Shown in pieces: positions 1 through 64,000 of a stretch of DNA of 64,000 nucleotides. Location: IMG/VR virus record IMGVR_UViG_3300047472_000309, positions 186,001-250,000 of that record; one strand, given 5' to 3'. The translations under genes were made by a program, and so were the position numbers. The notes under the pieces were generated by a model, which was given only the letters and a program-made list of their open reading frames with translations, did no database searches and had not been told where the DNA came from. Position 1 is the first letter of the stretch; each line of letters begins with the position of its first letter.

Positions 1-1356
1 GGTTGCGGCAGACATGTCTTCGGTTTCCTTGTTGTCGGCGATTTCGGGTTGTGCTGCGGGCTGCTCAGTTTGCACCGGCAGTTCTTGTTGCGGCGACTTC
101 GCTTGGGCTGCTGCGCGCTGAGTGGCGTGATACGCCGCCAGCGGTTCGTTCACTTTCAGCTTCGGGTTGGCAATACCGGGCTTCAGTACCCAGACATTCG
201 CGCGGCCTTCCTTGGAGATGTCGAACCACCCTTCGATGCCCAATGCCGAGAGACGATTGGTGATGCTCTTGGCTGACTGGCTTGGACGCACCAACTGCAC
301 CAGCGTGATCACGTCCTCCGACTTGTACGGCTTGTGGTCGGACATCACCTTCCAGATGAGCGTGTTCAAATGGTCGTCTTCCGCCATCGTCGGGGCAAGG
401 TCAATCACGGGATTCATCGGTGCTTCCGGGGTTGTGTTCACTTTCTCGACGGCTTCAGCCGAGGCCTCTTCCTGCGCCAGGACGCTCGCGCCGTCCACCT
501 TCTCAGCACGCTCAGCATTGAGCGCATCGGAGACGATCGAGAACACTGAACCGACTTCGCGCGACGCCGAATGCAGCGGCGCGAAGTTGCCCTGCGCGCT
601 GGATTCATACATCGCACCGACACGCACTTCGCGTTGGCTCTCGGCCGCGGACGCCGTGAGATTGCCACGGATCTGGGCGAGCGCCGTTTGCTCTTCCAGG
701 AGCACCTGGTTCAGCGGCTTGGGCATCGGCACGTGCTTCTTCATCGAGTAGCGCATGCCGCCCGAACCACCATCGCGACGGTCGAAGTAGTTACGCGAGT
801 TGATCATCGAATCGACCCGACGATTGATCTGCACGCGATCGAACTTGTACTCGGCCAGCATCGCACAGATTTCGTTCTTGGTGCGGGCCTTGTTATCGGA
901 CATCACCTTCCAGATCGCCACATCCAGACCTTCTTCGAGGACGATGACGCCCTTGGGGTCCGGGGCTTGGCGAGTGCCCACTGGGTCAGTGAGCTTGAAC
1001 GCAGCGGCTTTGTTGCGGGCACTGGTGATGGTTTCCACCGGCTTACGCTTGAGGGTGTAAGTTGCGGGACGACCTGTAATAGTCATGATTTCGAATTTTC
1101 CTTCATTGACGAACTTGTTCATGAGAGCCGGAATCTGATCTGCGTCCGGATGCTTGGCCAAACAGCGCTGCACATCGCCTACCGTCCAACCCCGGTAGTT
1201 AGTCATCAGTGCGAGCATCGCCACGTCGATGTCTTCGAGTGCGGTCGGTGCGTTCTCAGCTGCCGCCAGTTGTTGCGCAAAAGGTTTCTCAGGCTTCGCC
1301 GGAGTGAACAATTGGTGAATGTTACGCAGATCTTTCAGGGCACGACCTTTAGCCAT
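1..1356 (-). CDS. Partial (runs off the 5' end of the window) protein with three tandem winged-helix-like modules, >452 aa
   Basis: Not in the ORF track (no stop in window). Manual translation from ATG 1356 (AGGAG RBS) is open to base 1: MAKGRALKDL... Repeats: DVAMLALMTNYRGWTVGDV / DVAIWKVMSDNKARTKNEI / NTLIWKVMSDHKPYKSEDV. Confidence 0.8.
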   Translation of the reverse strand, partial: MAKGRALKDLRNIHQLFTPAKPEKPFAQQLAAAENAPTALEDIDVAMLALMTNYRGWTVGDVQRCLAKHPDADQIPALMNKFVNEGKFEIMTITGRPATYTLKRKPVETITSARNKAAAFKLTDPVGTRQAPDPKGVIVLEEGLDVAIWKVMSDNKARTKNEICAMLAEYKFDRVQINRRVDSMINSRNYFDRRDGGSGGMRYSMKKHVPMPKPLNQVLLEEQTALAQIRGNLTASAAESQREVRVGAMYESSAQGNFAPLHSASREVGSVFSIVSDALNAERAEKVDGASVLAQEEASAEAVEKVNTTPEAPMNPVIDLAPTMAEDDHLNTLIWKVMSDHKPYKSEDVITLVQLVRPSQSAKSITNRLSALGIEGWFDISKEGRANVWVLKPGIANPKLKVNEPLAAYHATQRAAAQAKSPQQELPVQTEQPAAQPEIADNKETEDMSAAT

Positions 1357-1432
1357 CACAAACAGCTCCTTTATCTTCTTCGTTGATCAATTCAAGCCTA
1401 GGAGAAGAATGTACTACAACCTTCTCACTCCT

Positions 1433-1447
1433 GTTATATAGGGCTGA
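1433..1447 (-). promoter_or_regulatory. Phage early-promoter-like motif TCAGCCCTATATAAC
   Basis: Intergenic; near-identical copies at 17273, 45407 and 48758; resembles the phiKZ early consensus TATATTAC. Confidence 0.75.
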
Positions 1448-1510
1448 TTTTATCTGGAATCCTTGATCTGGGTCCTCATTCCACCATAGACAGATCATGG
1501 CGAGCACGAG

Positions 1511-1545
1511 TAAAAACGGCATAGACCCAGGGCCGTAGCCCTGGG
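1511..1545 (-). terminator. Intrinsic terminator hairpin followed by TATGCCG and a T-run
   Basis: Minus strand CCCAGGGC-TACG-GCCCTGGG TC TATGCCG TTTTT. Confidence 0.75.
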
Positions 1546-1551
1546 CATCGA

Positions 1552-2052
1552 TTAGGTCGGGTTCGACCAGACGATCTTGGCAATGGCCGCTGGATCGCTC
1601 AGCATCATCACCTGCACTTCGAGCTGGGCCTTTTGGGCGATGCACTTGCTAATCCAGTTAAAGCCATCGATGCCGACTTGCTGGATTTGCGCAGCGTTGT
1701 GACCGCGCATTGCCCAGTTGCTGTAGCGGTCCGCACACCAGAAGAGCACCGAGGTGAACCCCGGCAACATCGAGCGCTGCACCGCTGCATTCAGGTTCGC
1801 CTGATCCGTGCTTTTGGCCGGATAGTGGTAGACTGCCCCCAGCGCACTGGAATTGAAGCCACCGACAATAGCGGCTGCACAAGCGTCGTCGATTTGCTGG
1901 ATTTGCAGGTTCTGGATTTCCCCCAACGGCGTGGGGATGTCCGCCAGCGCTTCCGCATCACTGATCACCGTAGCACCGGCAGGCAGATCATGCGCGAACG
2001 CAATCGAATTGAAAAACAGAATATTGCCGCTCGCGTCGCGGTAGTAAGGCAT
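1552..2052 (-). CDS. DUF4376-like tail fibre assembly/chaperone protein
   Basis: QIDDACAAAIVGGFNSSALGAVYHYPAKSTDQANL and FWCAD...H..AQIQQVG pattern; follows fibre genes. Confidence 0.65.
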   Translation of the reverse strand: MPYYRDASGNILFFNSIAFAHDLPAGATVISDAEALADIPTPLGEIQNLQIQQIDDACAAAIVGGFNSSALGAVYHYPAKSTDQANLNAAVQRSMLPGFTSVLFWCADRYSNWAMRGHNAAQIQQVGIDGFNWISKCIAQKAQLEVQVMMLSDPAAIAKIVWSNPT

Positions 2053-2072
2053 CGGAAAACCTCAAAATAAAA

Positions 2073-2762
2073 TTAGGACCACGCAAGGCTCGCGCTTTGG
2101 TCAGGAGTACCGTTAGAGACAGGAATCGAAGAGCCCGCAGCGGTAGCCGACACTCGATAGACGTCAACACGCACCACTCGTCCAATCGTATTCGTGGTGA
2201 CATTGCCCGAGGCATCCGTCACGATCTTACCAATGTACATATTGGTGTTGGATTCGGCCAGCACGGTAGACGAAGCGATGATGCTGACCACTCCGGCTGT
2301 CAGCTTCAGGTAGTAAAGCGTCGTGGCATTGGTCGCATAGCCGAGACTGTAAGCACCGAGCGTAAATGCTTGGCCCGCAATCAGACACGGAATGCCCGCC
2401 GCGAAATTCAGGGTCTTATTCGACGTATTGAGGGTAGCTGGAATCGCAGTACCCATCGCATCGCCAAAAGCAGACAGCGGAACAATACCGGAGGGCAAGA
2501 GCGACGCGACGGCCGTGTCAATCTGGCCCGAGCTATACGCACCAATCTGGTTGGCGGTCGTGCCGTGTGGGTTGTTGGTGTTATTGGCGTGCGCGTCCGT
2601 ATGGGCGTTCGCCGTGTTGGTCAACTGGGTGGCGGTCTGGCCATTGAGGGCCAGTGCGTTATCGGCCGAGAAGGCAGTTTGCACCTTGCGGCTAATCCCA
2701 CCTACTACCGCCTCGCTAAAGGTATTCAGCGCGCCGTTCAATCCGCTCAGGTCCATGATCAC
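2073..2762 (-). CDS. Virion structural/tail fibre protein; short paralogue of 2852..6145 (start may be ATG 2756)
   Basis: HANNTNNPHGTTANQIG fibre motif; C-terminus RVDVYRVSATAAGSSIPVSNGTP matches RLGNYRVSATRAGGAIPVSGGTP of the 1097-aa protein. Confidence 0.7.
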   Translation of the reverse strand: MIMDLSGLNGALNTFSEAVVGGISRKVQTAFSADNALALNGQTATQLTNTANAHTDAHANNTNNPHGTTANQIGAYSSGQIDTAVASLLPSGIVPLSAFGDAMGTAIPATLNTSNKTLNFAAGIPCLIAGQAFTLGAYSLGYATNATTLYYLKLTAGVVSIIASSTVLAESNTNMYIGKIVTDASGNVTTNTIGRVVRVDVYRVSATAAGSSIPVSNGTPDQSASLAWS

Positions 2763-2805
2763 ATCCGTGTAAAGAGATCTTCTATAAGATTGCCGATTAA
2801 AACGA

Positions 2806-2840
2806 CAGCATAAAAACCAGGATACCGAAGTACCCTGGTT
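2806..2840 (-). terminator. Terminator hairpin (UUCG loop) followed by TTTTTATGCTG
   Basis: Minus strand AACCAGGGTAC-TTCG-GTATCCTGGTT-TTTATGCTG. Confidence 0.8.
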
Positions 2841-2851
2841 CTCATGAACGT

Positions 2852-5800
2852 TTACTTCCAGGTGAGCACTGCCGTTGCATCAGGCGTACCGCCCGAGACC
2901 GGAATCGCCCCACCTGCGCGTGTTGCCGAAACCCGGTAATTCCCCAAACGCGTGACCTTTTGCATGTTGATCGCACTGATCTGCGTCGCATTGGTGACCA
3001 GCGTACCAATGAAAAGCACAGTCGGTGACTCCGGCTGATCAGTGGTGCGAATCACGTATGCCGGGGTCCCATTGGTGAACACCGCGTAGATGTAGAAAGT
3101 CGTGCTCGCCGGGTTGGCTTGGATAGTGGTCAGATCAATCGTGGCCGGTTGCAGCTTGTAATACACGCCATTCATGATCAAAGGCTGAATGTCCGTAAAG
3201 TAGACAATCCAGCCTTGGGCCACATCCTGCGACACCTGTACGGACCAATTGGCTTGCGCGGACTGGCTCCAGGCATCGTAAGTCGAGAGGTTGGTCGCAA
3301 AGGGTCGGAACGTGAGCTTAGTTAAGTCATCGGAATTCGTCACCAGTTGTTGGAATTCCCCGAAGCCCTTGCCAGGTACCCCACCCCAAAAGGTCGAGGC
3401 GATTTGCCCCCACACCGGATTGGTCACCAAACGATTCCAGTCCGGGCGGTTCGTACTCTTGGGCACCGCAAAGCGATACGTGTAGATGCCCGTGAAGATC
3501 ACCCGATTCAGGAAGTGTTTGGATGTCCCGCCGATGAGCCAGCAGTCCGAACACTCAACGATGGTCACCCCGCCACCCATGTAGGTGTACTTGTAGCTAC
3601 TTTGGTTATCCGTGAAGGCGCCCGCAAAGCTGTAATTCTGCTTCGCTGGGGACACCGATACCAACGACAAGCCCGTAATGGCCCCGGCGCGAGACCCCGC
3701 CGTAATGGAGAGTTCTCCCAGTGCCGCCATGTCTTTCGCCACGGCGTCGGTCGAAATCCAATTCAACACGGCAAACGGCGGAATCGAAGCGTTCTGCGGC
3801 ACCACGATGGTTACGCGCGAATCCACTGCGCCCACTCCCAATGCAGCGAGCATCGCGGACTTAATCGACCCATACAGCGCAGGCGCGATTGAGGTACTGC
3901 CCGTGAGCGTCAGGTTGCTATCACAGTTCGTGTAACCTGTATTGGAAATGTTCTCCATATACGAAGCACCCGTACAGGTGATCGCCCCTGCGGCGGTGAT
4001 TTCACTGATCATGCCCGCATACGTGACGGGATTCTTCCCGAGGTCCGTTAAGAACTGCCGGTAGGCGTTCGGGGCAAAACCCGTGAGCGTGCCGAAGTTC
4101 TGCGAACTGTAGGTATAGCCGTCCGCGCCCTTTTGAGCCAGGATCAGATCGGTCTGGAAACTTCCCGCGGCGTTCTTGCCACCCCCGTACACCATCACCC
4201 GGTTATTGGGAAGCTGAAACGAACCCATCAAGCCTCCGCCTACGGCCGACCCATACGCGGGTGTGAACACGGTGTTAAGCTTACCCGTGACTGTCAAACC
4301 ACCCGCCAGGGCGAGCACCGGCGCAATCGCGCCCGCGTTCAGCTTACACCGAGTGACCCAACAATTCAAATCCGGCTGGTTCTGATCCACCACCGACACC
4401 CAGTAACCCGATGGGTGATAGGAAAGCGTTTCACCCGTGAGCCAGTTACCTGAGGAAATCGAGCTGCGGTCTGTCAACAGAATAGGTCCCGAGAGAGCGA
4501 CCTTATTGCTACCGTCTAGCGCCACGGTTAGCGGACCCTTATAGTTGGACTCGACACCGCCGGTGCGATTCGTCGGATTCCACACAAAGGTGTAGAACAT
4601 ATTGACCACAGGTTGCTCGCCAGTAGCCGGATTTTGCACCAGGAACTCCACCATGATGCGGGTGCGGACATTGCCATCTGAGCCTTGTGCACTATACGTG
4701 CAGTGACCCAATTGGTTGGGATAGAACGGCACGATGTAGCAGCCGCTCGCACTCGGATCGCGCACCACCAGCGGTTGATTGGCCGCCACATCCACGCAGG
4801 CGTTGGCAAAGCGCATGTTGGTGGTGGAGATATTCTGCCCGTAGAAGCTATTGATCGTCCAGCCTGTCAACGCAGTGGGAACGACCGTATTGCCGTTGCC
4901 GATGGAGGACAAGGGGATCTGGTAGATCTGGTATTCCACTGGCAGACCGGTATTGTCCGCCAAGTCCGCATTAGGGAACATCAGGAACACCGAATCATTA
5001 CCGACGAACGCTTCCGGGTAGGCGTTATTAATCACGCCCGGCAAATTACTTGCCGAAATCACGCAGCCCGTGTGATTGGCGTCGTTAAAGGTGCCGTGGG
5101 TGAGCGAGAGGAACCAGTCCGTGAGATTGTTGCTGGCATCTTGCAGGCGACCCAAAATACAGGCGCCATTGATGTCACTGCGACACACGTAGCGTGCGCT
5201 GGAACCCGACGGGAAATACGCCGGAGCATACTTGCGATTGGTGCGGGTGGGCGTGAGATCTGTAGCCGCCAACACGTTTTTCGTATAGGCGTAGTAAACC
5301 CCTTGCTTCGAGCCATTGGTGCCACTGCGCAAGAACACAAAGGTGCCATCGTCTTCCACAATACCCGGATAGTTACGGGCTTCTCCGTAGAGGGCGATGT
5401 TGGTGGTGGCGCCCTCAAACGAACCCGAGACCCCGGCCGGAAGATAACTAAGCTCCCCGTAGCGCGTGAGCGGCATGCCACTAAAGGCTACCCGACCCTG
5501 CAACTGACTATCGACCTGGGTCTTCGAATAGGTGCCCGCCTGAAGTGGTGTGACGTTGTGCGATTGACCAGATGTCGCTGCGTGCGCATCCAGATCGGCT
5601 TCCAAGGCTGTGATCACTTCAGCCGGGGTTGCGTCACTCAGTTCAGCCGCATTGTCGGCCGTGACCGCTTCTTGCACCTTGGTATTCACCAGCGCTGAGT
5701 TATACGGCGCCACAAAGTCCGTCATGGCGGTCTGCAGACTTTGTAGGGAGGACGTGAGTGGGCTCGTACTCGGTGTTGCTTTCAGTGCTCGATGCGGTGC

Positions 5801-6145
5801 CGCCATCATCCGCAAAGCCATCCTGGGGGCAGGAGCAGGCTCGACCACTTCGTCGACCACTACTGGTTCAGGTTCAGGCGTTGGTTCGGGCTCAGCTTCA
5901 GGTTCAACCGCTGCGACAAGTTCTTCGACCACTGGTTCAGGTTCAGGAGCAGGTTCTTCTACCGGCTCAACGACAGTGGGTTCTTGCGCTGGCGCTTCAG
6001 CGACACTGAGGGTCTCGGTAGACTCAGTCGTCTCAGTTGGTGCCGCAGTCTCTTGAACTTCTTGTGGCGCTTCTTGTGGCATCAGTTCGCCAGTCGGATC
6101 GAGTATTTTGACCAGCGCTGCTAACTTGGTCTTGATCAAGCTCAT
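2852..6145 (-). CDS. Large virion structural/tail fibre protein with an acidic Pro/Glu-rich N-terminal extension
   Basis: 1097 aa, rich in Gly/Ser/Thr/Asn beta-strand sequence; shares N- and C-terminal motifs with 2073..2762; TATG element upstream. Confidence 0.7.
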   Translation of the reverse strand: MSLIKTKLAALVKILDPTGELMPQEAPQEVQETAAPTETTESTETLSVAEAPAQEPTVVEPVEEPAPEPEPVVEELVAAVEPEAEPEPTPEPEPVVVDEVVEPAPAPRMALRMMAAPHRALKATPSTSPLTSSLQSLQTAMTDFVAPYNSALVNTKVQEAVTADNAAELSDATPAEVITALEADLDAHAATSGQSHNVTPLQAGTYSKTQVDSQLQGRVAFSGMPLTRYGELSYLPAGVSGSFEGATTNIALYGEARNYPGIVEDDGTFVFLRSGTNGSKQGVYYAYTKNVLAATDLTPTRTNRKYAPAYFPSGSSARYVCRSDINGACILGRLQDASNNLTDWFLSLTHGTFNDANHTGCVISASNLPGVINNAYPEAFVGNDSVFLMFPNADLADNTGLPVEYQIYQIPLSSIGNGNTVVPTALTGWTINSFYGQNISTTNMRFANACVDVAANQPLVVRDPSASGCYIVPFYPNQLGHCTYSAQGSDGNVRTRIMVEFLVQNPATGEQPVVNMFYTFVWNPTNRTGGVESNYKGPLTVALDGSNKVALSGPILLTDRSSISSGNWLTGETLSYHPSGYWVSVVDQNQPDLNCWVTRCKLNAGAIAPVLALAGGLTVTGKLNTVFTPAYGSAVGGGLMGSFQLPNNRVMVYGGGKNAAGSFQTDLILAQKGADGYTYSSQNFGTLTGFAPNAYRQFLTDLGKNPVTYAGMISEITAAGAITCTGASYMENISNTGYTNCDSNLTLTGSTSIAPALYGSIKSAMLAALGVGAVDSRVTIVVPQNASIPPFAVLNWISTDAVAKDMAALGELSITAGSRAGAITGLSLVSVSPAKQNYSFAGAFTDNQSSYKYTYMGGGVTIVECSDCWLIGGTSKHFLNRVIFTGIYTYRFAVPKSTNRPDWNRLVTNPVWGQIASTFWGGVPGKGFGEFQQLVTNSDDLTKLTFRPFATNLSTYDAWSQSAQANWSVQVSQDVAQGWIVYFTDIQPLIMNGVYYKLQPATIDLTTIQANPASTTFYIYAVFTNGTPAYVIRTTDQPESPTVLFIGTLVTNATQISAINMQKVTRLGNYRVSATRAGGAIPVSGGTPDATAVLTWK

Positions 6146-6183
6146 GATGTCCTCTTGCTTAGTATTAACATAGCATGGACGAG

Positions 6184-6212
6184 CGGCATAAAGCCCGGAG
6201 GTTTCCCTCCGG
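6184..6212 (-). terminator. Hairpin (GAAA loop) followed by TTTATGCCG
   Basis: Minus strand CCGGAGG-GAAA-CCTCCGG-GCTTTATGCCG. Confidence 0.75.
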
Positions 6213-6226
6213 ACCCATGCAAGGCT

Positions 6227-6802
6227 TTAATACGGGAAATCTGCCTTCTTGATTTTCACCATGCGGCCATCTTCGTGATGCCACACGATGCCCTCAATCG
6301 AGCGATCCCGCAGGTACTCCATCAGACCCGTGAAAGTACGCGGACAGTCTTCCACCAGATCCTTCCCATGCGGGATCAGAACATGCTCGGTCAACTTTTC
6401 CGGATTGGCACCATGACGCGTTCCAATCTTCGGCCCACACACTTCGTACGTTCCATCCGGTACCTCGACCCACTGATCCAGCGCTTTGAGCACAGCTTCC
6501 ATCACGTACTTACCGGCAGGCGTTTGGGCGCTAACCCAGCCCGGCCAGTGACCCGTGACGGGGTCCGGTGCAGCTTGAGCAGGGATGAAGCCTTCGGGCT
6601 TTTTGCGACCCGTCTTCAGATCGAAGCGCATGAATGCGCACTGATCCTTGATCAGAACCGCAACGCCGTCCCACTTGCGCGTGGCGATGCCTTCGCCATT
6701 TTGCACCCACTCTGCACCCGGCACGACTTCGTCGCGCGCTTTGCGCTCGCCAGCCGAGTTCGGCTCGTAATTGCGTTGAAACAGCGACATGATTTTCTGC
6801 AT
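6227..6802 (-). CDS. RNA-ligase-like nucleotidyltransferase (DUF5565-like)
   Basis: Motif I ATRKWDG (KxDG), TYEVCGPKI, EGIVWHH and terminal MVKIK motif V. Confidence 0.7.
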   Translation of the reverse strand: MQKIMSLFQRNYEPNSAGERKARDEVVPGAEWVQNGEGIATRKWDGVAVLIKDQCAFMRFDLKTGRKKPEGFIPAQAAPDPVTGHWPGWVSAQTPAGKYVMEAVLKALDQWVEVPDGTYEVCGPKIGTRHGANPEKLTEHVLIPHGKDLVEDCPRTFTGLMEYLRDRSIEGIVWHHEDGRMVKIKKADFPY

Positions 6803-6874
6803 AACTACACCTTAATGTTGAGTTCGAAGTTTTCGATCCCATCACCCCTCACCATTAAGGTTTACATCTACTGC

Positions 6875-7261
6875 TTATCGATCGTGCGGCCGTTCCCGCA
6901 CTTCACCGGTTGACCGCAGGCGACGATTGTAGTTCACGCGGGTTACGCGCACCGTCATCGTCACGCCTTCCAACGCTTCCCGATTGGTCGTTGGTGCTAA
7001 GGTGACATCCCCGAGCTCTGTGTTAAACACCACCAGCCCTTCATGCTTGCCGTTGCGTTTCAGCTCGAAACCGATCTGACGCGCAGGCATGGGCATGCGC
7101 CGGATGGCGTGCCACTCAAAGCCTTGTCCCTCAACACTCACTACTTCGACCGACTCCACGCAATCAGTGTCATCAGCGTACTCCATGCGATCCGTCTCAG
7201 ACAACAAGTTGTGCGAGGCGGGCATCCCCAGGTCAATCTTAACTTCGTCGTAATTGCTCAT
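6875..7261 (-). CDS. Hypothetical protein
   Basis: 128-aa ORF in the co-directional gene run. Confidence 0.6.
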   Translation of the reverse strand: MSNYDEVKIDLGMPASHNLLSETDRMEYADDTDCVESVEVVSVEGQGFEWHAIRRMPMPARQIGFELKRNGKHEGLVVFNTELGDVTLAPTTNREALEGVTMTVRVTRVNYNRRLRSTGEVRERPHDR

Positions 7262-7449
7262 CTTACACTCAAACAGAAACTGAAATGAATTAGGCCTTCT
7301 TCATCACGCTTCCTTTTTCATGTTGGCTCCTCGAGCAGGACGATCAGGTTGTGCTCTCCTGTTAGCCTCGCAATCGAGTGGAGAATACGGTCAGATCGGT
7401 CAAGTAGGCTTGTGTGCACAACATGGTGAATGCAAGACAAAAATTACTT

Positions 7450-8196
7450 TTACACGAAGTCCTTCGGTTGGGCAGCCAGCTCGTGCAACAAGGAACTCGG
7501 GTACTTATCCGGGTTCATGGCTTTGATCACTTCACCCATGTAGTTCTGGTGGTGATTGTCTTCCCAGTCCTTGACCGTGTGATGCAGGAGTCGACACGGA
7601 TTACAGCGCGTACACGCTTTGATAGTCTTGTGCGCTCCCTCGCCAATCTCGTAGGGCGTCTCACACACCCAGGTGGCCATCACGAGGCGCTTATCGATCC
7701 GATCAACGGTGTCGTACTTGGTGTGGTGCGTTTCCACCAGCGGGAAGACTAACTGCGGTACCGCTTCACGTGGGCCGCGTGTCATCACCCAGCCAGCTTC
7801 CCAGTAGGCTTTAAACTGGGGTTGATAGACTGGCGCTTGATCCCCGAGCACGTAGCCGACACTCACCGAATGATGGCGCTCCGAATCAAAGGCGATTAAA
7901 GCAGCCGTGAGCCAACTGATGGGCTGCACTGCCTTGATGTCGCTATTCTCGCCAAAGAGTCGATTCAGCTCGATCTCGTGATCCTTGAGCACCCGATGCT
8001 TATAGTGCTTTTCAAAGAGCGCGAAGAGCTTCTTGCGCGCTTCTTTCTCCTTGATCAACTTCAGCGGATGCGGGTTCGCTTGAACAAAGAGCGTATCCAC
8101 ATCCCCGTAATGCAGGAACCATTGAAGCAGGTAGGTCGAGTCCATGCCGCCTGAAAAAAGCAGGAGGGGGACTTTCTTGTTGTCTTCTTCTTCCAT
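7450..8196 (-). CDS. queC: QueC-like PP-loop ATPase (7-cyano-7-deazaguanine synthase family)
   Basis: LLFSGGMDST PP-loop; C-terminal WVC...CTRCNPC zinc motif; VGYVLGD and LVFPL segments. Confidence 0.7.
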   Translation of the reverse strand: MEEEDNKKVPLLLFSGGMDSTYLLQWFLHYGDVDTLFVQANPHPLKLIKEKEARKKLFALFEKHYKHRVLKDHEIELNRLFGENSDIKAVQPISWLTAALIAFDSERHHSVSVGYVLGDQAPVYQPQFKAYWEAGWVMTRGPREAVPQLVFPLVETHHTKYDTVDRIDKRLVMATWVCETPYEIGEGAHKTIKACTRCNPCRLLHHTVKDWEDNHHQNYMGEVIKAMNPDKYPSSLLHELAAQPKDFV

Positions 8197-8200
8197 GGTG

Positions 8201-8614
8201 TTAGACGTTAAAGAGTTCTTCGATGCTCACCTTCTTGTAGACCGGTGAGTAGCTATCCAACCACCCATCGGGCACGTAATGACACATGCCGTCCCGATAG
8301 AGCCCGAGCTTGATGAACTGGTCGATCATGTACTGGCCGACTAACTGGATCGCCCCCGCATAGATCTTACCGTCGTTCTCCGAGCCCTGCATTGCGTGTT
8401 CCTTAACGGTCCACTCCATGTAGGACTTCAGGCCCGCTTCCGCATCAATCGGATTGTTGATGTAGGGCGGCAAGAGTTCCAGCACTTCTGGCAGTGAACC
8501 CTCGAAGTCTTTCATCCAGTTGACCTTCTTGCGAAACACCGGTTCGATGTCCCACAGATCGAACACGATGCGCTCTGGACCCGGTGGGGTTTCCACTGTT
8601 TTAGGATAGAGCAT
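8201..8614 (-). CDS. Hypothetical protein; paralogue of 8617..9027
   Basis: GAIQLVGQYMIDQFIKLGLY resembles GVVELGEQLAQQFKELRAY. Confidence 0.7.
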   Translation of the reverse strand: MLYPKTVETPPGPERIVFDLWDIEPVFRKKVNWMKDFEGSLPEVLELLPPYINNPIDAEAGLKSYMEWTVKEHAMQGSENDGKIYAGAIQLVGQYMIDQFIKLGLYRDGMCHYVPDGWLDSYSPVYKKVSIEELFNV

Positions 8615-8616
8615 AA

Positions 8617-9027
8617 CTAGATCCTTGCGAGAATTAGATCGGCATGCGCAATGCGACCTGAGAGATAATAGTTCAGTTGCTTGTTGTGGTCATAGGCGCG
8701 CAGCTCTTTGAACTGCTGGGCTAACTGTTCACCCAGTTCCACCACGCCTTGAGCGAGCGCAATCGAGGACTGACCTTCGTCGGTCAGAAAACCTTCATCG
8801 CGAATTTGATTGGCGTAGTCCCACAGGCGTGAGTACGCCATTTGTTCGTGCGACACACAATCGACCACGCGATCGAGCACCATATCGAGATACTCTTCCA
8901 GATAGTCCTGGGCAATCACTTCGCCCTCGCACGTCTTATTGTGCTTAAAGAAAGCCGTGTCGTTCAAGAACCGCCGCATCGGTTCCATCGTGTCAATGAT
9001 GATGTATTCCGTTCCCATGTTTGCCAT
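8617..9027 (-). CDS. Hypothetical protein (start moved to ATG 9027); paralogue of 8201..8614
   Basis: GAGGAG RBS before MANMGTEY; the track's upstream extension crosses a hairpin. Confidence 0.7.
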   Translation of the reverse strand: MANMGTEYIIIDTMEPMRRFLNDTAFFKHNKTCEGEVIAQDYLEEYLDMVLDRVVDCVSHEQMAYSRLWDYANQIRDEGFLTDEGQSSIALAQGVVELGEQLAQQFKELRAYDHNKQLNYYLSGRIAHADLILARI

Positions 9028-9075
9028 GATGAGCTCCTCATTTCCGCATACCGTAAGCCGTGTATGTAAAAAATG

Positions 9076-9103
9076 CAGCATAGAGCCGGGACCGAAGTCC
9101 CGG
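9076..9103 (-). terminator. Hairpin (UUCG loop) followed by TATGCTG and a T-run
   Basis: Minus strand CCGGGAC-TTCG-GTCCCGG-CTCTATGCTGCATTTTT. Confidence 0.7.
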
Positions 9104-9217
9104 CATCCATGTCCCCTTTCCGGAGGAGGTCTCACGGTCTCATCGAGCGTATGCGCTTTCAATGAAGCGCTCTCATCGCGTAGACTTAACAGGCCACACA
9201 GGCTCTGCATAACATAG

Positions 9218-9248
9218 CGTCATAAAGGCGGGCCCGGAGAGGCCGCCC
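9218..9248 (-). terminator. Hairpin followed by TTTATGACG, ending the fibre/lectin/lipase operon
   Basis: GC-rich stem downstream of the lipase gene. Confidence 0.6.
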
Positions 9249-9327
9249 ATATGACCGGCTCGCGCCGAACGACAACCACCTCTCAGGAGAAGGAACGATG
9301 CCCCATCACGAACAGTTCCATACAATA

Positions 9328-10050
9328 CTAGGATTGCGGAAACCAGTTGCCCGCGATCGCTTCTTGTACACGAGCCACCAGCCGGTCAATCGAATGATCC
9401 TGATCGGAGAAGCCCGAGGGTTTCCAGTCGGTCGCACTGATCCATTCAGCGGCCGTGGACATCAACCACATGTACTTGCCTGCCGGATTGTGGACGTAGC
9501 CTTGACGAGGCGGCCAGCCAAACCAGCGATCCGCCCCTTGCACGGTACAGACTGCATTCGCCAGCTCCGGGCCGTAAGCTGTCCACCATTCGGGTGTGGC
9601 GAACATCGGCGGCTCAAACGCGTAGAGGTCACCGAGCCGTTCCTTCGGGATAAACATCGGTGCGAGTAGCGTGCGCTCGGCACCCAACGAATGTCCTTCG
9701 ATGTTAATTGCTGCGGTGGCCGGAATCTTCGAGAGTGCCCAGGCCCAGAACTTATCCATGCCCTCGATTACTCCGGCGGCTACCTGACCGCCTTTCAGGC
9801 AGTCATGGGGTGCTAACCAGACATCCATGATGAGGTCCGCCCCATAACCCTGGTTGTAACGCGTGCCCGCGATCGTCACATAGTAACGACCCTTGGCATC
9901 CTGCGAGACGACCCCTTGGTGGGTGGCGTCTTGGTATTGACCGAGAAAGGTGTAGCCGAGCTCCACGAACGCCTTCTGGGCAGCCAGGGCATCCGCAATG
10001 TAAACAGCTTGTGCGCGCTGCGCGGCTGCCAGAAGTGCGATTGGGTTCAT
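9328..10050 (-). CDS. Class 3 lipase / alpha-beta hydrolase
   Basis: VTIAGT lid motif, IEGHSLGAE nucleophile elbow, YAFEPP, candidate catalytic Asp (GAD) and His (DHSID). Confidence 0.85.
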   Translation of the reverse strand: MNPIALLAAAQRAQAVYIADALAAQKAFVELGYTFLGQYQDATHQGVVSQDAKGRYYVTIAGTRYNQGYGADLIMDVWLAPHDCLKGGQVAAGVIEGMDKFWAWALSKIPATAAINIEGHSLGAERTLLAPMFIPKERLGDLYAFEPPMFATPEWWTAYGPELANAVCTVQGADRWFGWPPRQGYVHNPAGKYMWLMSTAAEWISATDWKPSGFSDQDHSIDRLVARVQEAIAGNWFPQS

Positions 10051-10053
10051 TGC

Positions 10054-10767
10054 TTAAAGTGTCCTTACGACGTTACTGATGACTCCGTTGACCACATTGA
10101 ACGTGATACCCACGGCGCCATCCAAACAACCCGCGTCCGTGCCACCGCTACCAATGCCAGTTTGATACGTACCGGCGTAGAGTTCCGCCGCCTTCGTGCC
10201 ACCCTTACTACCGAGCAGCAGATAAGCACCGCGATACTGAATACCGTTCAATACCGAGCTTGACGCACCGAGCGCCACCAATGCGTTGTCGACTGCCGCA
10301 ATCGGGGGATTCGTTACCCCTGGCTCAACGGGCGCGACACCACTGGCAGGTTCATCGTAGGTGACCAGCACGAAGTTCGTGCCTGCGGCGAGTGCACTTA
10401 CGTCCGCTGAAAACTGCGCGGAGCCATAAGGCGTCGAGCTCGGTGCACCGTCCGAGGCTTCACCGAAAATATCGTACGAGCGACTAAAAGCGATGTTGCC
10501 GTACTTGTCAAAGGTAACGAGACTGTAGGAGCGAACCGGACCCAACTTCTGGGCGCCATTCATCCACAGTCCGCCATTGGCTGCCGCGGTCCGGTTCTGA
10601 AGCAGTCCCAACGAATACGCCGTAAAGTCGTTATCGCCGTGGTACTGCGTCCAGGTCCCGTTCACGTTGCGAAAGGCCCGACGAACCTTGGTCCAAGTGC
10701 CGTTGATGTTGCGCCACAGGTGTTTGGTGACGGTCCACGTTCCACTGATGTTCTTGTAGATCGGCAT
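10054..10767 (-). CDS. Tail-associated protein with a GG-type lectin (ILEI/FAM3, T4 gp35-like) domain
   Basis: N-terminal NISGTW/NINGTW/NVNGTW repeats; RSYSLVTFD...SRSYDIFG...VLVTYDEP...LVALGAS...YRGAYLLLGSKG fits the GG-domain pattern. Start set at MPIYK. Confidence 0.7.
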   Translation of the reverse strand: MPIYKNISGTWTVTKHLWRNINGTWTKVRRAFRNVNGTWTQYHGDNDFTAYSLGLLQNRTAAANGGLWMNGAQKLGPVRSYSLVTFDKYGNIAFSRSYDIFGEASDGAPSSTPYGSAQFSADVSALAAGTNFVLVTYDEPASGVAPVEPGVTNPPIAAVDNALVALGASSSVLNGIQYRGAYLLLGSKGGTKAAELYAGTYQTGIGSGGTDAGCLDGAVGITFNVVNGVISNVVRTL

Positions 10768-10769
10768 GC

Positions 10770-11315
10770 TTACACCTGATACCAAGTATCGCCATTCGCA
10801 CCACCCGACGGAGCAGCAGCGGATACGGTGGTCTTCCCGTTGCCGCCGCTTACATACGTGCCACCTTCCACCAGGTAGCTGGCACCATCGTGGTAGATTT
10901 CAGCCGTAGTGCCGGGGGCCAGCACCAGCGAACTCGCGCCGTTGCTTTGCGAAGACAGGATGTTAGAGGCCGTGAGCGTCCAGTTAAACGCCGAGGTATT
11001 TTCAAACACCAAGCGCTTACCCGCATTGGCGGGCAACGCAGCAGGCAAAGCAGTACTCAGCGCGCCCGTAGTGTTGGCCGCATCGGTCTGGTACACATAC
11101 CCCCAGGGATCGGCTGGCAGGGTGCTGGCGCCCGTTTTGATCGATACCAGACCCCGTTGGCTGCCGACCTGTGCGCCAAGCGCAGTATCTGCATTCTGGC
11201 GTGTCGTCGCCTCGTTGCTGATCGCCGTGCTATTGGCCGAGTCCTTAGCGTGGATAGCGGTGCCGGTACTGGTAACTGCAGTTTGAAGCTGAGCGAGTTC
11301 GGTAGAGAGGGACAT
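10770..11315 (-). CDS. Short tail fibre-like protein
   Basis: NEATTRQNADTAL coiled segment, T4 gp10-like beta module, terminal APSGGANGDTWYQV fibre motif; TATG element upstream. Confidence 0.65.
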   Translation of the reverse strand: MSLSTELAQLQTAVTSTGTAIHAKDSANSTAISNEATTRQNADTALGAQVGSQRGLVSIKTGASTLPADPWGYVYQTDAANTTGALSTALPAALPANAGKRLVFENTSAFNWTLTASNILSSQSNGASSLVLAPGTTAEIYHDGASYLVEGGTYVSGGNGKTTVSAAAPSGGANGDTWYQV

Positions 11316-11365
11316 GTACTGCTCCAGTGAGAAAGAATAGATTCATACGATGGCTTTCGATTTAA

Positions 11366-11395
11366 CGGCATAGGAGGCGAGCCGAAGCTCGCCTC
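11366..11395 (-). terminator. Hairpin (UUCG loop) followed by TATGCCG
   Basis: Minus strand GAGGCGAGC-TTCG-GCTCGCCTC-CTATGCCG. Confidence 0.75.
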
Positions 11396-11403
11396 AAGTC
11401 CAG

Positions 11404-11688
11404 TCACTCAACTGGCAAGATGTAGATCGGTGAACTATCCTGCGGTTCGTAAAGCGGCTTTTCTTCCCGACCCAACGAACGACGAATCGCCTGCTTCTGA
11501 CCCTGCTTCGCTTGCATGAAATCTGCAATGCGAGCACCGGCTTCAGCCTGCGTATCGAAACGCATCGCCCGAGTTTCCAGCGTCACGATGTTGGGGACAT
11601 CGCCCCGGTCTGCGTGTTCGCTAAAGTACTCGATGTTGCTGTGAGTGCCCGCGCGCGTCGGTGAACCCAAAACAAATTGGTACGGCAT
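11404..11688 (-). CDS. Hypothetical protein
   Basis: 94-aa ORF in a tight gene run. Confidence 0.6.
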   Translation of the reverse strand: MPYQFVLGSPTRAGTHSNIEYFSEHADRGDVPNIVTLETRAMRFDTQAEAGARIADFMQAKQGQKQAIRRSLGREEKPLYEPQDSSPIYILPVE

Positions 11689-11701
11689 GGTCTTACCCCC
11701 G

Positions 11702-12187
11702 TTACTGAGGCTGAGGCGTCACGACGAGTTGCTCGGCAAGCGTGTCAAGCCGCTCAGCCAGATTCATGATGCCCTTCTCGGGGACACCAAAGAGCCACAG
11801 CAGTTGTTCGAGTTGGGCTTCGTTGCCATCGACCTTGCGGATAAACCAGTGCGTGGCGATGGCAGTGGACTGTAACAGACCGAGCTTGAGCTGATTGGGT
11901 TTGGTCGGGTCTTCGATGTATTCGTACAACCCGATCGCTCCCAGACGTGTCATGAGCAGCACCACTCGCATGCCGGTCGTGGTCTTGAACTTGGCAAACG
12001 TGCCGTAAGCAAAGCGCACGTTGTCCACGCCGTGACGCATGTCGATCGCCCCCTTCGGCGTCAGCGTAAAGCCGATGTCCGTCAGGTTCACTTCCGGGGT
12101 GGTTTCCCGTGCCCAGAGGAAGTTCTCGAAATACTCCCGGAACGAGTTCGTGTAACCCTTATCCAGCCCTTGAGCCAGCTGCTTCAT
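11702..12187 (-). CDS. Hypothetical protein
   Basis: 161 aa; ATGA overlap with the upstream gene. Confidence 0.7.
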   Translation of the reverse strand: MKQLAQGLDKGYTNSFREYFENFLWARETTPEVNLTDIGFTLTPKGAIDMRHGVDNVRFAYGTFAKFKTTTGMRVVLLMTRLGAIGLYEYIEDPTKPNQLKLGLLQSTAIATHWFIRKVDGNEAQLEQLLWLFGVPEKGIMNLAERLDTLAEQLVVTPQPQ

Positions 12188-12372
12188 TTCTCCGCCTCCG
12201 CCTGCTGCAGTCGTTCCTTTGCGTTTCGGACTGCTTCACGTTGTTCATCTTCCGTGAGAAACACCCAGCCATCGACATCTGCCTGAGTGCGACCACAGCC
12301 CTTACACACCGCATCGAAGAGCGTGGAACACACGCCGATGCAACCCGATTCAACTGCCATTCTTTTCCTCAA
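12184..12372 (-). CDS. DUF1289 family Cys-rich (putative Fe-S) protein
   Basis: CIGVCST...CKGCGRT..DV..W......QR signature. Confidence 0.8.
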   Translation of the reverse strand: MRKRMAVESGCIGVCSTLFDAVCKGCGRTQADVDGWVFLTEDEQREAVRNAKERLQQAEAEK

Positions 12373-12709
12373 ATGCTTTCATCACGAGCTTAAGCCGCTC
12401 CATGATGGCTTTAACATCACTTTTCTCGAATACCACGAACTTCGCATTAGCGTGGCTCAGGGTATCGCGCGCCGGGCAGCGTAAGTCCAGACTGAAGCGA
12501 CTGCAACTGGCTACCGCAGTGCGTTGCAGCATCCTGCGGTGCTCCGCATCATCGGCTTTCACCTCCAACACGTTCTGGAACATGTAGTCGCCCTGGACAG
12601 CCAGTCCCGTCTTAATACGCAGATCGCCCCAGCTTGCCTCGTTGTAATACTTACAGAAGAGGGTCTCGTTCGGCAGAGCGAGGAATTCTTCCAAGCCTAC
12701 GATTCTCAT
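12350..12709 (-). CDS. Hypothetical phage protein
   Basis: MRIVGLEEFLALPNETLFCKY start; tight packing. Confidence 0.7.
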   Translation of the reverse strand: MRIVGLEEFLALPNETLFCKYYNEASWGDLRIKTGLAVQGDYMFQNVLEVKADDAEHRRMLQRTAVASCSRFSLDLRCPARDTLSHANAKFVVFEKSDVKAIMERLKLVMKAFEEKNGS

Positions 12710-12711
12710 CG

Positions 12712-12951
12712 CTACCTCTTTGCTCCGATGTTAATCGGCTTGCCCGTGATCTTGGTGACACCTTCAAGGACCAGGTAGGCGATGATCACGACATTGACCA
12801 CCGGCAAACACGTGACGACAGTCAGCCATTCTGCGCGCCCGAATTTGCGACGATGTCCCACGTAGTGCAACACCATCATCATGGCCAGCAAACAACTGCC
12901 CATCGCGTAGCAGCCCAAGGCACTCGCCGTCATCTTCACCCACCAGCTCAT
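12712..12951 (-). CDS. Small membrane protein
   Basis: Two hydrophobic segments. Confidence 0.65.
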   Translation of the reverse strand: MSWWVKMTASALGCYAMGSCLLAMMMVLHYVGHRRKFGRAEWLTVVTCLPVVNVVIIAYLVLEGVTKITGKPINIGAKR

Positions 12952-12952
12952 C

Positions 12953-13306
12953 TCAGTCCCCTAAGAATACGTGTGCCTGATTCGGCACGGATGCCAGCGC
13001 CGCTTGCATGCGGCCCAGCATGCGTTGAATATCTGCCTCGTCCCAGATCAGATACAGTTGGCTGCGCGTGTCGCCTGGTGCAGGCGTGAAGCGCGGCACG
13101 GACTTGACAAAGACGGGATCGAGGAAGAACGCGGTTTTCACACCGTCGACCAACTTGATGGCTTCCCAGTCTTCTGTGCCACGGAGGCCCGTGAACACAA
13201 ACAGCTCGACGTAACTATTCGGAATCCACATCGAATACACTGTGGAGATCGGCATCTGCAACATCAAACGACGATTAACGAGTCGCATAGGTTCCTTTTC
13301 ACTCAT
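12953..13306 (-). CDS. Hypothetical protein
   Basis: 117 aa; overlaps the upstream stop. Confidence 0.65.
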   Translation of the reverse strand: MSEKEPMRLVNRRLMLQMPISTVYSMWIPNSYVELFVFTGLRGTEDWEAIKLVDGVKTAFFLDPVFVKSVPRFTPAPGDTRSQLYLIWDEADIQRMLGRMQAALASVPNQAHVFLGD

Positions 13307-13706
13307 TGATGCGAGGGTCTACTACCGAGACGTCGATGTAGCTGCCACACTCGCGCACAATACGCTTGCGACAAATTACGGTGACGCCCTGTCGGCCGAT
13401 GATCGAACCGGGTTGCGTGTCGGAATAGCGATCGCCAAAAGTCTTAATGATTTCTTCGAGAAGCTGTTCGTGAGGCACAGCGTCTTCCTTCCACGGTATC
13501 GCCACCATATCAAAGTCTCGACGCAGTGGCCCATAGAGCGCTAAACACCAACCCAGTCGTCGCGCCATGTCACGCATGACAGGCAAGAGCGCCCAGTAGG
13601 CATTTTCCGCTGATACCGCAGCCGCAGGAAAAACACGACCGCACTTTACGCAAGTCGACGCGTCAAACACCCGTGCCGTCTTGCAGCTACTACACTTCTC
13701 TGCCAT
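13299..13706 (-). CDS. Hypothetical protein with an N-terminal CxxC...CxxC ribbon
   Basis: AGGAGG RBS before MAEKCSSC; YGPLRRDFDMVAIPW resembles a degenerate GS..RDxD nucleotidyltransferase-like motif. Confidence 0.65.
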   Translation of the reverse strand: MAEKCSSCKTARVFDASTCVKCGRVFPAAAVSAENAYWALLPVMRDMARRLGWCLALYGPLRRDFDMVAIPWKEDAVPHEQLLEEIIKTFGDRYSDTQPGSIIGRQGVTVICRKRIVRECGSYIDVSVVDPRINE

Positions 13707-13722
13707 CACCTCCCTCCTGGCC

Positions 13723-14223
13723 TTACCCCACACGAACTGCTCGGGTCCGTAAATGCTCCCGAGCCTTCATGGTTAGGACACCACACAAGTTGGCACCTTT
13801 CCACTCATAGGGATTTCCAATCCGGGGGTCGTCTTCATTCAGACCCACCCCGTAGAGGGTATCACGTTCGCTGGCTTCAACCAGGATGTCGTCGCCCGTA
13901 TCCAGCAGCCATTGGCGCTCCTGCGGGTTCTGACTGTACTTCTCAATCATGCCAATGAGAATAAACTGCTCTCGCTTGGCCACCCATTCTGCATCGACGT
14001 AACCGCGCACCTTGCGACCTAAGACTTTCTGCGCTTGCGGGTTATCGGTCTTCAAAATGAGCTCCGCTACATCTCGATCCTTAAAGAGCATCGCCTTGCA
14101 GTACATCATGAACTGCTCGAGCGACGAGAACGAAATGCCCTTTACTTTGAAATGACAGAGGTAGTGGTTGGACATGAAATCACGACGAGTGTAGAACGCC
14201 GTAACATTCCCCCATCGCCGCAT
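13723..14223 (-). CDS. NADAR (YbiA/RibX-like) ADP-ribosyl/N-glycosidase
   Basis: FSSLEQFMMYCKAMLF, KVLGRKVRGY, KYSQN, LLDTG...LVEAS..D.LYGVG, GANLCG..TM..R. Confidence 0.9.
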   Translation of the reverse strand: MRRWGNVTAFYTRRDFMSNHYLCHFKVKGISFSSLEQFMMYCKAMLFKDRDVAELILKTDNPQAQKVLGRKVRGYVDAEWVAKREQFILIGMIEKYSQNPQERQWLLDTGDDILVEASERDTLYGVGLNEDDPRIGNPYEWKGANLCGVLTMKAREHLRTRAVRVG

Positions 14224-14233
14224 GTTAACTCCT

Positions 14234-14575
14234 TTAAGCGACGGCGTGCCCGGCTTGCGTACGCTGGTGATCCCAATAGCGTGCTTCCTTCATCACCTGC
14301 TCTACGCGATCCGGGAGCGAACGGTTCAGCATCTTTTCCTGCAACCAGTTCAGCCCGTAGGACTCCATCTTCGCAGCACTGCGCTTGCCCGAGAGAAGCT
14401 CACACACGCTCAGGTTAAGCAGGCCGTGCTTGGCCGTATGACGCAGAAAAGTCACCGTGTCTTCGCTACAGTCTTCCCGAGCCGACAACTTGGTGAGCAG
14501 TTCTTCGGCGGTATGTTCGCCATGCAATGCCCCGTCCTGGAACGCGAACGCCAGGAACTTAATCAATGAATCCAC
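14234..14575 (-). CDS. Hypothetical protein (start moved to GTG 14575)
   Basis: GGAG RBS before GTG GAT TCA; avoids overlap with 14590..14790. Confidence 0.6.
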   Translation of the reverse strand: MDSLIKFLAFAFQDGALHGEHTAEELLTKLSAREDCSEDTVTFLRHTAKHGLLNLSVCELLSGKRSAAKMESYGLNWLQEKMLNRSLPDRVEQVMKEARYWDHQRTQAGHAVA

Positions 14576-14589
14576 TTCCAGTCTCCAAT

Positions 14590-14790
14590 TTAGGATAGTT
14601 TTGTTGCGAGGCGAATAGCCCCGACGATCGCCAATGAAAAACCAATGGGTCCAAAGATGACCCACATCGTGACGGAAAACCAGTCCTTGAACTGGATGTT
14701 GTCGTGGATGCCGCCTGCTGTGCCGACCAAGAGCGCAATGGCAATCAGCACTAACCACACGACCGCAGCCCACCCCAACCATTGTTTCAT
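14590..14790 (-). CDS. Small two-TM membrane protein
   Basis: GAGG RBS before MKQWLGW; two hydrophobic helices. Confidence 0.65.
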   Translation of the reverse strand: MKQWLGWAAVVWLVLIAIALLVGTAGGIHDNIQFKDWFSVTMWVIFGPIGFSLAIVGAIRLATKLS

Positions 14791-14807
14791 TCTTAACCTC
14801 AAATCAA

Positions 14808-14872
14808 ACAAAAAAAAAGAGGGATCGAAATCCCTCAACCCACTACCCCAGCCGAAGCCGGAAGTAGTGGGT
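14808..14872 (-). terminator. Tandem hairpins ending in a strong U-tract terminator after the adhesin gene
   Basis: ACCCACTAC/GTAGTGGGT stem, then GAGGGAT-TTCG-ATCCCTC-TTTTTTTTT. Confidence 0.85.
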
Positions 14873-14882
14873 ATGAAGCAGC

Positions 14883-17210
14883 TTAGAACTGGAAGCCAGC
14901 CGAACCCACTGCTGCCACGTCGCCGCGGCTGCTGGTGGACACGCCTGCCTTGATGACCCAGTGGTTGTCACCGGTCACCGTCGAGACGCCGATTGCCAGG
15001 CCTTGTTGGCCATGGTAGTTCGACACCGCAGCGGAAACCATCGACTTGCCTGCTTGCGTCGGTTGCGGCAGACCAGCAATCGCCAGCACCGAAGCGAGGC
15101 CACCGTAGGTGTCCTTCTTGTAGCTGTCGAACTGGTTCTGCAGGTTCGCCACCGCACGATCGGTGTAAGCGTACGACTGTTGCTGCGCGTAGTTCACTTG
15201 ACCCACGTTCGCTGCGTCAGTCGGCGCCGTACCCGCCGCCACGTTGGTGATCTGACGTTCGTTACCGGCGGAACCCACCGACACCGAGTTGTCGCGATCC
15301 GCCACCGAGTTCGCACCCAGCGCCACCGAGTTGTTCGACTGCACCTTCGCGGTTGCGCCGACTTGGCCCTTGTTCACATCAGCTTGGAGCTGGGTGATGG
15401 ACTGGGTGTTCCCGGTGATCTGGGTTTGCAGTCCGGCTTCTGCCGTCGTAGCGCGCGTCGTTTCGTTGTCGATCTTCGTGTTCAGACCTGCTTCCGCAGT
15501 CTTGGCACGATTCGATTCCGAATCGATGTTGGTTTGCAGTTGGCCTTCAGCCGCTTGGGCACGGGTCGATTCTGCACCGACTTGTTTGTCGGTGTAGGAC
15601 TTCGCCGAGTTCAGCGTCTTGCTGGCCGTCGCGTTGGTGTACGCAGCGGACGTTGCGACCGCGCCGGTGTAAGCGGCAGCGGCCACGGCATTAGCGTGCG
15701 AGTTTGCCGACGACAGCGTAGCCGCGCTCGACGCATCCGTGTAGGCTTCCGACGTAGCAACACCCTTCGCGACTTGCGTGTCGGTGTAACCCTTGGCCGA
15801 CTTAAGCGTAGCAGCATCGCCCGCTTGTTGCGCCGTTTGCAGGTCGTGCGCGACGTTGTTGGTGTAGTCGAACGACGTGTCGATCGCCGTTTGCGTGGCG
15901 GTTGCAACTTCAGCGTGGGTCGCGCTGTTCGCTTGCAGGTCCGAGATCGCCGAGCTGTTTTGCTTGGACTGATTCAGCGCCGTGTTCGCGGTCGACTGGG
16001 CGTGCTGTGCGTCGCCTTCGGCCTTACCTGCCAGACCGAGTGCTGCACCTCCGACTACCAGGGCGGCATCTGCCGTACCTTGTGCATGCGAAGCGGCTTT
16101 ACCCGCTGCGTCTGCCGTCGCTTGCGCCTTGTTCACGCCGGTTTGCAGACCTGCTTCTGCGGTGGTGGCGCGGGTGGTTTCCGTGCTGATCGCCGTTGCA
16201 TTGGCGTCCGCTTTGGCGTTGGCCGTGTTAGCCGTGGACTGAGCAGCAGCTGCTGCTTTGCCCGCTGCTTTGGCGTCCTGATCCGCATTCACAGCCAGTG
16301 CACCGGCTGCGACACCCACACCCAGCGCCAGGTCAGCAGTGCCTTGGGCGTTCGCAGCAGCCTTACCGGCTGCTGCTGCAGCGGAACCCGCTGCCGTGGC
16401 TTTGGCATCTGCCGTAGCAGCGGCTTGACCAGCGGCAGTCGCAGTCGATTGTGCAACGGCTGCTGCACCTGCCGCGCCTTCTGCGACAGCTTCAGCGTGA
16501 CCTGCCGTGATCGCAGCGCCCGTTGCCGTGATGGCTGCGCCTGCTGCAACGCCTTCAGCTGTCTGAGCGGTTGCTGCAGCACCCTGGGCGATCGACTTCG
16601 CTTGCGCCGAGGTGTCGACTGCGGCTTGCGAGTTGGCGAGCGCTTGATTGGCCGTACCCTGAGCGGCATTCACGCCGTTCTGGAGACCAGCTTCGGCTGC
16701 CGTGGCGCGGCTCGTTTCACCTGCCGTTGCGGCAGCCGCAGTCGACGCGTTGGTGTTGACTTGCTTTTGCAGTCCGGCTTCTGCGCCTTGTGCGCGAGCT
16801 GCTTCAGCGGCGACTTGCGTCGTCGTGTAAGCGTTCGCACCGTTCACGGCATTGTTGAGGTCTTGATGCGTGGCGCTGTTCACCTGCAGTGCGGCGATCG
16901 CGCCGCCTTGCTGACTGACTTGACCTTGCAGTTGCGTGATGTTCGTCGTGTTCGCCGCGACGTTCGTGTTGGTCGAGTTCAGTTGGGCGCTGGTAGCCAG
17001 ACCCGTGACCGTACCGGTGACTGTGCTGCCATTGGAGAGCGAAGTGCTCACCGTGGTGCCGTTGATGTTCACGCCGGTAACCGAAGCGCCGTCAGCACCG
17101 TTCTTACCACAGCTGACGAACAGACCACAGTCCGATGCGTGAGCACCGATCGATGCCGAAGCGAGCAAAGCGATGAGGAGGGCATTCTTTTTAAGGACGT
17201 TCTTTTTCAT
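14883..17210 (-). CDS. Trimeric autotransporter adhesin (YadA/Hia-like, type Vc)
   Basis: Sec signal MKKNVLKK...GAHA; Ala-rich coiled stalk with E..RA..AEAGLQ and YTD repeats; NSVALGANS head, [18 protein letters not shown] neck; YadA anchor ending GFQF. Confidence 0.92.
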
Positions 17211-17272
17211 GATGCGCTATTTTCCATAAAGGTAAGTGGTAACGAAGTTGGGTTTGTTTCCAACTCACCTTT

Positions 17273-17287
17273 GTTATATAGGTCTGA
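17273..17287 (-). promoter_or_regulatory. Phage early-promoter-like motif TCAGACCTATATAAC
   Basis: 14/15 match to the copies at 1433 and 48758; 63 nt upstream of the adhesin start. Confidence 0.75.
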
Positions 17288-17289
17288 GA

Positions 17290-17577
17290 TTATCTTGGAT
17301 CGTCCTTGCTCAGCGGCGATCTGGGAAGCGTATGAAGCACGCGCGTATTGCCCCGGACGCGTAGATTCACAATGCTCCGATACTGTCGGTAGCAGTCTGC
17401 CCAATGCCTAATCGCTTTGCGGTCCCACCAGCGCTCCTTACCTTCTACCACTACGGGTAGGGGAAAGGGCACGGGTGCCTTCTCTGGTCGCCTCAAATAG
17501 AGCTCGATCTTCTCCCGGCTCTTCTTGGTAAAACGACACACGTCCCCGATGGTCATCAACCTGACCGGTGTGCTCAC
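17290..17577 (-). CDS. AlpA/excisionase-like HTH DNA-binding protein
   Basis: LMTIGDVCRFTKKSR...FPLPV...RWW...I..W pattern. Confidence 0.7.
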   Translation of the reverse strand: MSTPVRLMTIGDVCRFTKKSREKIELYLRRPEKAPVPFPLPVVVEGKERWWDRKAIRHWADCYRQYRSIVNLRVRGNTRVLHTLPRSPLSKDDPR

Positions 17578-17586
17578 GACGCATCC

Positions 17587-18030
17587 CTACTGATTAAACA
17601 CGTACTCCAGCTTACCTGGTCGGTACATGCCCTTTTCGACTTTGCTCAGGTCGAAATCGAAAAGGTTGATAAACGGTCGGGAGAACTGGTGAAACATCTC
17701 TTCCGCCACGGTACAGCTGGGCTTGTCGTTGCCCAATTGAACGAGCATCTTTTCAACGAGATGAATTCCGGTTCCCCGCTTCTGATATTCCGGCAACACC
17801 CGCACACAGCGCAGCTTGGTCTCATGCGCGTTACGCTTACCTAATGCCACGCCAATGACTTGCTGCTTATCCTTGGCGAGCATCAGGATGTCTTTGCCGA
17901 CCATGACGCCAGGCATAACTTTGTTGGTGAACCAGTAGCTAAAGTCCGGGTAGAGCGTATCCATCCCGTGCAAGAGCTTACCGGCTTCCAGCGTATCGAC
18001 CAGACGGGTCCCTTGCTCGTAACGGATCAT
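17587..18030 (-). CDS. GNAT family N-acetyltransferase
   Basis: KLRCVRVLPEYQKRGTG acetyl-CoA motif A. Confidence 0.85.
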   Translation of the reverse strand: MIRYEQGTRLVDTLEAGKLLHGMDTLYPDFSYWFTNKVMPGVMVGKDILMLAKDKQQVIGVALGKRNAHETKLRCVRVLPEYQKRGTGIHLVEKMLVQLGNDKPSCTVAEEMFHQFSRPFINLFDFDLSKVEKGMYRPGKLEYVFNQ

Positions 18031-18512
18031 GCCATCGCCGCCAGCTTGTTGAGCACCATCTCGGTGACTGCTTCAGCCAGTCGCGCCGGATGCTGCATGT
18101 GAATCACGTCCGGACCACCGATCACGCCACGATTTTCTTCGTGGAGCTCGTTGAGCACCATGTTGTTCAGCTTGCCGATCTCTTCATCGCTGATGAGATC
18201 TTTGGCGACGACTGCACGCAGGCTCTTGAGCAATTCCGGCGTAAGCTCGGTGGCCGGGCTGTAGTGCTTTTCGACGAGACTGGCCGGAAGGGCCGAGATT
18301 TGACCATCCTCGGCGCGCGTCCAATATTCACCCGGCTCGAAGCTGCCACATACGAACGAATCCTTCAAGGCGTCGAACGGTTTGAAGCGCTCGTCTTCCG
18401 GCACGATGGTGATGACCTTCGCTCCGGCTTTGATCGAGTGATGCACTTCCTTGATCTTCAGTGCTTCGATGACGTTGGTCGAACGGTACTTGGGAATGAG
18501 GTGAAATTCCAT
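18027..18512 (-). CDS. Hypothetical phage protein
   Basis: Start set at MEFHLIPKYRST, directly after the upstream TAA. Confidence 0.65.
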   Translation of the reverse strand: MEFHLIPKYRSTNVIEALKIKEVHHSIKAGAKVITIVPEDERFKPFDALKDSFVCGSFEPGEYWTRAEDGQISALPASLVEKHYSPATELTPELLKSLRAVVAKDLISDEEIGKLNNMVLNELHEENRGVIGGPDVIHMQHPARLAEAVTEMVLNKLAAMA

Positions 18513-18513
18513 G

Positions 18514-18924
18514 TTACTCGCCTGCTCCTTCATGCTCGTATTCGCCCGACTCAGCTTCCGCATCCAGCGGACGATCGAGCAATTCGCGCCAGTTACGACC
18601 AGCGCACGGATTGACTTCGTCGACGATCTTCACGTCACTCAGAAGTGTTTCGCCGAAGCTGCCAAAGCCCTTCAGCACCTTCCCCGTCACCAAGAAGCAG
18701 GGCTTGCCGTGCGACGCATGCAGCTCCACCATCGCCGCTTGCCATTCCTCGCGCTTCAGCCGCGGCAACAAGATGCGATACATCGGCCGACTCGTTTCCG
18801 TGCCGCCTTCCTGAATCGCTTCCCAGACCCCCACCCCCGCTTCGTGTTTCTTCTTTTCCCGGTTATAGCTCTTACCCCCGATGGGCAACGTGCCAAACCG
18901 CAAGTACACCAACTCCATGGCCAT
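18514..18924 (-). CDS. Hypothetical protein
   Basis: 136 aa; AAGGA RBS. Confidence 0.65.
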   Translation of the reverse strand: MAMELVYLRFGTLPIGGKSYNREKKKHEAGVGVWEAIQEGGTETSRPMYRILLPRLKREEWQAAMVELHASHGKPCFLVTGKVLKGFGSFGETLLSDVKIVDEVNPCAGRNWRELLDRPLDAEAESGEYEHEGAGE

Positions 18925-18986
18925 AGTCCTTGTTTTTAATTGTTGATTTCACTCTGCAAGAGATGAGCCGCGCGAGTGAACTTTGC

Positions 18987-19706
18987 CTAGTCGTCCGCGT
19001 AGAGCCGCGGCGTCGGTCCCGACTTGGGATGCAGCTTGTGCTTTTGCTTTTCGCGGATTTCATCCTGCTTACCCCACACGCGGGCGAGCTCGGTGTCAGC
19101 CGTATGATCCAGGTCGAGTCCTTCAGCGTTACAGACCATCGCCAAGGTGGTGGCGACCCCGCCCACTTCTTGATAGACCTTGCCCGGCGCTTTGTCGTAA
19201 ACGCTATCAACCATGCGGTGCGCCTCTTGACGACTCATCCCGCCTGCCTGCACCAGCTCCGTCGCCTCCTCGTAGAAGCGGAAGTAACGCTGCAGTTTGT
19301 CCTTGATGCCCGCCGGACCGAAACAGGACTTGAACCATTCCCACACGCGTTGCTGAAACGACGGCAGCGGGATACGCTGCATTTGCAACACTTGCAGTTG
19401 ATACTCAGCGAACTCACGCTGCAGGCTCAGATACGAGGTGTAGGGGACGAACTCCCGACCCGTTTGCGGGATCAGCTCATCGAGCTCTTGCAGTCGCTCA
19501 AAGCTGATCTTCTCCGCCACCGCAATGGCGTCATCCGGGTCCATCGACATCTCGTAACGGCGCGAGGCCGCATCGAGCACTGTCGTCACGGCAATACCGG
19601 GACGAAAGGTCGTGTAGCCGACCCGCATGGAGCTAGTAATCTTACCGTCTTTCGCATGCCGTCCAAACACCGGATCGACTTCGTAGACCTTGAGTTGGGA
19701 GTTCAT
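18987..19706 (-). CDS. MazG-like all-alpha NTP pyrophosphohydrolase (C-terminal domain)
   Basis: FQQRV.EW...CFG...RFYEEATELVQA...QEVGGVATTL...ELARVW with ExxE pairs. Confidence 0.65.
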   Translation of the reverse strand: MNSQLKVYEVDPVFGRHAKDGKITSSMRVGYTTFRPGIAVTTVLDAASRRYEMSMDPDDAIAVAEKISFERLQELDELIPQTGREFVPYTSYLSLQREFAEYQLQVLQMQRIPLPSFQQRVWEWFKSCFGPAGIKDKLQRYFRFYEEATELVQAGGMSRQEAHRMVDSVYDKAPGKVYQEVGGVATTLAMVCNAEGLDLDHTADTELARVWGKQDEIREKQKHKLHPKSGPTPRLYADD

Positions 19707-20056
19707 AACTGACCAAACACCACAAAGAGGTAAAGGACCTTGCAGGCGATGTGTAGCGCCTGGTCGGCGTTATAGGTGATGTACTTCTTGCACTTGCCGT
19801 AATCGATCCACGTGTGTGCGACCAGCTCAATCACCGCGCACAGCAACGAGCCGGTAAAGAGGAACACGAATCCAGACTGAATGTACGCATGGGCGAACAG
19901 CGCATGTTTCCACACGCCGTTCTGACCCAACGCACTATCGGGATTCTTCGCTTCACTGAGGTACGGTCCCTGTAGCGGATAATCAGCCACAAAGTGGCCG
20001 AAGATCAACAGGTACAGGAGAGTGGCCACGGAGTGATGGAAGAAGGGCAGCATCAC
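19703..20056 (-). CDS. DUF3307 family membrane protein
   Basis: GHFVADYPLQ...AH...H..ID..K...DQALH. Confidence 0.8.
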   Translation of the reverse strand: MMLPFFHHSVATLLYLLIFGHFVADYPLQGPYLSEAKNPDSALGQNGVWKHALFAHAYIQSGFVFLFTGSLLCAVIELVAHTWIDYGKCKKYITYNADQALHIACKVLYLFVVFGQL

Positions 20057-21243
20057 TTCTCCTTCTTCGCTTGACGCTGCAGCTTCAGATACACCGGGGT
20101 GTAGTCCGGGGTTTCCGAGGCGAGCTGCGCCTGCACTTCGGCTACGCTGTCAGCCTGTTCGGGCGCTTCGGGCAAGGCCGGGGGTTCTTCCGGCAGGTTG
20201 ATGTACTGCTGAATCAGGCCGTCGAGCACCAGGTGCGCTTGCTTGAAGATTTCCTGGCGGGTGAATTCGCGCAGGTCACTCCACTGGACGCGCATGTTGT
20301 ACGGTCCAGCGCCATTGACCGAGAGCAAGATATTGCGGCTGGCCCATTGACCCTTCGTGTTCATGAAGGTGAGGATGTAGTCTTCGACCTGGATGCGGAC
20401 AAAAGAAGACATGCCGTCGTCGTTGCGGACATAATGCTGCGTGACATCGGGGAGCTTCTCTTCTGCCTCGAAGACCTGATTCATCTTCGTGTGCAGCTCA
20501 GCGAGGTTCGCCTCGACATCCACGGGCTTCTCGGCCGTGTAGCCACTCTTGTTGGCGAGCTTCTCCCACTCGACAGCAAACGCTTCGAGCACACCAGGGA
20601 AGATAACCTCACCAGCATCAGCCAGCCAGACTTCTTCATGCGGGTGCCAGTACAGCAACACAGCGCGATGGTCTCGCCGCACGATGTAGCGGGCCTTCAG
20701 GCCGTTCTCGAGGTCGGCAGCCAGTACCAGCCATTGTGGGCTCTCCGCCCCGGCTACGTACGACTCAGGGTTTGTACGGTGGATACCTGAGGGCAGGCCC
20801 ACTTCGATACCTGGGCTGTACGGCAGCGGTAACTGAATATCGTGATAAGTGCCGAAGGCATTCATCGCCACTTCTTCGAGCCATGACCGAAATGCCTTGG
20901 CGCGATCCGTGTCGTCGGTCATCGGCTGGAAGTCAAACTTCTTCAGCTTGTCTTCGAGCTTGAAAATGCCCATCGAGAAGTGACGACTGATGGCGGCGTA
21001 GTCGCGCAGCTTGTTGGCAATCGGGCCACGGCCCGAGAAGTACTTTGCCACGCTCCACTTGTGCTGGGCCATGGCGACGATATGGCTATTCAGCGACTTG
21101 GCCAAACTCTCCAACTGCGGGTCGGGTTTCTTCATGCTGCTTTGCAGAAGCCCGATAAGCTCCAGCGTCACCATCGCCGAAGCGCTATGGCCATCTTCTT
21201 CGATGGTGTTTTTGAGTTGTCCCACCATTTCGCTGTAAGTCAT
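20053..21243 (-). CDS. Hypothetical protein
   Basis: 396-aa ORF; ATGA overlap with the downstream gene. Confidence 0.75.
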   Translation of the reverse strand: MTYSEMVGQLKNTIEEDGHSASAMVTLELIGLLQSSMKKPDPQLESLAKSLNSHIVAMAQHKWSVAKYFSGRGPIANKLRDYAAISRHFSMGIFKLEDKLKKFDFQPMTDDTDRAKAFRSWLEEVAMNAFGTYHDIQLPLPYSPGIEVGLPSGIHRTNPESYVAGAESPQWLVLAADLENGLKARYIVRRDHRAVLLYWHPHEEVWLADAGEVIFPGVLEAFAVEWEKLANKSGYTAEKPVDVEANLAELHTKMNQVFEAEEKLPDVTQHYVRNDDGMSSFVRIQVEDYILTFMNTKGQWASRNILLSVNGAGPYNMRVQWSDLREFTRQEIFKQAHLVLDGLIQQYINLPEEPPALPEAPEQADSVAEVQAQLASETPDYTPVYLKLQRQAKKEK

Positions 21244-21252
21244 GGTAATGCC

Positions 21253-21294
21253 AAAAAAAGTCGTGGTCTTGTCCCAGGGACCGTAGCCCCTGGG
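21253..21294 (-). terminator. Probable terminator hairpin (UACG loop)
   Basis: CCCAGGG/CCCTGGG stem similar to 1526-1545. Confidence 0.5.
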
Positions 21295-21300
21295 TACGTG

Positions 21301-21630
21301 TTATTGCTCGCGCTTCAGCTTCATTTCCGTCTTGAAGGCGACGTGCTGCAACTGATCGATCGGAAACGCTTTGGTCACAACCTTCTTGACCACGTCCGGA
21401 TCAGTGAAGAGGTACGCACCCTTATCGAGCAGGATACGCTTGCGACGTAACTCCACGCGGGGTTTCGCATCCGCGGTCGAGAGCGGCTGGTTCGGCACGA
21501 GATCGATCGTGACTTTCAGACCCAGCGCGTCAGCGAGCTCCAACAATTCGCGGGCTTTGGTGCGCACCGCCATCTCAGCGAAAGCATCGGCTTCCTCTTG
21601 AGAAAGCACTTTACTCAAAAGCTTCGTCAC
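21301..21630 (-). CDS. Hypothetical phage protein
   Basis: 109 aa. Confidence 0.65.
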   Translation of the reverse strand: MTKLLSKVLSQEEADAFAEMAVRTKARELLELADALGLKVTIDLVPNQPLSTADAKPRVELRRKRILLDKGAYLFTDPDVVKKVVTKAFPIDQLQHVAFKTEMKLKREQ

Positions 21631-21645
21631 TTCATTTTCCCCGTC

Positions 21646-21831
21646 TTAATGCCGCGCTTCTTTGTCCGCGTGTTCTTGCGCGTTCACGGCGATCAGCAGC
21701 TGTTGCGCAGCGTTAAACGACGCCCAGACCTTCTGAAGCCCCTCGTTGATGTAGTTCTTCCAGTCCCCACGCTCCATCGTTCTGTCCCACTGTGGGCTGG
21801 TGTAGTCCTTCGGTACCGCTACTGCCGTCAT
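21646..21831 (-). CDS. Hypothetical protein
   Basis: 61 aa; GGAG RBS; overlapped by the 3' extension of 21713..22426. Confidence 0.6.
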   Translation of the reverse strand: MTAVAVPKDYTSPQWDRTMERGDWKNYINEGLQKVWASFNAAQQLLIAVNAQEHADKEARH

Positions 21832-22426
21832 GCTTGTTCTCCCACGGGGGTGTCACCCAAACGTCTTCGCTGTAAAGTTCGGGCGGAGTAAATTGTTTAT
21901 CGAGCAGCTGATTCGCTGCCGCGGCGATCAGCGCTGCTTCTTTCCGGTCGACGTAACGTCCCCAATTCGTGAGAAAGCCCTGGTCTCGGTGATACACGTG
22001 CGGGACCTTCATCATGTCCATGGCCCAGAGGACATGATGATGGCGTCCAGGCGCTTCGACTGCCCAGATCTGACCCGTACCGTAGTGCAGCACCGCGGAG
22101 CCCACAATGCGCTCTTCGTCGTACGGGTCCGCGCGATGTTCCTTGAACTCGTCCGGACTACCAATCAAACATTCCAGACCAGGAGACGCCCCGTCGTGAT
22201 CTGGAACCTTGACAGCACGGGGCGGTTCGGGTAGAACGAACCACCGCTTGAGCTTCTCATCGGAGAGAAGACTGAGCAGCGCCATGCCAGCCAAGAAAGT
22301 GAGGAGGTGGCTCGGGTGCGACACCCGCGCACTGACCAACATCCACACGGTTACAATTACTACTGCTACACGAAACCACACAAAGAAGCCAAACATCTTG
22401 TTATCCCCGAGAAGATGCTTATTCAA
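21713..22426 (-). CDS. Membrane-anchored hypothetical protein with a GRHH...QGFLT..GRYVDRKEA...LYSED domain
   Basis: Two N-terminal TM segments plus a recurrent phage domain. Confidence 0.65.
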   Translation of the reverse strand: MNKHLLGDNKMFGFFVWFRVAVVIVTVWMLVSARVSHPSHLLTFLAGMALLSLLSDEKLKRWFVLPEPPRAVKVPDHDGASPGLECLIGSPDEFKEHRADPYDEERIVGSAVLHYGTGQIWAVEAPGRHHHVLWAMDMMKVPHVYHRDQGFLTNWGRYVDRKEAALIAAAANQLLDKQFTPPELYSEDVWVTPPWENKHDGSSGTEGLHQPTVGQNDGAWGLEELHQRGASEGLGVV

Positions 22427-23066
22427 TTACTACCAGGAGTTGTCCGCTTCGGTATAGACGGCGAACGGTCGTCGGTGGGTTGGGATCAGGTTTCTTTTCT
22501 TGGGCAGGCTTCTTCGCCTTACGGCGTTTTCCGTGCGTCGCTTTAATCCCCTTTCTTATTTGGTCGACGTCAATGGGTGGTGCAATCTCATTCAGGTTGG
22601 CGTAATCTACGCCCGACAGTACTCGTGAGACGCCTGAAACGGACCCCCCGAATAGTTCAGCCATCTGCACCAGTGTGGCCTCCGGATGCGCTCGTTTGTA
22701 CTGGCGCATCTCGATCACCTTAGCAGGACTGAACGCATTATGCTCGCGCCGCTGGATAGCGAATTGGTGACTGCGCACCAAGCAGTTGCCTGGTCCGAAG
22801 TTCTTCGTCTGATCATCTAGCACGACTGCGTACTTCTCAGGATTACCCTGTTCTTGCAATTTCTCGGTTAGCCAGCTGAGGAAGTTCTGCAGCCCTAGGT
22901 TGTTATCCCGATGCCACGCCCACTCAACACTAATTCCCCTCGCACCGTAGCGCTGATAACTTGGATTTTCTTCACGGTAGCACTTGGCGTGAATCCCCAT
23001 CCAGCGCCAGTACAGTCGGTCTCGTGACATGCCGTGTGTATTACGTGCCCCGTGATTAGCGGCCAT
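22419..23066 (-). CDS. Degenerate HNH-like homing-endonuclease-family protein with a C-terminal HTH
   Basis: LY.RW..I..KC...NPSY.RYGARGISV...W...NF...FGPGNC; HTH ATLVQMAELFGGSVSGVSRVLSG. Confidence 0.7.
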   Translation of the reverse strand: MAANHGARNTHGMSRDRLYWRWMGIHAKCYREENPSYQRYGARGISVEWAWHRDNNLGLQNFLSWLTEKLQEQGNPEKYAVVLDDQTKNFGPGNCLVRSHQFAIQRREHNAFSPAKVIEMRQYKRAHPEATLVQMAELFGGSVSGVSRVLSGVDYANLNEIAPPIDVDQIRKGIKATHGKRRKAKKPAQEKKPDPNPPTTVRRLYRSGQLLVVIE

Positions 23067-23162
23067 GATTTCTTGTCGGTTATAAGGGTCGTACTCTTCT
23101 ACAAAATGCCGTGTCTGGATAGAATTTACTAGACATGACTCATCTATTCCCTAACGAAACAA

Positions 23163-23231
23163 CGGCATAAATAGATTTTCTAGCGAAAGCAGGAGGCAGC
23201 CTGACTAGGCAACCCCTGCTCACGCTAAAAA
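23163..23231 (-). terminator. Long imperfect hairpin followed by TTTATGCCG
   Basis: TAGCG/CGCTA, AGCAGG/CCTGCT and GCCT/AGGC stems at 23181-23227. Confidence 0.6.
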
Positions 23232-23302
23232 GCCCAGTCGTCCGTCGAACTTCTACAAACGCCGTGCATGTTCCTCACAGAATGTGGTATCTGAGTGGAA
23301 GG

Positions 23303-23626
23303 TTAATTGACCGCAATATCCGTGAGTTCGTTACGCTCGCGCCAGCCTTGGATAAAGCTCTGGCGTTGCTTTTCGAGTGCCTGCTTGAGGGTGTCGCACT
23401 CCATGTACTTCACGAAGAAGTCACGCCCCTTGTAGGTCAGTGCCGTGAAACCGTCTTCGCCCTTGACGACCACCCGGATCGCCATGCCGTGCTCGATCAG
23501 GTCGTTGCGGCCAGACTTCGAGGGGACGTCGCCGTCCCAGCACGGACCATCTTTAGCCAGTGCGAGAAGAGTGTCGAAGCAGAATCCGTCACGATTCTCG
23601 CTGCTCTTCGGTTGTTCAAATGCCAT
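23303..23626 (-). CDS. Hypothetical protein (start at MAFEQPK)
   Basis: AAGGGG RBS. Confidence 0.65.
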   Translation of the reverse strand: MAFEQPKSSENRDGFCFDTLLALAKDGPCWDGDVPSKSGRNDLIEHGMAIRVVVKGEDGFTALTYKGRDFFVKYMECDTLKQALEKQRQSFIQGWRERNELTDIAVN

Positions 23627-23628
23627 GC

Positions 23629-23877
23629 CTACCCCTTTGAATTGAGTTCGGTAATCACTGCGTAGAGAAACGTCACGACGAGCAAGGAAGCGCCGAACAC
23701 CCACCAGGTTCGGCGCCGCAGTTGCTGCGCATACATCGCGTAACGACGATAGCTGATCCTACCCTGAGCACGCCGGGAGCGTAAAACCAACCAGCGCCAG
23801 AGGCAATACAATACAAGGAAAAACACACACGTAAACCAGAGACTGCCGATCTGCACCATCACGTCATGCCGATACAT
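23629..23877 (-). CDS. Small two-TM membrane protein
   Basis: AGGAGG RBS; hydrophobic helices flank a basic loop. Confidence 0.7.
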   Translation of the reverse strand: MYRHDVMVQIGSLWFTCVFFLVLYCLWRWLVLRSRRAQGRISYRRYAMYAQQLRRRTWWVFGASLLVVTFLYAVITELNSKG

Positions 23878-23947
23878 TGCCCCTCCTGGTTTGAAGAAAG
23901 TTTCACCTCATAGCTACCGCAGCAACGAGCCGAGACCCGTCATGCTA

Positions 23948-24040
23948 AAACGAAAGAAGTGACCCGCACCGTCGACCACTTCCCACCCTACTACACCGAT
24001 CGCAGTGAGGCCCGCGAGGACCATCACTGCGCTTATGCCG
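23948..24040 (-). terminator. Two hairpins after the tail-tube-like pair
   Basis: GCAGTGA/TCACTGC stem and GAAGTG/CACTTC stem plus TTTCGTTTT; TATGCCG on the plus strand at 24034. Confidence 0.6.
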
Positions 24041-24047
24041 CCGAGCT

Positions 24048-24956
24048 TTAGCATTCGGCCACAGTGTACGGATTGGCGCTATGCACGCTGATGCCGTTGA
24101 GCAGCGTCTGGGCTTCTGCCAGCACTATGGGATTACGCACGTACGTGCCGTCCAGCATCGCAGAGACGTATTGTTTACCGAACGGGTAGCCTTCGGTGTC
24201 GCGCACCGATTCCAGACCCGTATAGTGCACCGGGCGCAGGTTCGTGCCCTTCCAGGCAGCGAGCACCCTGGTGTGGGTCGCATCCGTTTCGAAGAACACT
24301 ACGTCGATCGTCACGTCCTGCAGCGAGATCTTCGCCTTGTACGAACGGTTATCGCGCGCCTGTTCTTCGTCGAGCAGATAGTCGTTGTAGCGATCGCCCC
24401 AGTGATGCATGGTGGTGTCGATCACCCGATTCTGACGCTCCTGCCAGGTGAACTGGGCTTGCGAAGCAGTGGGCATCACGCGCGTTTGCGTCTTCGAGAG
24501 TTCGCCGACCTTGAAGCCCGTACGCAGGCCCTTGATCTTGATCGGATGCAATTCGACGAGAGCCTTGAGCGACTCATTGAAGCCCGGCTCGAAGAGCGTT
24601 TCACGCGCGCCGCGCACCAGGACAGCAATAATGTTGCGACCTTGGTAGGCGTTGTCGGCGATATGGCCGACGTCAGTGCGACGGGGTTGGGTTTCCGGTT
24701 GCTTCTCGGTATCTGCATTGCCCGCAGTGACCGGACCTTCATTGCCGATAGCCGGTACGCCGCCCATGATGCCGTCTTCCGGTGGCGACGGATTGTCGAT
24801 GCTCTCTGCGAGTTTAGCAGCGCCTCCCAGACGCGCTTCGACGTCCCGACCATTACCTGCCCCAGCGAGCAGCGACGAGACCTCCAGATGGTCTTGATTG
24901 CCGTCCTGATACTGCTTGTGGCCGTTGCTGTGTTTCTTACGTGATCCTGCCGACAT
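24048..24956 (-). CDS. Divergent paralogue of the phiKZ-type tail tube protein, with a ~100-aa disordered N-terminal extension
   Basis: TAAGGAG RBS; SLKALVELHPIKIKGL, VFFETDATHTRVLAAWKGTNLRP, AQTLLNGISVHSANPY. Family match is recalled, not searched. Confidence 0.6.
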   Translation of the reverse strand: MSAGSRKKHSNGHKQYQDGNQDHLEVSSLLAGAGNGRDVEARLGGAAKLAESIDNPSPPEDGIMGGVPAIGNEGPVTAGNADTEKQPETQPRRTDVGHIADNAYQGRNIIAVLVRGARETLFEPGFNESLKALVELHPIKIKGLRTGFKVGELSKTQTRVMPTASQAQFTWQERQNRVIDTTMHHWGDRYNDYLLDEEQARDNRSYKAKISLQDVTIDVVFFETDATHTRVLAAWKGTNLRPVHYTGLESVRDTEGYPFGKQYVSAMLDGTYVRNPIVLAEAQTLLNGISVHSANPYTVAEC

Positions 24957-24960
24957 CTTC

Positions 24961-25668
24961 CTACTCCTTACTGTTAACGTCTGCCGCAATAGCGGTGACG
25001 AATTCTTGTCGTTTGAATGGATTAGCGCTTTCAATAACCATACCGTTCAAGATCTCCTGCGCCTGCTCGATCACGCCGTCACCTTCTTGGTACGACTCGT
25101 AACCGAGCGTGAATTCGCACACGGAGCCCTTGACACGTCGATGAACGCGAAAGCCGTGGAAATTAAACACCGGCGAAGCACGCATCAGATCGCGCTTTGA
25201 TTGCAGGCCTGCGTATTCTTCCGGAAACATTTGGAACATGTGCCACGCCTGCACCACCTTAGTACAGGTGGGGTCCGGCTCGATAAACATCACGTCGATC
25301 GTGCACTGTTCCTTGGTTGGGCGTTCTTTGCCCTGGATCGGATGCGCGGTGTGCTGATAGCAGTTGTAATCACGCCGCCAATGCGTGAGCAGGCGATCGA
25401 CCGGACGGCCGTACTTCTCGCAGACCTTAAAGCGCGGGTCCGGTGCGAAGAAACCATCTTCAGTGAAGCCGGTCCAGAAACCATCAATCGAGTACGGATG
25501 GAGCTCCAGCATGGCTTTGATCGTGCCTGCGTACAGCTCGCCGTTTTCCTGGTCGGTCGACACGTTCCGCGTCACTGCCACGATCAGATTACGCGGTACG
25601 TACACCTGATTGCTAATCCACTCGGAAATGTCCGGCTGATATTCAGTTTCTTTGTATTGTGCGTCCAT
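24961..25668 (-). CDS. Divergent, shortened paralogue of the phiKZ-type tail tube protein
   Basis: PDISEWISNQVYVPRNLI, TIKAMLELHPYSIDG, EKYGRPV, MFIEPDPTCTKVVQAW..FQMFP, KRDL, AQEILNG..IESANPF. Confidence 0.65.
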   Translation of the reverse strand: MDAQYKETEYQPDISEWISNQVYVPRNLIVAVTRNVSTDQENGELYAGTIKAMLELHPYSIDGFWTGFTEDGFFAPDPRFKVCEKYGRPVDRLLTHWRRDYNCYQHTAHPIQGKERPTKEQCTIDVMFIEPDPTCTKVVQAWHMFQMFPEEYAGLQSKRDLMRASPVFNFHGFRVHRRVKGSVCEFTLGYESYQEGDGVIEQAQEILNGMVIESANPFKRQEFVTAIAADVNSKE

Positions 25669-25670
25669 GT

Positions 25671-25754
25671 TTATTCTTCGATGTCCTTCTGAAACAGCGG
25701 CACGTTGTTGATGAACTTCGCGAATTCTTTCCGTGTCAATGTGCTCCCGACCAT
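25671..25754 (-). CDS. 27-aa microprotein
   Basis: AAGGA RBS; MVGSTLTRKEFAKFINNVPLFQKDIEE fills the gap between its neighbours. Confidence 0.5.
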   Translation of the reverse strand: MVGSTLTRKEFAKFINNVPLFQKDIEE

Positions 25755-25756
25755 AC

Positions 25757-26023
25757 CTAATCCTTATCGACGATCGTCTTCATGAAGCTCGGTGAGAGCG
25801 TCATTACCGAAGCGCTCCACGTATGCTTATCGCCTGCGTTTTCTGCAGGCGTACCGGTCCGATGCATGAAGAGCCGTCCAAATCCCTGCTCGGTTCGAAT
25901 GAGCGTGAAATTGATATCGACATTTTCCTGCATGACGGGCTTTAAGAACTGTAAGAAGCTGATGATCTCCGGTGCCTCTTCACGCAGTAGCGCGAGTTCT
26001 TCTTCTAAGCTCTTTTCAGCCAT
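25757..26023 (-). CDS. Hypothetical protein
   Basis: 88 aa; tight packing. Confidence 0.65.
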   Translation of the reverse strand: MAEKSLEEELALLREEAPEIISFLQFLKPVMQENVDINFTLIRTEQGFGRLFMHRTGTPAENAGDKHTWSASVMTLSPSFMKTIVDKD

Positions 26024-26024
26024 G

Positions 26025-26438
26025 TTAATCCTGGTGATAAAAGTTGCAGCCTTTGGTGCCCCGTGAGCACACCCGGCTACTGAATTGATCGACTTCGCAC
26101 TGAGCTCGTGTCCGTAGTGCGCGATCCGTGGCTTGCGCTGCAGTCAGTTGCTCAGGTGTCAACATGAGTTCTGTGTGCACGGGCGGAGTGGCTTCGCGCT
26201 TGGCCCGATCTTCTGCGCTCTGGCAAGCAATCTTTTCCTTGGCATATCGGAATGCATCGGACGGACAGCCGACGTTCTTGATATAGACGCGCTCGGTCGG
26301 AGCAGGGGAGATCGTTTCCAGATCCCACAGGCCTGAACCTTCACAGTACATCAAGTTGTAGCTGATGCCGTCGTGATCGCAATACTCTTGCCACTCTTGC
26401 AGAGCAGGCGCTAGTTCTAGCCAGTTCACGCGAGACAT
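26025..26438 (-). CDS. Hypothetical protein with a Cys/His C-terminus
   Basis: C...SRVCSRGTKGC..YH terminal motif. Confidence 0.65.
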   Translation of the reverse strand: MSRVNWLELAPALQEWQEYCDHDGISYNLMYCEGSGLWDLETISPAPTERVYIKNVGCPSDAFRYAKEKIACQSAEDRAKREATPPVHTELMLTPEQLTAAQATDRALRTRAQCEVDQFSSRVCSRGTKGCNFYHQD

Positions 26439-26743
26439 GTTGCTCTCCTTTGTCGATATGCATCCATCCGAATCGACTCGGTCAACTCCAAGCCGATATG
26501 GGTACAGATGAAATCGGCGATGTGCCAGTCTGTACTTTCATGCTCCCAGGGCTCATCGTCAAGCACGGCGACGCGTAGCACGAGGTCACTGCCTTCCACC
26601 GTGTACGTAATGACATCGCCTTCAGGTGACATGACGACGACATGCACTGGCTCATTACCGTACGTGTAAACCGACCAGCCTTCTGGGAGCTCATAGACGG
26701 GCTTGGGCTTCTCATGGAATCGATGATAAACCAGTGCCTGCAT
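26426..26743 (-). CDS. Hypothetical protein
   Basis: 105 aa. Confidence 0.65.
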   Translation of the reverse strand: MQALVYHRFHEKPKPVYELPEGWSVYTYGNEPVHVVVMSPEGDVITYTVEGSDLVLRVAVLDDEPWEHESTDWHIADFICTHIGLELTESIRMDAYRQRRATCLA

Positions 26744-26745
26744 GA

Positions 26746-27834
26746 TTACACCGCCATCGGAGCAGTGAGTGCCGGATGCGGATCGTAGCCTTCCAGCATG
26801 AACCAGGTCGGATCGATCTCAGCCAGTGCCCTGATGGCCTTGCCCGTGACGGTCTCGCGCACATTGCGCTCATCGTAGCCTTCGAGCCCTGCCTGGAACA
26901 TCCGCTCAGCCTGACGTGCCAACGAATTGAACGACGGCATCTGTGGGTTGATGGCCAGTGTCGGCAACGCACGCGGTTCACGCGAGAGCTGCTCTTCCAC
27001 CTGGTCGAGGTGGTTCACGTAGATGTGCGCGTCATTGAACGTGAGATTGACCCACTTCGGTTTGAAGCCTGTCAGGCGCGCGACGATATGCAACAGCAGC
27101 GAAGCCGAGGCGATGTTAAACGGCACGCCCAAGAAGAAGTCCGCCGAGCGCTGCGTCATCGACAGCGACAGCTCACCCTTGGCGATGTTCGGCAAGAACT
27201 GATACAACAGGTGACACGGCGGCAATGCCATCGCATCCAACTGGGCCGGGTTCCAGGCGTGGAACAGGATGCGTCGATTGGTCGGCTCCAGAATCAGCTT
27301 CTGGATGCAATCGCCGAGCATGTCGATTTCCTTGAAGAACAGGCGTCGATTGAAGACCGAAAGATTACCACTCTTGATCACGGTTTCATCATGCTGGCTG
27401 GTGAACTTACCCATATCTTGCCAGCCGTCCCACTTGAGTCGCTCAGCAATCGCGACATCCCGCGGGTCCTTCAGATCGAGGACACGAAAGCCCGGCCATT
27501 CACGCCACATCGCGCCGTACACGTCACCGAGATCGTCTTCACCGCGACGATTCGGGTTCGCCAACCAGGCCTTGTTTTCGTTAGCGTTCTGATCCCACAC
27601 CTTGCAGCCGAGATCCCGGAAGGTTGCCGCACTACGTGCCGAACGCAAGAAACCGACCAGCTCACCGATGGCGGCTTTGAACGCCAGCTTCTTGGTCGTC
27701 ACCGCGGGGAATCCTTCTTGCAAGTCGAACCGCATGAACACTGTCGGGAACATGATCGTGTCGATCCCGGTGCGGTTTTCCTGACGCGTACCATTATCGC
27801 GGATGAAGGCCAGGGATTCGTTGTATTGCTTCAT
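26746..27834 (-). CDS. thyA: Thymidylate synthase
   Basis: RTG..T, FPAVTTKKL, MALPPCH catalytic Cys, QRSADFFLGVPFN, DAHIY.NH. Confidence 0.97.
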   Translation of the reverse strand: MKQYNESLAFIRDNGTRQENRTGIDTIMFPTVFMRFDLQEGFPAVTTKKLAFKAAIGELVGFLRSARSAATFRDLGCKVWDQNANENKAWLANPNRRGEDDLGDVYGAMWREWPGFRVLDLKDPRDVAIAERLKWDGWQDMGKFTSQHDETVIKSGNLSVFNRRLFFKEIDMLGDCIQKLILEPTNRRILFHAWNPAQLDAMALPPCHLLYQFLPNIAKGELSLSMTQRSADFFLGVPFNIASASLLLHIVARLTGFKPKWVNLTFNDAHIYVNHLDQVEEQLSREPRALPTLAINPQMPSFNSLARQAERMFQAGLEGYDERNVRETVTGKAIRALAEIDPTWFMLEGYDPHPALTAPMAV

Positions 27835-27846
27835 TGTTTATCCTTG

Positions 27847-28164
27847 TTACGTCACTACGTAAAAGCTGAAGACAGCGTGAGGGGCATCGGGATCAGCCTC
27901 CACTCGCAGATCACGGATCTCATAGCAGAGCTCTGCACGCAGCAACGAATAGATCGCCACTGCCATGTCTGTATTCTCCTGCCAGTGCTTCCATTCTCGT
28001 GTCAGCCACTTGCTACTGCGGATGTAGAGCTTGCCTTCCCGCAGATGCCCGATCCACTTCTCTTCGAGTTGGAGCCGATAGTGAACTTCATCCGCCACTA
28101 AAAGCACGTTGCACTTGAGTGAGCTAGTGAGGTTCGGATCGGCCCGGATGTCTGGATCAACCAT
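27847..28164 (-). CDS. Hypothetical protein
   Basis: 105 aa. Confidence 0.6.
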   Translation of the reverse strand: MVDPDIRADPNLTSSLKCNVLLVADEVHYRLQLEEKWIGHLREGKLYIRSSKWLTREWKHWQENTDMAVAIYSLLRAELCYEIRDLRVEADPDAPHAVFSFYVVT

Positions 28165-28504
28165 GACGCGCTCGTCGGAGGGCGTTTTGGAAATCTCGCA
28201 CAGCTTCTTTCTTCATGCGGCGATGCTGAATAAAGAGCGACACTGCGCACAGCAACATGATGACGCCGAACAGTGTCGGCACGAAGACGTCTTCGTTGAT
28301 CGACACTTGGTCAAAGAACGGCAACATCAGCTTAGCGGGAATCGACAGTGCGAGCGGCCAACCAATAAAGGCAATCGGCCAGTAACGACTCTCGCGAATC
28401 TTCTTCGCCTGTTCTTCGCGCATGACGAAGTAAAACATCGCAATCAGCATCACCACGCCGAGTGCAAAGCAGAACTCCGGATTCGCATTGTTAAGGTTGA
28501 TCAT
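28157..28504 (-). CDS. Three-TM membrane protein
   Basis: Three hydrophobic segments. Confidence 0.7.
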   Translation of the reverse strand: MINLNNANPEFCFALGVVMLIAMFYFVMREEQAKKIRESRYWPIAFIGWPLALSIPAKLMLPFFDQVSINEDVFVPTLFGVIMLLCAVSLFIQHRRMKKEAVRDFQNALRRARHG

Positions 28505-28899
28505 GCCGACTCTCCGGTGAGGAACTTGCGCTCCGCCTGCTCGTACTTGGGCTGTTCGACCCCCATGTCGATCAAGATTGGTGTGGCGAGCTTGTCAGAC
28601 GCACGCTCGCGCAGACATTCGACACAGGTCGGCCACAGACCCGCATGACTGGTCGGGATGAGTTCGGTTTCGTACGTCGGTCGTTGCTTGAGTACGTCCG
28701 GATCAATCACTGCATTGACGAGACTCACCTTGCCGAATTCTTGAAGATCACGCTGGTACACTTTCGTGTGCACGGCCATGATGCTCTTCACGGCGACATT
28801 GCTGAAGTCATCGAGCTCCAGCCCTTTAGCGATCGATGCGGCAACCGCAGCCCGCAAGAGCGGATCATCGCATTCAATCTTGATTTTCACCCCAGTCAT
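28501..28899 (-). CDS. Hypothetical protein
   Basis: 132 aa; ATGA overlaps. Confidence 0.65.
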   Translation of the reverse strand: MTGVKIKIECDDPLLRAAVAASIAKGLELDDFSNVAVKSIMAVHTKVYQRDLQEFGKVSLVNAVIDPDVLKQRPTYETELIPTSHAGLWPTCVECLRERASDKLATPILIDMGVEQPKYEQAERKFLTGESA

Positions 28900-29225
28900 T
28901 CTTTTGTTTCCTTCTTATTCAATTCGTCGAGTTGGAAAAGTAATGCCATGGCCGCTGAGCGTACCCGTAATGGATAGTCCTTGTAGCTCAGCGCAAACGC
29001 ACTCCCGATCGCAAACATGTCGGGCGTGACAAGATGCTTGTGCGGATGCTCGATCGTGTCGATATTACGTTCCAGCCACTTGCAGATCCCTTCGAACAGA
29101 TCGTCCGAAATCAAGGAACTGCAGTGGTAGTAGTAAATGAACGAGGACATCAGAAACCACGATACGTGAGCAGCCGGATACTTCGCCATGCACTGCTGCG
29201 CGAACGCATCGAGGTTTGCGCTCAT
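28896..29225 (-). CDS. Stand-alone Nlig-Ia domain protein (NAD-dependent ligase subdomain Ia-like)
   Basis: FLMSSFIYYY..S.LISDDLFEG....L....IEHPHKHL...YP; start moved to MSANL. Confidence 0.65.
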   Translation of the reverse strand: MSANLDAFAQQCMAKYPAAHVSWFLMSSFIYYYHCSSLISDDLFEGICKWLERNIDTIEHPHKHLVTPDMFAIGSAFALSYKDYPLRVRSAAMALLFQLDELNKKETKE

Positions 29226-29497
29226 GTCTTCTCCGTTTTTCCAAACGAAGCGACCAAGGCCGACGCTATGTCGTTTACATGCATGCAATCGGCGCGAGCA
29301 TAATGGTAACCGCGATAACCCGTCGAGAAACATACCAGTGACGGATAACTGACCGGATAACCTTCCAGACGACTTGGTACTCTTCCGTAGAATTGCTTCA
29401 ATGCCCGGCGAAAGCCAGCCTGTGTTCGCACAATGTAGAACGGACCACCGACGTGCTTAAGATTCTCTGGACGATCCTCACCCGTTGCTTCACTCAT
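29222..29497 (-). CDS. Hypothetical protein
   Basis: 91 aa. Confidence 0.65.
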   Translation of the reverse strand: MSEATGEDRPENLKHVGGPFYIVRTQAGFRRALKQFYGRVPSRLEGYPVSYPSLVCFSTGYRGYHYARADCMHVNDIASALVASFGKTEKT

Positions 29498-29506
29498 AAT
29501 GCTTCC

Positions 29507-30007
29507 TTAGGTCAAGAGGATGATCGGCTTCACGCCCTTGCCCAGGAAGTTGGCGATCTGCCCACCAAACTTCGCCGTATGGCGCTGATGCACCAGCGTG
29601 CGGTGTACGAAATCTTTCACGCCGTGTTCGGCAGCAATGAAGTCGCAGTAATCCACTTCCCGACTATTGGGGTCGCGCCCCGGTGTCCAGGCAGTTTGCT
29701 TGTGAGGAATAATGACCGAACGCACCATCAGCACCATCGCCTGATCAGCACCCAGTTGATGCGTGGGTGCCGGACGGCCGATGAAGCTTTCGTGCAGCCC
29801 GAAGGGCTTGAGTGCTTCCTTGGGGATGATGCCAAACACGTCGACTTTCTCGCCATTGAAGGGCTTAGTCGCCGTGAGGATCACCACCTTGTTCAGCCGA
29901 CCCGTATCCGCATCGAAGAGGTCCAACCACTCGTCGTTCTTGACGAGCTCCATCACCCAGGGGCGCAGCCCCTGAACCGATGCAATTGCTTCCATGTTAC
30001 TGGCCAT
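29507..30007 (-). CDS. Hypothetical protein
   Basis: 166 aa. Confidence 0.65.
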   Translation of the reverse strand: MASNMEAIASVQGLRPWVMELVKNDEWLDLFDADTGRLNKVVILTATKPFNGEKVDVFGIIPKEALKPFGLHESFIGRPAPTHQLGADQAMVLMVRSVIIPHKQTAWTPGRDPNSREVDYCDFIAAEHGVKDFVHRTLVHQRHTAKFGGQIANFLGKGVKPIILLT

Positions 30008-30016
30008 GCTTGATCC

Positions 30017-30250
30017 TTACGACAGTTGGGTCTGCGAGTACAGACTAGCAAACACTTGCCAGCCCTCGCTATTCATATCCGGGATGAGACTACCCGTCAC
30101 CAGCCCGCCCGCAGTGCTACCTGCTTGCCACGTAAGCCGCAAATGGCGGTCGTAGCTGTACTGGACGTGATGCTCATCGCGCCCGTTCTGACAGATGGCG
30201 ATTCCACGTCCATGGCGTCGAATGACGCTTAGTGCTTCGCTCAGTTTCAT
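30017..30250 (-). CDS. Hypothetical protein
   Basis: 77 aa. Confidence 0.6.
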   Translation of the reverse strand: MKLSEALSVIRRHGRGIAICQNGRDEHHVQYSYDRHLRLTWQAGSTAGGLVTGSLIPDMNSEGWQVFASLYSQTQLS

Positions 30251-30252
30251 GA

Positions 30253-31056
30253 TCAGTTCTGTTGGAGGACAACGTCCGCAAAGAAACGATCGTACTGGAC
30301 AATGTCCGGGGCTATACGGGTGAGACCCTGGGGGATCTCGCGGGTTTCCAGCATCTTCTCAATCACGCGGTCGATGCCAGCGATACGTTGCACACGCTCT
30401 TCGCCCTTAAGCTTCAGGTGCAACAGTTGCATGCAGCCTTCGAGCAAGTCGTGGTTGTACGCCGCCACATTACAGAGCGCCAGGTAATTCACCGGCGGGC
30501 ATTCCGTACCGAGCTCGAGGTTCGCGGTGCGTTCGAACCAGATTGCATTTAGCAGCGGTCGCACGGTGTGCAAGTACTTCTTTACCGACACAGTCGGGCG
30601 TGGTTCGACGTAGGTCTTATAGTTGCGACGCAAGGTCGAAACGTTGTGCTGACGCAGCTTGAGCGTCGAAAATCCTTTCCACATCAGTTCACGCAGCTCG
30701 GACATGTTGTCTGTCGTGTAATACTCGGGCAGACGTAGCCAGTCGACGATGGCCGGATTCGAGTTGTACGCCATGGTGGTCGCCTTCTCGATGTCAAAGC
30801 CATTCAAGTCGCCAAAGCCATCTACCTTGAATTCGATCGTGTCACGGTTTTCCAGCAACGACGGGTCGCGATGACCCTGGTTGATCTGGAAGTACGTGTG
30901 TTTAGGACGCACGTAGATGAACCCGATGTCATGGTCACTGTGCTCGTTGGCCAGTCCCCATGTACGGCTACCTACTTCCACCGCATGCAGGATGGTCACG
31001 TCGTATTTCCGACTGATGGCTTCCAAGTGAGCCAGCACGTTTTCATCTACTGCCAT
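30253..31056 (-). CDS. RlaP/YcgL-type Pol-beta superfamily nucleotidyltransferase
   Basis: ILHAVEVGSRTWGL....SDHDIGFIY; SNP..VDWL; KKYLHTVRPLL. Confidence 0.85.
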   Translation of the reverse strand: MAVDENVLAHLEAISRKYDVTILHAVEVGSRTWGLANEHSDHDIGFIYVRPKHTYFQINQGHRDPSLLENRDTIEFKVDGFGDLNGFDIEKATTMAYNSNPAIVDWLRLPEYYTTDNMSELRELMWKGFSTLKLRQHNVSTLRRNYKTYVEPRPTVSVKKYLHTVRPLLNAIWFERTANLELGTECPPVNYLALCNVAAYNHDLLEGCMQLLHLKLKGEERVQRIAGIDRVIEKMLETREIPQGLTRIAPDIVQYDRFFADVVLQQN

Positions 31057-31058
31057 CG

Positions 31059-31223
31059 CTATTTCCTGTTCTTGATCTGTTGTTGAAGGCGCTTCACAGC
31101 ACGGACAATTTCGTCCTCCGTGAGCGCCTCTTGGCTGAGCTGGCGGATCGCAATCTTAATCCGACGCGATCCTGCCTGGCGCAGCCGCTTGACGCGCATG
31201 TTAACCGAGAAGCAGGTCTTCAT
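31059..31223 (-). CDS. Small basic hypothetical protein
   Basis: Start MKTCF with ATGA overlap on the upstream stop. Confidence 0.55.
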   Translation of the reverse strand: MKTCFSVNMRVKRLRQAGSRRIKIAIRQLSQEALTEDEIVRAVKRLQQQIKNRK

Positions 31224-31558
31224 GCGACCTTGCGACGCTTGTTCAGGTTCTGACGCACGACGCGCAAATGCAAACACACGTCGTCCAACCCACTCAAGTC
31301 ATCGCCTTGCACCACGACATCCCCGATCTGGTGCTGGACCGTCACCGTACCCCGGTGACGATGGCCGGTGCGAAACATGATGGTCGTGGAATGCATGGCG
31401 GTCATGCGCTCCGTGCTGATCGGCTGATTGCTGCCCGACACAGCGATGACTTCCAGCTTGGCGATCGAGTCCGTGTAATCGGTCCCGGCATCGTTGGTCT
31501 GCTGGAGGATATTCATGTTGCCCCGGCCCAAATACACTACTGCGTTATGCTCACTCAT
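31220..31558 (-). CDS. Hypothetical protein
   Basis: 112 aa. Confidence 0.55.
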   Translation of the reverse strand: MSEHNAVVYLGRGNMNILQQTNDAGTDYTDSIAKLEVIAVSGSNQPISTERMTAMHSTTIMFRTGHRHRGTVTVQHQIGDVVVQGDDLSGLDDVCLHLRVVRQNLNKRRKVA

Positions 31559-31566
31559 GTTAAATC

Positions 31567-31956
31567 CTAATGCTCAGGGGGACTGTACCCCTCGACGCGA
31601 CTTTCACGCAGAATCCGGATCTGGTATTTGAGACCACGGGAGATGTACGTGCGAATGTCGACTAATTCTTGTTCAGCGCAAGTCTTCCACGCTTGCCAAC
31701 CCCGACTAGCTTCGGCAACGTATGGACTTGCTTCGTAATGCCGGTACTGGTACACGATCGGGTCATCCCCGGATGCTGCCAGCACTGGCACTTTGGCTCG
31801 TACTTCTGCGTATTCTTTACGCATCGAGCAAGATTCCTCGCAGAGCATGCCATCCACATGCACGCAACTGCCTTCGGCTTTATTCCGGTACACCCCACAG
31901 TCACGCACTGGATCGAAACTGCGATTGAGGATGCGGGCAAAGAACGCGGCCCTCAT
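31567..31956 (-). CDS. Hypothetical protein with a Cys-rich N-terminal part
   Basis: C.VHVDGMLC...C motif. Confidence 0.6.
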   Translation of the reverse strand: MRAAFFARILNRSFDPVRDCGVYRNKAEGSCVHVDGMLCEESCSMRKEYAEVRAKVPVLAASGDDPIVYQYRHYEASPYVAEASRGWQAWKTCAEQELVDIRTYISRGLKYQIRILRESRVEGYSPPEH

Positions 31957-32735
31957 GCGGCCACCGTAGCACGAGGTGTAAACGTCAGCATGATCGTCTG
32001 GGGATTCATCGTCTGCTTTACGTCCAGGTTAAGATTCAGGGCAGCGGCCATGTCGGTGAAGATCCGCTGATTGTCTGCGCGCACCAAGTGAATACATTTC
32101 TCACTCGGGTCCGTCCAGCCACGCTCGCCTTGCAGTGCGTCGACCAGTTCCGCCCAAACGATCCCGGCCTGAAAGCCGTTCATGTGTTCGGTGCTGTAAT
32201 AGGGTTGCCCCGTGCGCAACTGAAACGCCGCTTGCCCTACTTGGCGTGCCGCCTCACCCACGACGTGATGCTTCATGCCCTGGTCGGACCGGATGATGTC
32301 CTTGGCGATGCTTTCCAGGTATTCACCTTCACCCAAGCCGATGTGCAGACCACGCTGGTCGTTCTTCCAGACGTCATCCATGAACTCGTCCCACTTCGCA
32401 TCCATCAGCTTAAGGAACGCCTCGGGTGAGCCGCGCTCACGGTAACGCTGCAGGTACTCGTCCTTCAGGTACTTGTGCGCAGGTGCCGCGATGGCGTAGC
32501 TAATGCCTGCCTGCTGCAGCGCGTCACGCACGACCGTATGCGTCGAGCACAGAACCCAGGCACCGGCTGCCAGACAGGCCTGGATGTGCTGGATGTAGTT
32601 CTGCGGGAACTGATCCTTGTTGAACTGACTGCTGTCCGAATCATGGATCAGCACCCCTTGATGCTGGAGCTTCTTAAAGAGCGTGGTCTTGCCTACGCCA
32701 GGAAAGCCACAAATGACGCGTGGTCGGGTATCCAT
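31953..32735 (-). CDS. P-loop kinase-like protein fused to an unknown C-terminal domain
   Basis: VICGFPGVGKTT Walker A; DSDSS. Confidence 0.75.
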   Translation of the reverse strand: MDTRPRVICGFPGVGKTTLFKKLQHQGVLIHDSDSSQFNKDQFPQNYIQHIQACLAAGAWVLCSTHTVVRDALQQAGISYAIAAPAHKYLKDEYLQRYRERGSPEAFLKLMDAKWDEFMDDVWKNDQRGLHIGLGEGEYLESIAKDIIRSDQGMKHHVVGEAARQVGQAAFQLRTGQPYYSTEHMNGFQAGIVWAELVDALQGERGWTDPSEKCIHLVRADNQRIFTDMAAALNLNLDVKQTMNPQTIMLTFTPRATVAA

Positions 32736-32749
32736 CTTTGTTCTTGTCC

Positions 32750-34174
32750 TTATGCTGCTTTGATCAAGGTGTCGATCTGTCGAATCGTGTCTTCCAGATC
32801 GTTGACTTTCGGGATGGCGGCGATGAAATCGGTAAAGCTCTCGTGATGCTCGAAATAGAGCGCCTGCAAGTCACACCCCAGAATGGTGCGAAACTGCACC
32901 GACGGCACGACTTCGTCCGGATACATCAGGGCGATATAGTCGAGCACTTCCGCATGACCGAGTGGTTTGATCTCGTAGATGTGATCCACGCGACCTTTAC
33001 GAATCACCGCCGGATCAATGTCCTGCAACGTATTGGTCGTGAGGAAGATGAGGGTACCATGCAGCGAGGCAATCCCATCGAGCGCATTCAGAATCCCCGA
33101 GAGCGTCAGGTGTTCCATGTTCTCCATGAGCTTCGCCATCGGGTCCGCGGGTTCCTCCCAGTTCTTCGGGACGGCGTCACCCGCGGCTTGCAATTCGAGG
33201 CGTGGATTCCCGACCGCATCGTAGGTGACTTTCGCAGGCCGAAGTTCGCGCTCATCATCCTTCATAGCTAAACGACGGTGCGTAGCTTTTGCCGAGTCGA
33301 AGTCTTCGATGGCTAGAATCGAAGCGCTCGGCACATTGGTGAGTGCTTCTTCGAGCATCTCGTCATTGAGCGAATTCAGACTCAGCCGACACACGTTCAG
33401 GTTAAAGTGACTCGCCAGTGCCTTAATCAGGCTGGTCTTACCCGTGCCCGGTACCCCATGCAGCACGAAGGTCTTCTTCCAGGGCAGGCCGCGTGAGAGG
33501 TACCAGTGCTCGTTCTGCTGGAAGTCTTCGATGGTTTTCACCAGCGACTGCTTCAATGTCTTGTCGACGATGACGGTCTTCAGCTCACGCCGATCGAGCA
33601 TCGCGTAGTCCGCCCAGTAGTTGCTCTTAAAACGCATCAGCTTCAGTTTGTTCTCAGGGAACTTGTGACAGAACTCATCCACGAGCTGCTGCATGATGGC
33701 TTTGTTGCGACCAAACATGGTGAGCGTGACGAGATAGATGATGTTGTCGCGCCCTTGCTTTTCCACTGTGCGCCGATTCATCAGAAACAGGCGTCGTTTG
33801 TACAAAAAAAAGTGGTTGCCGTCACCGATGGCTACATCGGCTGCATTGCGATTGCCATCCTTACCGGTATGGCGATCGAAGAATTGCGGCCCGTAACTTT
33901 GTAGCGCAAGGTTACGCGAATAGTGCGAGAAGCGGTTGCGCATGAACCACTCCATGAAACTTGCATAATTCTCCCGCGCCCAGCCCAGCTCCGTATTGTC
34001 GAAGGTGAGCGTGGTGGTGAGCTGACCGTGAAGCTTACTGATGAGTTTCATCGGGATCTTGCGAAAGACCCAGGTGACTAAGCCTAAGCCCCAGAGTGAG
34101 ACTGCCCCCGCAATCATGGGATTCGAATGTGAGTAAGCGTTAAACGCCAACCAGAGATTCGTGAGGTAATTCAT
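32750..34174 (-). CDS. BCS1-like membrane-anchored AAA+ ATPase
   Basis: N-terminal TM; GVPGTGKTS Walker A; ILAIEDFD Walker B; TLSGILNALDG...IFLTTN....DPAVIRKGRVD. Confidence 0.9.
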   Translation of the reverse strand: MNYLTNLWLAFNAYSHSNPMIAGAVSLWGLGLVTWVFRKIPMKLISKLHGQLTTTLTFDNTELGWARENYASFMEWFMRNRFSHYSRNLALQSYGPQFFDRHTGKDGNRNAADVAIGDGNHFFLYKRRLFLMNRRTVEKQGRDNIIYLVTLTMFGRNKAIMQQLVDEFCHKFPENKLKLMRFKSNYWADYAMLDRRELKTVIVDKTLKQSLVKTIEDFQQNEHWYLSRGLPWKKTFVLHGVPGTGKTSLIKALASHFNLNVCRLSLNSLNDEMLEEALTNVPSASILAIEDFDSAKATHRRLAMKDDERELRPAKVTYDAVGNPRLELQAAGDAVPKNWEEPADPMAKLMENMEHLTLSGILNALDGIASLHGTLIFLTTNTLQDIDPAVIRKGRVDHIYEIKPLGHAEVLDYIALMYPDEVVPSVQFRTILGCDLQALYFEHHESFTDFIAAIPKVNDLEDTIRQIDTLIKAA

Positions 34175-34190
34175 TTTTCTTCCTCTACAT

Positions 34191-34229
34191 TAAAAGAAAA
34201 GCGGGGTGGTCTAAGCCCCGCTTATGCCG
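34191..34229 (-). terminator. Terminator hairpin with a minus-strand U-tract; TATGCCG on the plus side
   Basis: AAGCGGGG/CCCCGCTT stem; TTTTCTTTT follows on the minus strand. Confidence 0.75.
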
Positions 34230-34565
34230 TCAAGCGTACTTCTTCTTCAGTTGCGCTTCAGCGTGGTCCTTCTCGGCCGCCGTGATGACACGGTGACGCG
34301 GCATGCCTTCTGCGATGTCCTGCATGAACACCGTCTTCGGGACGGCCTTGATGGAAAACACGTACGGCCACAGATGCTTACGAATCACCATCGTTTCGCC
34401 AGTCTCCGAATGCGTACACTCAAAGAGCACCTGATAGATGCCACCCTTGTAATGCTGATGGGTGCCCATGATGATGGCTTGTTCGCGCGCGAGCTGTGAG
34501 CCCTTGTTGTCCACTTCCCGAGCCACAATCTCGCGTAGCGGCACATGGAGTTCAGACACTGCCAT
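34230..34565 (-). CDS. DUF1653-like protein
   Basis: HQHYKGGIYQV.....HSETGE.MV motif. Confidence 0.75.
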   Translation of the reverse strand: MAVSELHVPLREIVAREVDNKGSQLAREQAIIMGTHQHYKGGIYQVLFECTHSETGETMVIRKHLWPYVFSIKAVPKTVFMQDIAEGMPRHRVITAAEKDHAEAQLKKKYA

Positions 34566-35151
34566 GAGTCGTCTCCTGGGGCGGCCATTGCTTCTTCAGG
34601 TCTTCTTCCGGCGCACCTTCGATAAAGCCAATGGTGAGCGGTCTGCTGTCCTGGTAATGCGCCACCAGCACACCGAAGGGGCCGTGCGAGAGCTCGATGC
34701 TGAAATGCGTGAACCCGAGCCCCAAGCGAGCGTTCTTCACAAACAGAATGTCCTCGACCTCGCTGAGGGACTCCACGTCGACTGCATTCTCCGCGCCCTT
34801 AAAGAGATCGTTATCGGCCTCGTGGTACTCGGACACCACAATGCGCGGCTTGGTGTGACCCAGCACATCACCAATACCCTTGATGGCAAACCGATCGAGG
34901 GATTTGTCACTGCCGTCCACCCGGTGCGAGTGGTCGAGCACCTTATTGGTAAGGGTGAGCTTCTCGGGCGAGACTTCACCGCCAAAGTAGAGGCAGTGCG
35001 GATCGAGGCTGGCGATGTCTTTCGACTCCATCAGCAGGATCTCAAAACCGCCTGCTTCCTGATCCGGCGCGGGCAACAGCACCACGCCGTGCAAATTGCA
35101 GACTTCGCGAAGCTGGTTCACGATGGCTTGCAACTCTTCTTGGGTTTTCAT
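34552..35151 (-). CDS. Hypothetical protein (start at MKTQEEL)
   Basis: AAGGA upstream; avoids overlap with 35168..35989. Confidence 0.65.
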   Translation of the reverse strand: MKTQEELQAIVNQLREVCNLHGVVLLPAPDQEAGGFEILLMESKDIASLDPHCLYFGGEVSPEKLTLTNKVLDHSHRVDGSDKSLDRFAIKGIGDVLGHTKPRIVVSEYHEADNDLFKGAENAVDVESLSEVEDILFVKNARLGLGFTHFSIELSHGPFGVLVAHYQDSRPLTIGFIEGAPEEDLKKQWPPQETTHGSV

Positions 35152-35167
35152 CCTAAGGTTTCCTTGT

Positions 35168-35989
35168 TTAAAGCGACCGCACAATCTGCATGAAGGCTTC
35201 ACGATCGACCGTGAACGTCTGTTCATGCATGTCGTAAAAGCGTTCGGTATCCTTCTTGACCCACACCGTAAAGTGCGAGCGCAGACCCACCATAAACACC
35301 AGTTCGTCGATTGCAATCACTGCGTAGACTTCTCCCTTACGCAGCGCGTCCCGATAAAAGAAGCCACTGCGTCCCTGACCCCGCAAAATCCGGAGGAAGT
35401 GCCCATCGTCTTCGGCTTTGATAGCGACTGGCACATGGTGACGAAAGTGCGTCGTTTTTGCCGAGGGCATCAGCGAAGTCGAAACGTGCTGCTCCAGCGC
35501 TTCGATCAACACCGCGTAGTTAAGCTCCATCTTCGGATGCAGGGAGTCGACAAGGTGTTCGACCGTATTGACGTTATCGACTACCAACGAGAGGTGGCTG
35601 CGTTTGGGCTTCGAAGGCTGCTCTTGCGTCTCATTCACTGCGCGGATGATACGTTCGGCATTGCGGTATTCCACCAAGCCAATCTCACCCGGCACCTCAT
35701 CCGGGCCTTCGGTGGCGATCGCATTGACTTCGAGTTTCTCGAGCAACACGAAAATACCGTCGACCGGGGTGGGAACGGCCAGGTCAACATAGAACGGTAC
35801 CTGACCCGGCTCACCCTGGATACCAGCCAGCACCGCAGGCGTCTGACACACTTGCAGCGGCGGCTTATCTTGGTTCTCCGAGTGATCGTCGACCAGATGG
35901 TAATACATGGCCTGCCGCCCGAAGAGCTCCTTGCCGATATGTGTGGTCGTCGCCTTGCGGTAATCGATTTCGTACTGGCTGATAAACAT
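35168..35989 (-). CDS. Hypothetical protein
   Basis: 273 aa; GAGGA RBS. Confidence 0.7.
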   Translation of the reverse strand: MFISQYEIDYRKATTTHIGKELFGRQAMYYHLVDDHSENQDKPPLQVCQTPAVLAGIQGEPGQVPFYVDLAVPTPVDGIFVLLEKLEVNAIATEGPDEVPGEIGLVEYRNAERIIRAVNETQEQPSKPKRSHLSLVVDNVNTVEHLVDSLHPKMELNYAVLIEALEQHVSTSLMPSAKTTHFRHHVPVAIKAEDDGHFLRILRGQGRSGFFYRDALRKGEVYAVIAIDELVFMVGLRSHFTVWVKKDTERFYDMHEQTFTVDREAFMQIVRSL

Positions 35990-36018
35990 GGTGGTTCCTC
36001 GTTTTAGTGTATGTTGCT

Positions 36019-36465
36019 TCAGGTCGGCGAAATCACATCGAAGGTGACAATGTCCTTCACCTTGACTTCACCGTCTGCTTTAATGTCGCACAGCGCGCGA
36101 ATGCCCAGCGTGACAGGTACGTCATCTTCTAGCAATTGCTCCAGCGAGCCCTTCCAGCGCCCCGCGGGCTTCATGCAGGCGAGTAACCGGTTGTCTTCCA
36201 TCTTCACGTCGGTAATTTGACAACAGGTGTTACCCATCTCCACGGTCTGGCAGCGTTCTTTGTATTGTTCGTGGGACTGACCCGCATAGCGTGCAGGTTG
36301 ACCCAGCTCACCGTGCGCCCGACCCTGTTTTACGCGCGCATTGAACTTCTCCACGGCTTTCGCCATAGCTTCGGGGTTCCAGACTCGACCTAGTTGATCC
36401 GGCTGACCCAATACCTTCACCACCACTTCGAGCGAACCATCTTCTTTACGCACCAACTCCGTCAT
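36019..36465 (-). CDS. Prohead protease (T4 gp21/phiKZ gp175-like) homologue lacking the catalytic His and Ser
   Basis: GRVW...AM.KAV..F....GRAHGELGQP, then TLGIRA and IVTFDVI, against the family GELxHP / xSSRG / xTxD motifs. Confidence 0.7.
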   Translation of the reverse strand: MTELVRKEDGSLEVVVKVLGQPDQLGRVWNPEAMAKAVEKFNARVKQGRAHGELGQPARYAGQSHEQYKERCQTVEMGNTCCQITDVKMEDNRLLACMKPAGRWKGSLEQLLEDDVPVTLGIRALCDIKADGEVKVKDIVTFDVISPT

Positions 36466-36468
36466 GCT

Positions 36469-36816
36469 TTACTCCTTGCTATCTTGAATGGACGCAAAAA
36501 CCGCACGCAGCAATGTGGGCGGCTCCGCAGCCACCAACAGCGGTTCGATTTCTACGACGGGCTTATTCGGAAACGCCACCAGCGGCATTCTAAAACGCAT
36601 GCCGTCCCACAGCGTCCGAACATGCGTGATGACTTCGTGGAATGCTTCCGTCGATTCCATCACGCGTGTCTCCATGAGTGCGAGCACGTGGCGGGTTTCA
36701 CGCAATGCCAACATCGGCGTTACACCGCAACCGGGTTTGAGCGCCGTGCGGATCTTCCAACCGCCTACCTTATCCGTGGCTTCAAAGAAACCATTTACCA
36801 CCGCAGTCTCAATCAC
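36469..36816 (-). CDS. Hypothetical protein (start GTG 36816)
   Basis: AGGAG RBS; the track's extension overlaps trxA and a terminator. Confidence 0.6.
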   Translation of the reverse strand: MIETAVVNGFFEATDKVGGWKIRTALKPGCGVTPMLALRETRHVLALMETRVMESTEAFHEVITHVRTLWDGMRFRMPLVAFPNKPVVEIEPLLVAAEPPTLLRAVFASIQDSKE

Positions 36817-36853
36817 GTGCCTTACTCCTGTAATAGTCCAATCAATGGGGCAA

Positions 36854-36887
36854 CGGCATAAAAAAGAGACCAGCCGGAGCTGGTCTC
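36854..36887 (-). terminator. Terminator followed by TTTTTTATGCCG
   Basis: GAGACCAGC-TCCG-GCTGGTCTC. Confidence 0.85.
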
Positions 36888-36929
36888 GAAAAGCCTCGCC
36901 CGTCAAAGCGAGGTCCCCACGATGTCGGG

Positions 36930-37256
36930 TTAAACGTGCTGGTCGAGCCAGGCCTTCAACGCCTGCTTCGATAGCGCACCGGCTTTCTGCGCAACGATGG
37001 CGCCGTCCTTGTAGATGAAGAGTGCGGGAATACCGCGCACGCCGAGCTTGGTCGGAACAGCTTCGTTTTCGTCGACGTTCACTTTCACGATCTGCAGCTT
37101 CTCGGCGTATTCGGGCGCGATGTCCGCAAGCGTCGGGACCAGCGTCTTGCACGGACCGCACCACGGGGCCCAGAAGTCGACGAGCACCGGTTTGGACGAC
37201 TGCACTACCTCTGCTTCGAACGTCGCGTCAGAAGCGTTTTTGATGATTTCGCTCAT
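36930..37256 (-). CDS. trxA: Thioredoxin
   Basis: VLVDFWAPWCGPCK; GVRGIP cis-Pro motif. Confidence 0.97.
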   Translation of the reverse strand: MSEIIKNASDATFEAEVVQSSKPVLVDFWAPWCGPCKTLVPTLADIAPEYAEKLQIVKVNVDENEAVPTKLGVRGIPALFIYKDGAIVAQKAGALSKQALKAWLDQHV

Positions 37257-37324
37257 TGCTACTACAATCCTTGCTGTTAAGGGAGATGGGACACTGCATA
37301 GACATACAACAGTGTCCCGGCATG

Positions 37325-39205
37325 TTACAGCGTCGGCTCGTCAGCACCGATGAGATCCCCCGAGATATTCAGGTTCCCATTGATCACCACCGGCGTATCC
37401 GCCGCCACGACAATCACCACCTTCGCGTCGATCAGAGCCTGGACCCGCTCGTCGAGCTTGAGCAGGCGCGCTGCCATGTCTTCGGTCACGTAGTAGCGCA
37501 TCGAGTGATCAGCCAGGTCGTCGCCGGTGAGCGCCAGCACCATCTGCAGCACCTTGACCGTGAGGCGAGCCCGCGCGTCTTCGATGTTGGTGACATTGCT
37601 GACCGCTTCAAGCGTCACATGCGGCGCCGACACCATCGGCAGTTCGTCATCCGGCTGCGGCACGTTCACGCGCAAGCCTGCCGGAATCGGGCCACTGCCG
37701 AGCAGATGCAGGTTCATGCGGCGCAGCTGCGCGACTGTGGTATGGAACTCGATCGCCAGTTCGGTGATCTTGTCGCCTTCCTTCGCTTCGATGTAATACT
37801 GGTGCGTGACCGGATCGAAGATAGTCGGGCGGACTTGCGAAGGCTGCACGGTCGAGTCCACCCCGGCCAATGCTTCGAGCACAATGCGCGACCAGTTCTC
37901 GAACTTGAGTCCGCTCGCGAGCAGTTCCTTGATCGTGCCGCGCGGGCCGTCCTTCAGTTCTTCTTCTGCCACCCGTGCCTTGAGCGACTTGGGCACGACG
38001 ATCAGGTTCACTAGACCCAGGTGCACCTTGCCGACGTTATCGCTGTCGTCACGGATGAAACCGAGGTGTTCGAAGCGAAACAGCGACGGCGTATTGAGCG
38101 GGGTTGCTTGGAGACCGTCGGCGTCGACGAAGATGAGCTCTTCGCCTGCGACTTCGCGTTGCAGATTGGTGTTGATGGTCGCTTCGGTGTCGAGCACTGA
38201 CTGGTCGTTCACTTTGACGTCCAGATAATCGACGTGTCCGCCGTAGCCCACCGAGAACTTGCCACCGAGGCGCTCTTCGCCGACCTTCTTGGTGCGCTGA
38301 TACGAGGAGACTTCGTCGGTTTCCCAGTTGATCGGTAGCCCTTGACGGAAGGCTTCGTCGTCCTGAAACACGACCGGCGAATACGGCAGCAACTGACGGT
38401 AGAACGGATTGGCTTCCAGACCATCGCGCTGACGGATGACGGTCTCCGCACCGACGATGGAGAGCCACGTCTTGTATTCCTCAGCGCTTAAGCGCGTGAG
38501 GCCGTGCGTGAGTCCCATGCCGGGCAGATTGTCCGTGAAGTCCTTGTCGATGGCAAGGATGTGACCGGGGTGTTTATATGTCTTCATCGTGGTTCCTTTG
38601 TTTTTGTGAATCGATCGATGGGAAAGCATCTGGGCGAGAAATTCACTCGTCCAGCGCTCTTGCGGGGAAAGCAAACGCTTAGCCTGTTCCGCCTGCTGCC
38701 GCTCCTGCACCACCTGGGCGGGCTCATACGTGACGAAACTGTACTTGATACCGTGGATGCCTGAAGTGTGATCTTCACGCTGAGTCTCAGTCCACTGGGT
38801 CGGACGAATGGCCGGAAAGAAGGCATCACCCTCAAACTCTCGATCAATCTCGGTGATGAGGAGTTTGTCGGCCTTGGGTAAAGCTTGTTCGTAGAGGGTC
38901 GCACCGCCAATGAGAAACATCTCTTCCTCACCACGGTACTTACAGTATTCGATCGCGGCTTCCAGCGAGCCTGCGGTCAGACACCCTCTAAACTGCGCGG
39001 TCGCTTTGGTGGTCACGATAATGTTCTCGCGACCCGGCAAAGCGAAGCCGATGGACTCGTGCGTCTTGCGCCCCATGATGACGGGTTTGCCCGTCGTGAT
39101 GCGCTTAAAGTACGCCAAGTCCTCCGGCAGATGCCAGGGAAGTTGGTTGTTCAAACCAATCACACTGTTGCGGTCTCGCGCAGCGATGATGACAAGCTTA
39201 GTCAT
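37325..39205 (-). CDS. folA: Dihydrofolate reductase fused to a Nudix-like hydrolase and a LysM domain
   Basis: IG.NNQLPWHLPEDLAYFKRIT.GKPVIMGRKT, LPGRENI, IGGA, EGDAFFP; Nudix-like GGHVD...REVAGEEL...HLG; LysM KEGDKITELAIEFHTTVAQLRRMN...GLRVNVP. Confidence 0.88.
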   Translation of the reverse strand: MTKLVIIAARDRNSVIGLNNQLPWHLPEDLAYFKRITTGKPVIMGRKTHESIGFALPGRENIIVTTKATAQFRGCLTAGSLEAAIEYCKYRGEEEMFLIGGATLYEQALPKADKLLITEIDREFEGDAFFPAIRPTQWTETQREDHTSGIHGIKYSFVTYEPAQVVQERQQAEQAKRLLSPQERWTSEFLAQMLSHRSIHKNKGTTMKTYKHPGHILAIDKDFTDNLPGMGLTHGLTRLSAEEYKTWLSIVGAETVIRQRDGLEANPFYRQLLPYSPVVFQDDEAFRQGLPINWETDEVSSYQRTKKVGEERLGGKFSVGYGGHVDYLDVKVNDQSVLDTEATINTNLQREVAGEELIFVDADGLQATPLNTPSLFRFEHLGFIRDDSDNVGKVHLGLVNLIVVPKSLKARVAEEELKDGPRGTIKELLASGLKFENWSRIVLEALAGVDSTVQPSQVRPTIFDPVTHQYYIEAKEGDKITELAIEFHTTVAQLRRMNLHLLGSGPIPAGLRVNVPQPDDELPMVSAPHVTLEAVSNVTNIEDARARLTVKVLQMVLALTGDDLADHSMRYYVTEDMAARLLKLDERVQALIDAKVVIVVAADTPVVINGNLNISGDLIGADEPTL

Positions 39206-39218
39206 TACTAATCCTTGG

Positions 39219-39404
39219 TTATCCGATTTTGTTCATTGACTCTGTCATCACCCAAACGAGGATGCTGCCAAAGCTGACCAGCGTTGTCACGAGCGCACTG
39301 GTTTCTACCCGACAGACTATCCGGGACTTCTCTTCTCGCATGGCGCACATGGCGAACACAATGAGGGAGAGAACGAAAATCGAAAAGAGGGGGAAAAAGA
39401 TCAT
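39219..39404 (-). CDS. Small two-TM membrane protein
   Basis: Hydrophobic; ATGA overlap. Confidence 0.6.
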   Translation of the reverse strand: MIFFPLFSIFVLSLIVFAMCAMREEKSRIVCRVETSALVTTLVSFGSILVWVMTESMNKIG

Positions 39405-39871
39405 AAGCGTTTCAGCACGAAGAGCAGCACGCTACTTAAGAGCGCGAGCTGTCCGAACCAGATCAGAACTCCAGCGTAATGAAAATGTCTTGCCCGGATG
39501 CGCCGCGCTTGGGCGTGATCGGATCGACGATACTGACGAAATTGGCCTTCTGCCCGAAAGCAACACAGTAGCGCCAACAGAAAGAACAGTGCACTACTAA
39601 AGGACACCAGCGCACAACGTTCGAGCGGGGTGTCAGCATAAGCTGCCTCTACGCCGTAAAAAAGTTGTTGCGCCAGACTCAGCAGGAACTGCGCGAACCA
39701 CCAGGCTAAGGTCGCACCGGTAATACAGCAGCCCAGCAGAAACAAAAGAGAGCCCACGCGGTCGCTGGCGGTATATGGCTTGCCCTGCTTGTGCTCTTCT
39801 TGCGTGATCCCAAAACAACTCAGAAGGGTAAGACCCACGGCGAACATGCCCAGCCCCACGTAAAACCACAT
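39401..39871 (-). CDS. Four-TM membrane protein
   Basis: Four hydrophobic segments. Confidence 0.7.
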   Translation of the reverse strand: MWFYVGLGMFAVGLTLLSCFGITQEEHKQGKPYTASDRVGSLLFLLGCCITGATLAWWFAQFLLSLAQQLFYGVEAAYADTPLERCALVSFSSALFFLLALLCCFRAEGQFRQYRRSDHAQARRIRARHFHYAGVLIWFGQLALLSSVLLFVLKRL

Positions 39872-39890
39872 GAGCGCATCCTAAAAGGAA

Positions 39891-39915
39891 ATAAAGAAGA
39901 GGGCCGAAGCCCTCT
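39891..39915 (-). terminator. Terminator (UUCG loop)
   Basis: AGAGGGC-TTCG-GCCCTCT-TCTTTAT. Confidence 0.8.
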
Positions 39916-39928
39916 CCTCAGTTAGGGA

Positions 39929-41683
39929 TTACTCCCAACGGTCGATGATGATGGTGCGATCGCCAAACTCGGTCTTCACCTTCAGACGGCGGGGCTGTTG
40001 TCCGCTCGTGCCCTTCACAACCATGAGGCCGCACGCCTGACGCTTCATGTCACCTTCGAAGACGGCTTCGTTGGAATACGTTTCCACCACGCGCGAGATG
40101 TCGTACAGATCCTGCTTGAGCAGTTGCGGAAAGAGCGCAATGCCCTTATCGCGCCGCTCGTTCTGCTTGTCGTACGCGCCATCGATGATGAAGAGTGCCT
40201 GCTCGCCCAGGTGAGTGAACACCGACGGGCCGAACATATGCGGCGCCTTGACGATCGCCTGCACCTTGTGGTACTGGTTATCCGCCAGGTTCCACATGTC
40301 GGGCGTGGTGCCCACCAGGTTACCCCGGATGTCCTTCGACGAACGCTGATACATCGACACGGGGTTGCGGAAGTCGTCGAAGTCGTACATCAAGATCGGA
40401 GGCGCCTCCATATCGGCCGCAGTTGCCACCCCGGTGAAGAAGTTCGGCGCCCACGGGATGTAGATTTCGATCTCCAGCGCCTTCGGAAGCACTTCAGCCT
40501 GGAACTTGTTCCAGGACATCGTCACCGGCGGCAGCTTGAGGTCTTCTTGCTGCGTGTCGATGACGTCCTTGGTCTTCGGTGCCAGGTGGGCGAACACGCC
40601 AGCCGGACGCTCTTCTGCAGCGGGCGTGAAGTTCAGCAGATCACGCGCATCCCAATGGAACGCCTCCTTCGGGAGGTCCTCGAGGTACGCCACCCGCCGC
40701 CGCAGCGAATGCTGCACGCCCAGTTCCGCGACGCGCTTTTCAGCGATCTGGAGTTGGTTCATCGTGGGAGGAGCGACCGGACGACGGAAGACGTCGGCTT
40801 GCGTCTTCTTGCCGAACTTCTTCTTGATCACCTCGAACGACTTGCCTTCGAGCAGATCGTCCAAAACCGTACCGACCATGGTCTTGTTCGGATGGGCCCA
40901 ACCAGTCGCTGCGGTCGACACGGCACGCCAGAGCTTGTTCTCACGCGCGCGGCTGTTCTTTTCGGCTGCGCGCTCGACGGCCGTTTCGTAGAGCCAACGA
41001 CCCGAGCCTTCGATCAGTTCGTCGCCGGTGAGAACTTCCGCTTCGATGATCTGCATGAGCTTCTTGAGCGTGGCCACCGAACCCTTCTCAGTCTCGAAGA
41101 ACTGCGCCATCAGCTTGTAGTCTTCACGCAGTTGAGCCTGACGCTGACGCGGCGTGAGGCGACCCGTGTGTTGCAGCATCGACGGTACCATGATACCGAA
41201 GTGCTCGAAGCCACCCCTTTCGTACGCGCCCCAGATCTGCTTGTTGTCCTTGAAGGGACCGACCACCCGGCCCGATTCCACCACTTCTTGCATACGCTCG
41301 ACGAGCGTGAAGTAGTAGTTATCCGTCGGGAACGTTGTCGAATCCCACAGGACTGACTTGGTCTTGCCGTCCTTGTCGATCATGACGGTACCGGCGTAGT
41401 GCTTCATGAACGAGCCACAGCACGAGCAGGTGTGGTAAGCACGCTCGTCTTCGGTCAGTGCGCCCAGATAGACGTGATTGAGCGTCACATCCACCGAAAT
41501 CTTGTTTTCGACCATTTGCGGGGTCGGCTTCATTTCCGTCTTGGTGCGGAAGAGCGACGTACGACCTTCGGAAAGACGCTGGTCGAGCGTACGCTGCATG
41601 TGCCTCACGAGCGCCTTGTAATCGGCGTCGTACTTCGTGAACGGCTTTGTGGTGCCGGTCGAACCAGCTTGCACTTGTTCCAT
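39929..41683 (-). CDS. Large conserved hypothetical protein with a HxCxCC motif
   Basis: 584 aa; YHTCSCCGSFMKHY, GGFEHF, FRRPVAPPT. Confidence 0.8.
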   Translation of the reverse strand: MEQVQAGSTGTTKPFTKYDADYKALVRHMQRTLDQRLSEGRTSLFRTKTEMKPTPQMVENKISVDVTLNHVYLGALTEDERAYHTCSCCGSFMKHYAGTVMIDKDGKTKSVLWDSTTFPTDNYYFTLVERMQEVVESGRVVGPFKDNKQIWGAYERGGFEHFGIMVPSMLQHTGRLTPRQRQAQLREDYKLMAQFFETEKGSVATLKKLMQIIEAEVLTGDELIEGSGRWLYETAVERAAEKNSRARENKLWRAVSTAATGWAHPNKTMVGTVLDDLLEGKSFEVIKKKFGKKTQADVFRRPVAPPTMNQLQIAEKRVAELGVQHSLRRRVAYLEDLPKEAFHWDARDLLNFTPAAEERPAGVFAHLAPKTKDVIDTQQEDLKLPPVTMSWNKFQAEVLPKALEIEIYIPWAPNFFTGVATAADMEAPPILMYDFDDFRNPVSMYQRSSKDIRGNLVGTTPDMWNLADNQYHKVQAIVKAPHMFGPSVFTHLGEQALFIIDGAYDKQNERRDKGIALFPQLLKQDLYDISRVVETYSNEAVFEGDMKRQACGLMVVKGTSGQQPRRLKVKTEFGDRTIIIDRWE

Positions 41684-41730
41684 TTCTAATTAACTTCCTA
41701 ACGTGATGGGGTGATTTACTGCTTGACGTT

Positions 41731-42888
41731 TTACTGCCTTTGCATCGCCATACTCATGGTCACCGGATAATCGTTGACCAGCTGGATATGCTGCGTGAGG
41801 AATTCACGCGCTTCTGCTTGCTGCGGCGGGGTACCAACCAACCCCATAACCACGGCCTTCTGGATCGTAGTCGGGTCCGTCAATGCTGAGACAGCGTAGA
41901 TGGGTTTGGTTGCCACAACGGCAGCCGCTAACTGCTGGGGTGTGGCGCCCGCGGGAAGACGAGCAAGGTTTTCGATGATGCGCTCAGTCGACTGCGGGTA
42001 CTCCTTCGTGTTGCGTCCGCAGCAGCCTTCCAGCACCGCCTGGTTCGGACATTCCGCGCAGGTAAATTCCTTAACGGAACTGACATCCGGCACACCGAGA
42101 TCCGTGTGGACCTTGACTTGCTCGGGAGCCGCATTCGCGATCGACGGCTTGCGTTTGCAGTCCTGATCATTGAGCGGCCGGTTACGCGTGCAACAGTTCT
42201 TCGGGTCAGCACAGTCCGACTGAGCCGAAGCATTGCCTGCCAATACTTCCGGCTTGACAACATGCGGATTAACCGTACCCGCGACTCGTTGCACCACCGA
42301 TTCGAGACTCACGTGCCCGTAGCAGATCTCGTTGGCGAACTGCTTGAAGGCCTGCGCGAGACTGATGCTGTCCGGCGAACCGAGATCCTTCATCAGTCGC
42401 TTGATGATCTCTTCCTGCTGGCTCGCACTGACGCGATTGACGAGTGACGGCTCGTGCAGGTGCGCCACCGCGGAGCCCAGCTTGACAATCCAGGTCTGAT
42501 CGTCCTTGATGGGCGACGGCTCGACTTTGCGCAAGTACTTGACCCAGTCGGCCTCGTACTGGATTTCGTAGGGCTGGCCCGGTGCGACCACGACATCGAC
42601 CCTCGACGTCTGCTTGGCCTTGTTGATCAGGTGGTCCAGCGAGATGCCGACATTGTCCGTCACCATTTCCCGCGGCAGGAACCAGCCTGCTTCGGTGAAC
42701 TTGCTGGAACGCTCTGCATCCAGTTCGGTTTGCCGATTCGCTAACGCGATCTCGTGATTGCGAAGCTGGTCCTCCAGTTCCGCGATCTTGCTCTTGAGCG
42801 CATCGACCACTTCTTCCCGATACACCGTTGCCGTACACGCCATCGCTTCCTCGTACGTCATGCGAGCCTGTTGTTGTTCTGCGCTCAC
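41731..42888 (-). CDS. Hypothetical coiled-coil/Cys-containing protein (start GTG 42888)
   Basis: AGGAG RBS; TAG/GTG overlap with the upstream gene. Confidence 0.7.
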   Translation of the reverse strand: MSAEQQQARMTYEEAMACTATVYREEVVDALKSKIAELEDQLRNHEIALANRQTELDAERSSKFTEAGWFLPREMVTDNVGISLDHLINKAKQTSRVDVVVAPGQPYEIQYEADWVKYLRKVEPSPIKDDQTWIVKLGSAVAHLHEPSLVNRVSASQQEEIIKRLMKDLGSPDSISLAQAFKQFANEICYGHVSLESVVQRVAGTVNPHVVKPEVLAGNASAQSDCADPKNCCTRNRPLNDQDCKRKPSIANAAPEQVKVHTDLGVPDVSSVKEFTCAECPNQAVLEGCCGRNTKEYPQSTERIIENLARLPAGATPQQLAAAVVATKPIYAVSALTDPTTIQKAVVMGLVGTPPQQAEAREFLTQHIQLVNDYPVTMSMAMQRQ

Positions 42889-43700
42889 TACGTTCTCCTG
42901 TTGAATAGTTTTCTGAGCCACTTGCCCGGACGATTCCACCACATGTGGCCGTGCACGTAACCCTGGTTCTTGTCTGCCATTTCCTGCATGAGCTTCGGAT
43001 CGCTGAACACGCGTCGATAAATCTCATTCACCTCACTGCTTGTCTTAACGAGACCATCCGCGTTGACCAGACCGGCTGCGTCAGTCGGCAAGTTCTCCAG
43101 CGACTTCAGAGCTTCGTCCAGATGCTCCTGTGGCGTCTTGAGCTTCCAGTGCTTCCAACAAATCTCGTCGTCACTGCATTTCTCTTTGACGAACTTGATG
43201 CGCGCCATGTCGAAATAGTAGAGTTCTTCCGGCCAATGGGGAAACTTCATGTTACTGCGCGTGGCTATTTTCCACCATGGGTCGTCGGTCTCCATATTCT
43301 CGACCATGGTGTAGCGTGCTCCGACCCATTCCTCGATCTGCCAGAACTCCTTGAACGCCGAAAGCTCTTTATGAAAGAACTCCTCGGCGATAGCGGGATC
43401 GAAGTAGCGCATCGCCCGCTGGTAGAACTCCGGCTTGAAAGTCTTCGGCGTGTACCACGGACTGTCAGGCCACGCCGGTTGCTCACATTCAGCCACCGTA
43501 AAATTCAGCGCCGTCTTGATGCCCACGATCACGGCTTGCAAGCAAGCACGATTGAACTGAATGCGGCGCGCTTCTGCGGCGGCTTCTTCCCGGCGTTTTG
43601 CGTACAATGCCTGAATAGTGCCCACTCGTTCAGTGATCGCGGCTTTCTGCCGACGAAAGCGTCCCGGATTCACGGTGTGCTCGAAACTGTAAGTGCTCAT
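42888..43700 (-). CDS. Hypothetical protein (start MSTYSFEH)
   Basis: AAGGAAGC RBS; the track's extension overlaps tmk. Confidence 0.7.
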   Translation of the reverse strand: MSTYSFEHTVNPGRFRRQKAAITERVGTIQALYAKRREEAAAEARRIQFNRACLQAVIVGIKTALNFTVAECEQPAWPDSPWYTPKTFKPEFYQRAMRYFDPAIAEEFFHKELSAFKEFWQIEEWVGARYTMVENMETDDPWWKIATRSNMKFPHWPEELYYFDMARIKFVKEKCSDDEICWKHWKLKTPQEHLDEALKSLENLPTDAAGLVNADGLVKTSSEVNEIYRRVFSDPKLMQEMADKNQGYVHGHMWWNRPGKWLRKLFNRRT

Positions 43701-43725
43701 CCTGCTTCCTTGTTTTTTTTGTACC

Positions 43726-44460
43726 TTAAGCGGCTGTCGCGCTCTTGTCGATCCACTCCTGCACAAAGCGGGAGAGGTCAGGTCGATCCGGGTAGCCGAA
43801 CTGTGGCATGTTCTCACCGGTGTGGCAGGGGAGCACGTCCCATTCCAACCAGGAATTGATCTGCATGTCGACGTAGATGGGTGCCATGTTCGCATCCACC
43901 CGGTAGACGTTCTTGAAGAGCTTCTCGTCGTAGGCCTTCTTGAAGCCCTCGTTGACGCGCTTCTTGAAAGCGATCCCTTCCTGGTCGATGCGGTCGCTCT
44001 TGCCATTCTCGGCCGCACGTGTTTCAAGACGCTTGACGCCTTCTTCCACGTCCACGTCAAAGTAAGCGACAAAGTCAGGCCAGGCGCCGTTACGAGCGAA
44101 GGTGTCCAGCATCGTCACATCCGGTCCAAGACCACGCGCGACTTGCTGATACGCGTAGCTTGACATCGAGAAGCGATCACACAGCACGATGTAGCCTGCT
44201 TCCAGCGCCGGTTTGATCATCTGTTCGACGTGTTGAGCACGCGCTGCGGCAAAGAGCAGCATCTCGCAACGTGGTACGCAATACTGCGTCAGGATGATGT
44301 CCCGAATCTCTTCACTTACCGGCGTGCCGCCTGGTTCGCGGGTCTTAACCACCTTGTAGCCCTGCTTCGTCAGACGCTCGTAGGTAGCATTCAACGAAGT
44401 CGTCTTGCCTGCACCGTCCGGTCCTTCAAACGCGATCCAAATACCCCGAGTATTGCTCAT
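43726..44460 (-). CDS. tmk: Thymidylate (dTMP) kinase
   Basis: FEGPDGAGKTT, TREPGGT, LLFAAAR, VLCDRF.MSSYAYQ. Confidence 0.95.
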   Translation of the reverse strand: MSNTRGIWIAFEGPDGAGKTTSLNATYERLTKQGYKVVKTREPGGTPVSEEIRDIILTQYCVPRCEMLLFAAARAQHVEQMIKPALEAGYIVLCDRFSMSSYAYQQVARGLGPDVTMLDTFARNGAWPDFVAYFDVDVEEGVKRLETRAAENGKSDRIDQEGIAFKKRVNEGFKKAYDEKLFKNVYRVDANMAPIYVDMQINSWLEWDVLPCHTGENMPQFGYPDRPDLSRFVQEWIDKSATAA

Positions 44461-44477
44461 TGCTTTTTTCACCAAAG

Positions 44478-44521
44478 AATAAAAAGGGAGACACCCCAAC
44501 TCCTGTGCTAGAAGTGTCTCC
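44478..44521 (-). terminator. Probable terminator
   Basis: GGAGACAC/GTGTCTCC stem followed by CTTTTTATT on the minus strand. Confidence 0.55.
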
Positions 44522-44531
44522 ATAAAACGGG

Positions 44532-45383
44532 TTAAGCCGCGACTGGTTCCGTGCTTGCCAGTAGCTGCAGCGTCAGATGATCACAACGGACATATGAGGC
44601 TGGGATCTTGATGCCTGACATCACAGCGTAGGCAGTCGCGAGGGACTGGATCACGTTGGTATTGAGCAGCGTGACACCCTTCAGTACATCACGATAGCCG
44701 GTAAGATTTCTCGAGAAGACCGACAGGCACGGAAACTCATCAGCTTGCGCTGCCGCGAGAATCAATGCCCCGACACTGGGCATCAGGTACGCATAGGTGC
44801 GCGCATCCAGGTCAGGACACTCGCGTTTACCCAGCAGGTTGGTCACTTCCTGATGCACTTGTTGTTCACTCACGGCCCGCAGCGCCATATCGAAGTCCAG
44901 ACGCACCCAGAGGGCCTTGGTGCGGTTGTCTACCATACGGAGGACCTTGGGTATGCGTACATCATGGAAGGCCGCTGAGGCCGTTATAGCGCGTTTGGCA
45001 TCTAGCAAGCGTGCTTCGTCCATGTGACCCAATTCGAGAATCCATTGGGCGAAATCTGCCGGGCTCGGCTTGGTCGTGTACTTTTCCAAAGCAGGCGGAA
45101 ACTCGCGCGGCACATCGTAGTTGCCACTGCGGTCACGGTAGCTGCGCATCTCCTCGGCGGTGACACTGATGAACTGATCCTCGGGGTTGGGTGTGGCGGG
45201 AAGCGGCAAAGCACGCACCAAACGTCGGACCTGGCGTTTAGTAAATTGCAGGCTACTGATCACGTAGAGAATAAACGCAATGCGCCAGTACAGATCGGTC
45301 GCACGCAACTGGCTCTTGGCTTGAGTCACCAAGGGCGTCAAGTCCTGCATTAACAAATCAAGGTAAGACACAGTAATCCCCAA
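44532..45383 (-). CDS. Hypothetical early protein
   Basis: 283 aa, directly downstream of the TATATTAC motif; start uncertain. Confidence 0.7.
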   Translation of the reverse strand: MGITVSYLDLLMQDLTPLVTQAKSQLRATDLYWRIAFILYVISSLQFTKRQVRRLVRALPLPATPNPEDQFISVTAEEMRSYRDRSGNYDVPREFPPALEKYTTKPSPADFAQWILELGHMDEARLLDAKRAITASAAFHDVRIPKVLRMVDNRTKALWVRLDFDMALRAVSEQQVHQEVTNLLGKRECPDLDARTYAYLMPSVGALILAAAQADEFPCLSVFSRNLTGYRDVLKGVTLLNTNVIQSLATAYAVMSGIKIPASYVRCDHLTLQLLASTEPVAA

Positions 45384-45406
45384 ACGGTGGTTATATTGCT
45401 AAGTTA

Positions 45407-45421
45407 GTAATATAGGGCTAA
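45407..45421 (-). promoter_or_regulatory. Phage early-promoter-like motif TTAGCCCTATATTAC
   Basis: Contains the exact phiKZ early consensus TATATTAC. Confidence 0.8.
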
Positions 45422-45480
45422 CTTTCGTTGTAATGACAAAAAAAGAGTGTCGGTCAGGACACTCTTCACCCACGCCTTCG

Positions 45481-45801
45481 TTACCGAAGGCGCAGGCGAG
45501 CAGCCGCAAGGCTACCGGAGAGACGTTTGATCAGAAAGGCACTGCGACCCCGTTTGACTTCAAGCGTGGTGGCGGGCATCGACATGCGATCGAGCTGACG
45601 GAACAGCCGATCATTCATCGTGCGATCATGCGCGCTCAGGCGATGGGGCTTGTCCGCCAGAAAGCCGATGTGGGCAATGCCCTGCTGCGTGTCGTAATGG
45701 ACGACGCCGTGGCGCTTGTCTTTGCTCATCTGTGCGGAGACACCGAGCTGCACCGAGTTATCGTGAAAACCGAGGTAGTCAAGCAACTTGAAGAGCATCA
45801 T
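45481..45801 (-). CDS. Hypothetical protein
   Basis: 106 aa; AGGAG RBS. Confidence 0.6.
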   Translation of the reverse strand: MMLFKLLDYLGFHDNSVQLGVSAQMSKDKRHGVVHYDTQQGIAHIGFLADKPHRLSAHDRTMNDRLFRQLDRMSMPATTLEVKRGRSAFLIKRLSGSLAAARLRLR

Positions 45802-45809
45802 CGTCTCCT

Positions 45810-46181
45810 TTAGGCGTGGGCGAAAGTCGGATGAGCTTTGATCACATCAGCCATCGCTGCGTAGAACTTTTGCATGTCGTCATCGCCACACGCATAGTAA
45901 AAGCCCTTGTACACATCCGGATCACACGCCCAGCGTACCCCAGTGTCAGTGTTGTTACCGTACGCCTGATCAGCGATCCCGAAGTCCGCCGGATTCAGCC
46001 CAGCATGCTGGATTGCCGTCAAGTACAGCGGCAATTGCGCCACCCGAAAGTTGGTCGCATGATCCATCGGAATGTTGTCGTCGGTAACGCCCGTATCCTG
46101 CGTGTCGTCAAAGCCGCATTGAAACGACTTGACGATCTTCTTTACACCAGGCAAATCAAAAATCATGTCCATCGTGATCAC
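45810..46181 (-). CDS. Acidic hypothetical protein
   Basis: 123 aa; GAGGTG RBS. Confidence 0.65.
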   Translation of the reverse strand: MITMDMIFDLPGVKKIVKSFQCGFDDTQDTGVTDDNIPMDHATNFRVAQLPLYLTAIQHAGLNPADFGIADQAYGNNTDTGVRWACDPDVYKGFYYACGDDDMQKFYAAMADVIKAHPTFAHA

Positions 46182-46212
46182 CTCATTCTAATTAACTACG
46201 CATTGATGAAAG

Positions 46213-46386
46213 TTACTGCTGCTCGCCCTTTTGCTTGGCTTCTTCCCAGGCTTTGAACGATTCTTGCCGAGTGTCACCGAAGCCAAAATACTTGTCGCAC
46301 TCGGTGATGTACTTCAGGTGCCCAAAGCCGACACGGCGCGGCTGGTTCAGGCGGGTAGTGGGCAGGCCCTTGATCATCAGTGCCAT
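46213..46386 (-). CDS. 57-aa protein missed by the ORF track
   Basis: MALMIKGLPTTRLNQPRRVGFGHLKY...; TAATG-coupled to a 10-codon ORF that has a strong RBS. Confidence 0.5.
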   Translation of the reverse strand: MALMIKGLPTTRLNQPRRVGFGHLKYITECDKYFGFGDTRQESFKAWEEAKQKGEQQ

Positions 46387-46459
46387 TACGGTTGCTCCAC
46401 TCGGGGTTTCTTGCTCATTTCATTCCCCTTCCACGGGTTTATCGATGTCGGGATACCGC

Positions 46460-46942
46460 TTACATCGTGACAAAGATGGTCTGTGACCAGCTGGTTGACT
46501 CCAGTACTCCGCCACTCACGGTAATGGTAAATGCCCCACTGCCTTCGGTCTTGATTTTGAACGTGATGTCGGTGTCAAACTCAACATCTTTGTACTCGAT
46601 TGTATCGATCACCCAATCGATCAGGCGACGGATGTCTTGTTCTGCGCGACTAGACTCACCCTCGCGCGTAAAGGTCCACGCGATGAGCGACTCCATGAAC
46701 ATCTGGAAGAGCCAGAACGAACGACCCTTGATTTTGAAGTCGTCTTCGTCCTTGTACTTCATGGACAATTCCATCGGCTGCTCAGCGGCTTCTTCGTTAT
46801 GCTGAAGCGGACCGTAGGCCGCCCGGACGTTAGAAAGATCGCGGTACAGCGCGATCGGATCAGTCGTGCACAACTCATCTGCGTACTTGCTAAAGAAATC
46901 AGCAGTGTATGCACCTACGAATTCAACTTGTTTCATGGTCAT
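46460..46942 (-). CDS. Acidic hypothetical protein
   Basis: 160 aa; GAGGAG RBS. Confidence 0.7.
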   Translation of the reverse strand: MTMKQVEFVGAYTADFFSKYADELCTTDPIALYRDLSNVRAAYGPLQHNEEAAEQPMELSMKYKDEDDFKIKGRSFWLFQMFMESLIAWTFTREGESSRAEQDIRRLIDWVIDTIEYKDVEFDTDITFKIKTEGSGAFTITVSGGVLESTSWSQTIFVTM

Positions 46943-47022
46943 TCTCCTCGTTGCAATAACGGAAATAAAAAGTGAAGCCCAGCGGAGATGCTCCCCGCAG
47001 GAAGCACCTCGACTTGGCTTAC

Positions 47023-47583
47023 TTAGCCTTGTGCAGCAGCGGCGAAGCCTGCCGTTTGGAAGCCGTCGCCTTCAGCCTGTTGCTTGCGCAGATACGCAGG
47101 CACGTCGACCTTGCTATAATCGCGCCCGCCGGTTGCAGCAGCCGAAGCCATCGCACCCGAGACCGCGGCTTCCGCTTCGGCCGCAGACGTGTCGCCCACG
47201 TTCATGTGCAGCGCCTGGCGACCGTCGGCGAGTGCCGGAGCCTGACCGTGTTCGACCATGATGGCCAGAACGCGCTTGTGTGCAGCCAGGGCATCGGGTT
47301 CCGCGGACTCGATGACCGAACCGTACTTGGCGAGTTCGAGCGGGATGAAGCCCTGCGCTTGCGCTTCCTTCCAGATGTGCGCGAAGAGGCGATGGTTCAG
47401 CGGCAGCGGCGTCGTATGACCCTTCAGGCAGAAGATCACTTCCTTCTCGATGATGCCGAGCGAACGGTTGCTGGCGATCAGGCGACCATGCTCACCGAAG
47501 TACGCGGCTTCCGTGTGGAAGAGGATTTCCAGTTGTTCGATTTGAATTTCTTTCGAACCAAAGATTGCCTTGAGGATACCCAT
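47023..47583 (-). CDS. Hypothetical protein with a C-terminal FtsZ-CTP-like motif (DVPAYLRKQ)
   Basis: AAGGAG RBS; globular N-terminus, Ala-rich linker, DYSKVDVPAYLRKQQA. Confidence 0.75.
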   Translation of the reverse strand: MGILKAIFGSKEIQIEQLEILFHTEAAYFGEHGRLIASNRSLGIIEKEVIFCLKGHTTPLPLNHRLFAHIWKEAQAQGFIPLELAKYGSVIESAEPDALAAHKRVLAIMVEHGQAPALADGRQALHMNVGDTSAAEAEAAVSGAMASAAATGGRDYSKVDVPAYLRKQQAEGDGFQTAGFAAAAQG

Positions 47584-47640
47584 TTTTATTGCTCCTTGTT
47601 AAGATTGTAAAAGGCTATGCGTTGATGGACTTAGTCTAAC

Positions 47641-47841
47641 TTACTTGCACTTGTCCTGAGTGCAAGCATGGGTGATCGGGTGGGAGTAGAAATACACTGC
47701 CGCCCCGATAGGAAAAACAAACATCAGGCACACGAAGATCACTGTGGCGATCGCCCCCATAGGCTGACCGAGAATATACGCATCAGTCGCGGCTTGTTCG
47801 CGCGGATCATCCAGTGCAGGAACATTCTTCTTCACATCCAC
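47641..47841 (-). CDS. Small single-pass membrane protein
   Basis: AAGGAG RBS; TM segment, C-terminal CxxxxC. Confidence 0.65.
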   Translation of the reverse strand: MDVKKNVPALDDPREQAATDAYILGQPMGAIATVIFVCLMFVFPIGAAVYFYSHPITHACTQDKCK

Positions 47842-47889
47842 TCCTTGATATGGTTTACCGTAAGATAAACCGCCGCGGTAAAAATCCGT

Positions 47890-48204
47890 TTAGTGATCGC
47901 TTGAGGCGGTGTACTGCTGCACCAGTTTGCGATAGGTAAAGAGTAATAACACAGCTTGGGTGCGAGCGGCCGTAAAGCAGTGCGCTTTCAGCAAGCCCAT
48001 AAAGAGCTCCAGGCGATTGCTGATCACCGGGTTGCCTTTGAGGGCATGGCCAAACGCACTCAGCTCGCCGTCTTTGTGCAGATGCTGTTGTTGGAGCTCG
48101 CGGATCTGCACCGCCAAGCACTCGATCTCGTTCAGAATCGTCGAAGTACTACCGCAGCGGCGATAGAACGTACGACACGCTTCAAAATCTTCAGCCCGCG
48201 GCAT
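47890..48204 (-). CDS. Hypothetical protein
   Basis: 104 aa; GGAG RBS. Confidence 0.65.
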   Translation of the reverse strand: MPRAEDFEACRTFYRRCGSTSTILNEIECLAVQIRELQQQHLHKDGELSAFGHALKGNPVISNRLELFMGLLKAHCFTAARTQAVLLLFTYRKLVQQYTASSDH

Positions 48205-48227
48205 GATCTTCTCCGAAAATGAATGGG

Positions 48228-48280
48228 CGGCATAAAGCGAAAAAGAGCCTGGCGGGAGACCGAAGCCTCAGCCGCCAGGT
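48228..48280 (-). terminator. Hairpin followed by TTTTTCGCTTTATGCCG
   Basis: CCTGGCGG/CCGCCAGG stem. Confidence 0.7.
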
Positions 48281-48305
48281 AAAGTCGCGTGGCGCCCCCT
48301 ACAAA

Positions 48306-48398
48306 TTACATCTTTAAACGAGTTGAGACGAGCCACACGACGAGCACGCCCAAAGCGACGCCCCATTCGATGGCCCACTTCTTCCAACGCGGCGGCAT
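48306..48398 (-). CDS. 30-aa hydrophobic peptide
   Basis: TAAGGAG RBS; MPPRWKKWAIEWGVALGVLVVWLVSTRLKM. Confidence 0.6.
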   Translation of the reverse strand: MPPRWKKWAIEWGVALGVLVVWLVSTRLKM

Positions 48399-48408
48399 GC
48401 CAGACTCC

Positions 48409-48687
48409 TTAATGCAGGGTGACAGAGGGTACACGTTGTGCACCACAGGATGCCTTTGCATTGTCGAGGATCTGTTCGCCGTATTCGAGGGCCTGGTCCG
48501 CCAGGTCTTTGAGCAAGTTAAGCTCGCCCTTCATCTGTTCGGGGATCGCATCACCCAAGCGATTGAAGTGTTCATGGATTTCTTGAGCCCGTGCCATCGT
48601 GAGCTGCAGACATTCGGTCACTTCGGTGAGGTTCACCGGACCAAAGACGATGTAGTGCTTCAGACGTTCAGCTTGCGTGCGTTGCAT
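48409..48687 (-). CDS. Hypothetical early helical protein
   Basis: GAGGAG RBS; first gene after promoter 48758. Confidence 0.7.
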   Translation of the reverse strand: MQRTQAERLKHYIVFGPVNLTEVTECLQLTMARAQEIHEHFNRLGDAIPEQMKGELNLLKDLADQALEYGEQILDNAKASCGAQRVPSVTLH

Positions 48688-48757
48688 GGTAACTCCTCAT
48701 TGATCAACTCATGGAAAGAATAAGGAAAGCGATTTAACTTCCCTAATTGCTAGGTTT

Positions 48758-48772
48758 GTTATATAGGGCTGA
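48758..48772 (-). promoter_or_regulatory. Phage early-promoter-like motif TCAGCCCTATATAAC
   Basis: Identical to 1433-1447; lies at the structural/accessory boundary. Confidence 0.8.
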
Positions 48773-48788
48773 AAATTAATTGAATCTG

Positions 48789-48824
48789 CGGCATAGAGGC
48801 GGAGTGTGAGCTCCGCCTCGTATG
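48789..48824. terminator. Hairpin flanked by outward-facing TATG on both strands
   Basis: CGGCATA-GAGGCGGAG-TGTGAG-CTCCGCCTC-G-TATG. Confidence 0.75.
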
Positions 48825-48873
48825 ACCTTTAGGTCTACTCACTCATTTAGTCGGAACAGTTTACAGGATGCTT

Positions 48874-49941
48874 TTAGTCAACCGTGAAGGGTGCCGTAGG
48901 CGGCGTGAAGTTTGCGGTGTAGCGCGCCAGGGCGCTGATGCGCAACTCGTCGAGATAGCCCTGCACCGGCAACGCAGTGTTCGCCGCATAGTTACCGACG
49001 GTCAGCGGGCTCGTGTTATCACCCCAGGTATTCGGACTCGTCTTGGTCATTACGGCGACGCCGTCGAGATACAGCGTGTAGGCGGTGCCGTGTTTGACAA
49101 AGGCGTAATGGTGCCAGTTACTAATGCTGGGGGCGGGCGACATATTGTATTCGCCGAGAGTATCCAAAGACGAATAGATATTGCCGCCGTAAATCTCGAT
49201 AATCGTCGTGCCCTTGTGAATGATCACCCCTTCGGCGTTCGAACTATTCAGATAGAGCCAGAACTCGATAGTGAAATCAGATTTCAAGTGCAGATTAGCG
49301 ACATCAGGTGTTTGAACATAACTGCCACTCACACCCAGCATGGACGAGCCACCAAATTTCGACTGGGCAGTAGACAAGGCTACGGTGCCCGTTCTGGTGA
49401 AGGTGTGCTGACCCGTGGTGTCGGTAAAAGTAGTGGAGCCATTCGCCCCGTCCATGTGCATGAGCAGAACAGTCTGGGGGGTCGCCCAGTTCAGATTCAC
49501 CGTCGCAGTGCCATCTTCGTAAATCAATGACCCGCTCGCCTGGATGGTGGCCGTAGCTGCTCCACCACCTGCTGGATAAGTCGGTGCGCTCACCCAGCTG
49601 ATTTCGCCGCGAATGAAACCATACCAGTCTGCCACCAAAGCGAGTGTGGCAGCCGGGTCGGTGGTACCACTGGGAATAACTACTGCGCCGGTTGGACTGG
49701 CTATTTCTGCCGCCAAGGCGAGACGCTTATACGTGATATCGACACTACCGATAAAGTTCGCATAATTACCCTGCGGGCCGGTGCCGGTCAAGGTCACTTT
49801 AGTATCTGCGCCATTGGCAAAAGAACCTGTTTGTAAATTACTCACCGTGACTTCATTGGGCAGATTAGGCGCCGAGGCATTCGTGGCGTCGATCAAAGCC
49901 AGCAGATTTTCTACCGGGGTTTTGCTAGGATTGATTTTCAT
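48874..49941 (-). CDS. Tail fibre protein: family-A attachment module plus LamG/ConA lectin domain
   Basis: LLALID..N...YKRL.L N-module; TVLLMHMDG...FTIEFW...WHHYAFV...GYLDELRIS..ARYT.NFTPP. Confidence 0.85.
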   Translation of the reverse strand: MKINPSKTPVENLLALIDATNASAPNLPNEVTVSNLQTGSFANGADTKVTLTGTGPQGNYANFIGSVDITYKRLALAAEIASPTGAVVIPSGTTDPAATLALVADWYGFIRGEISWVSAPTYPAGGGAATATIQASGSLIYEDGTATVNLNWATPQTVLLMHMDGANGSTTFTDTTGQHTFTRTGTVALSTAQSKFGGSSMLGVSGSYVQTPDVANLHLKSDFTIEFWLYLNSSNAEGVIIHKGTTIIEIYGGNIYSSLDTLGEYNMSPAPSISNWHHYAFVKHGTAYTLYLDGVAVMTKTSPNTWGDNTSPLTVGNYAANTALPVQGYLDELRISALARYTANFTPPTAPFTVD

Positions 49942-49944
49942 CTG

Positions 49945-51039
49945 TTAGTCCATCGTGAAAGGAGCCGCGGACGGGGTAAAGTTACTCGTGTAGCGCGCTA
50001 CACGAGAAATGCGCACTTCATCAATGTCGCCATTGAAGTAAAGTTCTGAACCCGCTGCCACCACCACTGCTCCAATCGATGCAGCATACACAGGGGTCGG
50101 CAGTGCATTACTGGCAGTGATTGAGGCTTTGGCAACCCCGTTGATGTAGATGGTCCAGACGTTGCCTGAACGCACTAATGCGACGTGCTGCCAAGTGTTA
50201 GCCACAATGGTGCCTGCGGCCGTGCCCAAGCCATTGATGAAGTACGAACCAGTGGAGGCGCTGTTTGACGCATACAGTGCCAGACCGCCGCCGGATGAAT
50301 ATAATTGCAAACCCCACGAACAGCAAATAATTCCGCGCTGCGCTGCATCGACCACGCTAGGGTTGATCCAGGCTTCGAGGGTGAAGTCACCAGCCTGAAA
50401 ATTCATCAGGCTATTAGAAAACGTCAGGGCGGCTGCACCGTTAAAAGCAGCCGAGCCTGCGCCGAACTTCTTCGCGGCTGTACTGAGTGTGACCGCACTA
50501 TTAGTAAGGGTGGCGCCGCCGTCATCGGTAAAGGGGATGGCATCAGCGTGGACCAGCAGATTAGTGAGCGGTTGGGTCCAGTTGACCGTGACGCTGGTCG
50601 AGCCGTCCTCGTAGACGTAGGAGCCACTTGATTGCAGCGTCACCGAGCCATTACCTGAACTCGCGGGAATCGTCAAACCGGGGGCGGTAATTTCACCCGG
50701 AATGAAGCCGTAATAGTTCTCGATCGCAAGCAGCGCAGCCGCGAGCGACGATGCGCGAGACACGGCAAGCGTACCGGTCGGGCTTGCTGTTTCTGCCGCC
50801 AGCGTCAGGCGCTTATACGTCACATCGACGCTGCCGGTAAAGTTGGCGTAATTACCCTGCGGGCCTGCACCAGTGAGGGTTATCTTCGTATCGGCGCCGT
50901 TCGCATACGTGCCTGACTGAAGGTTACTCACTGTCACCTCATTGGGAAGATTCGGCGCGGAAGGGTTCGAGGCATCAATAAGTGCCAACAGGTTTTGAAG
51001 GGCACTCTTACTCGGATCAATTTTCATACTGGTCGCCAA
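49945..51039 (-). CDS. Tail fibre protein: family-A module plus LamG domain; recent paralogue of 48874..49941
   Basis: Near-identical N-terminus; DFTLEAWI...WQHVALVR...GDIDEVRISR. Start may be ATG 51027. Confidence 0.85.
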   Translation of the reverse strand: MATSMKIDPSKSALQNLLALIDASNPSAPNLPNEVTVSNLQSGTYANGADTKITLTGAGPQGNYANFTGSVDVTYKRLTLAAETASPTGTLAVSRASSLAAALLAIENYYGFIPGEITAPGLTIPASSGNGSVTLQSSGSYVYEDGSTSVTVNWTQPLTNLLVHADAIPFTDDGGATLTNSAVTLSTAAKKFGAGSAAFNGAAALTFSNSLMNFQAGDFTLEAWINPSVVDAAQRGIICCSWGLQLYSSGGGLALYASNSASTGSYFINGLGTAAGTIVANTWQHVALVRSGNVWTIYINGVAKASITASNALPTPVYAASIGAVVVAAGSELYFNGDIDEVRISRVARYTSNFTPSAAPFTMD

Positions 51040-51077
51040 AATGAGGAGAGGTCATAAAATGCCCGTGTACGAATTGA

Positions 51078-51110
51078 CGGCATAAAAAAGCGGAGCCGAA
51101 GCCCCGCTTT
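51078..51110 (-). terminator. Terminator (UUCG loop) followed by TTTTTTATGCCG
   Basis: AAAGCGGGGC-TTCG-GCTCCGCTTT. Confidence 0.85.
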
Positions 51111-51128
51111 TCCTCAGCACTGAAATGC

Positions 51129-51677
51129 TTAGCTGGCGGCGTCGAAACCCGAGAGATCCGTCGTCGCAACAGCCGTGGACAGCGCAACCTGCGGCGCTTG
51201 CCAGGTCATGGCGATTGCTTGCAGCGAACCGTCCACGTACAGCAACGAACCCGCATTGGCCACCAGATCGAGCGTGGCCTGATTGCCGCTCTGCGCACCC
51301 GAAAGCGCCACGCCGGGATCGGCCGGATCTTCAAGATGCACTTCCGAGGCCACGAGGCCGAGCTGGGCGGCCAGTGCCGTGACGATGTCAGCGGCTGTGG
51401 TGCCGGTGGTCGCGGTATAGCTATCGACCGGGCTGAGCACCGAGTCGTTCAGACCCCGGCGCGTGTAGTTGACCGAGACCGAACCCGTGTAGCCCTGACC
51501 ACCAACGGCCGTCAGTGCCACTGTGGTATTACGGCCGTCGCCCGTATCGGACTTGACGCTGGGTGCACCTGCAGTCACTTGCGTGTTCGTGATCGTTTGG
51601 CCGGTGTTAGCAGCATTGACGAGCGCGAGCAGGTTGTCCAACGCCGACAACGATGCGTTGATTTTTGCCATTTCCAT
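51129..51677 (-). CDS. Family-A module-only virion protein
   Basis: LLALVNAAN...GRNTTV.LT...YTGSVSVNYTR; ends TDLSGFD. Confidence 0.75.
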   Translation of the reverse strand: MEMAKINASLSALDNLLALVNAANTGQTITNTQVTAGAPSVKSDTGDGRNTTVALTAVGGQGYTGSVSVNYTRRGLNDSVLSPVDSYTATTGTTAADIVTALAAQLGLVASEVHLEDPADPGVALSGAQSGNQATLDLVANAGSLLYVDGSLQAIAMTWQAPQVALSTAVATTDLSGFDAAS

Positions 51678-51759
51678 TCCTTAAAGGGAGTGTTCTACTG
51701 CGGCTTGCGCACCTCTTTTTTATAAGAGATACACATAAGATTCAAATATTTTTTACTTC

Positions 51760-53307
51760 TTAGTCTATCGTGAATGCCGCAGCAGGCGGGGTGAAGTTTG
51801 CCGAGTAACGAGCAATCTTACTAAGGCGTAGCTCATCGATCCGGCCACTGAACGGCAGGTACGTGCTACCATTCAGGAAGCTACCGATCCACAACGCATA
51901 GTTGTTGCTACCAAACGTCGCGGAGCTCGTAACAGACTGAACCAATACCCCATCAACAAAACACGACCAGGTGTTGCCAGAGCGCACAAACGCAAAGTGC
52001 TGCCACGTTCCAACTTTGGTCTTCGACGAGTCCGGTGTGCCGACGATGACAGTGCCATCGGGACCCAAGATACGAACCAATCCACTAGTGGACTGGATGT
52101 ACTGATACCCGGCCTGCGCCGAAGTACCTTTGGACAGGATCATGCCGTTCTGGGTTATGTTGGTGTGCCATGCCCAGAATTCGATCGTGAGATCGCCCGT
52201 AAAGCTCAGATCCCCTGGATCGGTCACTGCAAGATAACCGGAACCCGACGGGAAATAGCCCGCCCCAAACATGCCGACGCTGCCTGCTGCCGCTGCGCCG
52301 TTGTTCGTCACCGTATGGCTGAGAACTTCCGTGTAGCCGGTATTGCCTGCATTATCGAAATGCATCAACAGCTTCGTACTGGCGGCAGGTCCTTGACCGG
52401 CAGCGTTGGCAAAGCCCGGCAGATTCAAGCTAGTGACCGCCGCGCTCAGCGCCACTGTGTTCATCAGGTAGACGTCGGTACCCGGCTTATACACGTAACT
52501 GTTTGCATCAGCCACCAGGTGAAGCTTGGTGGTGCCTGCAGCAACGGGACCGTCTACCACATCCATCGGATCAAGGGCCAAGCCATACTTCGTGTTGACC
52601 TGCGCGATCAGGGCACGGATCGTCGTGGCCGAGGCGATCGTACCGAGCAACCAGGTGTTATTGGCGCCACCTAGAAACGCGTTCGCAATATCCGTGCGAT
52701 TGTAATACAGCTTGTACGTGCCCGAGTACTGCTGCAGCAACGTCCCGATCGGCGCCACCGTCACGTAGGTGTTACAGTTCAGCTTCGAACTATCTACAAC
52801 GGGCGCGCTCACCGATAACTGCGACTGGGAGATCGTCTGCTTCGCGTCAGCCTGAATCAATGCCCACAAGCCCGTCAAACCACCTGTCTTGACCTGGGCC
52901 AGTTTCTTCTGCATGACGAATGCAGAGATTTGACGCAACTGACCTTTGGTTGACGACTTCTGCATCACAAAAGCTGACACCTGACGCAGCGCGCCACTAC
53001 TGGACAGCTTCGTCCACGTCACAGCAGGCATTGCCCGGAACCGGGCCGTCAGCGCATCCTGCGTCCATTGCAAGGCTGCCACGCGCCGAATTGACACTGC
53101 GGGATAATCTTGCGACCATTGCAGGGCTGTCACCTTACGCAACGTAACTGGGGTGGGTGAGCTGAACCACTGCACCGCCTGCATCTGACGGAAATACGCG
53201 TTGATGTTTTGTGTCGTCCACACGACAGGCGCGGCTTGACGAACCTGGGCACTGCTGCTCGTTCCTTGCCACACCAGTGGAGCGAAGTAGCGAATTGTTG
53301 TCGTCAT
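51760..53307 (-). CDS. Fibre/scaffold protein: eight 17-aa repeats, family-A module and LamG domain
   Basis: Arg at residues 6, 23, 40, 57, 74, 91, 108, 125; YKLYYNRTDI; LLMHFD...GRIDELRLSKIARY. Confidence 0.85.
   Translation of the reverse strand: MTTTIRYFAPLVWQGTSSSAQVRQAAPVVWTTQNINAYFRQMQAVQWFSSPTPVTLRKVTALQWSQDYPAVSIRRVAALQWTQDALTARFRAMPAVTWTKLSSSGALRQVSAFVMQKSSTKGQLRQISAFVMQKKLAQVKTGGLTGLWALIQADAKQTISQSQLSVSAPVVDSSKLNCNTYVTVAPIGTLLQQYSGTYKLYYNRTDIANAFLGGANNTWLLGTIASATTIRALIAQVNTKYGLALDPMDVVDGPVAAGTTKLHLVADANSYVYKPGTDVYLMNTVALSAAVTSLNLPGFANAAGQGPAASTKLLMHFDNAGNTGYTEVLSHTVTNNGAAAAGSVGMFGAGYFPSGSGYLAVTDPGDLSFTGDLTIEFWAWHTNITQNGMILSKGTSAQAGYQYIQSTSGLVRILGPDGTVIVGTPDSSKTKVGTWQHFAFVRSGNTWSCFVDGVLVQSVTSSATFGSNNYALWIGSFLNGSTYLPFSGRIDELRLSKIARYSANFTPPAAAFTID
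52906..53292 (-). repeat. Eight tandem 17-codon (51-nt) repeats, consensus R-x-h-x-A-h-x-W/M
   Basis: RYFAPLVW, RQAAPVVW, RQMQAVQW, RKVTALQW, RRVAALQW, RAMPAVTW, RQVSAFVM, RQISAFVM at an exact 17-aa period. Confidence 0.9.
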
Positions 53308-53317
53308 TCACTCCTCC

Positions 53318-54391
53318 TTAGTTAGTGGGCGTCAGTACGAACTGAGTCTGATTAATCTTCGTGCCCGTCCAGCTCGCACCATCCGGTGCTTTTGTCTGCC
53401 AAGGCAACTTCTGGTTTAGTACCAATCCATTGCCATTGGCAAACTGACCAAGCGATGAGACGTTACTGGAAGCGTCCGTAAAGGTCGCTGCAATCTTGGC
53501 TGGACCGGCCGCACTGGGTTGAAATGAGAGCGTCGGTTGAACTGCCAGGACTTTCTGGCCAGTATCATTAACCGTGGCGAGCATCGTCACCGCCAGGGAC
53601 TGGTTATCTACCGGAGACTGCGCATACGGACTGATGACAGGCGGGTTCTGGTTAGCCGTATTGAGTACCGTCACCAGATCGGCTGCGCCGTTGGGTGTCC
53701 ATTCCGAGCCAGAGACGGCCGCCGCGCGCGACGCTTTGGCGCGAATCGGCCCCAGTCGACCCGGCGTCGATGCATCTACATCCAGGAAGTAGAAATCGCG
53801 ATAGCCGCGCGCGTAATTCGCGCTGCCGGTCGACGCACCCCCAAAGGTAATGTAGCCGGTGCTGGCAAATACAGCGGACGTCACTGTACCGGAATTGATC
53901 AGAATGCCGTTGCCGTATACCTGGAACGTCAGCGCGACGCGATCGATAAAGACCTCGATGTAGATCTCACCACCCACTCCCACCATCCCTGCTGCGATCA
54001 GATGTGACTCATCGAGCAGCGAAGTCCAGCTACCGAAGGACGTGTTGCTGGACACGATGACAACGTGGCACGCCCCCACCGTGTTATTCACGATCAACTT
54101 CGTGCGGAAACCAAACCAATACTGCGTTGCCCCACTCCAGTCTTGCACGGCTGCGGTGGGCACGAAAAGCGCCCCACATTGTCCGGACGAATTGGCAGCG
54201 TTCGACAGAAAGCCATCGGCCGTCACGGAGAAGATGTTGCTTGGGGTACTGTTATTAACGTAGGTGAGCGGCTGACCGACGTTGCCAGTGTACTGGTTAT
54301 AGATCGTGTTGCCGTTATAACTCGATCCAGCAGCACTCAGTGTCATCCCCACTGGCGCATTCTCAAAATGCCACAAATCGTGAAGGGCCAT
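53318..54391 (-). CDS. Family-B virion/fibre protein (probable beta-sandwich)
   Basis: MALHDLWHFE; FGFRTK; YIEVFID; RGYRDFYFLD...RLGPI. Confidence 0.75.
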   Translation of the reverse strand: MALHDLWHFENAPVGMTLSAAGSSYNGNTIYNQYTGNVGQPLTYVNNSTPSNIFSVTADGFLSNAANSSGQCGALFVPTAAVQDWSGATQYWFGFRTKLIVNNTVGACHVVIVSSNTSFGSWTSLLDESHLIAAGMVGVGGEIYIEVFIDRVALTFQVYGNGILINSGTVTSAVFASTGYITFGGASTGSANYARGYRDFYFLDVDASTPGRLGPIRAKASRAAAVSGSEWTPNGAADLVTVLNTANQNPPVISPYAQSPVDNQSLAVTMLATVNDTGQKVLAVQPTLSFQPSAAGPAKIAATFTDASSNVSSLGQFANGNGLVLNQKLPWQTKAPDGASWTGTKINQTQFVLTPTN

Positions 54392-54406
54392 GTTCGTTAC
54401 TCTCTA

Positions 54407-55441
54407 TTACGGGGTGAGGGTCGCGACCATCGCCGCCAGCGACTGAGGCGTGAAGGACGTCCCATCCGGTGCTTTCTCGAGCACAAACGCGTTCTGATTC
54501 CAGTACATTTGTGCGCCGTTCGGATAGGTAATCTGTTTACCATTAACAGACTGGCCATTATACGCAACACTTGCCTGTGGTGCGAAGATGTAGCTTGGCG
54601 TGCGCTGACCCGACACGTCCGCTTTTGCAGCGAGAATACTTTCGCCTGCAATCAGGCCCGCATTCGAGAGCTTGAACTGCAGCGGGTCCATGCTCGCGGG
54701 CTCCGTCACCAGCGGTGCATTTTGCGTCGGCGTCGTTATACCCAGCGCCGTCGACAGATCAGCAAGCGCCGTGCTGCTATCGCTGGAGGTCCAGTTCGGT
54801 GCCGTCACGCTGGCCAAAGCAGCTGGCGTAACATCAATCGGACCAAGACGATTGCACTGTGTGGCGTCTTGCGTGTCGTCTAGGAAATAGACGTCGCGAA
54901 TCTGGAACACGTAGCCCGCTGCGCCGTTATTCCCCCACACCAGGTTACACTTGTTATCCGCCGACACAAACGCATTGAAGTCGAAGAACACCGAGGGCTG
55001 CGCCACACCATCGATCCAGACGACGATCTGCGTATTCGCCCGGTCGATCATGATTTCGACGTACTGGTTGGTATTGAGCGCGAGTTGCGTATTGCTCACC
55101 AACGTTTGTTTGGTGCCCGCTGTATTCGTCAAGAACAACACCGGTGTGGCGGTCGCGATATTATTGATGCTGACCCGAAAACCGATGAAACTGCGCCGGG
55201 TCGTAAAATCACTGAGCGCCTGATACGGATGATTCGCATTGGGCGAATAGGTCCCGTAATTCGTATTCGGATAGGGGTTAGTATCCGTGCGGAAATACAG
55301 CCAGCCACCGCTCGAATAGATTGTCCCATACTGGCTGTAAACACCGGTGATGGTGAAGTCACCGCGCAAGAACTGCATCACCGTCGTATAGGTGGTGTAA
55401 GCAGGCAGATTGTCGAAGCCCCAAAAATCTCGGATAGCCAT
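54407..55441 (-). CDS. Family-B virion/fibre protein
   Basis: MAIRDFWGFD; IGFRV; YVEIMID; RDVYFLDD...RLGPI. Confidence 0.75.
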   Translation of the reverse strand: MAIRDFWGFDNLPAYTTYTTVMQFLRGDFTITGVYSQYGTIYSSGGWLYFRTDTNPYPNTNYGTYSPNANHPYQALSDFTTRRSFIGFRVSINNIATATPVLFLTNTAGTKQTLVSNTQLALNTNQYVEIMIDRANTQIVVWIDGVAQPSVFFDFNAFVSADNKCNLVWGNNGAAGYVFQIRDVYFLDDTQDATQCNRLGPIDVTPAALASVTAPNWTSSDSSTALADLSTALGITTPTQNAPLVTEPASMDPLQFKLSNAGLIAGESILAAKADVSGQRTPSYIFAPQASVAYNGQSVNGKQITYPNGAQMYWNQNAFVLEKAPDGTSFTPQSLAAMVATLTP

Positions 55442-55464
55442 CTTTAAACTCTCTTGATGATAAC

Positions 55465-55507
55465 GAACATAAAAACCCCGACACCCTCCCTGAGGAGAGC
55501 GTCAGGG
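55465..55507 (-). terminator. Hairpin followed by TTTTTATG
   Basis: Imperfect stem at 55476-55507. Confidence 0.6.
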
Positions 55508-55521
55508 CTCTCGTGCCGTTA

Positions 55522-56598
55522 CTAGGTGGTCGACACGGGCTGGACGATCAACTGCGTCGCATTAAAGCGCGCATCACTCCACGCATTGCCACTCGGGTCC
55601 GTCGTTTGCGGACCCGATAGATCCCGACCGTAATCCATCGTCGTATCTGTGAAACTATAGGTAGGCAGATTCTTCGTGGCTGACCCGTTATTCAGTTGTG
55701 CCGTAACTTGCGCGGCCGTCGCCACGCTCGCCGCCATCTTGTACTGCACCGCAATCATGCCTGCACCCGCAGGCGCGGTCGACTGATACGTCACCGTGAT
55801 CGGGTCGTTGGTCGGGGCATTGGACTGCGTCGGCGCAGGTGCCGGGGCTGCGCTGTAGCCGGTCTGAAAATCCAGCAAGGCGGACTTACCGTCGCTTGAT
55901 GAGTAGTTCGGGGCGCTCACAGCCGCGTACTGGGCGACGGCCGACTGAATCGGACCCAGCCGCGTATTGGGTAGGGTGGCATCGGCATCGACGAAGTAGA
56001 AGTCCTGCAACGAGAAGTTACAGGCGTTCGTGGTCACTGCGTTCGAGCCAAATACCAGATACGTGAAGCCAGTCGCCAGCGCCGCCTTATCGATGATCTT
56101 CAACCCATCGACCCAGGCCGAGTACTGACTATTGGCGATGTCAAGCATCACTTCCACGTACTGTGTAACGTTCACCGTCCGGCTGAGCTGTGTCTCGTTC
56201 ACCAGTGAGGTCGGCACCGCTGTCGCCGAGGAAGCCGTCCCAAATACCGACGAAGTGCCCGGTGCGGGAATCGCTGAGCTCCAGGTGCGAAAACCAAGGT
56301 AAGCTTTGGTCGCGCCGCTTTGCAGCAAAGGAATATCGGCAAGTGCCACGACCAGTGCCTGAGCCTGCGAAGTGCTATTGCCAAATCCCAATCCACCACC
56401 GCGATAAGTGCCACCCGACGCACCTGCCACCACGCTATTGATCACGCAGTTTGACGCACCAGCGCGCAGAATCAGCGTACCCGGATTACCGGTGAGCTGG
56501 TTATACGCATTGTTCGGTGTGTACGCAGCGATCGCAGTCAGCGGGACGTTGGATGCGTTGGCAATGTGATCGTACGTCCACAAGGCTCGCAAAGTCAT
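55522..56598 (-). CDS. Family-B virion/fibre protein
   Basis: MTLRALWTYD; LGFRT; YVEVMLD; QDFYFVD...RLGPI. Confidence 0.75.
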   Translation of the reverse strand: MTLRALWTYDHIANASNVPLTAIAAYTPNNAYNQLTGNPGTLILRAGASNCVINSVVAGASGGTYRGGGLGFGNSTSQAQALVVALADIPLLQSGATKAYLGFRTWSSAIPAPGTSSVFGTASSATAVPTSLVNETQLSRTVNVTQYVEVMLDIANSQYSAWVDGLKIIDKAALATGFTYLVFGSNAVTTNACNFSLQDFYFVDADATLPNTRLGPIQSAVAQYAAVSAPNYSSSDGKSALLDFQTGYSAAPAPAPTQSNAPTNDPITVTYQSTAPAGAGMIAVQYKMAASVATAAQVTAQLNNGSATKNLPTYSFTDTTMDYGRDLSGPQTTDPSGNAWSDARFNATQLIVQPVSTT

Positions 56599-56680
56599 GT
56601 TAATCTCTCTTCAAAGAAACTGGGTCTGGAAGCCATTTAGTAAAAAAATAACTTCCAGAATACACATCATTAGCCGCCTT

Positions 56681-58354
56681 TTAGTCGAGCACAAAGGGTG
56701 CCGCAGGCGGGGTAAAGTTCGCGGTGTAGCGCGCGATGTTACTCACCCGCAGTTCATCGATGTAGCCTGGGAACTGCGAAGCCGTGTTGTACTGGTTGCC
56801 GCCAATCGTCCACGTACTACCCGATAGTCCAAAGGTCAGTGCCGACGTCAGAGTACCTTGGGCGACCCCGCCGATGTAACCCGTGTAGACACCATTCGCG
56901 TACACCACAGCACAGTGCTGCCATTTGTTTAGCGTAAAGGCTGCAGCCGAGGCCAGTGACTTCCAGCCCGAGCCGTCGGTCAGGTAGATACCCAGTCCCT
57001 TGTCGCTTTGCTGACCAATGGAGGTTTGTGTCGTCGTCGTGTTGGCGGTCTTCGAACTGAGAATGGTTGTGTCGCCCAGGGCTGCGGTCCGATAGAGCCA
57101 GAACTCAACCGTCATGGCGTTACCAAGCACCATCGTCGAATCGGAGGCAACCGAGAGGTTACCTGTGGTACCCGAGTTATACGACTTGCTCCCCATGGCC
57201 ACTTGACCCGTGGTAAGCACGCCATTACCGTTCGACGTCCAGGTCCGACCTGTGTCATCGACAAAGCTTTCCATGTGCATCAAGAGCACGGTGTTCAGGG
57301 TCTTCGGCGTGAGGATCGCGCTCGTCGCATTGATCTTTGCCGGAGTCCACAACCCACCATCCGGTGCCTTACGCTGCACGCCCCACTTCTGGTTATAGAG
57401 GTTCGTGTTCGGTGACACCACAATTTTACCCGCATCCAGCGTGTTCGATGCCTGACTAAACGACACATCGATCGAATTCGACGCTGAATCACCGATCAGG
57501 GTAAGTTGTGGCTGCACGGCGATGATGGGGGTATTCGCCGACACACCGGTGCTCATGTTCGCAGTCACGGGTTGATTATTCGCCGGGGCTGACGCACTAG
57601 GCGTCGTGACCGGCGGGTTCTGCAAGGCAGTCGTGATTGCTGTCGGCAAATCCGCCGCACTATTGAGCGTCCAGCCCGCTCCAGCGATATTCGAAAGCGC
57701 GGCGGGCGAGGAGCGAATCGGTCCCAATCGTACCGTATCCGTGCTGTCGAAATCCAGGAAGTAGAAGTCCCGATAACCTCGTGCAGCATTCGCCGTACCT
57801 GCCGTACCGCCCGTACCAAATACACCATAGCCGGTTGCGGGAAACGCGCTGGCGCCATACGCCGCCGAGCGCACGAGATTACCATTCACATACAACCAGT
57901 ACGTGAATGTCGCTGAGTCCACGATGAGCTCCACATAGAGCTCAGTATTGGCGGGGGCCACCAGATCTGCTTCGTTGATCCAGATCAGCAGCGTGGCGGT
58001 CGCCCAGCCTGCGGTTGTAATGAAGACTCGGCCAGGCGTGGAGCCTGTGACGGCCTGAGTCGACTTGGTGCGAAAACCAATGCCCCACTTGGTGGCCCCC
58101 GACATGTTCAGCGCCTGCGCCAGCTTGAACCAAATCATGCTCCCGTTGCCGCTGGAGTTATTCGTCGAAGTGGCAAAGCCGTTTGCATCCACTGCAAGCG
58201 GGCTGCTTGCGTAGGTGTACGTGCAGCCTGGATTGCCCGTATAGTAGTTGTAAACGTTGCTCGGACCCGTTGTCGAGGTGAGGTCAGTCGTGCCGGTGAG
58301 CAAACTTGTACCCACTGGCGCATTATCAAACGACCACAAGTCATGGATTGCCAT
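56681..58354 (-). CDS. Family-B virion/fibre protein with an appended C-terminal LamG domain
   Basis: MAIHDLWSFD...RGYRDFYFLD..RLGPI; TVLLMHME...GYIDELRVSNIARY. Confidence 0.8.
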   Translation of the reverse strand: MAIHDLWSFDNAPVGTSLLTGTTDLTSTTGPSNVYNYYTGNPGCTYTYASSPLAVDANGFATSTNNSSGNGSMIWFKLAQALNMSGATKWGIGFRTKSTQAVTGSTPGRVFITTAGWATATLLIWINEADLVAPANTELYVELIVDSATFTYWLYVNGNLVRSAAYGASAFPATGYGVFGTGGTAGTANAARGYRDFYFLDFDSTDTVRLGPIRSSPAALSNIAGAGWTLNSAADLPTAITTALQNPPVTTPSASAPANNQPVTANMSTGVSANTPIIAVQPQLTLIGDSASNSIDVSFSQASNTLDAGKIVVSPNTNLYNQKWGVQRKAPDGGLWTPAKINATSAILTPKTLNTVLLMHMESFVDDTGRTWTSNGNGVLTTGQVAMGSKSYNSGTTGNLSVASDSTMVLGNAMTVEFWLYRTAALGDTTILSSKTANTTTTQTSIGQQSDKGLGIYLTDGSGWKSLASAAAFTLNKWQHCAVVYANGVYTGYIGGVAQGTLTSALTFGLSGSTWTIGGNQYNTASQFPGYIDELRVSNIARYTANFTPPAAPFVLD

Positions 58355-58441
58355 AACCTACTCCAATGTAATTCGATGACATAAGCGGACACCCAATCTC
58401 CTCTCCTCACCTAGGAGAAGAGACCGAATGCCCTCTCATGT

Positions 58442-60166
58442 TTAGTTGATGTTCGCCGCTGTGGTCGACTGCGGTTGCAACACCAGGTTAGTCGCCGAAA
58501 TGGTACTGCTAGTCCAGGCGTTGCCATTCGGATCGGTCGTCTGAATGCCCGCCAGATCTCGTGTGTACTGCGCTGCGGTATCGCGAAACTGATACGTCGC
58601 CAGTGCCTTGTTGGTTGCGCCTTCTTGGAGCGAAGCCAACAGGTTTGTCGCAAACGGTACCTGCGCGGCGAGCTTATACTGCATCGCGAGAACCTTCTGT
58701 CCGGCCGGAACGCTCGCAGAGAAGTTCACCGTCATGGGTTGATTATCCGCGCCGTTTTGGACGAACGGTGTAATAGCAGGTGTGGCCGCGTAAGCCGTTT
58801 GCAAAGCCGACACTGTGTTACCACTCGAATCTGCCACGTACGTCGAGCCATTAAGCACGCTCGCGTCCAGATGCATCAGGAGCATTGTGTTGGCATCCGT
58901 CGTGAACGGCCCAGTCGGCGGAGTAAAGCCTGTCGTGTAGCGTGCCACATTCGAGACCCGGAACTCATCAATGTAACCTTGCCAGGGACTGGTTAGATTG
59001 TTATTATTGCCGAGAATCAGGTTCGCCGTATTGTTACCGAATGTCGCGTTGCTCGCCACGTTACCCAACGCCACCCCGTTCTGGTAAATGGTCCAGGTGC
59101 CTTGGTAGCGGACCAGCGCCAGATGGAACCACTGGTTGACCACCGGGTTACCTGTCACACTGAGCGCGGGCGTGCCCGAACTCTGGTCGGTAAGGAGCTG
59201 CCACACGCCTGAGACATATTGCAAACGCCCCCACGGTGAAGCGCCTGAGTCCTTACCCAGAAAACCTGCCGACTGCCCAGCATTGGTGCTCATGGCCCAG
59301 CACTCGTACGTCATGTCACCCGTTACCGTGCGGTACTGCACGGCATCAGGAATCACCACTGCGCCGCTGGCAGCACCATTCGTCGTAAATGAAGCGGGGC
59401 CAAACTTCGCCTGAGCATTCGAAATCGCCGATGCGCCATTCAGCGTACCGATAAAGTTTCCGTAGTTCGGCGCTTGCACGCCGCTGACAAGCGGGCTAAG
59501 CGGCGTGCTCGTGATCGGACCGAGACGACCATTGGGCTTGGTGGCGTCCACATCCAAGAAGTAGAAGTCTCGGAAGGCCTGTCCGAACGAGCCGCTAAAG
59601 GTTTGACCACTGTAGACGAAGTGAGTGAAACCGGTTGGCAGCGTCCCACTGGTAGTCGGCAGGCCATTGACGTAAGTCTGATACGTGTGGTTAGCGTTAT
59701 CCAGGAAAACTTCGACGTACTGTGCACCTGCTACGCCCGCTGTCACGCGATTAAGCTGGGTTTCGTTGATAAGTGAAACAATGTTAGCGCCTGAACTGCC
59801 GAGCGCGCCCGACGCGGAAGACGGCAACACACCGAAACAATTACAACCGCTTGGTGCAAGACCAGTGGCGTAGGTACGGAAGCCCAACCAGGCCTGCGTA
59901 GCGCCACCCTGAAACAGACCAGAATCCGCCAGCGAAATCACATAACCCGCATACAGCGTGGAGTTACTGACCGCCAAACTCAGCCAACCCGGTGAAGGCG
60001 TGGTGCTGATGTTAGCGCCATTGGAGCTGTTGCCGGTCATGATCGCGCCAGGCGCGCCGTACTGAGTCTGAAGGCTATTCGGCGTGGCATAGGTAGTGCC
60101 GACCGTCAACGCAAACGCAGCCGTGAGCTGAACATGGTCAAACGAGATTAATGCGCGGAGCGTCAT
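58442..60166 (-). CDS. Family-B virion/fibre protein with an internally inserted, circularly permuted LamG domain
   Basis: MTLRALISFD; the LamG core ends ARYTTGFTPP then DANTMLLMHLD, after which family-B sequence resumes. Confidence 0.8.
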   Translation of the reverse strand: MTLRALISFDHVQLTAAFALTVGTTYATPNSLQTQYGAPGAIMTGNSSNGANISTTPSPGWLSLAVSNSTLYAGYVISLADSGLFQGGATQAWLGFRTYATGLAPSGCNCFGVLPSSASGALGSSGANIVSLINETQLNRVTAGVAGAQYVEVFLDNANHTYQTYVNGLPTTSGTLPTGFTHFVYSGQTFSGSFGQAFRDFYFLDVDATKPNGRLGPITSTPLSPLVSGVQAPNYGNFIGTLNGASAISNAQAKFGPASFTTNGAASGAVVIPDAVQYRTVTGDMTYECWAMSTNAGQSAGFLGKDSGASPWGRLQYVSGVWQLLTDQSSGTPALSVTGNPVVNQWFHLALVRYQGTWTIYQNGVALGNVASNATFGNNTANLILGNNNNLTSPWQGYIDEFRVSNVARYTTGFTPPTGPFTTDANTMLLMHLDASVLNGSTYVADSSGNTVSALQTAYAATPAITPFVQNGADNQPMTVNFSASVPAGQKVLAMQYKLAAQVPFATNLLASLQEGATNKALATYQFRDTAAQYTRDLAGIQTTDPNGNAWTSSTISATNLVLQPQSTTAANIN

Positions 60167-60235
60167 GATTCCCTCTGTCAAAAAGCTTAATGCATATTCC
60201 AGGAAAGCCTCTGGGAGGCTCTCCCAGAATCGGTA

Positions 60236-60580
60236 TTACGCTTGTCGCGGCGTTTCGTTGTACTGCAAAACCAGAAGATTGTGTGGACCATTCGCCCACG
60301 GCAACTCCAGCACCAACGCGTACTTGAACAAAGCGTTCGAGGGTAGGTGCGTGTGGTTCACGCCGTTAAACTTCACCTCAGTCCCAGCCAACGTATAAGG
60401 CTCTTCTTCTTTGTCGGTCCATTGGGCACGATGCTCGCCCTTGTCATGGGTGCTCAAAGATGCCGCCAGAAGCGTCGCATCCGTCGCACTCAATACACCG
60501 AGTGGTACTTTCGTCAGCACATCACCATCGCTGGAAAAGTCCGTGAAGAAGAGATAGTTCGGCCAAAAAGTCGTTGCCAT
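60236..60580 (-). CDS. Stand-alone C-terminal half of a family-A fibre protein
   Basis: TTFWPNYLFFTDFSS resembles AVYGPAYLYPYDFTS; FKYALVLEL...LLVLQYN resembles YKYVMAIQL...LYLHYN; AAGGA RBS. Confidence 0.65.
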   Translation of the reverse strand: MATTFWPNYLFFTDFSSDGDVLTKVPLGVLSATDATLLAASLSTHDKGEHRAQWTDKEEEPYTLAGTEVKFNGVNHTHLPSNALFKYALVLELPWANGPHNLLVLQYNETPRQA

Positions 60581-60593
60581 CTCACATCCTTTC

Positions 60594-61094
60594 TTAGAAG
60601 CCCGTCAGTACGTTCGAGTAGAACAGATTACTGATGTTAGGCAAGGGAGCCAACACGCAGTCAAATGACCCGGTGTACCCGTAGGAGGTCGACAGCGCAG
60701 TCAACGTCACGTGGGTGTTACCGTCGCTGCCGGTCGTGGTCTGCGCGTCGGCAATATCTGCCATCGTGAGCGTGAAGCCATACTGGTCACGAATCGTGGT
60801 GAGCACCGTGGACACATCGTTACCCGGTGCGGCCGTAATCAGCACCGGCGAGAAGTTGGACCACGCACCCAGATCGAGTCGATCGTAGTACAGCGTCAGG
60901 TAGCCCCGCATGGGAGCGCCCGGATTCATCAACACACTAACTTTGGTGTTCTTTCCACCCGCCACGTCCGCTTGTTCAGCGGTGGTCGTAGGCTTGATAG
61001 CCTGGACAGTGAATTGGCTTGAAGTAACCGTCAGGCCAGAGGCCGCACTGATCATTGACGCGAGGTCATCAATCGAGCTTTGATACAGACTCAC
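60594..61094 (-). CDS. Family-A module-only protein (N-terminal half)
   Basis: KNTKVSV...GYLTLYYDRLDL; ends NVLTGF. Confidence 0.75.
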   Translation of the reverse strand: MSLYQSSIDDLASMISAASGLTVTSSQFTVQAIKPTTTAEQADVAGGKNTKVSVLMNPGAPMRGYLTLYYDRLDLGAWSNFSPVLITAAPGNDVSTVLTTIRDQYGFTLTMADIADAQTTTGSDGNTHVTLTALSTSYGYTGSFDCVLAPLPNISNLFYSNVLTGF

Positions 61095-61106
61095 GCTGAC
61101 CTCCCG

Positions 61107-61988
61107 TTAATTAAAATGCAAGTAGAGCTGACCCTGAAACCAGGACCCTGCGACAGCCGTGATCACTGTCACGTTAGCGTACTTGTTACTGTTCGCACCC
61201 GGCACGCTTGCAGCGGGCAGCACATAGCGCGTCATCGCCAAATTACCCAGACCGCCTTGGGTAGCTGAATCCTGCCCACTGAAATTCAGGTCTGGGCGGC
61301 TTTGTTGCAAATACGCGAGCACAGCCGAGTAGTTCGCCTGGGTCCAGTTGGTCGGTGTGGCTGACGCAACGGACGAAGGCAAAGCCAGCAAGGCCGTGCG
61401 AATCTGTGAGCAATCCAACCCATAGGTCAACACGTCGGCTTGGGGCTTACGGCCACCGCCAAAGGTATTGCCCCCTGGATACAGCTTACCAGCGAGCACT
61501 TGATTCGTGATCGCCTGGTGCATGGTCGGCACCCCCTGCGTCCACTTAAACGTGAACGAGCCTTCGTAGCACAGCGAGCCTGCGACGATCGAAACCGGGT
61601 ACGACGTTCCGGAGGTAAAGCTCGTGTTGCTAAAGTCACTCGGCACCAACTCCGTACCGTACTTCGTATTGAACGCCGTACAGAACTGCGCCGCCGTCAT
61701 GGTAGTTGAGCCGAGATAGTTATCCAGCGTCAACGTCATGCTGCGGAAAAGATTGGCGAGGTTAATTCGCCGGTAGTACAGCGTCTGCGTCCCGATATAC
61801 TTACCGAGGTTACCCGGCACTGAGAGCAGTCTAAGACTCGTGTCCTGGATCTGTCCCGACCCAGGCGTTACTGCAGTTGGCACCAACGTCCGAAGCATGT
61901 CGACCGTCAGCGGCACCTTCAAGCCCGGATTCGACGTGTTAATCAACCCGAGCAAGGTGTTCAACTGCGTGTCAAGAAATGGGTACAT
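61107..61988 (-). CDS. Family-A virion/fibre protein
   Basis: LLGLINTSN...YIGTQTLYYRRINL; C-terminal LYLHFN. Confidence 0.78.
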   Translation of the reverse strand: MYPFLDTQLNTLLGLINTSNPGLKVPLTVDMLRTLVPTAVTPGSGQIQDTSLRLLSVPGNLGKYIGTQTLYYRRINLANLFRSMTLTLDNYLGSTTMTAAQFCTAFNTKYGTELVPSDFSNTSFTSGTSYPVSIVAGSLCYEGSFTFKWTQGVPTMHQAITNQVLAGKLYPGGNTFGGGRKPQADVLTYGLDCSQIRTALLALPSSVASATPTNWTQANYSAVLAYLQQSRPDLNFSGQDSATQGGLGNLAMTRYVLPAASVPGANSNKYANVTVITAVAGSWFQGQLYLHFN

Positions 61989-62004
61989 TCAACACCTCGT
62001 TTCA

Positions 62005-62034
62005 GGGAGTGGGGGTGACCCACTCCCCTATGCT
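62005..62034. terminator. Hairpin with TATGCT on the plus side
   Basis: GGGAGTGGG-GGTGA-CCCACTCCC-CTATGCT. Confidence 0.65.
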
Positions 62035-62040
62035 CTCGAC

Positions 62041-62934
62041 TTAGAAGTTGTTCGGGTCGAACGGATCGTTGTAGTGCAGATACAACGTGCCCGAAGGCGT
62101 CGTCTGACTCGCCGCCAGCTGAATGGCCATCACGTACTTGTACGCCGGATTAGTCGGATTGTTCACTGCGTCATTCAGTCCGTTCGAGAGAATGGTCGCC
62201 CCCGTCAAGTTCCAAGTCGTGTTCGCACCCGTGTCCACCCACAACGCCTTACCTGCGCCAACATCTACCGCCTGGATAGCGGCTAACACGGCATCGAGCT
62301 GCGCTTGCGTCATCGCGCCCGGCGCATAGGTGAGGAAGGTCGATTGCCATGACGTAAAGTCGTACGGATACAGATAGGCCGGACCGTACACCGCGGTAGC
62401 GGGCGGTGCTGACGCATCGGCCACCGGATAGTTAATACCCGGCAATTGCGTGGTCGAGGCAGCTGCATCAAGCGGCACGCCGCCTGCGACGACATTGAGC
62501 ATCACACTACCTTGCCAGCCAAGCGAATTCGGATCGGCCGAAAGCTGCACCTGACCCGTACCGTCGCCATTGAGCGTGATGGGCAGATTCTGCAAATCCC
62601 CCTGCACGAACTGGATACCCAGGTAGTATGCGAGCTGCGGTAGGATGTCCCAGGTCGTCTGAGGGTTGCTCACGGCCAGATCCGTGACACCGGGCAGATT
62701 GGCCAGCTGGGCCAAATCGAGGCGATTGTAGAGAATCACCTGCGAGCCTTGATAACTTACTGAAGCCGCCGTTACTTTCACAGCGGTGTTGCGATCGCTT
62801 GACAGACCTTGCCAGGTCCCCGAGACCACTTTCGGATTCGAGAACGACAGATCAGACGCCATAAACGGCGTCGCATTGGCCGCGTTGATCGCGTTCAGCA
62901 AATCAGTCAAGGATGGGAGTTGAAAAGTCGACAT
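62041..62934 (-). CDS. Family-A virion/fibre protein
   Basis: LLNAINAAN...RNTAVKV...YQGSQVILYNRLDL; LYLHYND. Confidence 0.78.
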   Translation of the reverse strand: MSTFQLPSLTDLLNAINAANATPFMASDLSFSNPKVVSGTWQGLSSDRNTAVKVTAASVSYQGSQVILYNRLDLAQLANLPGVTDLAVSNPQTTWDILPQLAYYLGIQFVQGDLQNLPITLNGDGTGQVQLSADPNSLGWQGSVMLNVVAGGVPLDAAASTTQLPGINYPVADASAPPATAVYGPAYLYPYDFTSWQSTFLTYAPGAMTQAQLDAVLAAIQAVDVGAGKALWVDTGANTTWNLTGATILSNGLNDAVNNPTNPAYKYVMAIQLAASQTTPSGTLYLHYNDPFDPNNF

Positions 62935-62943
62935 ATCTCACCC

Positions 62944-63921
62944 TTAAACGTTGTAATGCAAGATGATCCGGCCCGCACCCCACGACGCTGCTCCAGGCAG
63001 ATCGAGATACAGTGCGCGATTGAAGTACTTGCTGTCCGCTTCCGGCAGGGCCGCACTGGGCAGGGTCACGTTCGTGAACTTTAGCCCATACAGACTGTAC
63101 GGGGTCGAGGCCGGATTGGTGAAGTTGTACTGCCCGACGGTTGCTGCGTTGATCGAAGCCAGCAGCGAGTTATGGACTGTCGCGCCTGTGCCGGTTTGGG
63201 TGCCCAGGGCGTAGCTGGTCAAGTAAACAAGGACTTGAGCCAAGCTCTGGCTCGCCGCTACACCCGCTTGGTTAAGCGCATTAGTCCAGTCAATCGAGTA
63301 GAAATCCAGATCCGGCACGTAGATCGAGTTATCGACCACGTTACGCCCACCAGGGAACACTCGCGCGTTTTCCAGACTCGTCACCGAAATCATCGAACCG
63401 ATGTCTTGCGGCGCTTGCACCCAGTAAAGCGCAAAGCTCCCGATGAAACCGGGGCTGCCGGTGGCGGCAGCGACGTTCACCGAGCTGTTACGCGTGCCTG
63501 CGGCCAGACCGATCGCCGCAACGGCGTTGGTGTTACCCGCGGGCAGGCTTGCATCGACGATGTCGGTTGCGCTCAGGCTCAGACCGTACTTGGCGTTGAT
63601 CGATGGCAACAAGTCCGAGATCTTGTACGGGGAAACACCTGCTCCAGCAGGCGAATACTTGTAAATAACGATCGGCAGATTGCGAAACAAAATGCCGAAA
63701 TCCAACCGACGATACAACAGCGTGGTGTTACCCACGTATTTGGTTCCGGCCTGTGCGGTGACCTTGATCGACGTATTCTGAACATTACCGCCCGTGGGAG
63801 TGACAGCGGTCGGCGTCCCGTAAAGCGCATTCGTCGCGGTCAGCGGTACAGGCAGAGAGGGATTCGCTTGGTTGATCAGGTCAACCAGCATCTGCATGGA
63901 CTGCTTGGGATAAAGAGACAT
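62944..63921 (-). CDS. Family-A virion/fibre protein
   Basis: LVDLINQAN...QNTSIKV...YVGNTTLLYRRLDF; IILHYNV. Confidence 0.78.
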   Translation of the reverse strand: MSLYPKQSMQMLVDLINQANPSLPVPLTATNALYGTPTAVTPTGGNVQNTSIKVTAQAGTKYVGNTTLLYRRLDFGILFRNLPIVIYKYSPAGAGVSPYKISDLLPSINAKYGLSLSATDIVDASLPAGNTNAVAAIGLAAGTRNSSVNVAAATGSPGFIGSFALYWVQAPQDIGSMISVTSLENARVFPGGRNVVDNSIYVPDLDFYSIDWTNALNQAGVAASQSLAQVLVYLTSYALGTQTGTGATVHNSLLASINAATVGQYNFTNPASTPYSLYGLKFTNVTLPSAALPEADSKYFNRALYLDLPGAASWGAGRIILHYNV

Positions 63922-63931
63922 GGTTCAAGCC

Positions 63932-64000
63932 CTAACGATTTTCGAGGACGTTGTAGTGAAAGTACAGGGCGCTGCCATAGAAGACGCCGCCCCAAATCGT
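63932..64000 (-). CDS. 3' end of another family-A protein entering from outside the window
   Basis: Translates TIWGGVFYGSALYFHYNVLENR*, carrying the family LYxHYN end motif. Confidence 0.75.
   Translation of the reverse strand, partial: TIWGGVFYGSALYFHYNVLENR

What the first reader, a model, noticed from the sequence alone, without database searches (positions are those of the whole stretch)
36019..36465. Catalytically dead prohead-protease homologue among accessory genes
Seen: the gp21/gp175-like scaffold is present, but the catalytic His motif reads GELGQP, the Ser motif reads TLGIRA, and the protein stops just after TFDV. Established: T4 gp21 uses His85 (GELNHP) and Ser140 (VSSRG), and prohead protease has been shown to activate type I CBASS. 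Inference: a pseudo-protease decoy that binds the sensor without activating it, or a dominant-negative timer of head maturation. With the tube paralogues it suggests a strategy of disarmed copies of the phage's own immune triggers.
Basis: partly seen in the sequence, partly recalled or inferred. Interest (0 to 1): 0.75.

Follow-up and report, generated by a model that had tools for sequence, protein, structure and literature searches.

The report
Dead prohead-protease paralogue in jumbo phage
A nucleus-forming jumbo phage carries, far from its head genes, a well-conserved 148-residue copy of its head-maturation protease that has lost the catalytic Ser and His and the capsid-targeting tail; such paralogues were noted in giant phages in 2017, and their function is still unknown.

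Summary
Window 36019-36465 (-) encodes a 148-aa protein that matches Pfam Peptidase_S80 (phiKZ gp175 family; E 4.9e-14). Its model superposes on T4 gp21 (Z 16.4).

The genome's real protease (268 aa, 177 kb away) reads GELGHP / FSIRA / VTWD. The target reads GELGQP / LGIRA / VTFD and stops at the end of the catalytic domain. So His and Ser are gone, Asp is kept, and the ~80-residue C-terminal propeptide is absent.

It is not a decaying copy:
- dN/dS is about 0.09.
- Seven further sequences (six orthologues and one cluster representative) keep Gln and Gly.
- Synteny next to thioredoxin is conserved.

It is also not a recent duplicate of this phage's protease. It belongs to a large, old family of short S80 paralogues. 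In 95 clusters under 200 aa, the Ser position is Gly or Ala in 81, and His survives in 16. The neighbouring Glu, Pro, Arg and Asp are nearly invariant.

Such paralogues were already described (SPN3US gp117, 201phi2-1 gp206; Ali et al. 2017), so this is a new member of a known, uncharacterised kind.

The CBASS-decoy and dominant-negative ideas are untested; a co-folding test gave no answer. My best guess is a soluble, unpackaged, non-cleaving binder of the protease's substrates or partners.

The parts
36019..36465 (-). CDS of the 148-aa S80-family pseudoprotease. It covers the catalytic domain only and has no C-terminal propeptide.
   Evidence: ORF. Pfam S80 E 4.9e-14. hhalign to active proteases E 9.5e-43, covering template columns 28-192 of 267. 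Model pLDDT 96.6. T4 gp21 Z 16.4. dN/dS 0.09.
36298..36300 (-). Codon CAA = Gln56, at the position of the catalytic His (GELGQP here, GELGHP in the active enzyme).
   Evidence: Alignments. Gln is found in all eight sequences of the target's clade. The column is hypervariable across the wider short family.
36103..36105 (-). Codon GGC = Gly121, at the position of the catalytic Ser (LGIRA here, FSIRA in the active enzyme).
   Evidence: Gly in 68 and Ala in 13 of 95 short-family cluster representatives.
36037..36039 (-). Codon GAT = Asp143, the retained third triad residue (VTFD).
   Evidence: Invariant in 91 of 91 short-family sequences. Aligns with invariant D180 of the active proteases.
36472..36477 (-). 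Shine-Dalgarno AAGGAG, 6 nt before the ATG. It overlaps the last codons of the upstream gene, whose TAA stop is at 36469-36471.
   Evidence: Sequence read.
36469..36816 (-). Upstream 115-aa gene of unknown function (GTG start). It is tightly coupled to the target, with 3 nt between its stop and the target's ATG.
   Evidence: 97% identical to the called 115-aa gene of the orthologous locus L013. A gene stands at this position in L009 (113 aa) and L014 (154 aa), not compared here, and none in L010 and L011. No Pfam or PHROG match.
36854..36887 (-). Start of the transcription unit: a GC-rich hairpin (36866-36887), a T-run, then TATGCCG (36854-36860). This looks like a terminator plus a phiKZ-late-type (TATG) promoter-like element.
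   Evidence: Terminator scan. The element is conserved in six orthologous loci, with compensatory stem changes. The same hairpin + TATGCCG recurs across the genome: 40 of 63 TATGCCG sites have the hairpin, against 18.5% of random sites. The phiKZ late promoter consensus is TATG, with the G as +1 (PMC4666361).
35168..35989 (-). Downstream 273-aa gene of unknown function. A 273-292-aa gene stands at this position in every orthologous locus that reaches that far.
   Evidence: No Pfam or PHROG match. The Atlas gave no lead.
36930..37256 (-). Thioredoxin gene, the conserved upstream neighbour.
   Evidence: Pfam PF00085 E 1.6e-32. Adjacency to the S80-like gene is conserved in L009, L010, L011, L012 and L032, and in FLC9.

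Best explanation
The gene encodes a pseudoprotease: a selected, non-catalytic paralogue of the phage's S80 (phiKZ gp175 / T4 gp21-type) head-maturation protease.

Shown here:
- It has the complete protease fold.
- It keeps the residues that surround the active site in real S80 enzymes: the Glu and Pro of GExGxP, two Arg including the one two residues after the Ser position, and the triad Asp.
- It has Gly where the nucleophile Ser should be and Gln where the general-base His should be.
- It ends exactly at the end of the catalytic domain, so the C-terminal propeptide is missing.
- It is under strong purifying selection and belongs to an old, widespread family of short paralogues with the same defects.

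Inferred mechanism: because it lacks the propeptide that is thought to carry the real enzyme into the prohead core, it stays soluble outside the capsid. Because the pocket is preserved but the chemistry is removed (a small residue at the nucleophile position, as in a substrate-trap mutant), it binds without cutting the Glu-containing cleavage motifs or propeptides that the real protease recognises. It would thereby shield or buffer those targets outside the prohead. It is probably transcribed from a TATG-type (non-virion RNA polymerase) promoter-like element rather than from the early promoter type.
For: Identity:
- sequence and profile; structure; T4 gp21 Z 16.4.
- The active paralogue is elsewhere in the genome, and there are only two S80-fold genes in all.

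Loss of Ser and His with retention of the neighbours:
- The active family has invariant E75, H78, P79, R93, S155, R157, D180, V182.
- The target has E53, Q56, P57, R71, G121, R123, D143 and V144/I145.
- In 91 short-family sequences R123 and D143 are invariant, E53 is 92%, P57 96% and R71 88%.
- The Ser column is Gly or Ala in 81 of 95 clusters. The His column holds 16 different residues.

Selection and inheritance:
- dN/dS 0.09 at dS 0.68.
- Gln and Gly are fixed in the target's clade, down to 51% identity among the six orthologues found.
- Synteny is conserved.
- The target lies in an old clade distinct from the active proteases.

The missing tail matters: SPN3US gp245 lacking part of its 64-residue propeptide is active in vitro but is not found in proheads (PMC7411985). 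SPN3US gp117, the described paralogue, does not appear in the held virion-proteome supplements.

Transcription signal: and PMC4666361.
Against: - No binding partner has been shown.
- The co-folding test with the active protease was uninformative, and no peptide-binding test was possible.
- The conserved Glu/Arg/Asp could be a purely structural network rather than a ligand site. I could not measure distances in the model.
- The expression class is only inferred from a motif that also precedes DNA polymerase and UvsX genes, so 'late' is not established.
- A minority of family members keep Ser or His. One tandem copy in a relative keeps both, so the family may not share one function.
Confidence: 0.35

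Rival explanations
1. It binds the active protease itself. It forms an inactive hetero-oligomer with free protease molecules that are not yet inside a prohead. This would act as a dominant-negative brake or timer of maturation and prevent cytoplasmic proteolysis.
For: The two proteins share the same fold. Herpesvirus proteases of this fold have been crystallised in both dimeric and monomeric forms (entry titles). The propeptide-less paralogue would stay outside the capsid (PMC7411985). T4 gp21 activity outside the prohead is what CBASS detects (PMC12991175), so restraining it would pay.
Against: Co-folding scored 0.14, below the mark of 0.32. The tool says this is no evidence either way. The paralogue is only 27% identical to the enzyme and belongs to a long-separated clade. 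No interface conservation was shown.
Confidence: 0.15
2. It is an immune decoy. It occupies the protease-sensitive activation loop of CBASS CD-NTases, or of another protease-sensing defence, without cutting it, so the sensor is not tripped.
For: CD-NTases are activated by prohead-protease cleavage of an exposed loop at xxE motifs, and a catalytically dead gp21 does not activate them (PMC12991175). Escape from type I CBASS maps to prohead proteases (10.1101/2023.05.21.541620). The gene sits in an accessory block of small unknown genes in several phages. The family is diverse and often multi-copy, as anti-defence genes tend to be.
Against: There is no direct evidence. A stoichiometric shield for a disordered loop would need high affinity and abundance. 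The family is conserved across phages of very different hosts (Burkholderia, Vibrio, Bacillus, Pseudomonas, Erwinia), whereas CD-NTase loops show limited sequence similarity (PMC12991175). Strong purifying selection (dN/dS 0.09) is not the signature of an arms-race gene.
Confidence: 0.12
3. It is a non-catalytic structural or scaffolding component of the prohead core, as inactive gp21 zymogen is part of the T4 core. It would be incorporated by a route that does not need the propeptide.
For: It is homologous to a 'prohead core scaffolding protein and protease'. Some database entries name short homologues 'prohead core scaffold protein'. A TATG-type promoter-like element lies upstream.
Against: The gene is 177 kb from the head module, among nucleotide-metabolism and unknown genes. 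The propeptide inferred to target the enzyme into proheads is missing (PMC7411985). SPN3US gp117 is not in the held virion-proteome tables. The database names look like transferred family names, not findings.
Confidence: 0.1
4. The fold has been re-used for something unrelated to the protease's substrates, for example binding a host protein, a nucleic acid or a small molecule. The conserved Glu/Arg/Asp would be only a structural core.
For: The divergence is very old. The genomic contexts are varied and hold no head genes. Some members are fused to other domains, at 300-540 aa.
Against: The residues that stay invariant are exactly those invariant around the active site of the enzymes, whereas most of the rest of the sequence is free to vary. 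The nucleophile position is restricted to Gly or Ala rather than drifting.
Confidence: 0.2
5. It is still an enzyme that uses another nucleophile and base (for example Thr141 or Cys81 with Asp143), or it is a decaying relic with no function.
For: Cys81 (68%) and Thr141 (79%) are the only conserved nucleophile-capable columns. Ali et al. noted a nearby His in gp117 (PMC5694885).
Against: Both columns are equally conserved in the true proteases, so they are not replacements. No conserved His or Lys base exists in the family. His51 is not kept even in the orthologues. The relic idea is excluded by dN/dS 0.09, intact frames in all orthologues and a pLDDT 96.6 fold.
Confidence: 0.05

Closest known systems
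Diverged prohead-protease paralogues of giant phages: SPN3US gp117, Erwinia phage homologues, 201phi2-1 gp206 (145 aa), PhiPA3 gp143 (136 aa). Described in Ali et al. 2017, Front Microbiol, PMC5694885. Corresponds to PHROG phrog_7478.
   Same: It is a second S80-fold gene besides the real protease. It is about 125-185 aa, lacks the 3' (C-terminal) part and lies away from the head genes. It matches phrog_7478 at E 1.7e-16. It has a structural match to a 145-aa 201phi2-1 protein (B3FJ68, E 8e-9, TM 0.70) and to short proteins of Phabio, RAY, Machina and Eowyn. Function is unknown.
   Different: gp117 was reported to keep the aligned Ser and Asp and to lack only the His. The target has lost both Ser and His. 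The target's own clade (Gln/Gly, next to thioredoxin) comes from rhizosphere and soil metagenomes and has no cultured member. The nearest isolate, Burkholderia phage FLC9, carries a different subtype (gp284, Asn/Ala) at the syntenic place.
MEROPS S80 / Pfam PF20034 prohead proteases (phiKZ gp175, SPN3US gp245) and this genome's own enzyme at G000:C1:44419-45225(-).
   Same: Same fold and motif scaffold: GExGxP, NVCC, xxIRA, VTxD. The Asp of the triad is kept.
   Different: No Ser nucleophile, no His base and no C-terminal propeptide. Only 27% identity to the genome's own enzyme. It lies in a separate old clade, and the gene is outside the head module.
T4 gp21 (MEROPS S77, PDB 5JBL) and herpesvirus assemblins.
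   Same: The structures superpose: Z 16.4 and rmsd 2.1 A for gp21; Z 5-7 for herpesvirus proteases. The GELNxP motif aligns.
   Different: About 15% identity. It is not an enzyme, and it is not part of a scaffold gene cluster.
Pseudoenzymes in general that retain ligand binding after loss of catalytic residues (comparison from general knowledge, not tested here).
   Same: Selective loss of the chemistry with conservation of the pocket, together with purifying selection.
   Different: No ligand or partner has been identified for this family.

Membership tests
Peptidase family S80 (phiKZ gp175-type prohead protease), as a homologue | Significant sequence match to the family profile and the same fold | tested here: met
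   PF20034 E 4.9e-14, above the cut-off. hhalign probability 100%, E 9.5e-43. T4 gp21 Z 16.4.
Peptidase family S80, as a functional peptidase | Catalytic Ser nucleophile (FSIRA motif; S153 in SPN3US gp245, where S153A is inactive) | tested here: not met
   Gly121 is at that column. PMC7411985 gives the S153A result.
Peptidase family S80, as a functional peptidase | Catalytic His (GExGHP motif) | tested here: not met
   Gln56 is at that column.
Peptidase family S80, as a functional peptidase | Third triad residue Asp (VTxD) | tested here: met
   Asp143 is invariant in 91 of 91 sequences.
Peptidase family S80, as a functional peptidase | C-terminal propeptide that is auto-cleaved and is inferred to target the enzyme into the prohead | tested here: not met
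   The protein ends at template column 192 of 267. The active paralogue continues for about 80 more residues containing A-x-E motifs. PMC7411985.
Peptidase family S80, as a functional peptidase | Proteolytic activity after Glu in S/A/G-x-E motifs | not testable with these tools
   Needs a biochemical assay.
Short prohead-protease paralogues of giant phages (gp117 / gp206-like; phrog_7478) | A second S80-fold gene in a genome that also has a bona fide protease | tested here: met
   Two S80-fold genes in the 310,654-bp genome.
Short prohead-protease paralogues of giant phages (gp117 / gp206-like; phrog_7478) | Truncated after the catalytic domain (about 125-185 aa) | tested here: met
   148 aa.
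Short prohead-protease paralogues of giant phages (gp117 / gp206-like; phrog_7478) | Profile or structural match to named members | tested here: met
   phrog_7478 E 1.7e-16. BFVD hits to 201phi2-1, Phabio, RAY, Machina and Eowyn short proteins. Groups with short Ser-less proteins in the tree.
Anti-CBASS or anti-defence proteins | Binds a defence sensor or its signal and relieves defence | not testable with these tools
   No sequence or structure relation to a known anti-CBASS family was sought or found. Only the literature context is available (PMC12991175).
Hetero-oligomeric inhibitor of the active protease | Confident predicted or measured interface with the enzyme | tested here: inconclusive
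   Complex prediction scored 0.14, below the mark of 0.32: 'no answer'.

The most novel reading that the evidence does not exclude
The whole family of short Ser-less S80 paralogues, this gene included, could be a jumbo-phage counter-measure to protease-sensing immunity. In this reading they are soluble dead proteases that cap either stray active prohead protease or the cleavable activation loops of CD-NTases. Head maturation could then proceed without tripping CBASS-type tripwires.
Probability: 0.12. Interest if true: 0.85.

Novelty: new member of a known kind. Interest (0 to 1): 0.5.

Why it matters
Prohead proteases are essential, and bacterial CBASS immunity has recently been shown to detect them through their cutting activity. 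A large, old, selected family of protease look-alikes that cannot cut and are not packaged is an obvious candidate for controlling where and when that activity is seen. It could act for the phage's own assembly or against host sensors.

The family was noticed in 2017 but has never been assigned a function. This analysis shows three things:
- The loss of the nucleophile is a family-wide hallmark, not an accident of one gene.
- The rest of the active-site neighbourhood is conserved.
- The genes are under purifying selection.

Together these turn a curiosity into a concrete, testable pseudoenzyme hypothesis in tractable model phages.

Tried and rejected
- Megablast of 3 kb around the gene against GenBank phages found no match. 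The phage is uncultured and comes from rhizosphere metagenomes.
- phmmer of the single protein against PDB sequences gave only spurious PD-L1 and KDM1B hits at E around 0.07-0.3. The active-protease profile also missed gp21. The short-family profile found 5JBL weakly, at E 0.0099. The structural comparison was what settled the fold.
- The first AlphaFold run, with 7 close orthologues, was mediocre (pLDDT 67). A 91-sequence alignment gave pLDDT 96.6.
- Co-folding of the target with the active protease gave no answer.
I dropped that row and did not resend it.
- The sigma-70 promoter scan showed no enrichment (3 found, 3.0 expected). This is expected for a phage with its own RNA polymerases.
- The motif CTATTAC upstream of the operon was not significantly enriched in the window (6 found, 2.3 expected). 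I therefore do not claim an early promoter there.
- phiKZ itself shows only gp175 with the S80, phrog_7478 and short-family profiles.
- Thomas & Black 2013, on gp175 mutagenesis, is not held.
- Literature searches for a functional study of the paralogues (gp117, gp143, 'pseudoprotease') found none.
- Atlas searches gave only family confirmation for the target and nothing for the 273-aa neighbour.
- The pseudogene or relic reading was rejected on dN/dS and conservation. An alternative catalytic dyad was rejected because no conserved nucleophile/base pair is specific to the family.

Full report
**1. What is there**

Window 36019-36465 on the minus strand is an ATG-initiated ORF of 148 codons. 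An AAGGAG ribosome-binding site lies 6 nt upstream.

The protein matches Pfam Peptidase_S80, the phiKZ gp175 family, with E 4.9e-14 (52.5 bits; cut-off 23.4). It also matches two PHROGs named 'head maturation protease'. One of them, phrog_7478, has a profile only 147 positions long.

**2. The genome and the real protease**

The window is positions 186001-250000 of a 310,654-bp virus record with direct terminal repeats. The genome encodes a nuclear-shell protein (chimallin PHROG, E 1.5e-108) and a phage multisubunit RNA polymerase beta subunit. It is therefore a nucleus-forming, phiKZ-like jumbo phage. The same DNA occurs in rhizosphere and soil metagenomes.

The nearest isolate is Burkholderia phage FLC9, whose protease is 82.5% identical.

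A search of the whole genome finds exactly two S80-fold genes. One is the target. The other is a 268-aa protein at G000:C1:44419-45225(-), with PF20034 E 1.7e-74. That protein reads GELGHP, CFSIRA and VTWD. It continues for about 80 residues beyond the catalytic domain, with several A-x-E motifs. It is evidently the active head-maturation protease.

**3. Catalytic residues**

The pairwise alignment has E 3e-14 at 27% identity. The multiple alignment and the profile-profile alignment (probability 100%, E 9.5e-43) agree with it. All three place:
- Gln56 at the catalytic His;
- Gly121 at the catalytic Ser;
- Asp143 at the third triad residue.

The triad is H77/S153/D178 in SPN3US gp245 (PMC5694885), and S153A abolishes activity there (PMC7411985).

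The eight invariant columns of 30 active proteases are E75, H78, P79, R93, S155, R157, D180 and V182. The target keeps E53, P57, R71, R123 and D143, plus Val/Ile at the last position. It has lost only the His and the Ser.

The protein ends at the boundary of the catalytic domain. The C-terminal propeptide is therefore absent. In SPN3US that propeptide is auto-cleaved and is inferred to carry the enzyme into the prohead core (PMC7411985).

**4. Structure**

With 91 family sequences AlphaFold gives pLDDT 96.6 and pTM 0.88.
- The best PDB match is T4 gp21 (5JBL): Foldseek probability 1.00, TM 0.73; VIA Z 16.4, rmsd 2.1 A over 135 of 148 residues.
- Herpesvirus proteases follow at Z 5-7.
- The 5JBL chain aligns its GELNAP to the family's GElGxP.

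**5. It is a functional gene, not a relic**

Six orthologues from metagenomes (88-51% identity) all have Gln and Gly at the two positions.

Nei-Gojobori dN/dS is 0.09 for the closest pair (dS 0.68). It is at most 0.19 for the pairs where dS could be estimated.

Gene order is conserved across loci L009, L010, L011, L013 and L014:
- DUF8224 protein;
- two small genes;
- DHFR fusion;
- thioredoxin;
- an optional 113-154-aa gene;
- the S80-like gene;
- a 273-292-aa gene;
- a gene of about 190 aa;
- DUF1653;
- BCS1-like AAA ATPase (seen in L010 and in the window).

A more distant homologue (P0009, 39% identical) also lies next to thioredoxin.

**6. It belongs to a large, old family**

A profile of the orthologues was searched against 1.84 billion cluster representatives. 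It found 328 proteins at E <= 0.001. Of the 150 best, 95 are shorter than 200 aa.

In these short proteins:

| Column | Residues found |
|---|---|
| Ser position | Gly 68, Ala 13, Ser 6 |
| His position | His in 16; otherwise 15 different residues |
| Asp | kept in 87 of 88 aligned |
| Glu (of GE) | 88 |
| Pro | 90 |
| Arg (two after the Ser position) | 91 |

Only one short protein has both His and Ser. By contrast, 35 of 54 proteins of 200 aa or more have both. Those are the real proteases.

In a maximum-likelihood tree the active enzymes form two clades. The genome's own protease sits in one of them. The target lies in a starred clade of four Gln/Gly proteins, deep within the short Ser-less sequences. 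The active/dead label needs only 3-4 changes on the tree, against about 33 for shuffled labels. So the target is not a recently disarmed copy of this phage's protease.

Structure search in viral proteins finds the same short proteins in many jumbo phages, often in several copies per genome:
- 201phi2-1 (145 and 125 aa);
- Phabio (three proteins);
- RAY, Machina, Eowyn, Miami, Psa21 and Yersinia fHe-Yen9-04.

Direct inspection shows other substitutions at the His and Ser positions:
- FLC9 gp284: Asn and Ala, at the syntenic place;
- Vibrio pVa-21_085: Phe and Gly;
- Bacillus AgentSmith_182: Ser and Gly.

**7. Prior knowledge**

Ali et al. [quoted passage not shown] They named SPN3US gp117, homologues in Erwinia phages, 201phi2-1 gp206 (145 aa) and PhiPA3 gp143 (136 aa). 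They noted that the 3' end of the protease gene is missing, and they called a protease paralogue unprecedented at that time.

They found Ser and Asp aligned in gp117 but no His. They proposed no function. I found no later functional study. The finding is therefore a new member of a known but uncharacterised kind.

What this analysis adds is the family-wide pattern: the nucleophile is lost to Gly or Ala, the His position is free, the neighbours are fixed, selection is purifying, and the family is large.

**8. Expression signals**

Directly after thioredoxin there is a conserved pair of hairpins. The second (36866-36887) is followed by a T-run and TATGCCG (36854-36860). The element is conserved in six orthologous loci, with compensatory changes in the stem.

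Genome-wide, 40 of 63 TATGCCG sites follow such a hairpin, against 18.5% of random positions. Most of these sites are intergenic.

phiKZ late promoters have the consensus TATG, with the G as the start site (PMC4666361). The element may therefore combine a terminator with a promoter for the non-virion RNA polymerase. However, it also precedes the DNA polymerase and UvsX-like genes, so it does not define a strictly late class.

A different, long motif ending in CCTATATTAC precedes the chimallin and RNA polymerase beta genes. It resembles my recollection of the phiKZ early-promoter consensus (TATATTAC), which I did not check. The target's operon has only a degenerate version of it (GGACTATTAC), and that is not significantly enriched.

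I infer middle or late expression, not early. This remains an inference.

**9. Mechanism**

Shown:
- the fold is intact;
- the chemistry is removed;
- the pocket neighbours are conserved;
- the targeting propeptide is absent;
- the gene is under selection and lies outside the head module.

Inferred: the protein is a soluble, unpackaged protein that binds, without cutting, what the protease recognises. A small residue is required at the nucleophile position, while the His position is free to vary. That is the pattern of a substrate trap, and it argues for binding at the former active site.

Whether the bound partner is a head-protein or protease propeptide (my preferred reading), the active protease itself, or a host sensor cannot be decided here. 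The one computational test available, co-folding with the active protease, returned no answer.

CD-NTases are switched on by prohead-protease cleavage of an exposed loop, and a dead gp21 does not switch them on (PMC12991175). It remains untested. Strong purifying selection and the breadth of hosts fit an assembly-linked role at least as well.

**10. Verdict**

The description 'catalytically dead prohead-protease homologue among accessory genes' is correct. The functional interpretation is open. It is a new member of a known kind, of moderate interest and now well defined for experiment.

Noticed in passing
window 36854-36887 (-), and about 40 further sites in the genome (e.g. G000:C1:25926+, 44380-, 192190- = window 6190-): A recurrent intergenic element: a GC-rich hairpin immediately followed by (T)TATGCCG(T/C). 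40 of 63 TATGCCG sites have the hairpin, against 18.5% of random sites. At the target locus the stem shows compensatory changes between related phages. It may be a combined terminator and phiKZ-late-type (TATG) promoter, but it also precedes DNA polymerase and UvsX genes.
   Followed up: partly
G000:C1:5134(-), 301301(-), 44340(-); window 45413 (-) (= G000:C1:231413); about 13 intergenic sites in all: A long conserved motif, ...GATTCAAAGATTTGTTnGACCTATATTAC(TA). It lies upstream of the chimallin (nuclear shell) gene, an RNA polymerase beta gene and other genes. It resembles my recollection of the phiKZ early-promoter consensus (TATATTAC), which I did not check in a paper, and is probably this phage's early promoter.
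   Followed up: partly
L010:8472-9005 (+), a related metagenomic phage contig: A second, tandem short S80 paralogue (177 aa) directly after the orthologue of the target. It keeps His, Ser and Asp (SEFGHP / KFSPRV / TFDV) but also lacks the C-terminal propeptide. It could be a possibly active, untargeted protease. In the tree it groups loosely, in a clade with poor support, with P0088, a 184-aa Asn/Ala protein with the same motifs and length as FLC9 gp284.
   Followed up: partly
L006:8045-8599 (-) = Burkholderia phage FLC9 gp284 (LC667451.1 217044-217598): The nearest isolate has, at the syntenic place, a 184-aa dead paralogue of a different subtype (GEMGNP / FAARA). Thioredoxin lies on its other side. 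FLC9 has no orthologue of the target's own Gln/Gly subtype. All FLC9 genes here are annotated 'hypothetical protein', including the real protease (gp36).
   Followed up: partly
window 37325-39205 (-): A 626-aa fusion protein. It has an N-terminal dihydrofolate reductase (PF00186, E 6.9e-57) followed by about 450 residues that match phrog_8902 (unknown function). Relatives carry a faint LysM hit. The fusion is conserved in all related loci at 623-756 aa.
   Followed up: no
window 32750-34174 (-): A 474-aa BCS1-like AAA ATPase (BCS1_N + AAA; phrog_7485, E 4e-120) in the same gene block. A second related ATPase lies at G000:C1:131048-132139.
   Followed up: no
L009:6075-7208, L011:4363-5496, L012:680-1813: Relatives carry a 377-aa periplasmic-binding-protein-like gene (Peripla_BP_6 / ANF_receptor) between the DHFR fusion and thioredoxin. 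It is absent from the window and from L010.
   Followed up: no
L034:5001-5408 and L034:7573-8028; BFVD hits from Pseudomonas phage Phabio (three proteins) and 201phi2-1 (two proteins): Several jumbo phages carry two or three short S80 paralogues, sometimes within 2.5 kb of each other. They sit among small unknown genes and nucleotide-metabolism genes (thymidylate synthase, thioredoxin, metallophosphatase).
   Followed up: partly
representative proteins P0047, P0061, P0078, P0107, P0144 (395-538 aa): Some Ser-less S80 domains are fused to large additional regions, N- or C-terminal. I did not examine what those regions are.
   Followed up: no

What the first reader, a model, noticed from the sequence alone, without database searches (positions are those of the whole stretch)
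48874..64000. Mix-and-match array of about 15 fibre genes from two backbones and one mobile LamG cassette
Seen: family A (LLxLINxxN...NT...Y.G...Y.RL.L) in ten ORFs and family B (MA[LI]xxxWxF[DE]...RDFYFLD...RLGPI) in five. A LamG cassette is attached in five genes: appended to A (48874, 49945, 51760), appended to B (56681) and inserted in B (58442). Four end in similar DNA encoding ARY..NFTP..APF..D*. No invertase, recombinase or reverse transcriptase is present. Inference: host range is diversified by homologous recombination among paralogues and by simultaneous display of many heads.
Basis: partly seen in the sequence, partly recalled or inferred. Interest (0 to 1): 0.6.

Follow-up and report, generated by a model that had tools for sequence, protein, structure and literature searches.

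The report
Jumbo-phage filament genes with swappable lectins
This is a tandem array, in a soil nucleus-forming jumbo phage, of recently described DUF7941 "fibre cloud" virion proteins interleaved with lectin-like proteins; one sugar-binding LamG module has moved repeatedly between two unrelated protein scaffolds, so it is a further example of a kind first described in 2026.

Summary
Window 48874-64000 (minus strand) carries 14 co-oriented ORFs plus the tail of a 15th, part of a 19-gene, 19.5-kb array.

- **Family A** is Pfam DUF7941: SPN3US virion "paralog family B", phiKZ gp126/127, Goslar gp22/23.
- **Family B** has five members: a ConA-like jelly-roll plus a beta-sandwich, as in Chi gp32-34.
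- **LamG**: all six Laminin_G_3 domains of the genome lie in this array.

The genome encodes a chimallin homologue, so it is a chimallivirus related to Burkholderia phage FLC9.

A 2026 paper showed that Goslar gp22 forms filaments and proposed that DUF7941 proteins polymerise into a baseplate-anchored host-recognition cloud. These are therefore filament genes rather than classical tail fibres, and the kind is already known.

The "mobile cassette" idea is supported over evolutionary time. Array LamGs form one clade, and the scaffold type switches at least four times within it. Orthologues show replacement of single domains.

Ongoing homologous recombination among paralogues is not supported. 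They are 25-45% identical, and their longest shared exact DNA match is 17 nt. The ARY..NFTPP..PF ending is a hallmark of the whole LamG subfamily. The one exception is the tandem pair 48874/49945, which is fused in register in a soil relative.

The parts
48874..49941 (-). DUF7941 N-terminal domain (about aa 1-155) joined directly to a LamG domain (about aa 150-355). It lacks the linker motif and the C-terminal domain, so it is a predicted filament-end 'cap with head'.
   Evidence: Pfam DUF7941 aa 6-109 and Laminin_G_3 aa 206-337. BLAST of aa 2-159 to the N-terminal domain of 51129. Alignment A4 shows LamG strand LLMHMD where other members carry the linker motif.
49945..51039 (-). Tandem paralogue of 48874 (45% aa identity): DUF7941 N-terminal domain plus LamG. 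The copy number at this site varies between relatives, one gene or two.
   Evidence: A 254-nt repeat at 74% identity with spacing 1086. L004, L005 and L006 have one gene here, FLC9 has two. A soil contig joins 49735 to 50822 in register.
51129..51677 (-). DUF7941 N-terminal domain plus linker motif only (182 aa), the same layout as Goslar gp23.
   Evidence: Pfam DUF7941 aa 10-178, E 3e-18. The protein ends at the L.GF linker motif. It is the best conserved member: 91-96% identical to L004 and L006.
51760..53307 (-). Eight 17-aa repeats (aa 5-132), then a DUF7941 N-terminal domain and linker motif, then LamG.
   Evidence: Pfam. Repeat register. The LamG part is 28% identical to L006 and 26% to FLC9, against 80% and 73% for the N-terminal domain. 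Its LamG clusters with the third LamG of the B-type FLC9 gp314.
53318..54391 (-). Family B: ConA-like jelly-roll (aa 1-217) plus a C-terminal beta-sandwich (aa 222-357).
   Evidence: AF2 model with pLDDT 87 and pTM 0.86. VIA Z 14.5 to X122, sialidase lectin and PL20 domains. BFVD full-length matches at E 5e-16. phrog_2448.
54407..55441 (-). Family B paralogue. Its N-domain is replaced relative to L004 (67% identity, against 91% for the C-domain).
55471..55512 (-). Terminator-like hairpin (19-bp stem followed by a T run) in the gap between two family B genes.
   Evidence: This is a consensus scan only.
55522..56598 (-). Family B paralogue.
56681..58354 (-). Family B with a LamG appended at the C-terminus (about aa 348-557).
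   Evidence: Pfam Laminin_G_3 aa 395-542. Alignment A1. The FLC9 orthologue gp314 carries three LamGs.
58442..60181 (-). Family B with a LamG inserted between the N and C domains. The true start is probably the ATG at 60166. The insert is followed by DANTMLLMHLD, which is the start motif of a further LamG unit.
   Evidence: Pfam aa 272-414. Alignment A1. The L006 orthologue aligns from residue 6. Sequence read.
60236..60580 (-). Stand-alone DUF7941 C-terminal domain (114 aa). It is the second half of a split gene.
   Evidence: BLAST to 62041 aa 183-290. phrog_1037 positions 187-283. The split is conserved in FLC9, L004, L006 and L007.
60594..61094 (-). Stand-alone DUF7941 N-terminal domain plus linker motif (166 aa). 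It is the first half of the split gene.
   Evidence: Pfam E 7e-23, profile positions 1-169 of 276. Alignment A4.
61107..61988 (-). Full-length DUF7941 (N-terminal domain, linker, C-terminal domain). It is a divergent allele: 62-72% nt identity to L004, where the flanks reach 95%.
62041..62934 (-). Full-length DUF7941. This is the member that was modelled and the best match to SPN3US gp143 and phiKZ gp127.
   Evidence: Pfam E 1e-50. AF2 model with pLDDT 88: N-terminal domain 1-150, low-confidence linker 155-185, C-terminal domain 185-297. Foldseek to 9xqd_0 at E 4e-7. Profile hit to PHIKZ127 at E 8e-19. tblastn to SPN3US_0143.
62944..63921 (-). Full-length DUF7941.
   Evidence: Pfam E 3e-42.
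63932..64000 (-). 3' end of the next full-length DUF7941 gene (genome 249932-250807). The array runs on to genome 254378 with four more DUF7941 genes, one of which carries a LamG.

Best explanation
**What it is.** The region is the promoter-distal three quarters of a 19-gene array of virion host-recognition genes. It belongs to a chimallivirus, a nucleus-forming jumbo phage, related to Burkholderia phage FLC9.

**Components.**
- Fourteen ORFs encode DUF7941 modules.
- Five ORFs encode an unrelated two-domain ConA-like protein, family B.
- Six genes carry a LamG domain.

**How it most likely works.**
- Inferred from Goslar and phiKZ: DUF7941 subunits polymerise head to tail. The linker, with or without the C-terminal domain, of one subunit docks on the N-terminal domain of the next. 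This builds long flexible filaments attached at the outer baseplate.
- Inferred from fold: the LamG and ConA-like domains are glycan-binding heads displayed on or with these filaments. Many specificities would then be presented at once, which raises the chance of first contact with a host.
- Inferred from domain layout: members with an N-terminal domain and LamG but no linker (48874, 49945) can accept a subunit but cannot donate to one, so they should sit at filament ends.

**How it diversifies.**
- Shown: diversification is not driven by a dedicated enzyme, and not by recombination among the present paralogues.
- Shown: rare domain-boundary exchanges have moved one ancestral LamG cassette between A and B scaffolds.
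- Shown: whole domains or genes have been replaced between related phages.
- Shown: the terminal tandem pair has been gained or lost.
For: **Family identity.** Pfam DUF7941 scores above its cut-off in 8 window ORFs and at 14 genomic places. Profile A2 hits phiKZ gp127 in PDB 9xqd at E 8e-19, and Foldseek gives E 4e-7. gp127 is placed in the outer peripheral baseplate (PMC13250141). tblastn hits SPN3US gp143, a member of the 20-strong virion paralog family B.

**Published function.** Goslar gp22 and gp23 are present at about 580 and 2140 copies per virion. Purified gp22 forms filaments. Three Goslar paralogues carry carbohydrate-binding, glycoside hydrolase or LRR domains (PMC13742148).

**Architecture.** My model of 62041 has the same layout of N-terminal domain, disordered linker and C-terminal domain.

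**Genomic context.** The genome has a chimallin homologue (E 6e-34) and PF12699 proteins. The neighbouring genes are homologues of phiKZ gp101 (hub), gp99 and gp98.

**Family B.** The fold is ConA-like at Z 14.5. The relatives are Chi gp32-34-type proteins encoded in the tail-tip region of siphophages.

**Cassette history.** LamG phylogeny, cross-scaffold pairs and domain-wise identities come. The only apparent outsider in the LamG clade, P0135, also lies in a DUF7941 array.

**No dedicated enzyme.** The genome has no reverse transcriptase or resolvase.

**Population data.** Two alleles co-exist in one rhizosphere sample, and a relative carries an in-register fusion of the tandem pair.
Against: - No virion proteomics or imaging exists for this phage or for FLC9, where every gene in the array is annotated 'hypothetical'.
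- In SPN3US the family was found in particles of a tailless mutant and was classed as head protein (PMC5694885). This conflicts with an attachment only at the baseplate.
- The complex prediction for a 62041 homodimer gave no answer, so polymerisation is untested here.
- Family B has no DUF7941 module and no detectable profile similarity to family A. How it would join the filaments, or whether it does, is unknown.
- A ConA-like fold does not prove sugar binding.
Confidence: 0.65

Rival explanations
1. The genes encode classical tail fibres, and their heads are reshuffled continually by homologous recombination among the paralogues within one genome.
For: - The genes are tandem, co-oriented and modular, and share a LamG.
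- The LamG 3' ends share a 57-nt stretch.
- A soil relative has an in-register fusion of the tandem pair 48874/49945.
Against: - Paralogues are 25-45% identical in protein.
- The longest exact DNA match between any two is 17 nt, against 10-15 nt in shuffles.
- The array order and each gene's architecture are kept in L004, L005, L006 and FLC9.
- The 3' motif is a hallmark of the whole LamG subfamily.
- No tail-fibre shaft family is detected. The only 'tail fiber' PHROG hit is weak and lies on the LamG part.
Confidence: 0.08
2. The DUF7941 paralogues are head-associated or neck-associated proteins, either capsid decoration or packaged proteins as proposed for SPN3US. They would not be baseplate-anchored filaments.
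For: - SPN3US paralog family B members were detected in tailless-mutant particles and labelled 'head ejection?' (PMC5694885).
- The array lies a few genes from the PF12699 internal head protein genes.
Against: - phiKZ gp127 is fitted into outer-baseplate density, and Goslar gp22 forms filaments in vitro.
- Fusion to LamG or other carbohydrate-binding domains makes little sense for proteins packed inside the head.
- The immediate neighbours are homologues of hub and neck proteins.
Confidence: 0.17
3. The ConA-like and LamG domains are enzymes, polysaccharide lyases or glycanases that act as depolymerases. They would not be passive binding heads.
For: - The family B N-domain matches PL7 and PL20 lyases, GH131 and GH16 enzymes at Z 11-13.
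- Some Goslar DUF7941 proteins carry glycoside hydrolase domains.
Against: - Non-catalytic lectin and CBM-like domains score as high or higher: X122 and the sialidase lectin domain at Z 14.5 and 14.4.
- No catalytic-site comparison was made.
- Laminin_G_3 domains are usually binding modules. This rests on general knowledge and was not tested here.
Confidence: 0.1

Closest known systems
Goslar DUF7941 proteins: gp22 and gp23, plus gp86, gp92 and gp161 (Chimalliviridae 'fiber cloud'; PMC13742148)
   Same: - Same Pfam family.
- Same layout of N-terminal domain, linker and C-terminal domain.
- Multiple paralogues per genome, including N-domain-only forms.
- Forms with an N-terminal DUF7941 module followed by carbohydrate-binding domains.
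- The genome is a chimallivirus.
   Different: - Here 13 N-domain-bearing genes and one stand-alone C-domain gene lie in one contiguous array.
- The appended head is always a LamG from a single clade.
- An unrelated ConA-like family is interleaved with the DUF7941 genes and shares that LamG.
- One member carries eight 17-aa N-terminal repeats.
- No experimental data exist for this phage.
SPN3US virion paralog family B: gp83, gp138-154, gp161, gp237 (PMC5694885)
   Same: - Homologous: the best window member hits gp143 at 36% identity over its full length.
- A long tandem run of roughly 270-330-aa paralogues.
- All SPN3US members were detected in virions.
   Different: - In SPN3US the family was assigned to the head on tailless-mutant data.
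- No LamG fusions or ConA-like family were looked for in that run.
phiKZ gp126 and gp127 (PDB 9xqd; PMC13250141)
   Same: Homology in both sequence and fold to the DUF7941 members. gp127 is a structural component of the outer peripheral baseplate.
   Different: phiKZ has only about three members, and none is reported with a LamG.
Chi-like siphophage gp32-34 (phrog_2448, annotated 'carbohydrate-binding protein' in phage SeF2)
   Same: - Distant sequence match to family B (27-30% identity, E 5e-6).
- Full-length two-domain fold match.
- Tandem paralogues in a tail gene region.
   Different: - The host virus is a small siphophage, and the genes sit after the tape-measure gene.
- No LamG insertions.
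- Their function and their place in the virion have not been established in the material I could read.
Dedicated tail-fibre diversifiers: diversity-generating retroelements, and Gin/Cin/Min invertase shufflons
   Same: Both give variable receptor-binding C-termini on constant N-terminal anchors.
   Different: This genome has no reverse transcriptase, no template repeat, no invertase and no flanking inverted repeats. The variation seen is between lineages, not within a clone.

Membership tests
DUF7941 (PF25613) chimallivirus filament proteins | Pfam match above the gathering score | tested here: met
   Eight window ORFs score 30.9-173 bits against a cut-off of 27. The genome has 14 matching places.
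DUF7941 (PF25613) chimallivirus filament proteins | N-terminal globular domain, disordered linker and C-terminal globular domain, with N-domain-only variants | tested here: met
   AF2 model of 62041: domains at 1-150 and 185-297 with pLDDT above 90, linker at 155-185 with pLDDT 52-59. N-domain-only members end at the linker motif.
DUF7941 (PF25613) chimallivirus filament proteins | Homology to the structurally placed phiKZ gp127 | tested here: met
   hmmsearch E 8e-19 to 9xqd_0 PHIKZ127. Foldseek E 4e-7.
DUF7941 (PF25613) chimallivirus filament proteins | Encoded by a chimallivirus, that is a genome with a chimallin nuclear-shell protein | tested here: met
   phiKZ gp54 matches a 668-aa frame at genome 3174-4895, E 6e-34. 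PF12699 proteins are present.
DUF7941 (PF25613) chimallivirus filament proteins | Head-to-tail oligomerisation into filaments | tested here: inconclusive
   Complex prediction on two copies of 62041 returned 'no answer'.
DUF7941 (PF25613) chimallivirus filament proteins | Presence in the virion, attached at the peripheral baseplate | not testable with these tools
   This rests on homologues only: SPN3US mass spectrometry, phiKZ density and Goslar mass spectrometry. The SPN3US tailless-mutant data point to the head instead.
Laminin_G_3 (PF13385) LamG domains of the ARYTxNFTPP subfamily | Pfam match above cut-off, plus the C-terminal ARY..NFTPP..PF strand | tested here: met
   Five window genes score 63-77 bits. 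The motif is present in 88 of the 120 best LamG matches, 119 of them from outside these arrays.
Laminin_G_3 (PF13385) LamG domains of the ARYTxNFTPP subfamily | Carbohydrate or other ligand binding | not testable with these tools
   Inferred from the fold only.
phrog_2448 / Chi gp32-34-like two-domain ConA-like proteins | Profile match and a shared two-domain fold | tested here: met
   phrog_2448 E 2e-10 to 6e-5. tblastn to Chi-like phages E 5e-6. BFVD matches with TM 0.6-0.7 and E 5e-16 over both domains.
Classical trimeric tail fibres (phiKZ gp131 type, T4 gp34-37 type) | Fibre shaft, or a match to a known tail-fibre family | tested here: not met
   Pfam and PHROGs give no fibre family apart from one weak hit (E 1e-4) on the LamG part. 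The models are globular two-domain proteins.
Enzyme-driven diversification (DGR, invertase shufflon) | Reverse transcriptase or site-specific invertase, plus the cognate repeats | tested here: not met
   No RVT_1 and no Resolvase match in the whole genome. Tyrosine recombinases were not searched. Inverted repeats are 31 nt at most and 71-80% complementary.

The most novel reading that the evidence does not exclude
The array may encode a combinatorial, self-assembling lectin coat. Under this reading:
- DUF7941 subunits would form the filament.
- N-domain-plus-LamG proteins would cap it.
- The anchor-less ConA-like family B proteins would be recruited through a dedicated docking element. One candidate is the eight 17-aa repeats at the N-terminus of 51760, the gene that directly follows the five B genes.
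- The LamG unit, bounded by the conserved LLMHxD and ARYxxNFTPPxxPF motifs, would act as a recombination-ready module that can be moved between unrelated scaffolds.
Probability: 0.15. Interest if true: 0.65.

Novelty: new member of a known kind. Interest (0 to 1): 0.42.

Why it matters
DUF7941 filaments were proposed only in 2026 as the first-contact host-recognition device of nucleus-forming jumbo phages.

This array shows the system in a soil and rhizosphere Burkholderia-type lineage. It also gives sequence-level evidence for how the heads diversify:
- one LamG lineage has spread over two unrelated scaffolds;
- whole domains have been swapped between co-occurring strains;
- the terminal gene pair has been gained or lost.

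That bears on the broad host ranges reported for jumbo phages, and on the choice and tracking of FLC9-like phages used against rice seedling rot.

It also exposes an open conflict in the literature. SPN3US data place the family in the head, while phiKZ and Goslar data place it at the baseplate. The cultured phage FLC9 could be used to settle this.

Tried and rejected
- **Complex prediction.** Complex prediction on two copies of 62041, with alignment A2, gave 'no answer' (score 0.00). It is not evidence for or against binding.
- **PDB by single sequence.** phmmer of 62041 and 53318 against PDB sequences found nothing useful. Only the family A profile reached phiKZ gp127. The family B profile found nothing.
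- **A versus B.** hhalign of family A against family B gave probability 0.5%, so there is no relationship.
- **Chi gp32-34.** Two literature searches for their function or location found no relevant paper.
- **Promoters and terminators.** Sigma-70-type promoter-like sites are at chance level (10 found against 9.4 expected). Terminator-like sites are barely above chance (18 against 14.9). Chimalliviruses use their own RNA polymerases, so this scan says little.
- **Enzyme-driven diversification.** DGR and invertase shufflon were rejected.
- **A single recently mobile cassette.** Rejected: the LamGs of this genome are no more alike (33-38% identity to the 48874 LamG) than the 48874 LamG is to LamG domains of other proteins.
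- **Not run.** The large representative-protein search was left out, because family scans and the word search had already placed both families.

Full report
**What is in the sequence**

The window is bases 186001-250000 of a 310,654-bp IMG/VR virus record with direct terminal repeats. Between 48874 and 64000 every sizeable ORF lies on the minus strand and the genes are tightly packed.

Pfam places DUF7941 (PF25613) in eight of them: 48874, 49945, 51129, 51760, 60594, 61107, 62041 and 62944. ORF 60236 is a free-standing C-terminal half of the same family. Together with 60594, which is an N-terminal half, it forms a split gene. The split is kept in every relative examined.

Five ORFs form a second family that has no Pfam model: 53318, 54407, 55522, 56681 and 58442. 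Their invariant columns are GFR, D.YF.D.D and RLGPI.

It is appended in four and inserted between the two family B domains in 58442.

The array does not stop at the window's edge. Five more DUF7941 genes follow, one of them with a LamG. The total is 19 ORFs over genome 234874-254378. All six Laminin_G_3 domains of the genome lie in this array.

**What kind of phage**

The nearest named genome is Burkholderia phage FLC9, at 75% nucleotide identity over a third of the region. All of its genes here are annotated as hypothetical.

The genome encodes a homologue of the phiKZ nuclear shell protein, chimallin (E 6e-34), and several PF12699 internal head proteins. The genes just upstream of the array are homologues of phiKZ gp101 (baseplate hub), gp99 and gp98. 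The phage is thus a chimallivirus, and the array sits at the end of a virion structural module.

Near-identical DNA occurs in four rhizosphere metagenome runs (X1-X4), two of which may be the source sample, and fragments of relatives occur in soil runs.

**What family A is**

A profile of 62 homologues hits phiKZ gp127 in PDB entry 9xqd (E 8e-19). An AlphaFold2 model of 62041 (pLDDT 88) matches the same chain by Foldseek (E 4e-7). [quoted passage not shown]

tblastn finds the family in 95 phage records, mostly Erwinia, Salmonella, Serratia and Klebsiella jumbo phages. The SPN3US hit is gp143. gp143 belongs to 'paralog family B', twenty proteins that were all found in virions by mass spectrometry (PMC5694885).

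A Science Advances paper of November 2026 (PMC13742148) describes the family as follows:
- DUF7941 proteins are among the most abundant Goslar virion proteins.
- Purified gp22 forms filaments.
- The linker and C-terminal domain of one subunit are predicted to dock on the N-terminal domain of the next.
- Some paralogues carry carbohydrate-binding, hydrolase or LRR domains.
- The family is restricted to chimalliviruses.

My model shows the same three-part layout, with a low-confidence linker at residues 155-185. In the alignment of all paralogues, a short L.G(F/L/I) motif follows the N-terminal domain. The N-domain-only proteins end right at this motif.

So the 'fibre genes' are filament subunits of a recently described kind. 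They are not classical trimeric fibres.

**What family B is**

The model of 53318 (pLDDT 87, pTM 0.86) has two parts.
- The N-terminal domain is a ConA-like jelly-roll. It gives Z 14.5 to the X122 domain and similar scores to sialidase lectin domains, Cip1, and PL7 and PL20 lyases.
- The second part is a beta-sandwich.

The whole two-domain fold recurs in proteins of 320-400 aa from Chi-like and other siphophages (E 5e-16, TM 0.6-0.7). By sequence, the only named relatives outside FLC9 are Chi gp32-34-type genes. These are three tandem paralogues placed after the tape-measure gene, and one record annotates them as carbohydrate-binding.

There is no profile similarity between families A and B. 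How B proteins would join the filaments is unknown.

**Is the LamG a mobile cassette?**

Two facts speak against recent mobility.
- The LamG domains of this genome are only 33-38% identical to that of 48874. That is no closer than the 48874 LamG is to thousands of LamG domains elsewhere (4521 hits, the best unrelated ones at 35-41%).
- The ARY..NFTPP..PF ending is present in 88 of the 120 best LamG matches, 119 of them outside these arrays. The 57-nt similarity at the gene ends (65-84%) therefore reflects a conserved peptide.

- In a tree of 117 LamG domains, all 26 from these arrays form one clade. They come from the window, L004, L006, L007 and FLC9.
- The only other members of that clade are the two domains of P0135. 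P0135 itself lies in a DUF7941 array of another phage.
- In a careful tree, this clade has 99/96 support. The scaffold label (A or B) needs at least four changes on well-supported branches, and six on the best tree.

Two pairs make this concrete.
- The LamG of the A-type terminal gene of L006 is 74.5% identical to the LamG of the B-type FLC9 gp315. The similarity begins at the domain boundary.
- Residues 207-515 of the A-type 51760 match the C-terminal end of the B-type FLC9 gp314 at 54%. gp314 carries three LamGs.

In 58442 the inserted LamG is followed by DANTMLLMHLD, the start motif of another LamG unit. This suggests that the insert was cut out of a tandem LamG array. That reading is an inference.

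**Mosaicism between isolates**

Order and architecture are conserved in L004, L005, L006 and FLC9, but divergence is patchy.
- Against L004, nucleotide identity runs at 90-97% in places and falls to 62-72% in others. The low patches are 61107, the 5' part of 54407 and the LamG part of 51760. The terminal genes are replaced outright.
- By domain, the 51760 orthologues of the window and L006 are 80% identical in the N-terminal domain and 28% in the LamG.
- 54407 is 67% identical to L004 in the ConA-like domain and 91% in the C-domain.
- FLC9 has an extra B paralogue (gp315), three LamGs on gp314, and a 1077-aa gp310.
- Relatives have one or two genes at the 48874/49945 position.

Contigs from public runs add three observations.
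- A soil relative joins 49735 to 50822. This skips exactly the 1086-nt repeat spacing, so it is an in-register fusion of the tandem pair.
- One rhizosphere run contains two alleles of the region. The second allele's 51760 LamG is too diverged to align at 80% identity.
- These are assembled contigs, so they show presence and not frequency.

**Mechanism of diversification**

The genome has no reverse transcriptase and no resolvase-type invertase, and the inverted repeats found are short and imperfect. The longest exact DNA match between any two array genes is 17 nt, against 10-15 nt in shuffled sequence.

Ongoing homologous recombination among the paralogues is therefore unsupported, apart from the adjacent pair 48874/49945. 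The pattern fits three processes:
- rare exchanges at domain boundaries;
- allelic replacement between co-infecting relatives;
- unequal crossing-over in the terminal tandem pair.

**Open points**
- Polymerisation was not confirmed here, because the complex prediction gave no answer.
- The SPN3US tailless-mutant result conflicts with an attachment only at the baseplate. The Goslar paper does not cite SPN3US.
- Sugar binding by the LamG and ConA-like domains is inferred from fold alone.

**Verdict**

This is a well-described, real feature: a large DUF7941 filament-gene array with lectin heads. It is a new member of a kind published in 2026.

What this work adds is evidence that one LamG lineage has been shuffled between two unrelated scaffolds and swapped between strains.

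Noticed in passing
window 52906-53298 (aa 5-132 of ORF 51760-53307, minus strand): Eight repeats with an exact 17-aa period (consensus hydrophobic-R-x-hydrophobic-x-A-hydrophobic-x-W/M) precede the DUF7941 domain. They are conserved in L004, L006 and FLC9 gp310. The distant array L007 has four repeats of the same period. ORF genome 253234-253806 starts with one similar unit. Their function is unknown. A docking or branching element is one possibility.
   Followed up: partly
window 60236-61094: A DUF7941 gene is split into an N-domain ORF (60594-61094) and a C-domain ORF (60236-60580), 13 nt apart. The split is conserved in FLC9 (gp318 and gp317), L004, L006 and L007, so it is not an assembly error.
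   Followed up: partly
window 55471-55512, minus strand: A strong terminator-like hairpin (19-bp stem followed by GGGGTTTTT) lies between two family B genes. It may divide the array into two transcription units.
   Followed up: no
window 60166-60181: The listed TTG start of ORF 58442-60181 is probably wrong. The ATG at 60166 gives the conserved family B N-terminus MTLRAL, and the L006 orthologue aligns from that residue.
   Followed up: partly
genome 89593-90024 (+), outside the window: A lone DUF7941 copy with only the N-terminal domain (152-aa frame) lies far from the array. In Goslar the most abundant filament subunit, gp23, has this N-domain-plus-linker layout.
   Followed up: no
L002 4873-9955 (genome 254772-259854): The genes directly upstream of the array are homologues of phiKZ gp101 (baseplate hub), gp99 and gp98 (neck, collar or terminator). 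Further upstream are PF12699 internal head protein paralogues.
   Followed up: yes
window 48874-54800 in public runs X1 and X3: The likely source sample also holds a more abundant related strain (contig depth 46 against 21) with different content around 49863-51650. Run X3 holds two alleles of 51760 and 53318 side by side.
   Followed up: partly
window 43726-44523, minus strand: A thymidylate kinase gene (Pfam E 6e-43) lies about 4 kb past the end of the array, among small ORFs that differ between the close relatives L004, L005 and L006.
   Followed up: no
literature, not a coordinate: SPN3US mass spectrometry placed the DUF7941 family in tailless particles and called it head protein. The phiKZ and Goslar structural papers place it at the peripheral baseplate. 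The Goslar paper does not mention SPN3US, so the conflict has not been addressed.
   Followed up: partly

What the first reader, a model, noticed from the sequence alone, without database searches (positions are those of the whole stretch)
52906..53292. Eight exact-period 17-aa repeats: a candidate scaffoldin that docks multiple fibre heads
Seen: the period is exactly 17 aa while the sequence diverges, keeping an Arg, a strand-like hydrophobic core and Trp (six) or FVMQK (two), with polar linkers. The gene lies directly downstream of five family-B paralogues, which lack the family-A attachment module that this protein has. Inference: each repeat is a donor beta-strand that recruits one family-B subunit, giving a branched, cellulosome-like receptor-binding arbor whose valence scales with repeat number. 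Caveats: eight repeats versus five visible partners, and a plain beta-helix/solenoid is an alternative.
Basis: partly seen in the sequence, partly recalled or inferred. Interest (0 to 1): 0.78.

Follow-up and report, generated by a model that had tools for sequence, protein, structure and literature searches.

The report
Arginine-repeat adaptor on jumbo-phage fibre protein
A jumbo-phage tail-fibre protein starts with eight exact 17-residue arginine-bearing repeats, an undescribed module that always travels with, and grows in step with, a neighbouring block of lectin-like virion genes, so it is probably the piece that ties those proteins onto the phage's fibre network.

Summary
Residues 2-137 of the 515-aa protein (window 51760-53307, minus strand) are eight gap-free 17-aa units, with z = 17 against shuffles. 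Every unit has an Arg at position 5. Six units have Trp at position 12 and two have Met.

The rest of the protein is a DUF7941 N-domain plus linker (phiKZ gp127 / Goslar gp22 family) followed by a Laminin_G_3 lectin domain. The genome is a 310-kb relative of Burkholderia phage FLC9.

The repeat module matches no Pfam, PHROG or PDB entry. It occurs in only about 25 proteins, from three jumbo-phage clades, with 2, 3, 4, 6, 8 or 9 units. The period of 17 and the basic residue are kept throughout.

In all 16 cassettes examined, the repeat gene sits directly after a block of family-B genes (LamG-like virion proteins). Unit number rises with B number (1:2, 2:3, 2:4, 3:4, 5:6, 5:8, 5:9, 6:8). Whole cassettes are gained or lost together. 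DUF7941 copy number does not scale with unit number.

It is not one unit per B. AlphaFold gave no confident fold, and no binding was tested. A plain beta-shaft remains a live rival.

The parts
51760..53307 (-). Whole gene, 515 aa: Arg-repeat array + DUF7941 N-domain and linker + Laminin_G_3
   Evidence: ORF; Pfam domains; orthologues.
52897..53304 (-). Eight 17-aa Arg repeats (aa 2-137). Units 1-8 are 53254-53304, 53203-53253, 53152-53202, 53101-53151, 53050-53100, 52999-53049, 52948-52998 and 52897-52947.
   Evidence: Periodicity z = 17 and invariant Arg. Unit HMM finds 8 hits here and none elsewhere in the genome. Net charge +14, pI 11.9, no Glu. dN/dS 0.125.
52363..52896 (-). DUF7941 N-terminal globular domain plus linker (aa 138-315; linker motif ends '..NLPGF')
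   Evidence: PF25613 hit, 63 bits against a cut-off of 27, aa 147-315. Alignment with 11 paralogues. Family profile hits PDB 9xqd, phiKZ gp127, E = 4e-4.
51808..52248 (-). Laminin_G_3 (ConA-like lectin) C-terminal domain, aa 354-500
   Evidence: PF13385, 63 bits. This part is swapped between orthologues while the N-terminal half is conserved.
53318..60181 (-). Family-B block, five paralogues: 53318-54391, 54407-55441, 55522-56598, 56681-58354 (C-terminal LamG) and 58442-60181 (LamG inserted between the two B domains)
   Evidence: Alignment A2. These are the only five copies in the genome. phrog_2448. LamG-like fold and 'virion structural protein' clusters in the ESM Atlas.
60236..60580 (-). 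114-aa ORF resembling a stand-alone DUF7941 C-terminal domain; it marks the boundary between the A block and the B block
   Evidence: ORF. It is conserved at the same position in other loci. It aligns with the L012 counterpart, which carries a weak DUF7941 mark.
60594..63921 (-). Upstream DUF7941 (family A) genes inside the window: 60594-61094, 61107-61988, 62041-62934 and 62944-63921. Five more lie beyond the window end.
   Evidence: PHROG hits; genome scan for PF25613 gives 14 matches.
48874..51677 (-). Downstream DUF7941 genes: 51129-51677 (N-domain + linker only), 49945-51039 and 48874-49941 (N-domain + LamG)

Best explanation
**What the gene is.** It encodes one subunit of the DUF7941 fibre system that phiKZ-like jumbo phages hang on the outer baseplate. 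It has a DUF7941 N-domain, the family's linker strand and a LamG lectin head. What sets it apart is an N-terminal array of 17-residue units that look like beta strands.

**The array.** Each unit carries a basic residue followed by a hydrophobic stretch. In this phage the array has a net charge of +14 and contains no Glu.

**Proposed function.** I propose the array is a multivalent adaptor. It binds the acidic, LamG-like family-B virion proteins encoded immediately upstream. It thereby ties them to the DUF7941 fibre network, which is anchored on the peripheral baseplate. Longer arrays would hold more B proteins.

**Shown:**
- the repeat anatomy;
- the domain memberships;
- the cassette linkage with family B;
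- the scaling of unit number with B number;
- conservation of each individual unit.

**Inferred:**
- physical binding;
- the binding mode (strand addition and/or Arg-acid contacts);
- stoichiometry, which is not one unit per B and may be one to two units per B;
- which partner recruits which.
For: **Cassette linkage**
- In 16 cassettes from three clades the repeat gene directly follows a B block (clade NTDs share only about 40% identity). The loci are the window, FLC9, L003-L005, L012-L017, L023, L024 and L032.
- Every B block whose downstream gene lies on the contig is followed by a repeat gene.

**Gain and loss as units**
- L012 has two cassettes (2 B + 4 units, and 3 B + 4 units).
- L013 has 2 B + 4 units and 1 B + 2 units.
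- L014 has neither a second B block nor a second repeat gene.

**Scaling**
- B:unit states are 1:2, 2:3, 2:4, 3:4, 5:6, 5:8, 5:9 and 6:8.
- Spearman is 0.89 on 15 modules, 0.89 on the 8 distinct states (permutation p = 0.003) and 0.82 on 6 lineage means (p = 0.044).
- Within one lineage, L015 lacks the alpha-type B and has 3 units instead of 4.

**Family A is a negative control**
- Its copy number does not scale with unit number. There are about 8-9 upstream copies with either 4 or 8 units.

**Each unit is conserved individually**
- Identity is 62.5% for the same unit across orthologues, against 25% between different units.
- This includes polar positions 6, 11 and 13-15, as expected for specific contacts.

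**Charge**
- Arrays are basic in all clades (+1 to +14) and all B proteins are acidic.

**No autonomous fold predicted**
- pLDDT is 27-45 in the full-length model and 36 for the array alone. Only beta strands are predicted.

**Precedent**
- DUF7941 subunits are predicted to join by intermolecular beta-strand addition and form filaments in vitro (PMC13742148).
- phiKZ gp127 sits on the outer baseplate (PMC13250141).
Against: - No interaction was tested.
- The ratio is never 1:1 and varies from 1.2 to 2.
- Recent changes are uncoupled: 5:8 against 6:8 against 5:9 within the FLC9-like clade.
- The correlation rests on few independent lineages.
- The strict 17-residue period (rarely 16) across very divergent sequences fits a regular fold or polymer better than separate docking beads.
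- A relative of family B is modelled as a complete fold on its own (pTM 0.89).
- B homologues occur in Chi-like siphoviruses that have no such array.
- The low AlphaFold confidence may only reflect the 8-sequence alignment.
- Most phage structural proteins are acidic, so charge complementarity is weak evidence.
Confidence: 0.4

Rival explanations
1. The array is a self-contained or homo-oligomeric beta structure: a short beta-solenoid, a triple beta-spiral-like shaft or an 8-strand meander. It acts as a spacer or stalk between the attachment point and the DUF7941 and LamG parts. The Arg and Trp residues would form structural ladders.
For: - The exact period of 17 is kept in all clades, with 2-9 units.
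- Only beta strands are predicted, two per unit.
- The only non-orthologous sequence hit is a 2068-aa phage protein built of beta-rich tandem domains.
- Repeated fibre shafts of 15-17 residues are known in adenovirus and reovirus (from memory).
Against: - AlphaFold gives no confident fold for the array (pLDDT 27-45).
- A net charge of +14 with only two acidic residues and eight aligned Arg would be hard to stabilise without an acidic partner.
- There is no Pfam match to any shaft or solenoid repeat.
- This reading does not explain why unit number follows B number, or why the gene always follows a B block.
- Surface-type polar positions are conserved unit by unit.
Confidence: 0.28
2. The array anchors this one DUF7941 subunit to the peripheral baseplate, or serves as a hub that offers several strands to the N-domains of other DUF7941 (family A) subunits. 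It would start or branch the DUF7941 filaments.
For: - DUF7941 N-domains are predicted to accept a strand from another protomer.
- Filaments need a baseplate anchor.
- Only one or two of about 14 paralogues carry the array.
- The short N-domain + linker proteins are the most acidic in the cluster, at -6 to -11.
Against: - The family's own linker motif ('..S..V....L.GF') does not resemble the 17-mer. The unit HMM hits no family-A protein.
- Family-A numbers do not scale with unit number.
- phiKZ and Goslar build the system without such an array: their DUF7941 proteins were not among the only five hits of the 1.8-billion-protein search with the array.
Confidence: 0.17
3. The array is an exposed polybasic segment that sticks to acidic host surface polymers (LPS, capsule, flagella) and adds avidity to the LamG head.
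For: The array has a strong positive charge in all clades. The protein is a receptor-binding-type protein with a lectin head. DUF7941 fibres are proposed to act in first host contact.
Against: - The N-terminal half is conserved while the C-terminal lectin part is swapped. That is the usual signature of a virion-side module, not a host-side one.
- Unit-specific conservation and the fixed period are not needed for non-specific adhesion.
- This reading gives no reason for the link with B number.
Confidence: 0.08

Closest known systems
DUF7941 fibre proteins of chimalliviruses (Goslar gp22/gp23, phiKZ gp126/gp127; PMC13742148, PMC13250141)
   Same: The protein carries the DUF7941 N-domain and linker, followed by a carbohydrate-binding domain as in Goslar gp86, gp92 and gp161. 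It lies in a large paralogous cluster in a phiKZ-like jumbo phage. Assembly by strand addition has been proposed for the family.
   Different: None of the described members is reported to have an N-terminal repeat array. A 1.8-billion-protein search with the array found only orthologues and one unrelated repeat protein. The described system has no family-B partner block.
Branched multi-RBP complexes (CBA120 TSP1-4 with T4 gp10-like docking domains; hyperbranched fibres of Klebsiella jumbo phage phiKp24, PMC9700779)
   Same: One protein may carry several different receptor-binding proteins on a single attachment point. The receptor-binding genes are many and sit in tandem.
   Different: Those systems dock through folded domains of trimeric proteins, not short tandem peptide units. 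No gp10-like or other known docking domain is detected here. The CBA120 comparison is from memory.
Cellulosome scaffoldin (cohesin-dockerin)
   Same: The concept is shared: a repeated module whose copy number sets how many partners are held.
   Different: Cohesins are folded domains of about 150 aa joined by linkers of variable length. Here the units are 17 aa with a fixed period, and there are no cohesin or dockerin hits. This is an analogy only.
Adenovirus/reovirus triple beta-spiral fibre shaft repeats (about 15-17 aa)
   Same: Both are short tandem beta-strand repeats in a viral attachment fibre, with a small residue or Pro at a turn position.
   Different: There is no Adeno_shaft Pfam hit. 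The hydrophobic pattern differs (positions 4, 7, 10 and 12, with an invariant Arg). The array sits at the extreme N terminus with no separate tail-binding segment. The pattern comparison is from memory.

Membership tests
DUF7941 (PF25613) fibre subunit | Match to the Pfam model above its gathering score | tested here: met
   63 bits against a cut-off of 27, aa 147-315, model positions 12-187. The genome scan gives 64 bits.
DUF7941 (PF25613) fibre subunit | N-terminal globular domain followed by the family's linker segment | tested here: met
   Alignment with 11 paralogues shows the shared N-domain and the linker motif ending in L-x-G-F at about aa 285-300. The C-terminal DUF7941 domain is replaced by LamG.
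DUF7941 (PF25613) fibre subunit | Relationship to a structurally placed member (phiKZ gp127 on the outer baseplate) | tested here: met
   The profile of the window's family-A proteins hits PDB 9xqd chain 0, PHIKZ127, E = 4e-4. Single sequences gave no hit.
DUF7941 (PF25613) fibre subunit | Head-to-tail oligomerisation by strand addition; presence in the virion | not testable with these tools
   No multimer prediction or proteomics was available. This is known only for Goslar gp22.
Laminin_G_3 / ConA-like lectin | Match to PF13385 above its gathering score | tested here: met
   63 bits against a cut-off of 27.6, aa 354-500.
Donor-strand complementation system (chaperone-usher type) | The acceptor subunit has an incomplete fold that needs a foreign strand | tested here: inconclusive
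   An ESM model of a close feature-match of family B is a confident complete LamG-like fold as a monomer (pTM 0.89). The B proteins of this window were not modelled themselves.
Cellulosome-type scaffoldin | Cohesin modules on the scaffold and dockerin on the partners | tested here: not met
   No cohesin or dockerin hit in the gene or in the five B proteins.
Triple beta-spiral shaft (Adeno_shaft PF00608) | Match to the shaft repeat model, or a confident repeated fold | tested here: not met
   No Pfam hit at E <= 0.1. AlphaFold pLDDT is 27-45. Trimer prediction was not possible.
   There is a positive trend (Spearman 0.82-0.89) and strict cassette linkage. However, the ratio is 1.2-2, and there are uncoupled changes within the FLC9-like clade.

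The most novel reading that the evidence does not exclude
The Arg-repeat array is a new kind of countable docking rail. Each 17-residue unit, or pair of similar units, would place one particular LamG-like family-B protein. A single DUF7941 subunit would then template an ordered, multi-headed receptor-binding assembly. Its valence would be set by unit number, and whole 'B block + rail' cassettes would move between jumbo phages.
Probability: 0.22. Interest if true: 0.8.

Novelty: new variant of a known kind. Interest (0 to 1): 0.6.

Why it matters
DUF7941 fibres were only described in 2026. The outer baseplate and fibres of phiKZ-like phages remain largely unmodelled. How these phages mount a dozen or more different receptor-binding proteins is an open question.

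A short, countable repeat that co-varies with a block of lectin-like virion genes gives a concrete and cheap hypothesis for one such attachment step. It can be tested in an isolated phage (FLC9 on Burkholderia glumae) by complex prediction, pull-downs and virion proteomics.

If the repeat turns out to be only a shaft, it is still a new repeat family with an unusual invariant Arg and a fixed period.

Tried and rejected
**Searches on the array that found nothing**
- DNA-level tandem repeat: none.
- Pfam and PHROG on the array: no hit.
- PDB sequence search with the gene and with a B protein: nothing meaningful.
- ESM Atlas on the array: scores up to 0.74 and TM up to 0.30, which is noise.
- A metagenome scan and a third IMG/VR scan added no new lineages.

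**Structure prediction**
- Two AlphaFold runs gave no usable fold: pLDDT 27-45 in the array of the full-length model (mean 50.7) and mean 35.8 for the array alone.

**Ideas tested and rejected**
- The units might be copies of the DUF7941 linker strand. Rejected: the unit HMM hits no other ORF in the genome, and the linker motif differs.
- The conserved B N-terminus ('M-A-I-R-D-F-W..') might be a ninth kind of unit. Rejected: in a PSSM scan of 58 B proteins the N-terminal window is never the best site, and its scores are negative in all but one (the exception, +0.5, is an ORF-start artefact).
- The array might be related to the repeat-rich protein that follows the B-like genes in Chi-like phage YSD1. 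Rejected at this sensitivity: hhalign probability is 1.3%.

**The one non-orthologous hit**
- A 2068-aa protein, P0009 (E = 7e-12 summed over 8 stretches), has units of about 123 aa. Pairwise similarity to the array is weak (30% over 67 aa). It matches no known family. I treat it as a lead for the beta-shaft reading, not as a homologue.

**An artefact**
- An apparent single unit at the start of a 190-aa family-A ORF (genome 253234-253806) is most likely caused by picking an upstream start codon.

Full report
**1. The observation**

The ORF at window 51760..53307 on the minus strand encodes 515 aa. Residues 2-137 are eight contiguous 17-residue units with no insertions or deletions.

A BLOSUM62 autocorrelation of the first 140 residues is negative at every lag from 5 to 59 except 17, 34 and 51. 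It is 1.58 at lag 17. The best lag of 3000 shuffles averages -0.19 with sd 0.10, giving z = 17.

The unit columns are as follows:
- position 4 is hydrophobic;
- position 5 is Arg in all eight units;
- position 7 is hydrophobic;
- position 9 is Ala or Pro;
- position 10 is hydrophobic;

Mean identity between units is 25%. Tandem Repeats Finder sees nothing at the DNA level, so the array is old. A unit HMM finds exactly these eight units and no other ORF in the genome. The array is strongly basic, with net charge +14, pI 11.9 and no Glu. It evolves under purifying selection, with dN/dS 0.125 against the closest relative.

**2. The rest of the protein and the neighbourhood**

Pfam places DUF7941 (PF25613) at aa 147-315 and Laminin_G_3 at aa 354-500. 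The array itself has no Pfam or PHROG match.

The window belongs to a 310,654-bp phage genome with terminal repeats. Its nearest isolate is Burkholderia glumae jumbo phage FLC9, at about 74% nucleotide identity. Upstream of the cluster lie phiKZ-type internal head protein genes.

All genes in the cluster are on the minus strand. In the order they are transcribed:
- nine DUF7941 ('family A') genes, four of them inside the window;
- a 114-aa ORF that looks like a stand-alone DUF7941 C-domain;
- five 'family B' paralogues;
- the repeat gene;
- three more family-A genes.

Family B has only these five copies in the genome. It is phrog_2448. In the ESM Atlas it matches clusters named 'virion structural protein', and the best of these is a confident LamG-like model (pTM 0.89).

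**3. What is known about family A**

Two 2026 papers are directly relevant.

The first is the phiKZ structural atlas. It places one gp127 per star lobe, at the end of the gp139 band of the outer baseplate (PMC13250141).

The second is the Goslar paper (PMC13742148). It reports that:
- DUF7941 proteins (N-domain, disordered linker, C-domain) are very abundant virion components;
- AlphaFold3 predicts head-to-tail oligomers, in which one protomer's linker adds a strand to the next protomer's N-domain;
- purified gp22 forms filaments;
- some members carry carbohydrate-binding domains.

A profile of the window's family-A proteins hits PDB 9xqd, PHIKZ127, at E = 4e-4. The gene under study is one such subunit: N-domain plus linker plus LamG, with an extra N-terminal array.

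**4. Distribution of the array**

Searching 1.8 billion representative proteins with the array alone found four orthologues and one unrelated repeat protein. Word-based and locus searches added a few more.

Searching with the DUF7941 part revealed more distant relatives with the same architecture but different unit numbers:
- 9 units: P0008, P0010, P0011;
- 8 units: the window, FLC9 gp310, P0002-P0007;
- 6 units: L024 and P0019-P0023;
- 4 units: P0012, P0013, P0016-P0018, and second genes in L012 and L023;
- 3 units: P0014;
- 2 units: a second gene in L013.

Across roughly a hundred units the period stays at 17 (three spacings of 16). The basic residue is always present; the only Lys seen is at the fourth unit of L024 and its close relatives. 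Trp at position 12 is not universal; clades II and III mostly use Ile, Leu, Phe, Met or Val there.

Among nine orthologues, the same unit is 62.5% identical on average, while different units are 25% identical. Polar positions 6, 11 and 13-15 are conserved unit by unit. Units form similar neighbour pairs (1~2, 4~5, 7~8), and unit 3 resembles unit 6.

**5. The link with family B**

In every locus examined, the repeat gene directly follows a block of B genes. Every B block whose downstream gene lies on the contig is followed by a repeat gene.

| Locus or cassette | B genes : units |
|---|---|
| window, L003, L004 | 5:8 |
| L005, FLC9 | 6:8 |
| L016 | 5:9 |
| L012 first cassette, L013 first cassette, L014, L017 | 2:4 |
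| L012 second cassette, L023 | 3:4 |
| L015 | 2:3 |
| L013 second cassette | 1:2 |
| L024, L032 | 5:6 |

- L014 has neither a second B block nor a second repeat gene.
- Within one lineage, L015 lacks the alpha-type B present in L012 and L023 and has three units instead of four. Its block is probably complete, because the gene before it ends in a LamG domain.
- Spearman correlation is 0.89 over 15 modules, which are not independent. It is 0.89 over the eight distinct states (permutation p = 0.003) and 0.82 over six lineage means (p = 0.044).
- Family-A numbers do not scale. About eight or nine upstream copies accompany either 4 or 8 units.

Against a simple rule:
- units always outnumber B genes;
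- the ratio runs from 1.2 to 2;
- inside the FLC9-like clade, one extra B or one extra unit occurs without a matching change in the other.

**6. Structure**

AlphaFold2 with the eight available homologues gave pLDDT 27-45 over the array in the full-length model and a mean of 35.8 for the array alone. Only beta strands were predicted, about two per unit, and units 7-8 were drawn as one long hairpin.

This fails to support a self-contained solenoid. The alignment is shallow, however, and oligomers could not be modelled, so the result is weak evidence. Fold comparison was not available.

**7. Interpretation**

The best-supported reading is that the array is a multivalent adaptor. It would physically couple the acidic, lectin-like B proteins to a DUF7941 subunit, and so to the baseplate-anchored fibre network.

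The linkage, the scaling, the unit-specific conservation and the precedent for strand addition in this family all point this way. None of them is a direct test. I put this reading at 0.4.

The rivals are:
- A regular beta shaft or small beta domain (0.28). The rigid period favours it. The weak similarity to a beta-rich giant fibre protein also favours it. It leaves the link with family B unexplained.
- A baseplate anchor, or a hub for family-A N-domains (0.17). The units do not resemble the family's linker, and family-A numbers do not scale.
- Non-specific binding of acidic host polymers (0.08).

**8.

The scaffold idea is partly supported. However, 'one donor strand per B subunit' is not borne out by the numbers, and strict donor-strand complementation is not required by the B fold.

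The module itself is undescribed. The system it belongs to (DUF7941 fibres, multi-RBP jumbo phages) is known, so I rate it a new variant of a known kind.

Noticed in passing
window 60236-60580 (-) together with 60594-61094 (-): A 166-aa DUF7941 protein (N-domain + linker only) is followed by a 114-aa ORF that resembles a stand-alone DUF7941 C-terminal domain, i.e. a split DUF7941 gene. The pair sits at the boundary between the A block and the B block in all related loci.
   Followed up: partly
L008 (Salmonella phage YSD1) 5809-12205: Family-B relatives (27-30% identity) occur as tandem paralogues (YSD1_31-34) in Chi-like flagellotropic siphoviruses. They are directly followed by a 709-aa repeat-rich protein, YSD1_35. 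Its C-terminal third has a 25-aa period; its N-terminal part has a 37-aa period with '[AV]LQWDGE' motifs. hhalign found no significant relation to the Arg array.
   Followed up: partly
L012 15880-17202; L013 12486-13709: Some related jumbo-phage genomes carry two 'B block + repeat gene' cassettes in tandem. The second gene has 4 or 2 units.
   Followed up: yes
window 58442-60181 and 56681-58354 (-); L001 9001-12231 (FLC9 gp310): The LamG module is shuffled freely. It is inserted between the two B domains in one paralogue, C-terminal in another, and C-terminal on several DUF7941 proteins. FLC9 gp310 and P0007 carry an additional Gly-rich region and a second LamG-like end after the same array + DUF7941 half.
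   Followed up: no
genome G000:C1:89593-90024 (outside the window): A fourteenth DUF7941 copy (152-aa ORF) lies far from the main cluster of thirteen.
   Followed up: no
L006 (Ralstonia phage FLC1-1B) 3554-9234: A different jumbo phage has a set of LamG-bearing proteins that all start with the short motif 'MLE[AFL]LL'. This may be another kind of shared N-terminal anchor.
   Followed up: no
window 43726-44523 (-): A thymidylate kinase gene lies about 4 kb downstream of the fibre cluster. The same gene is found at the equivalent place in clade I and II loci (L003-L005, L013, L014).
   Followed up: no
P0009 (2068 aa, metagenomic): The only non-orthologous hit of the array is a giant phage protein made of tandem beta-rich units of about 123 aa, whose strands are also spaced about 17 residues apart. 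It matches no known family.
   Followed up: partly
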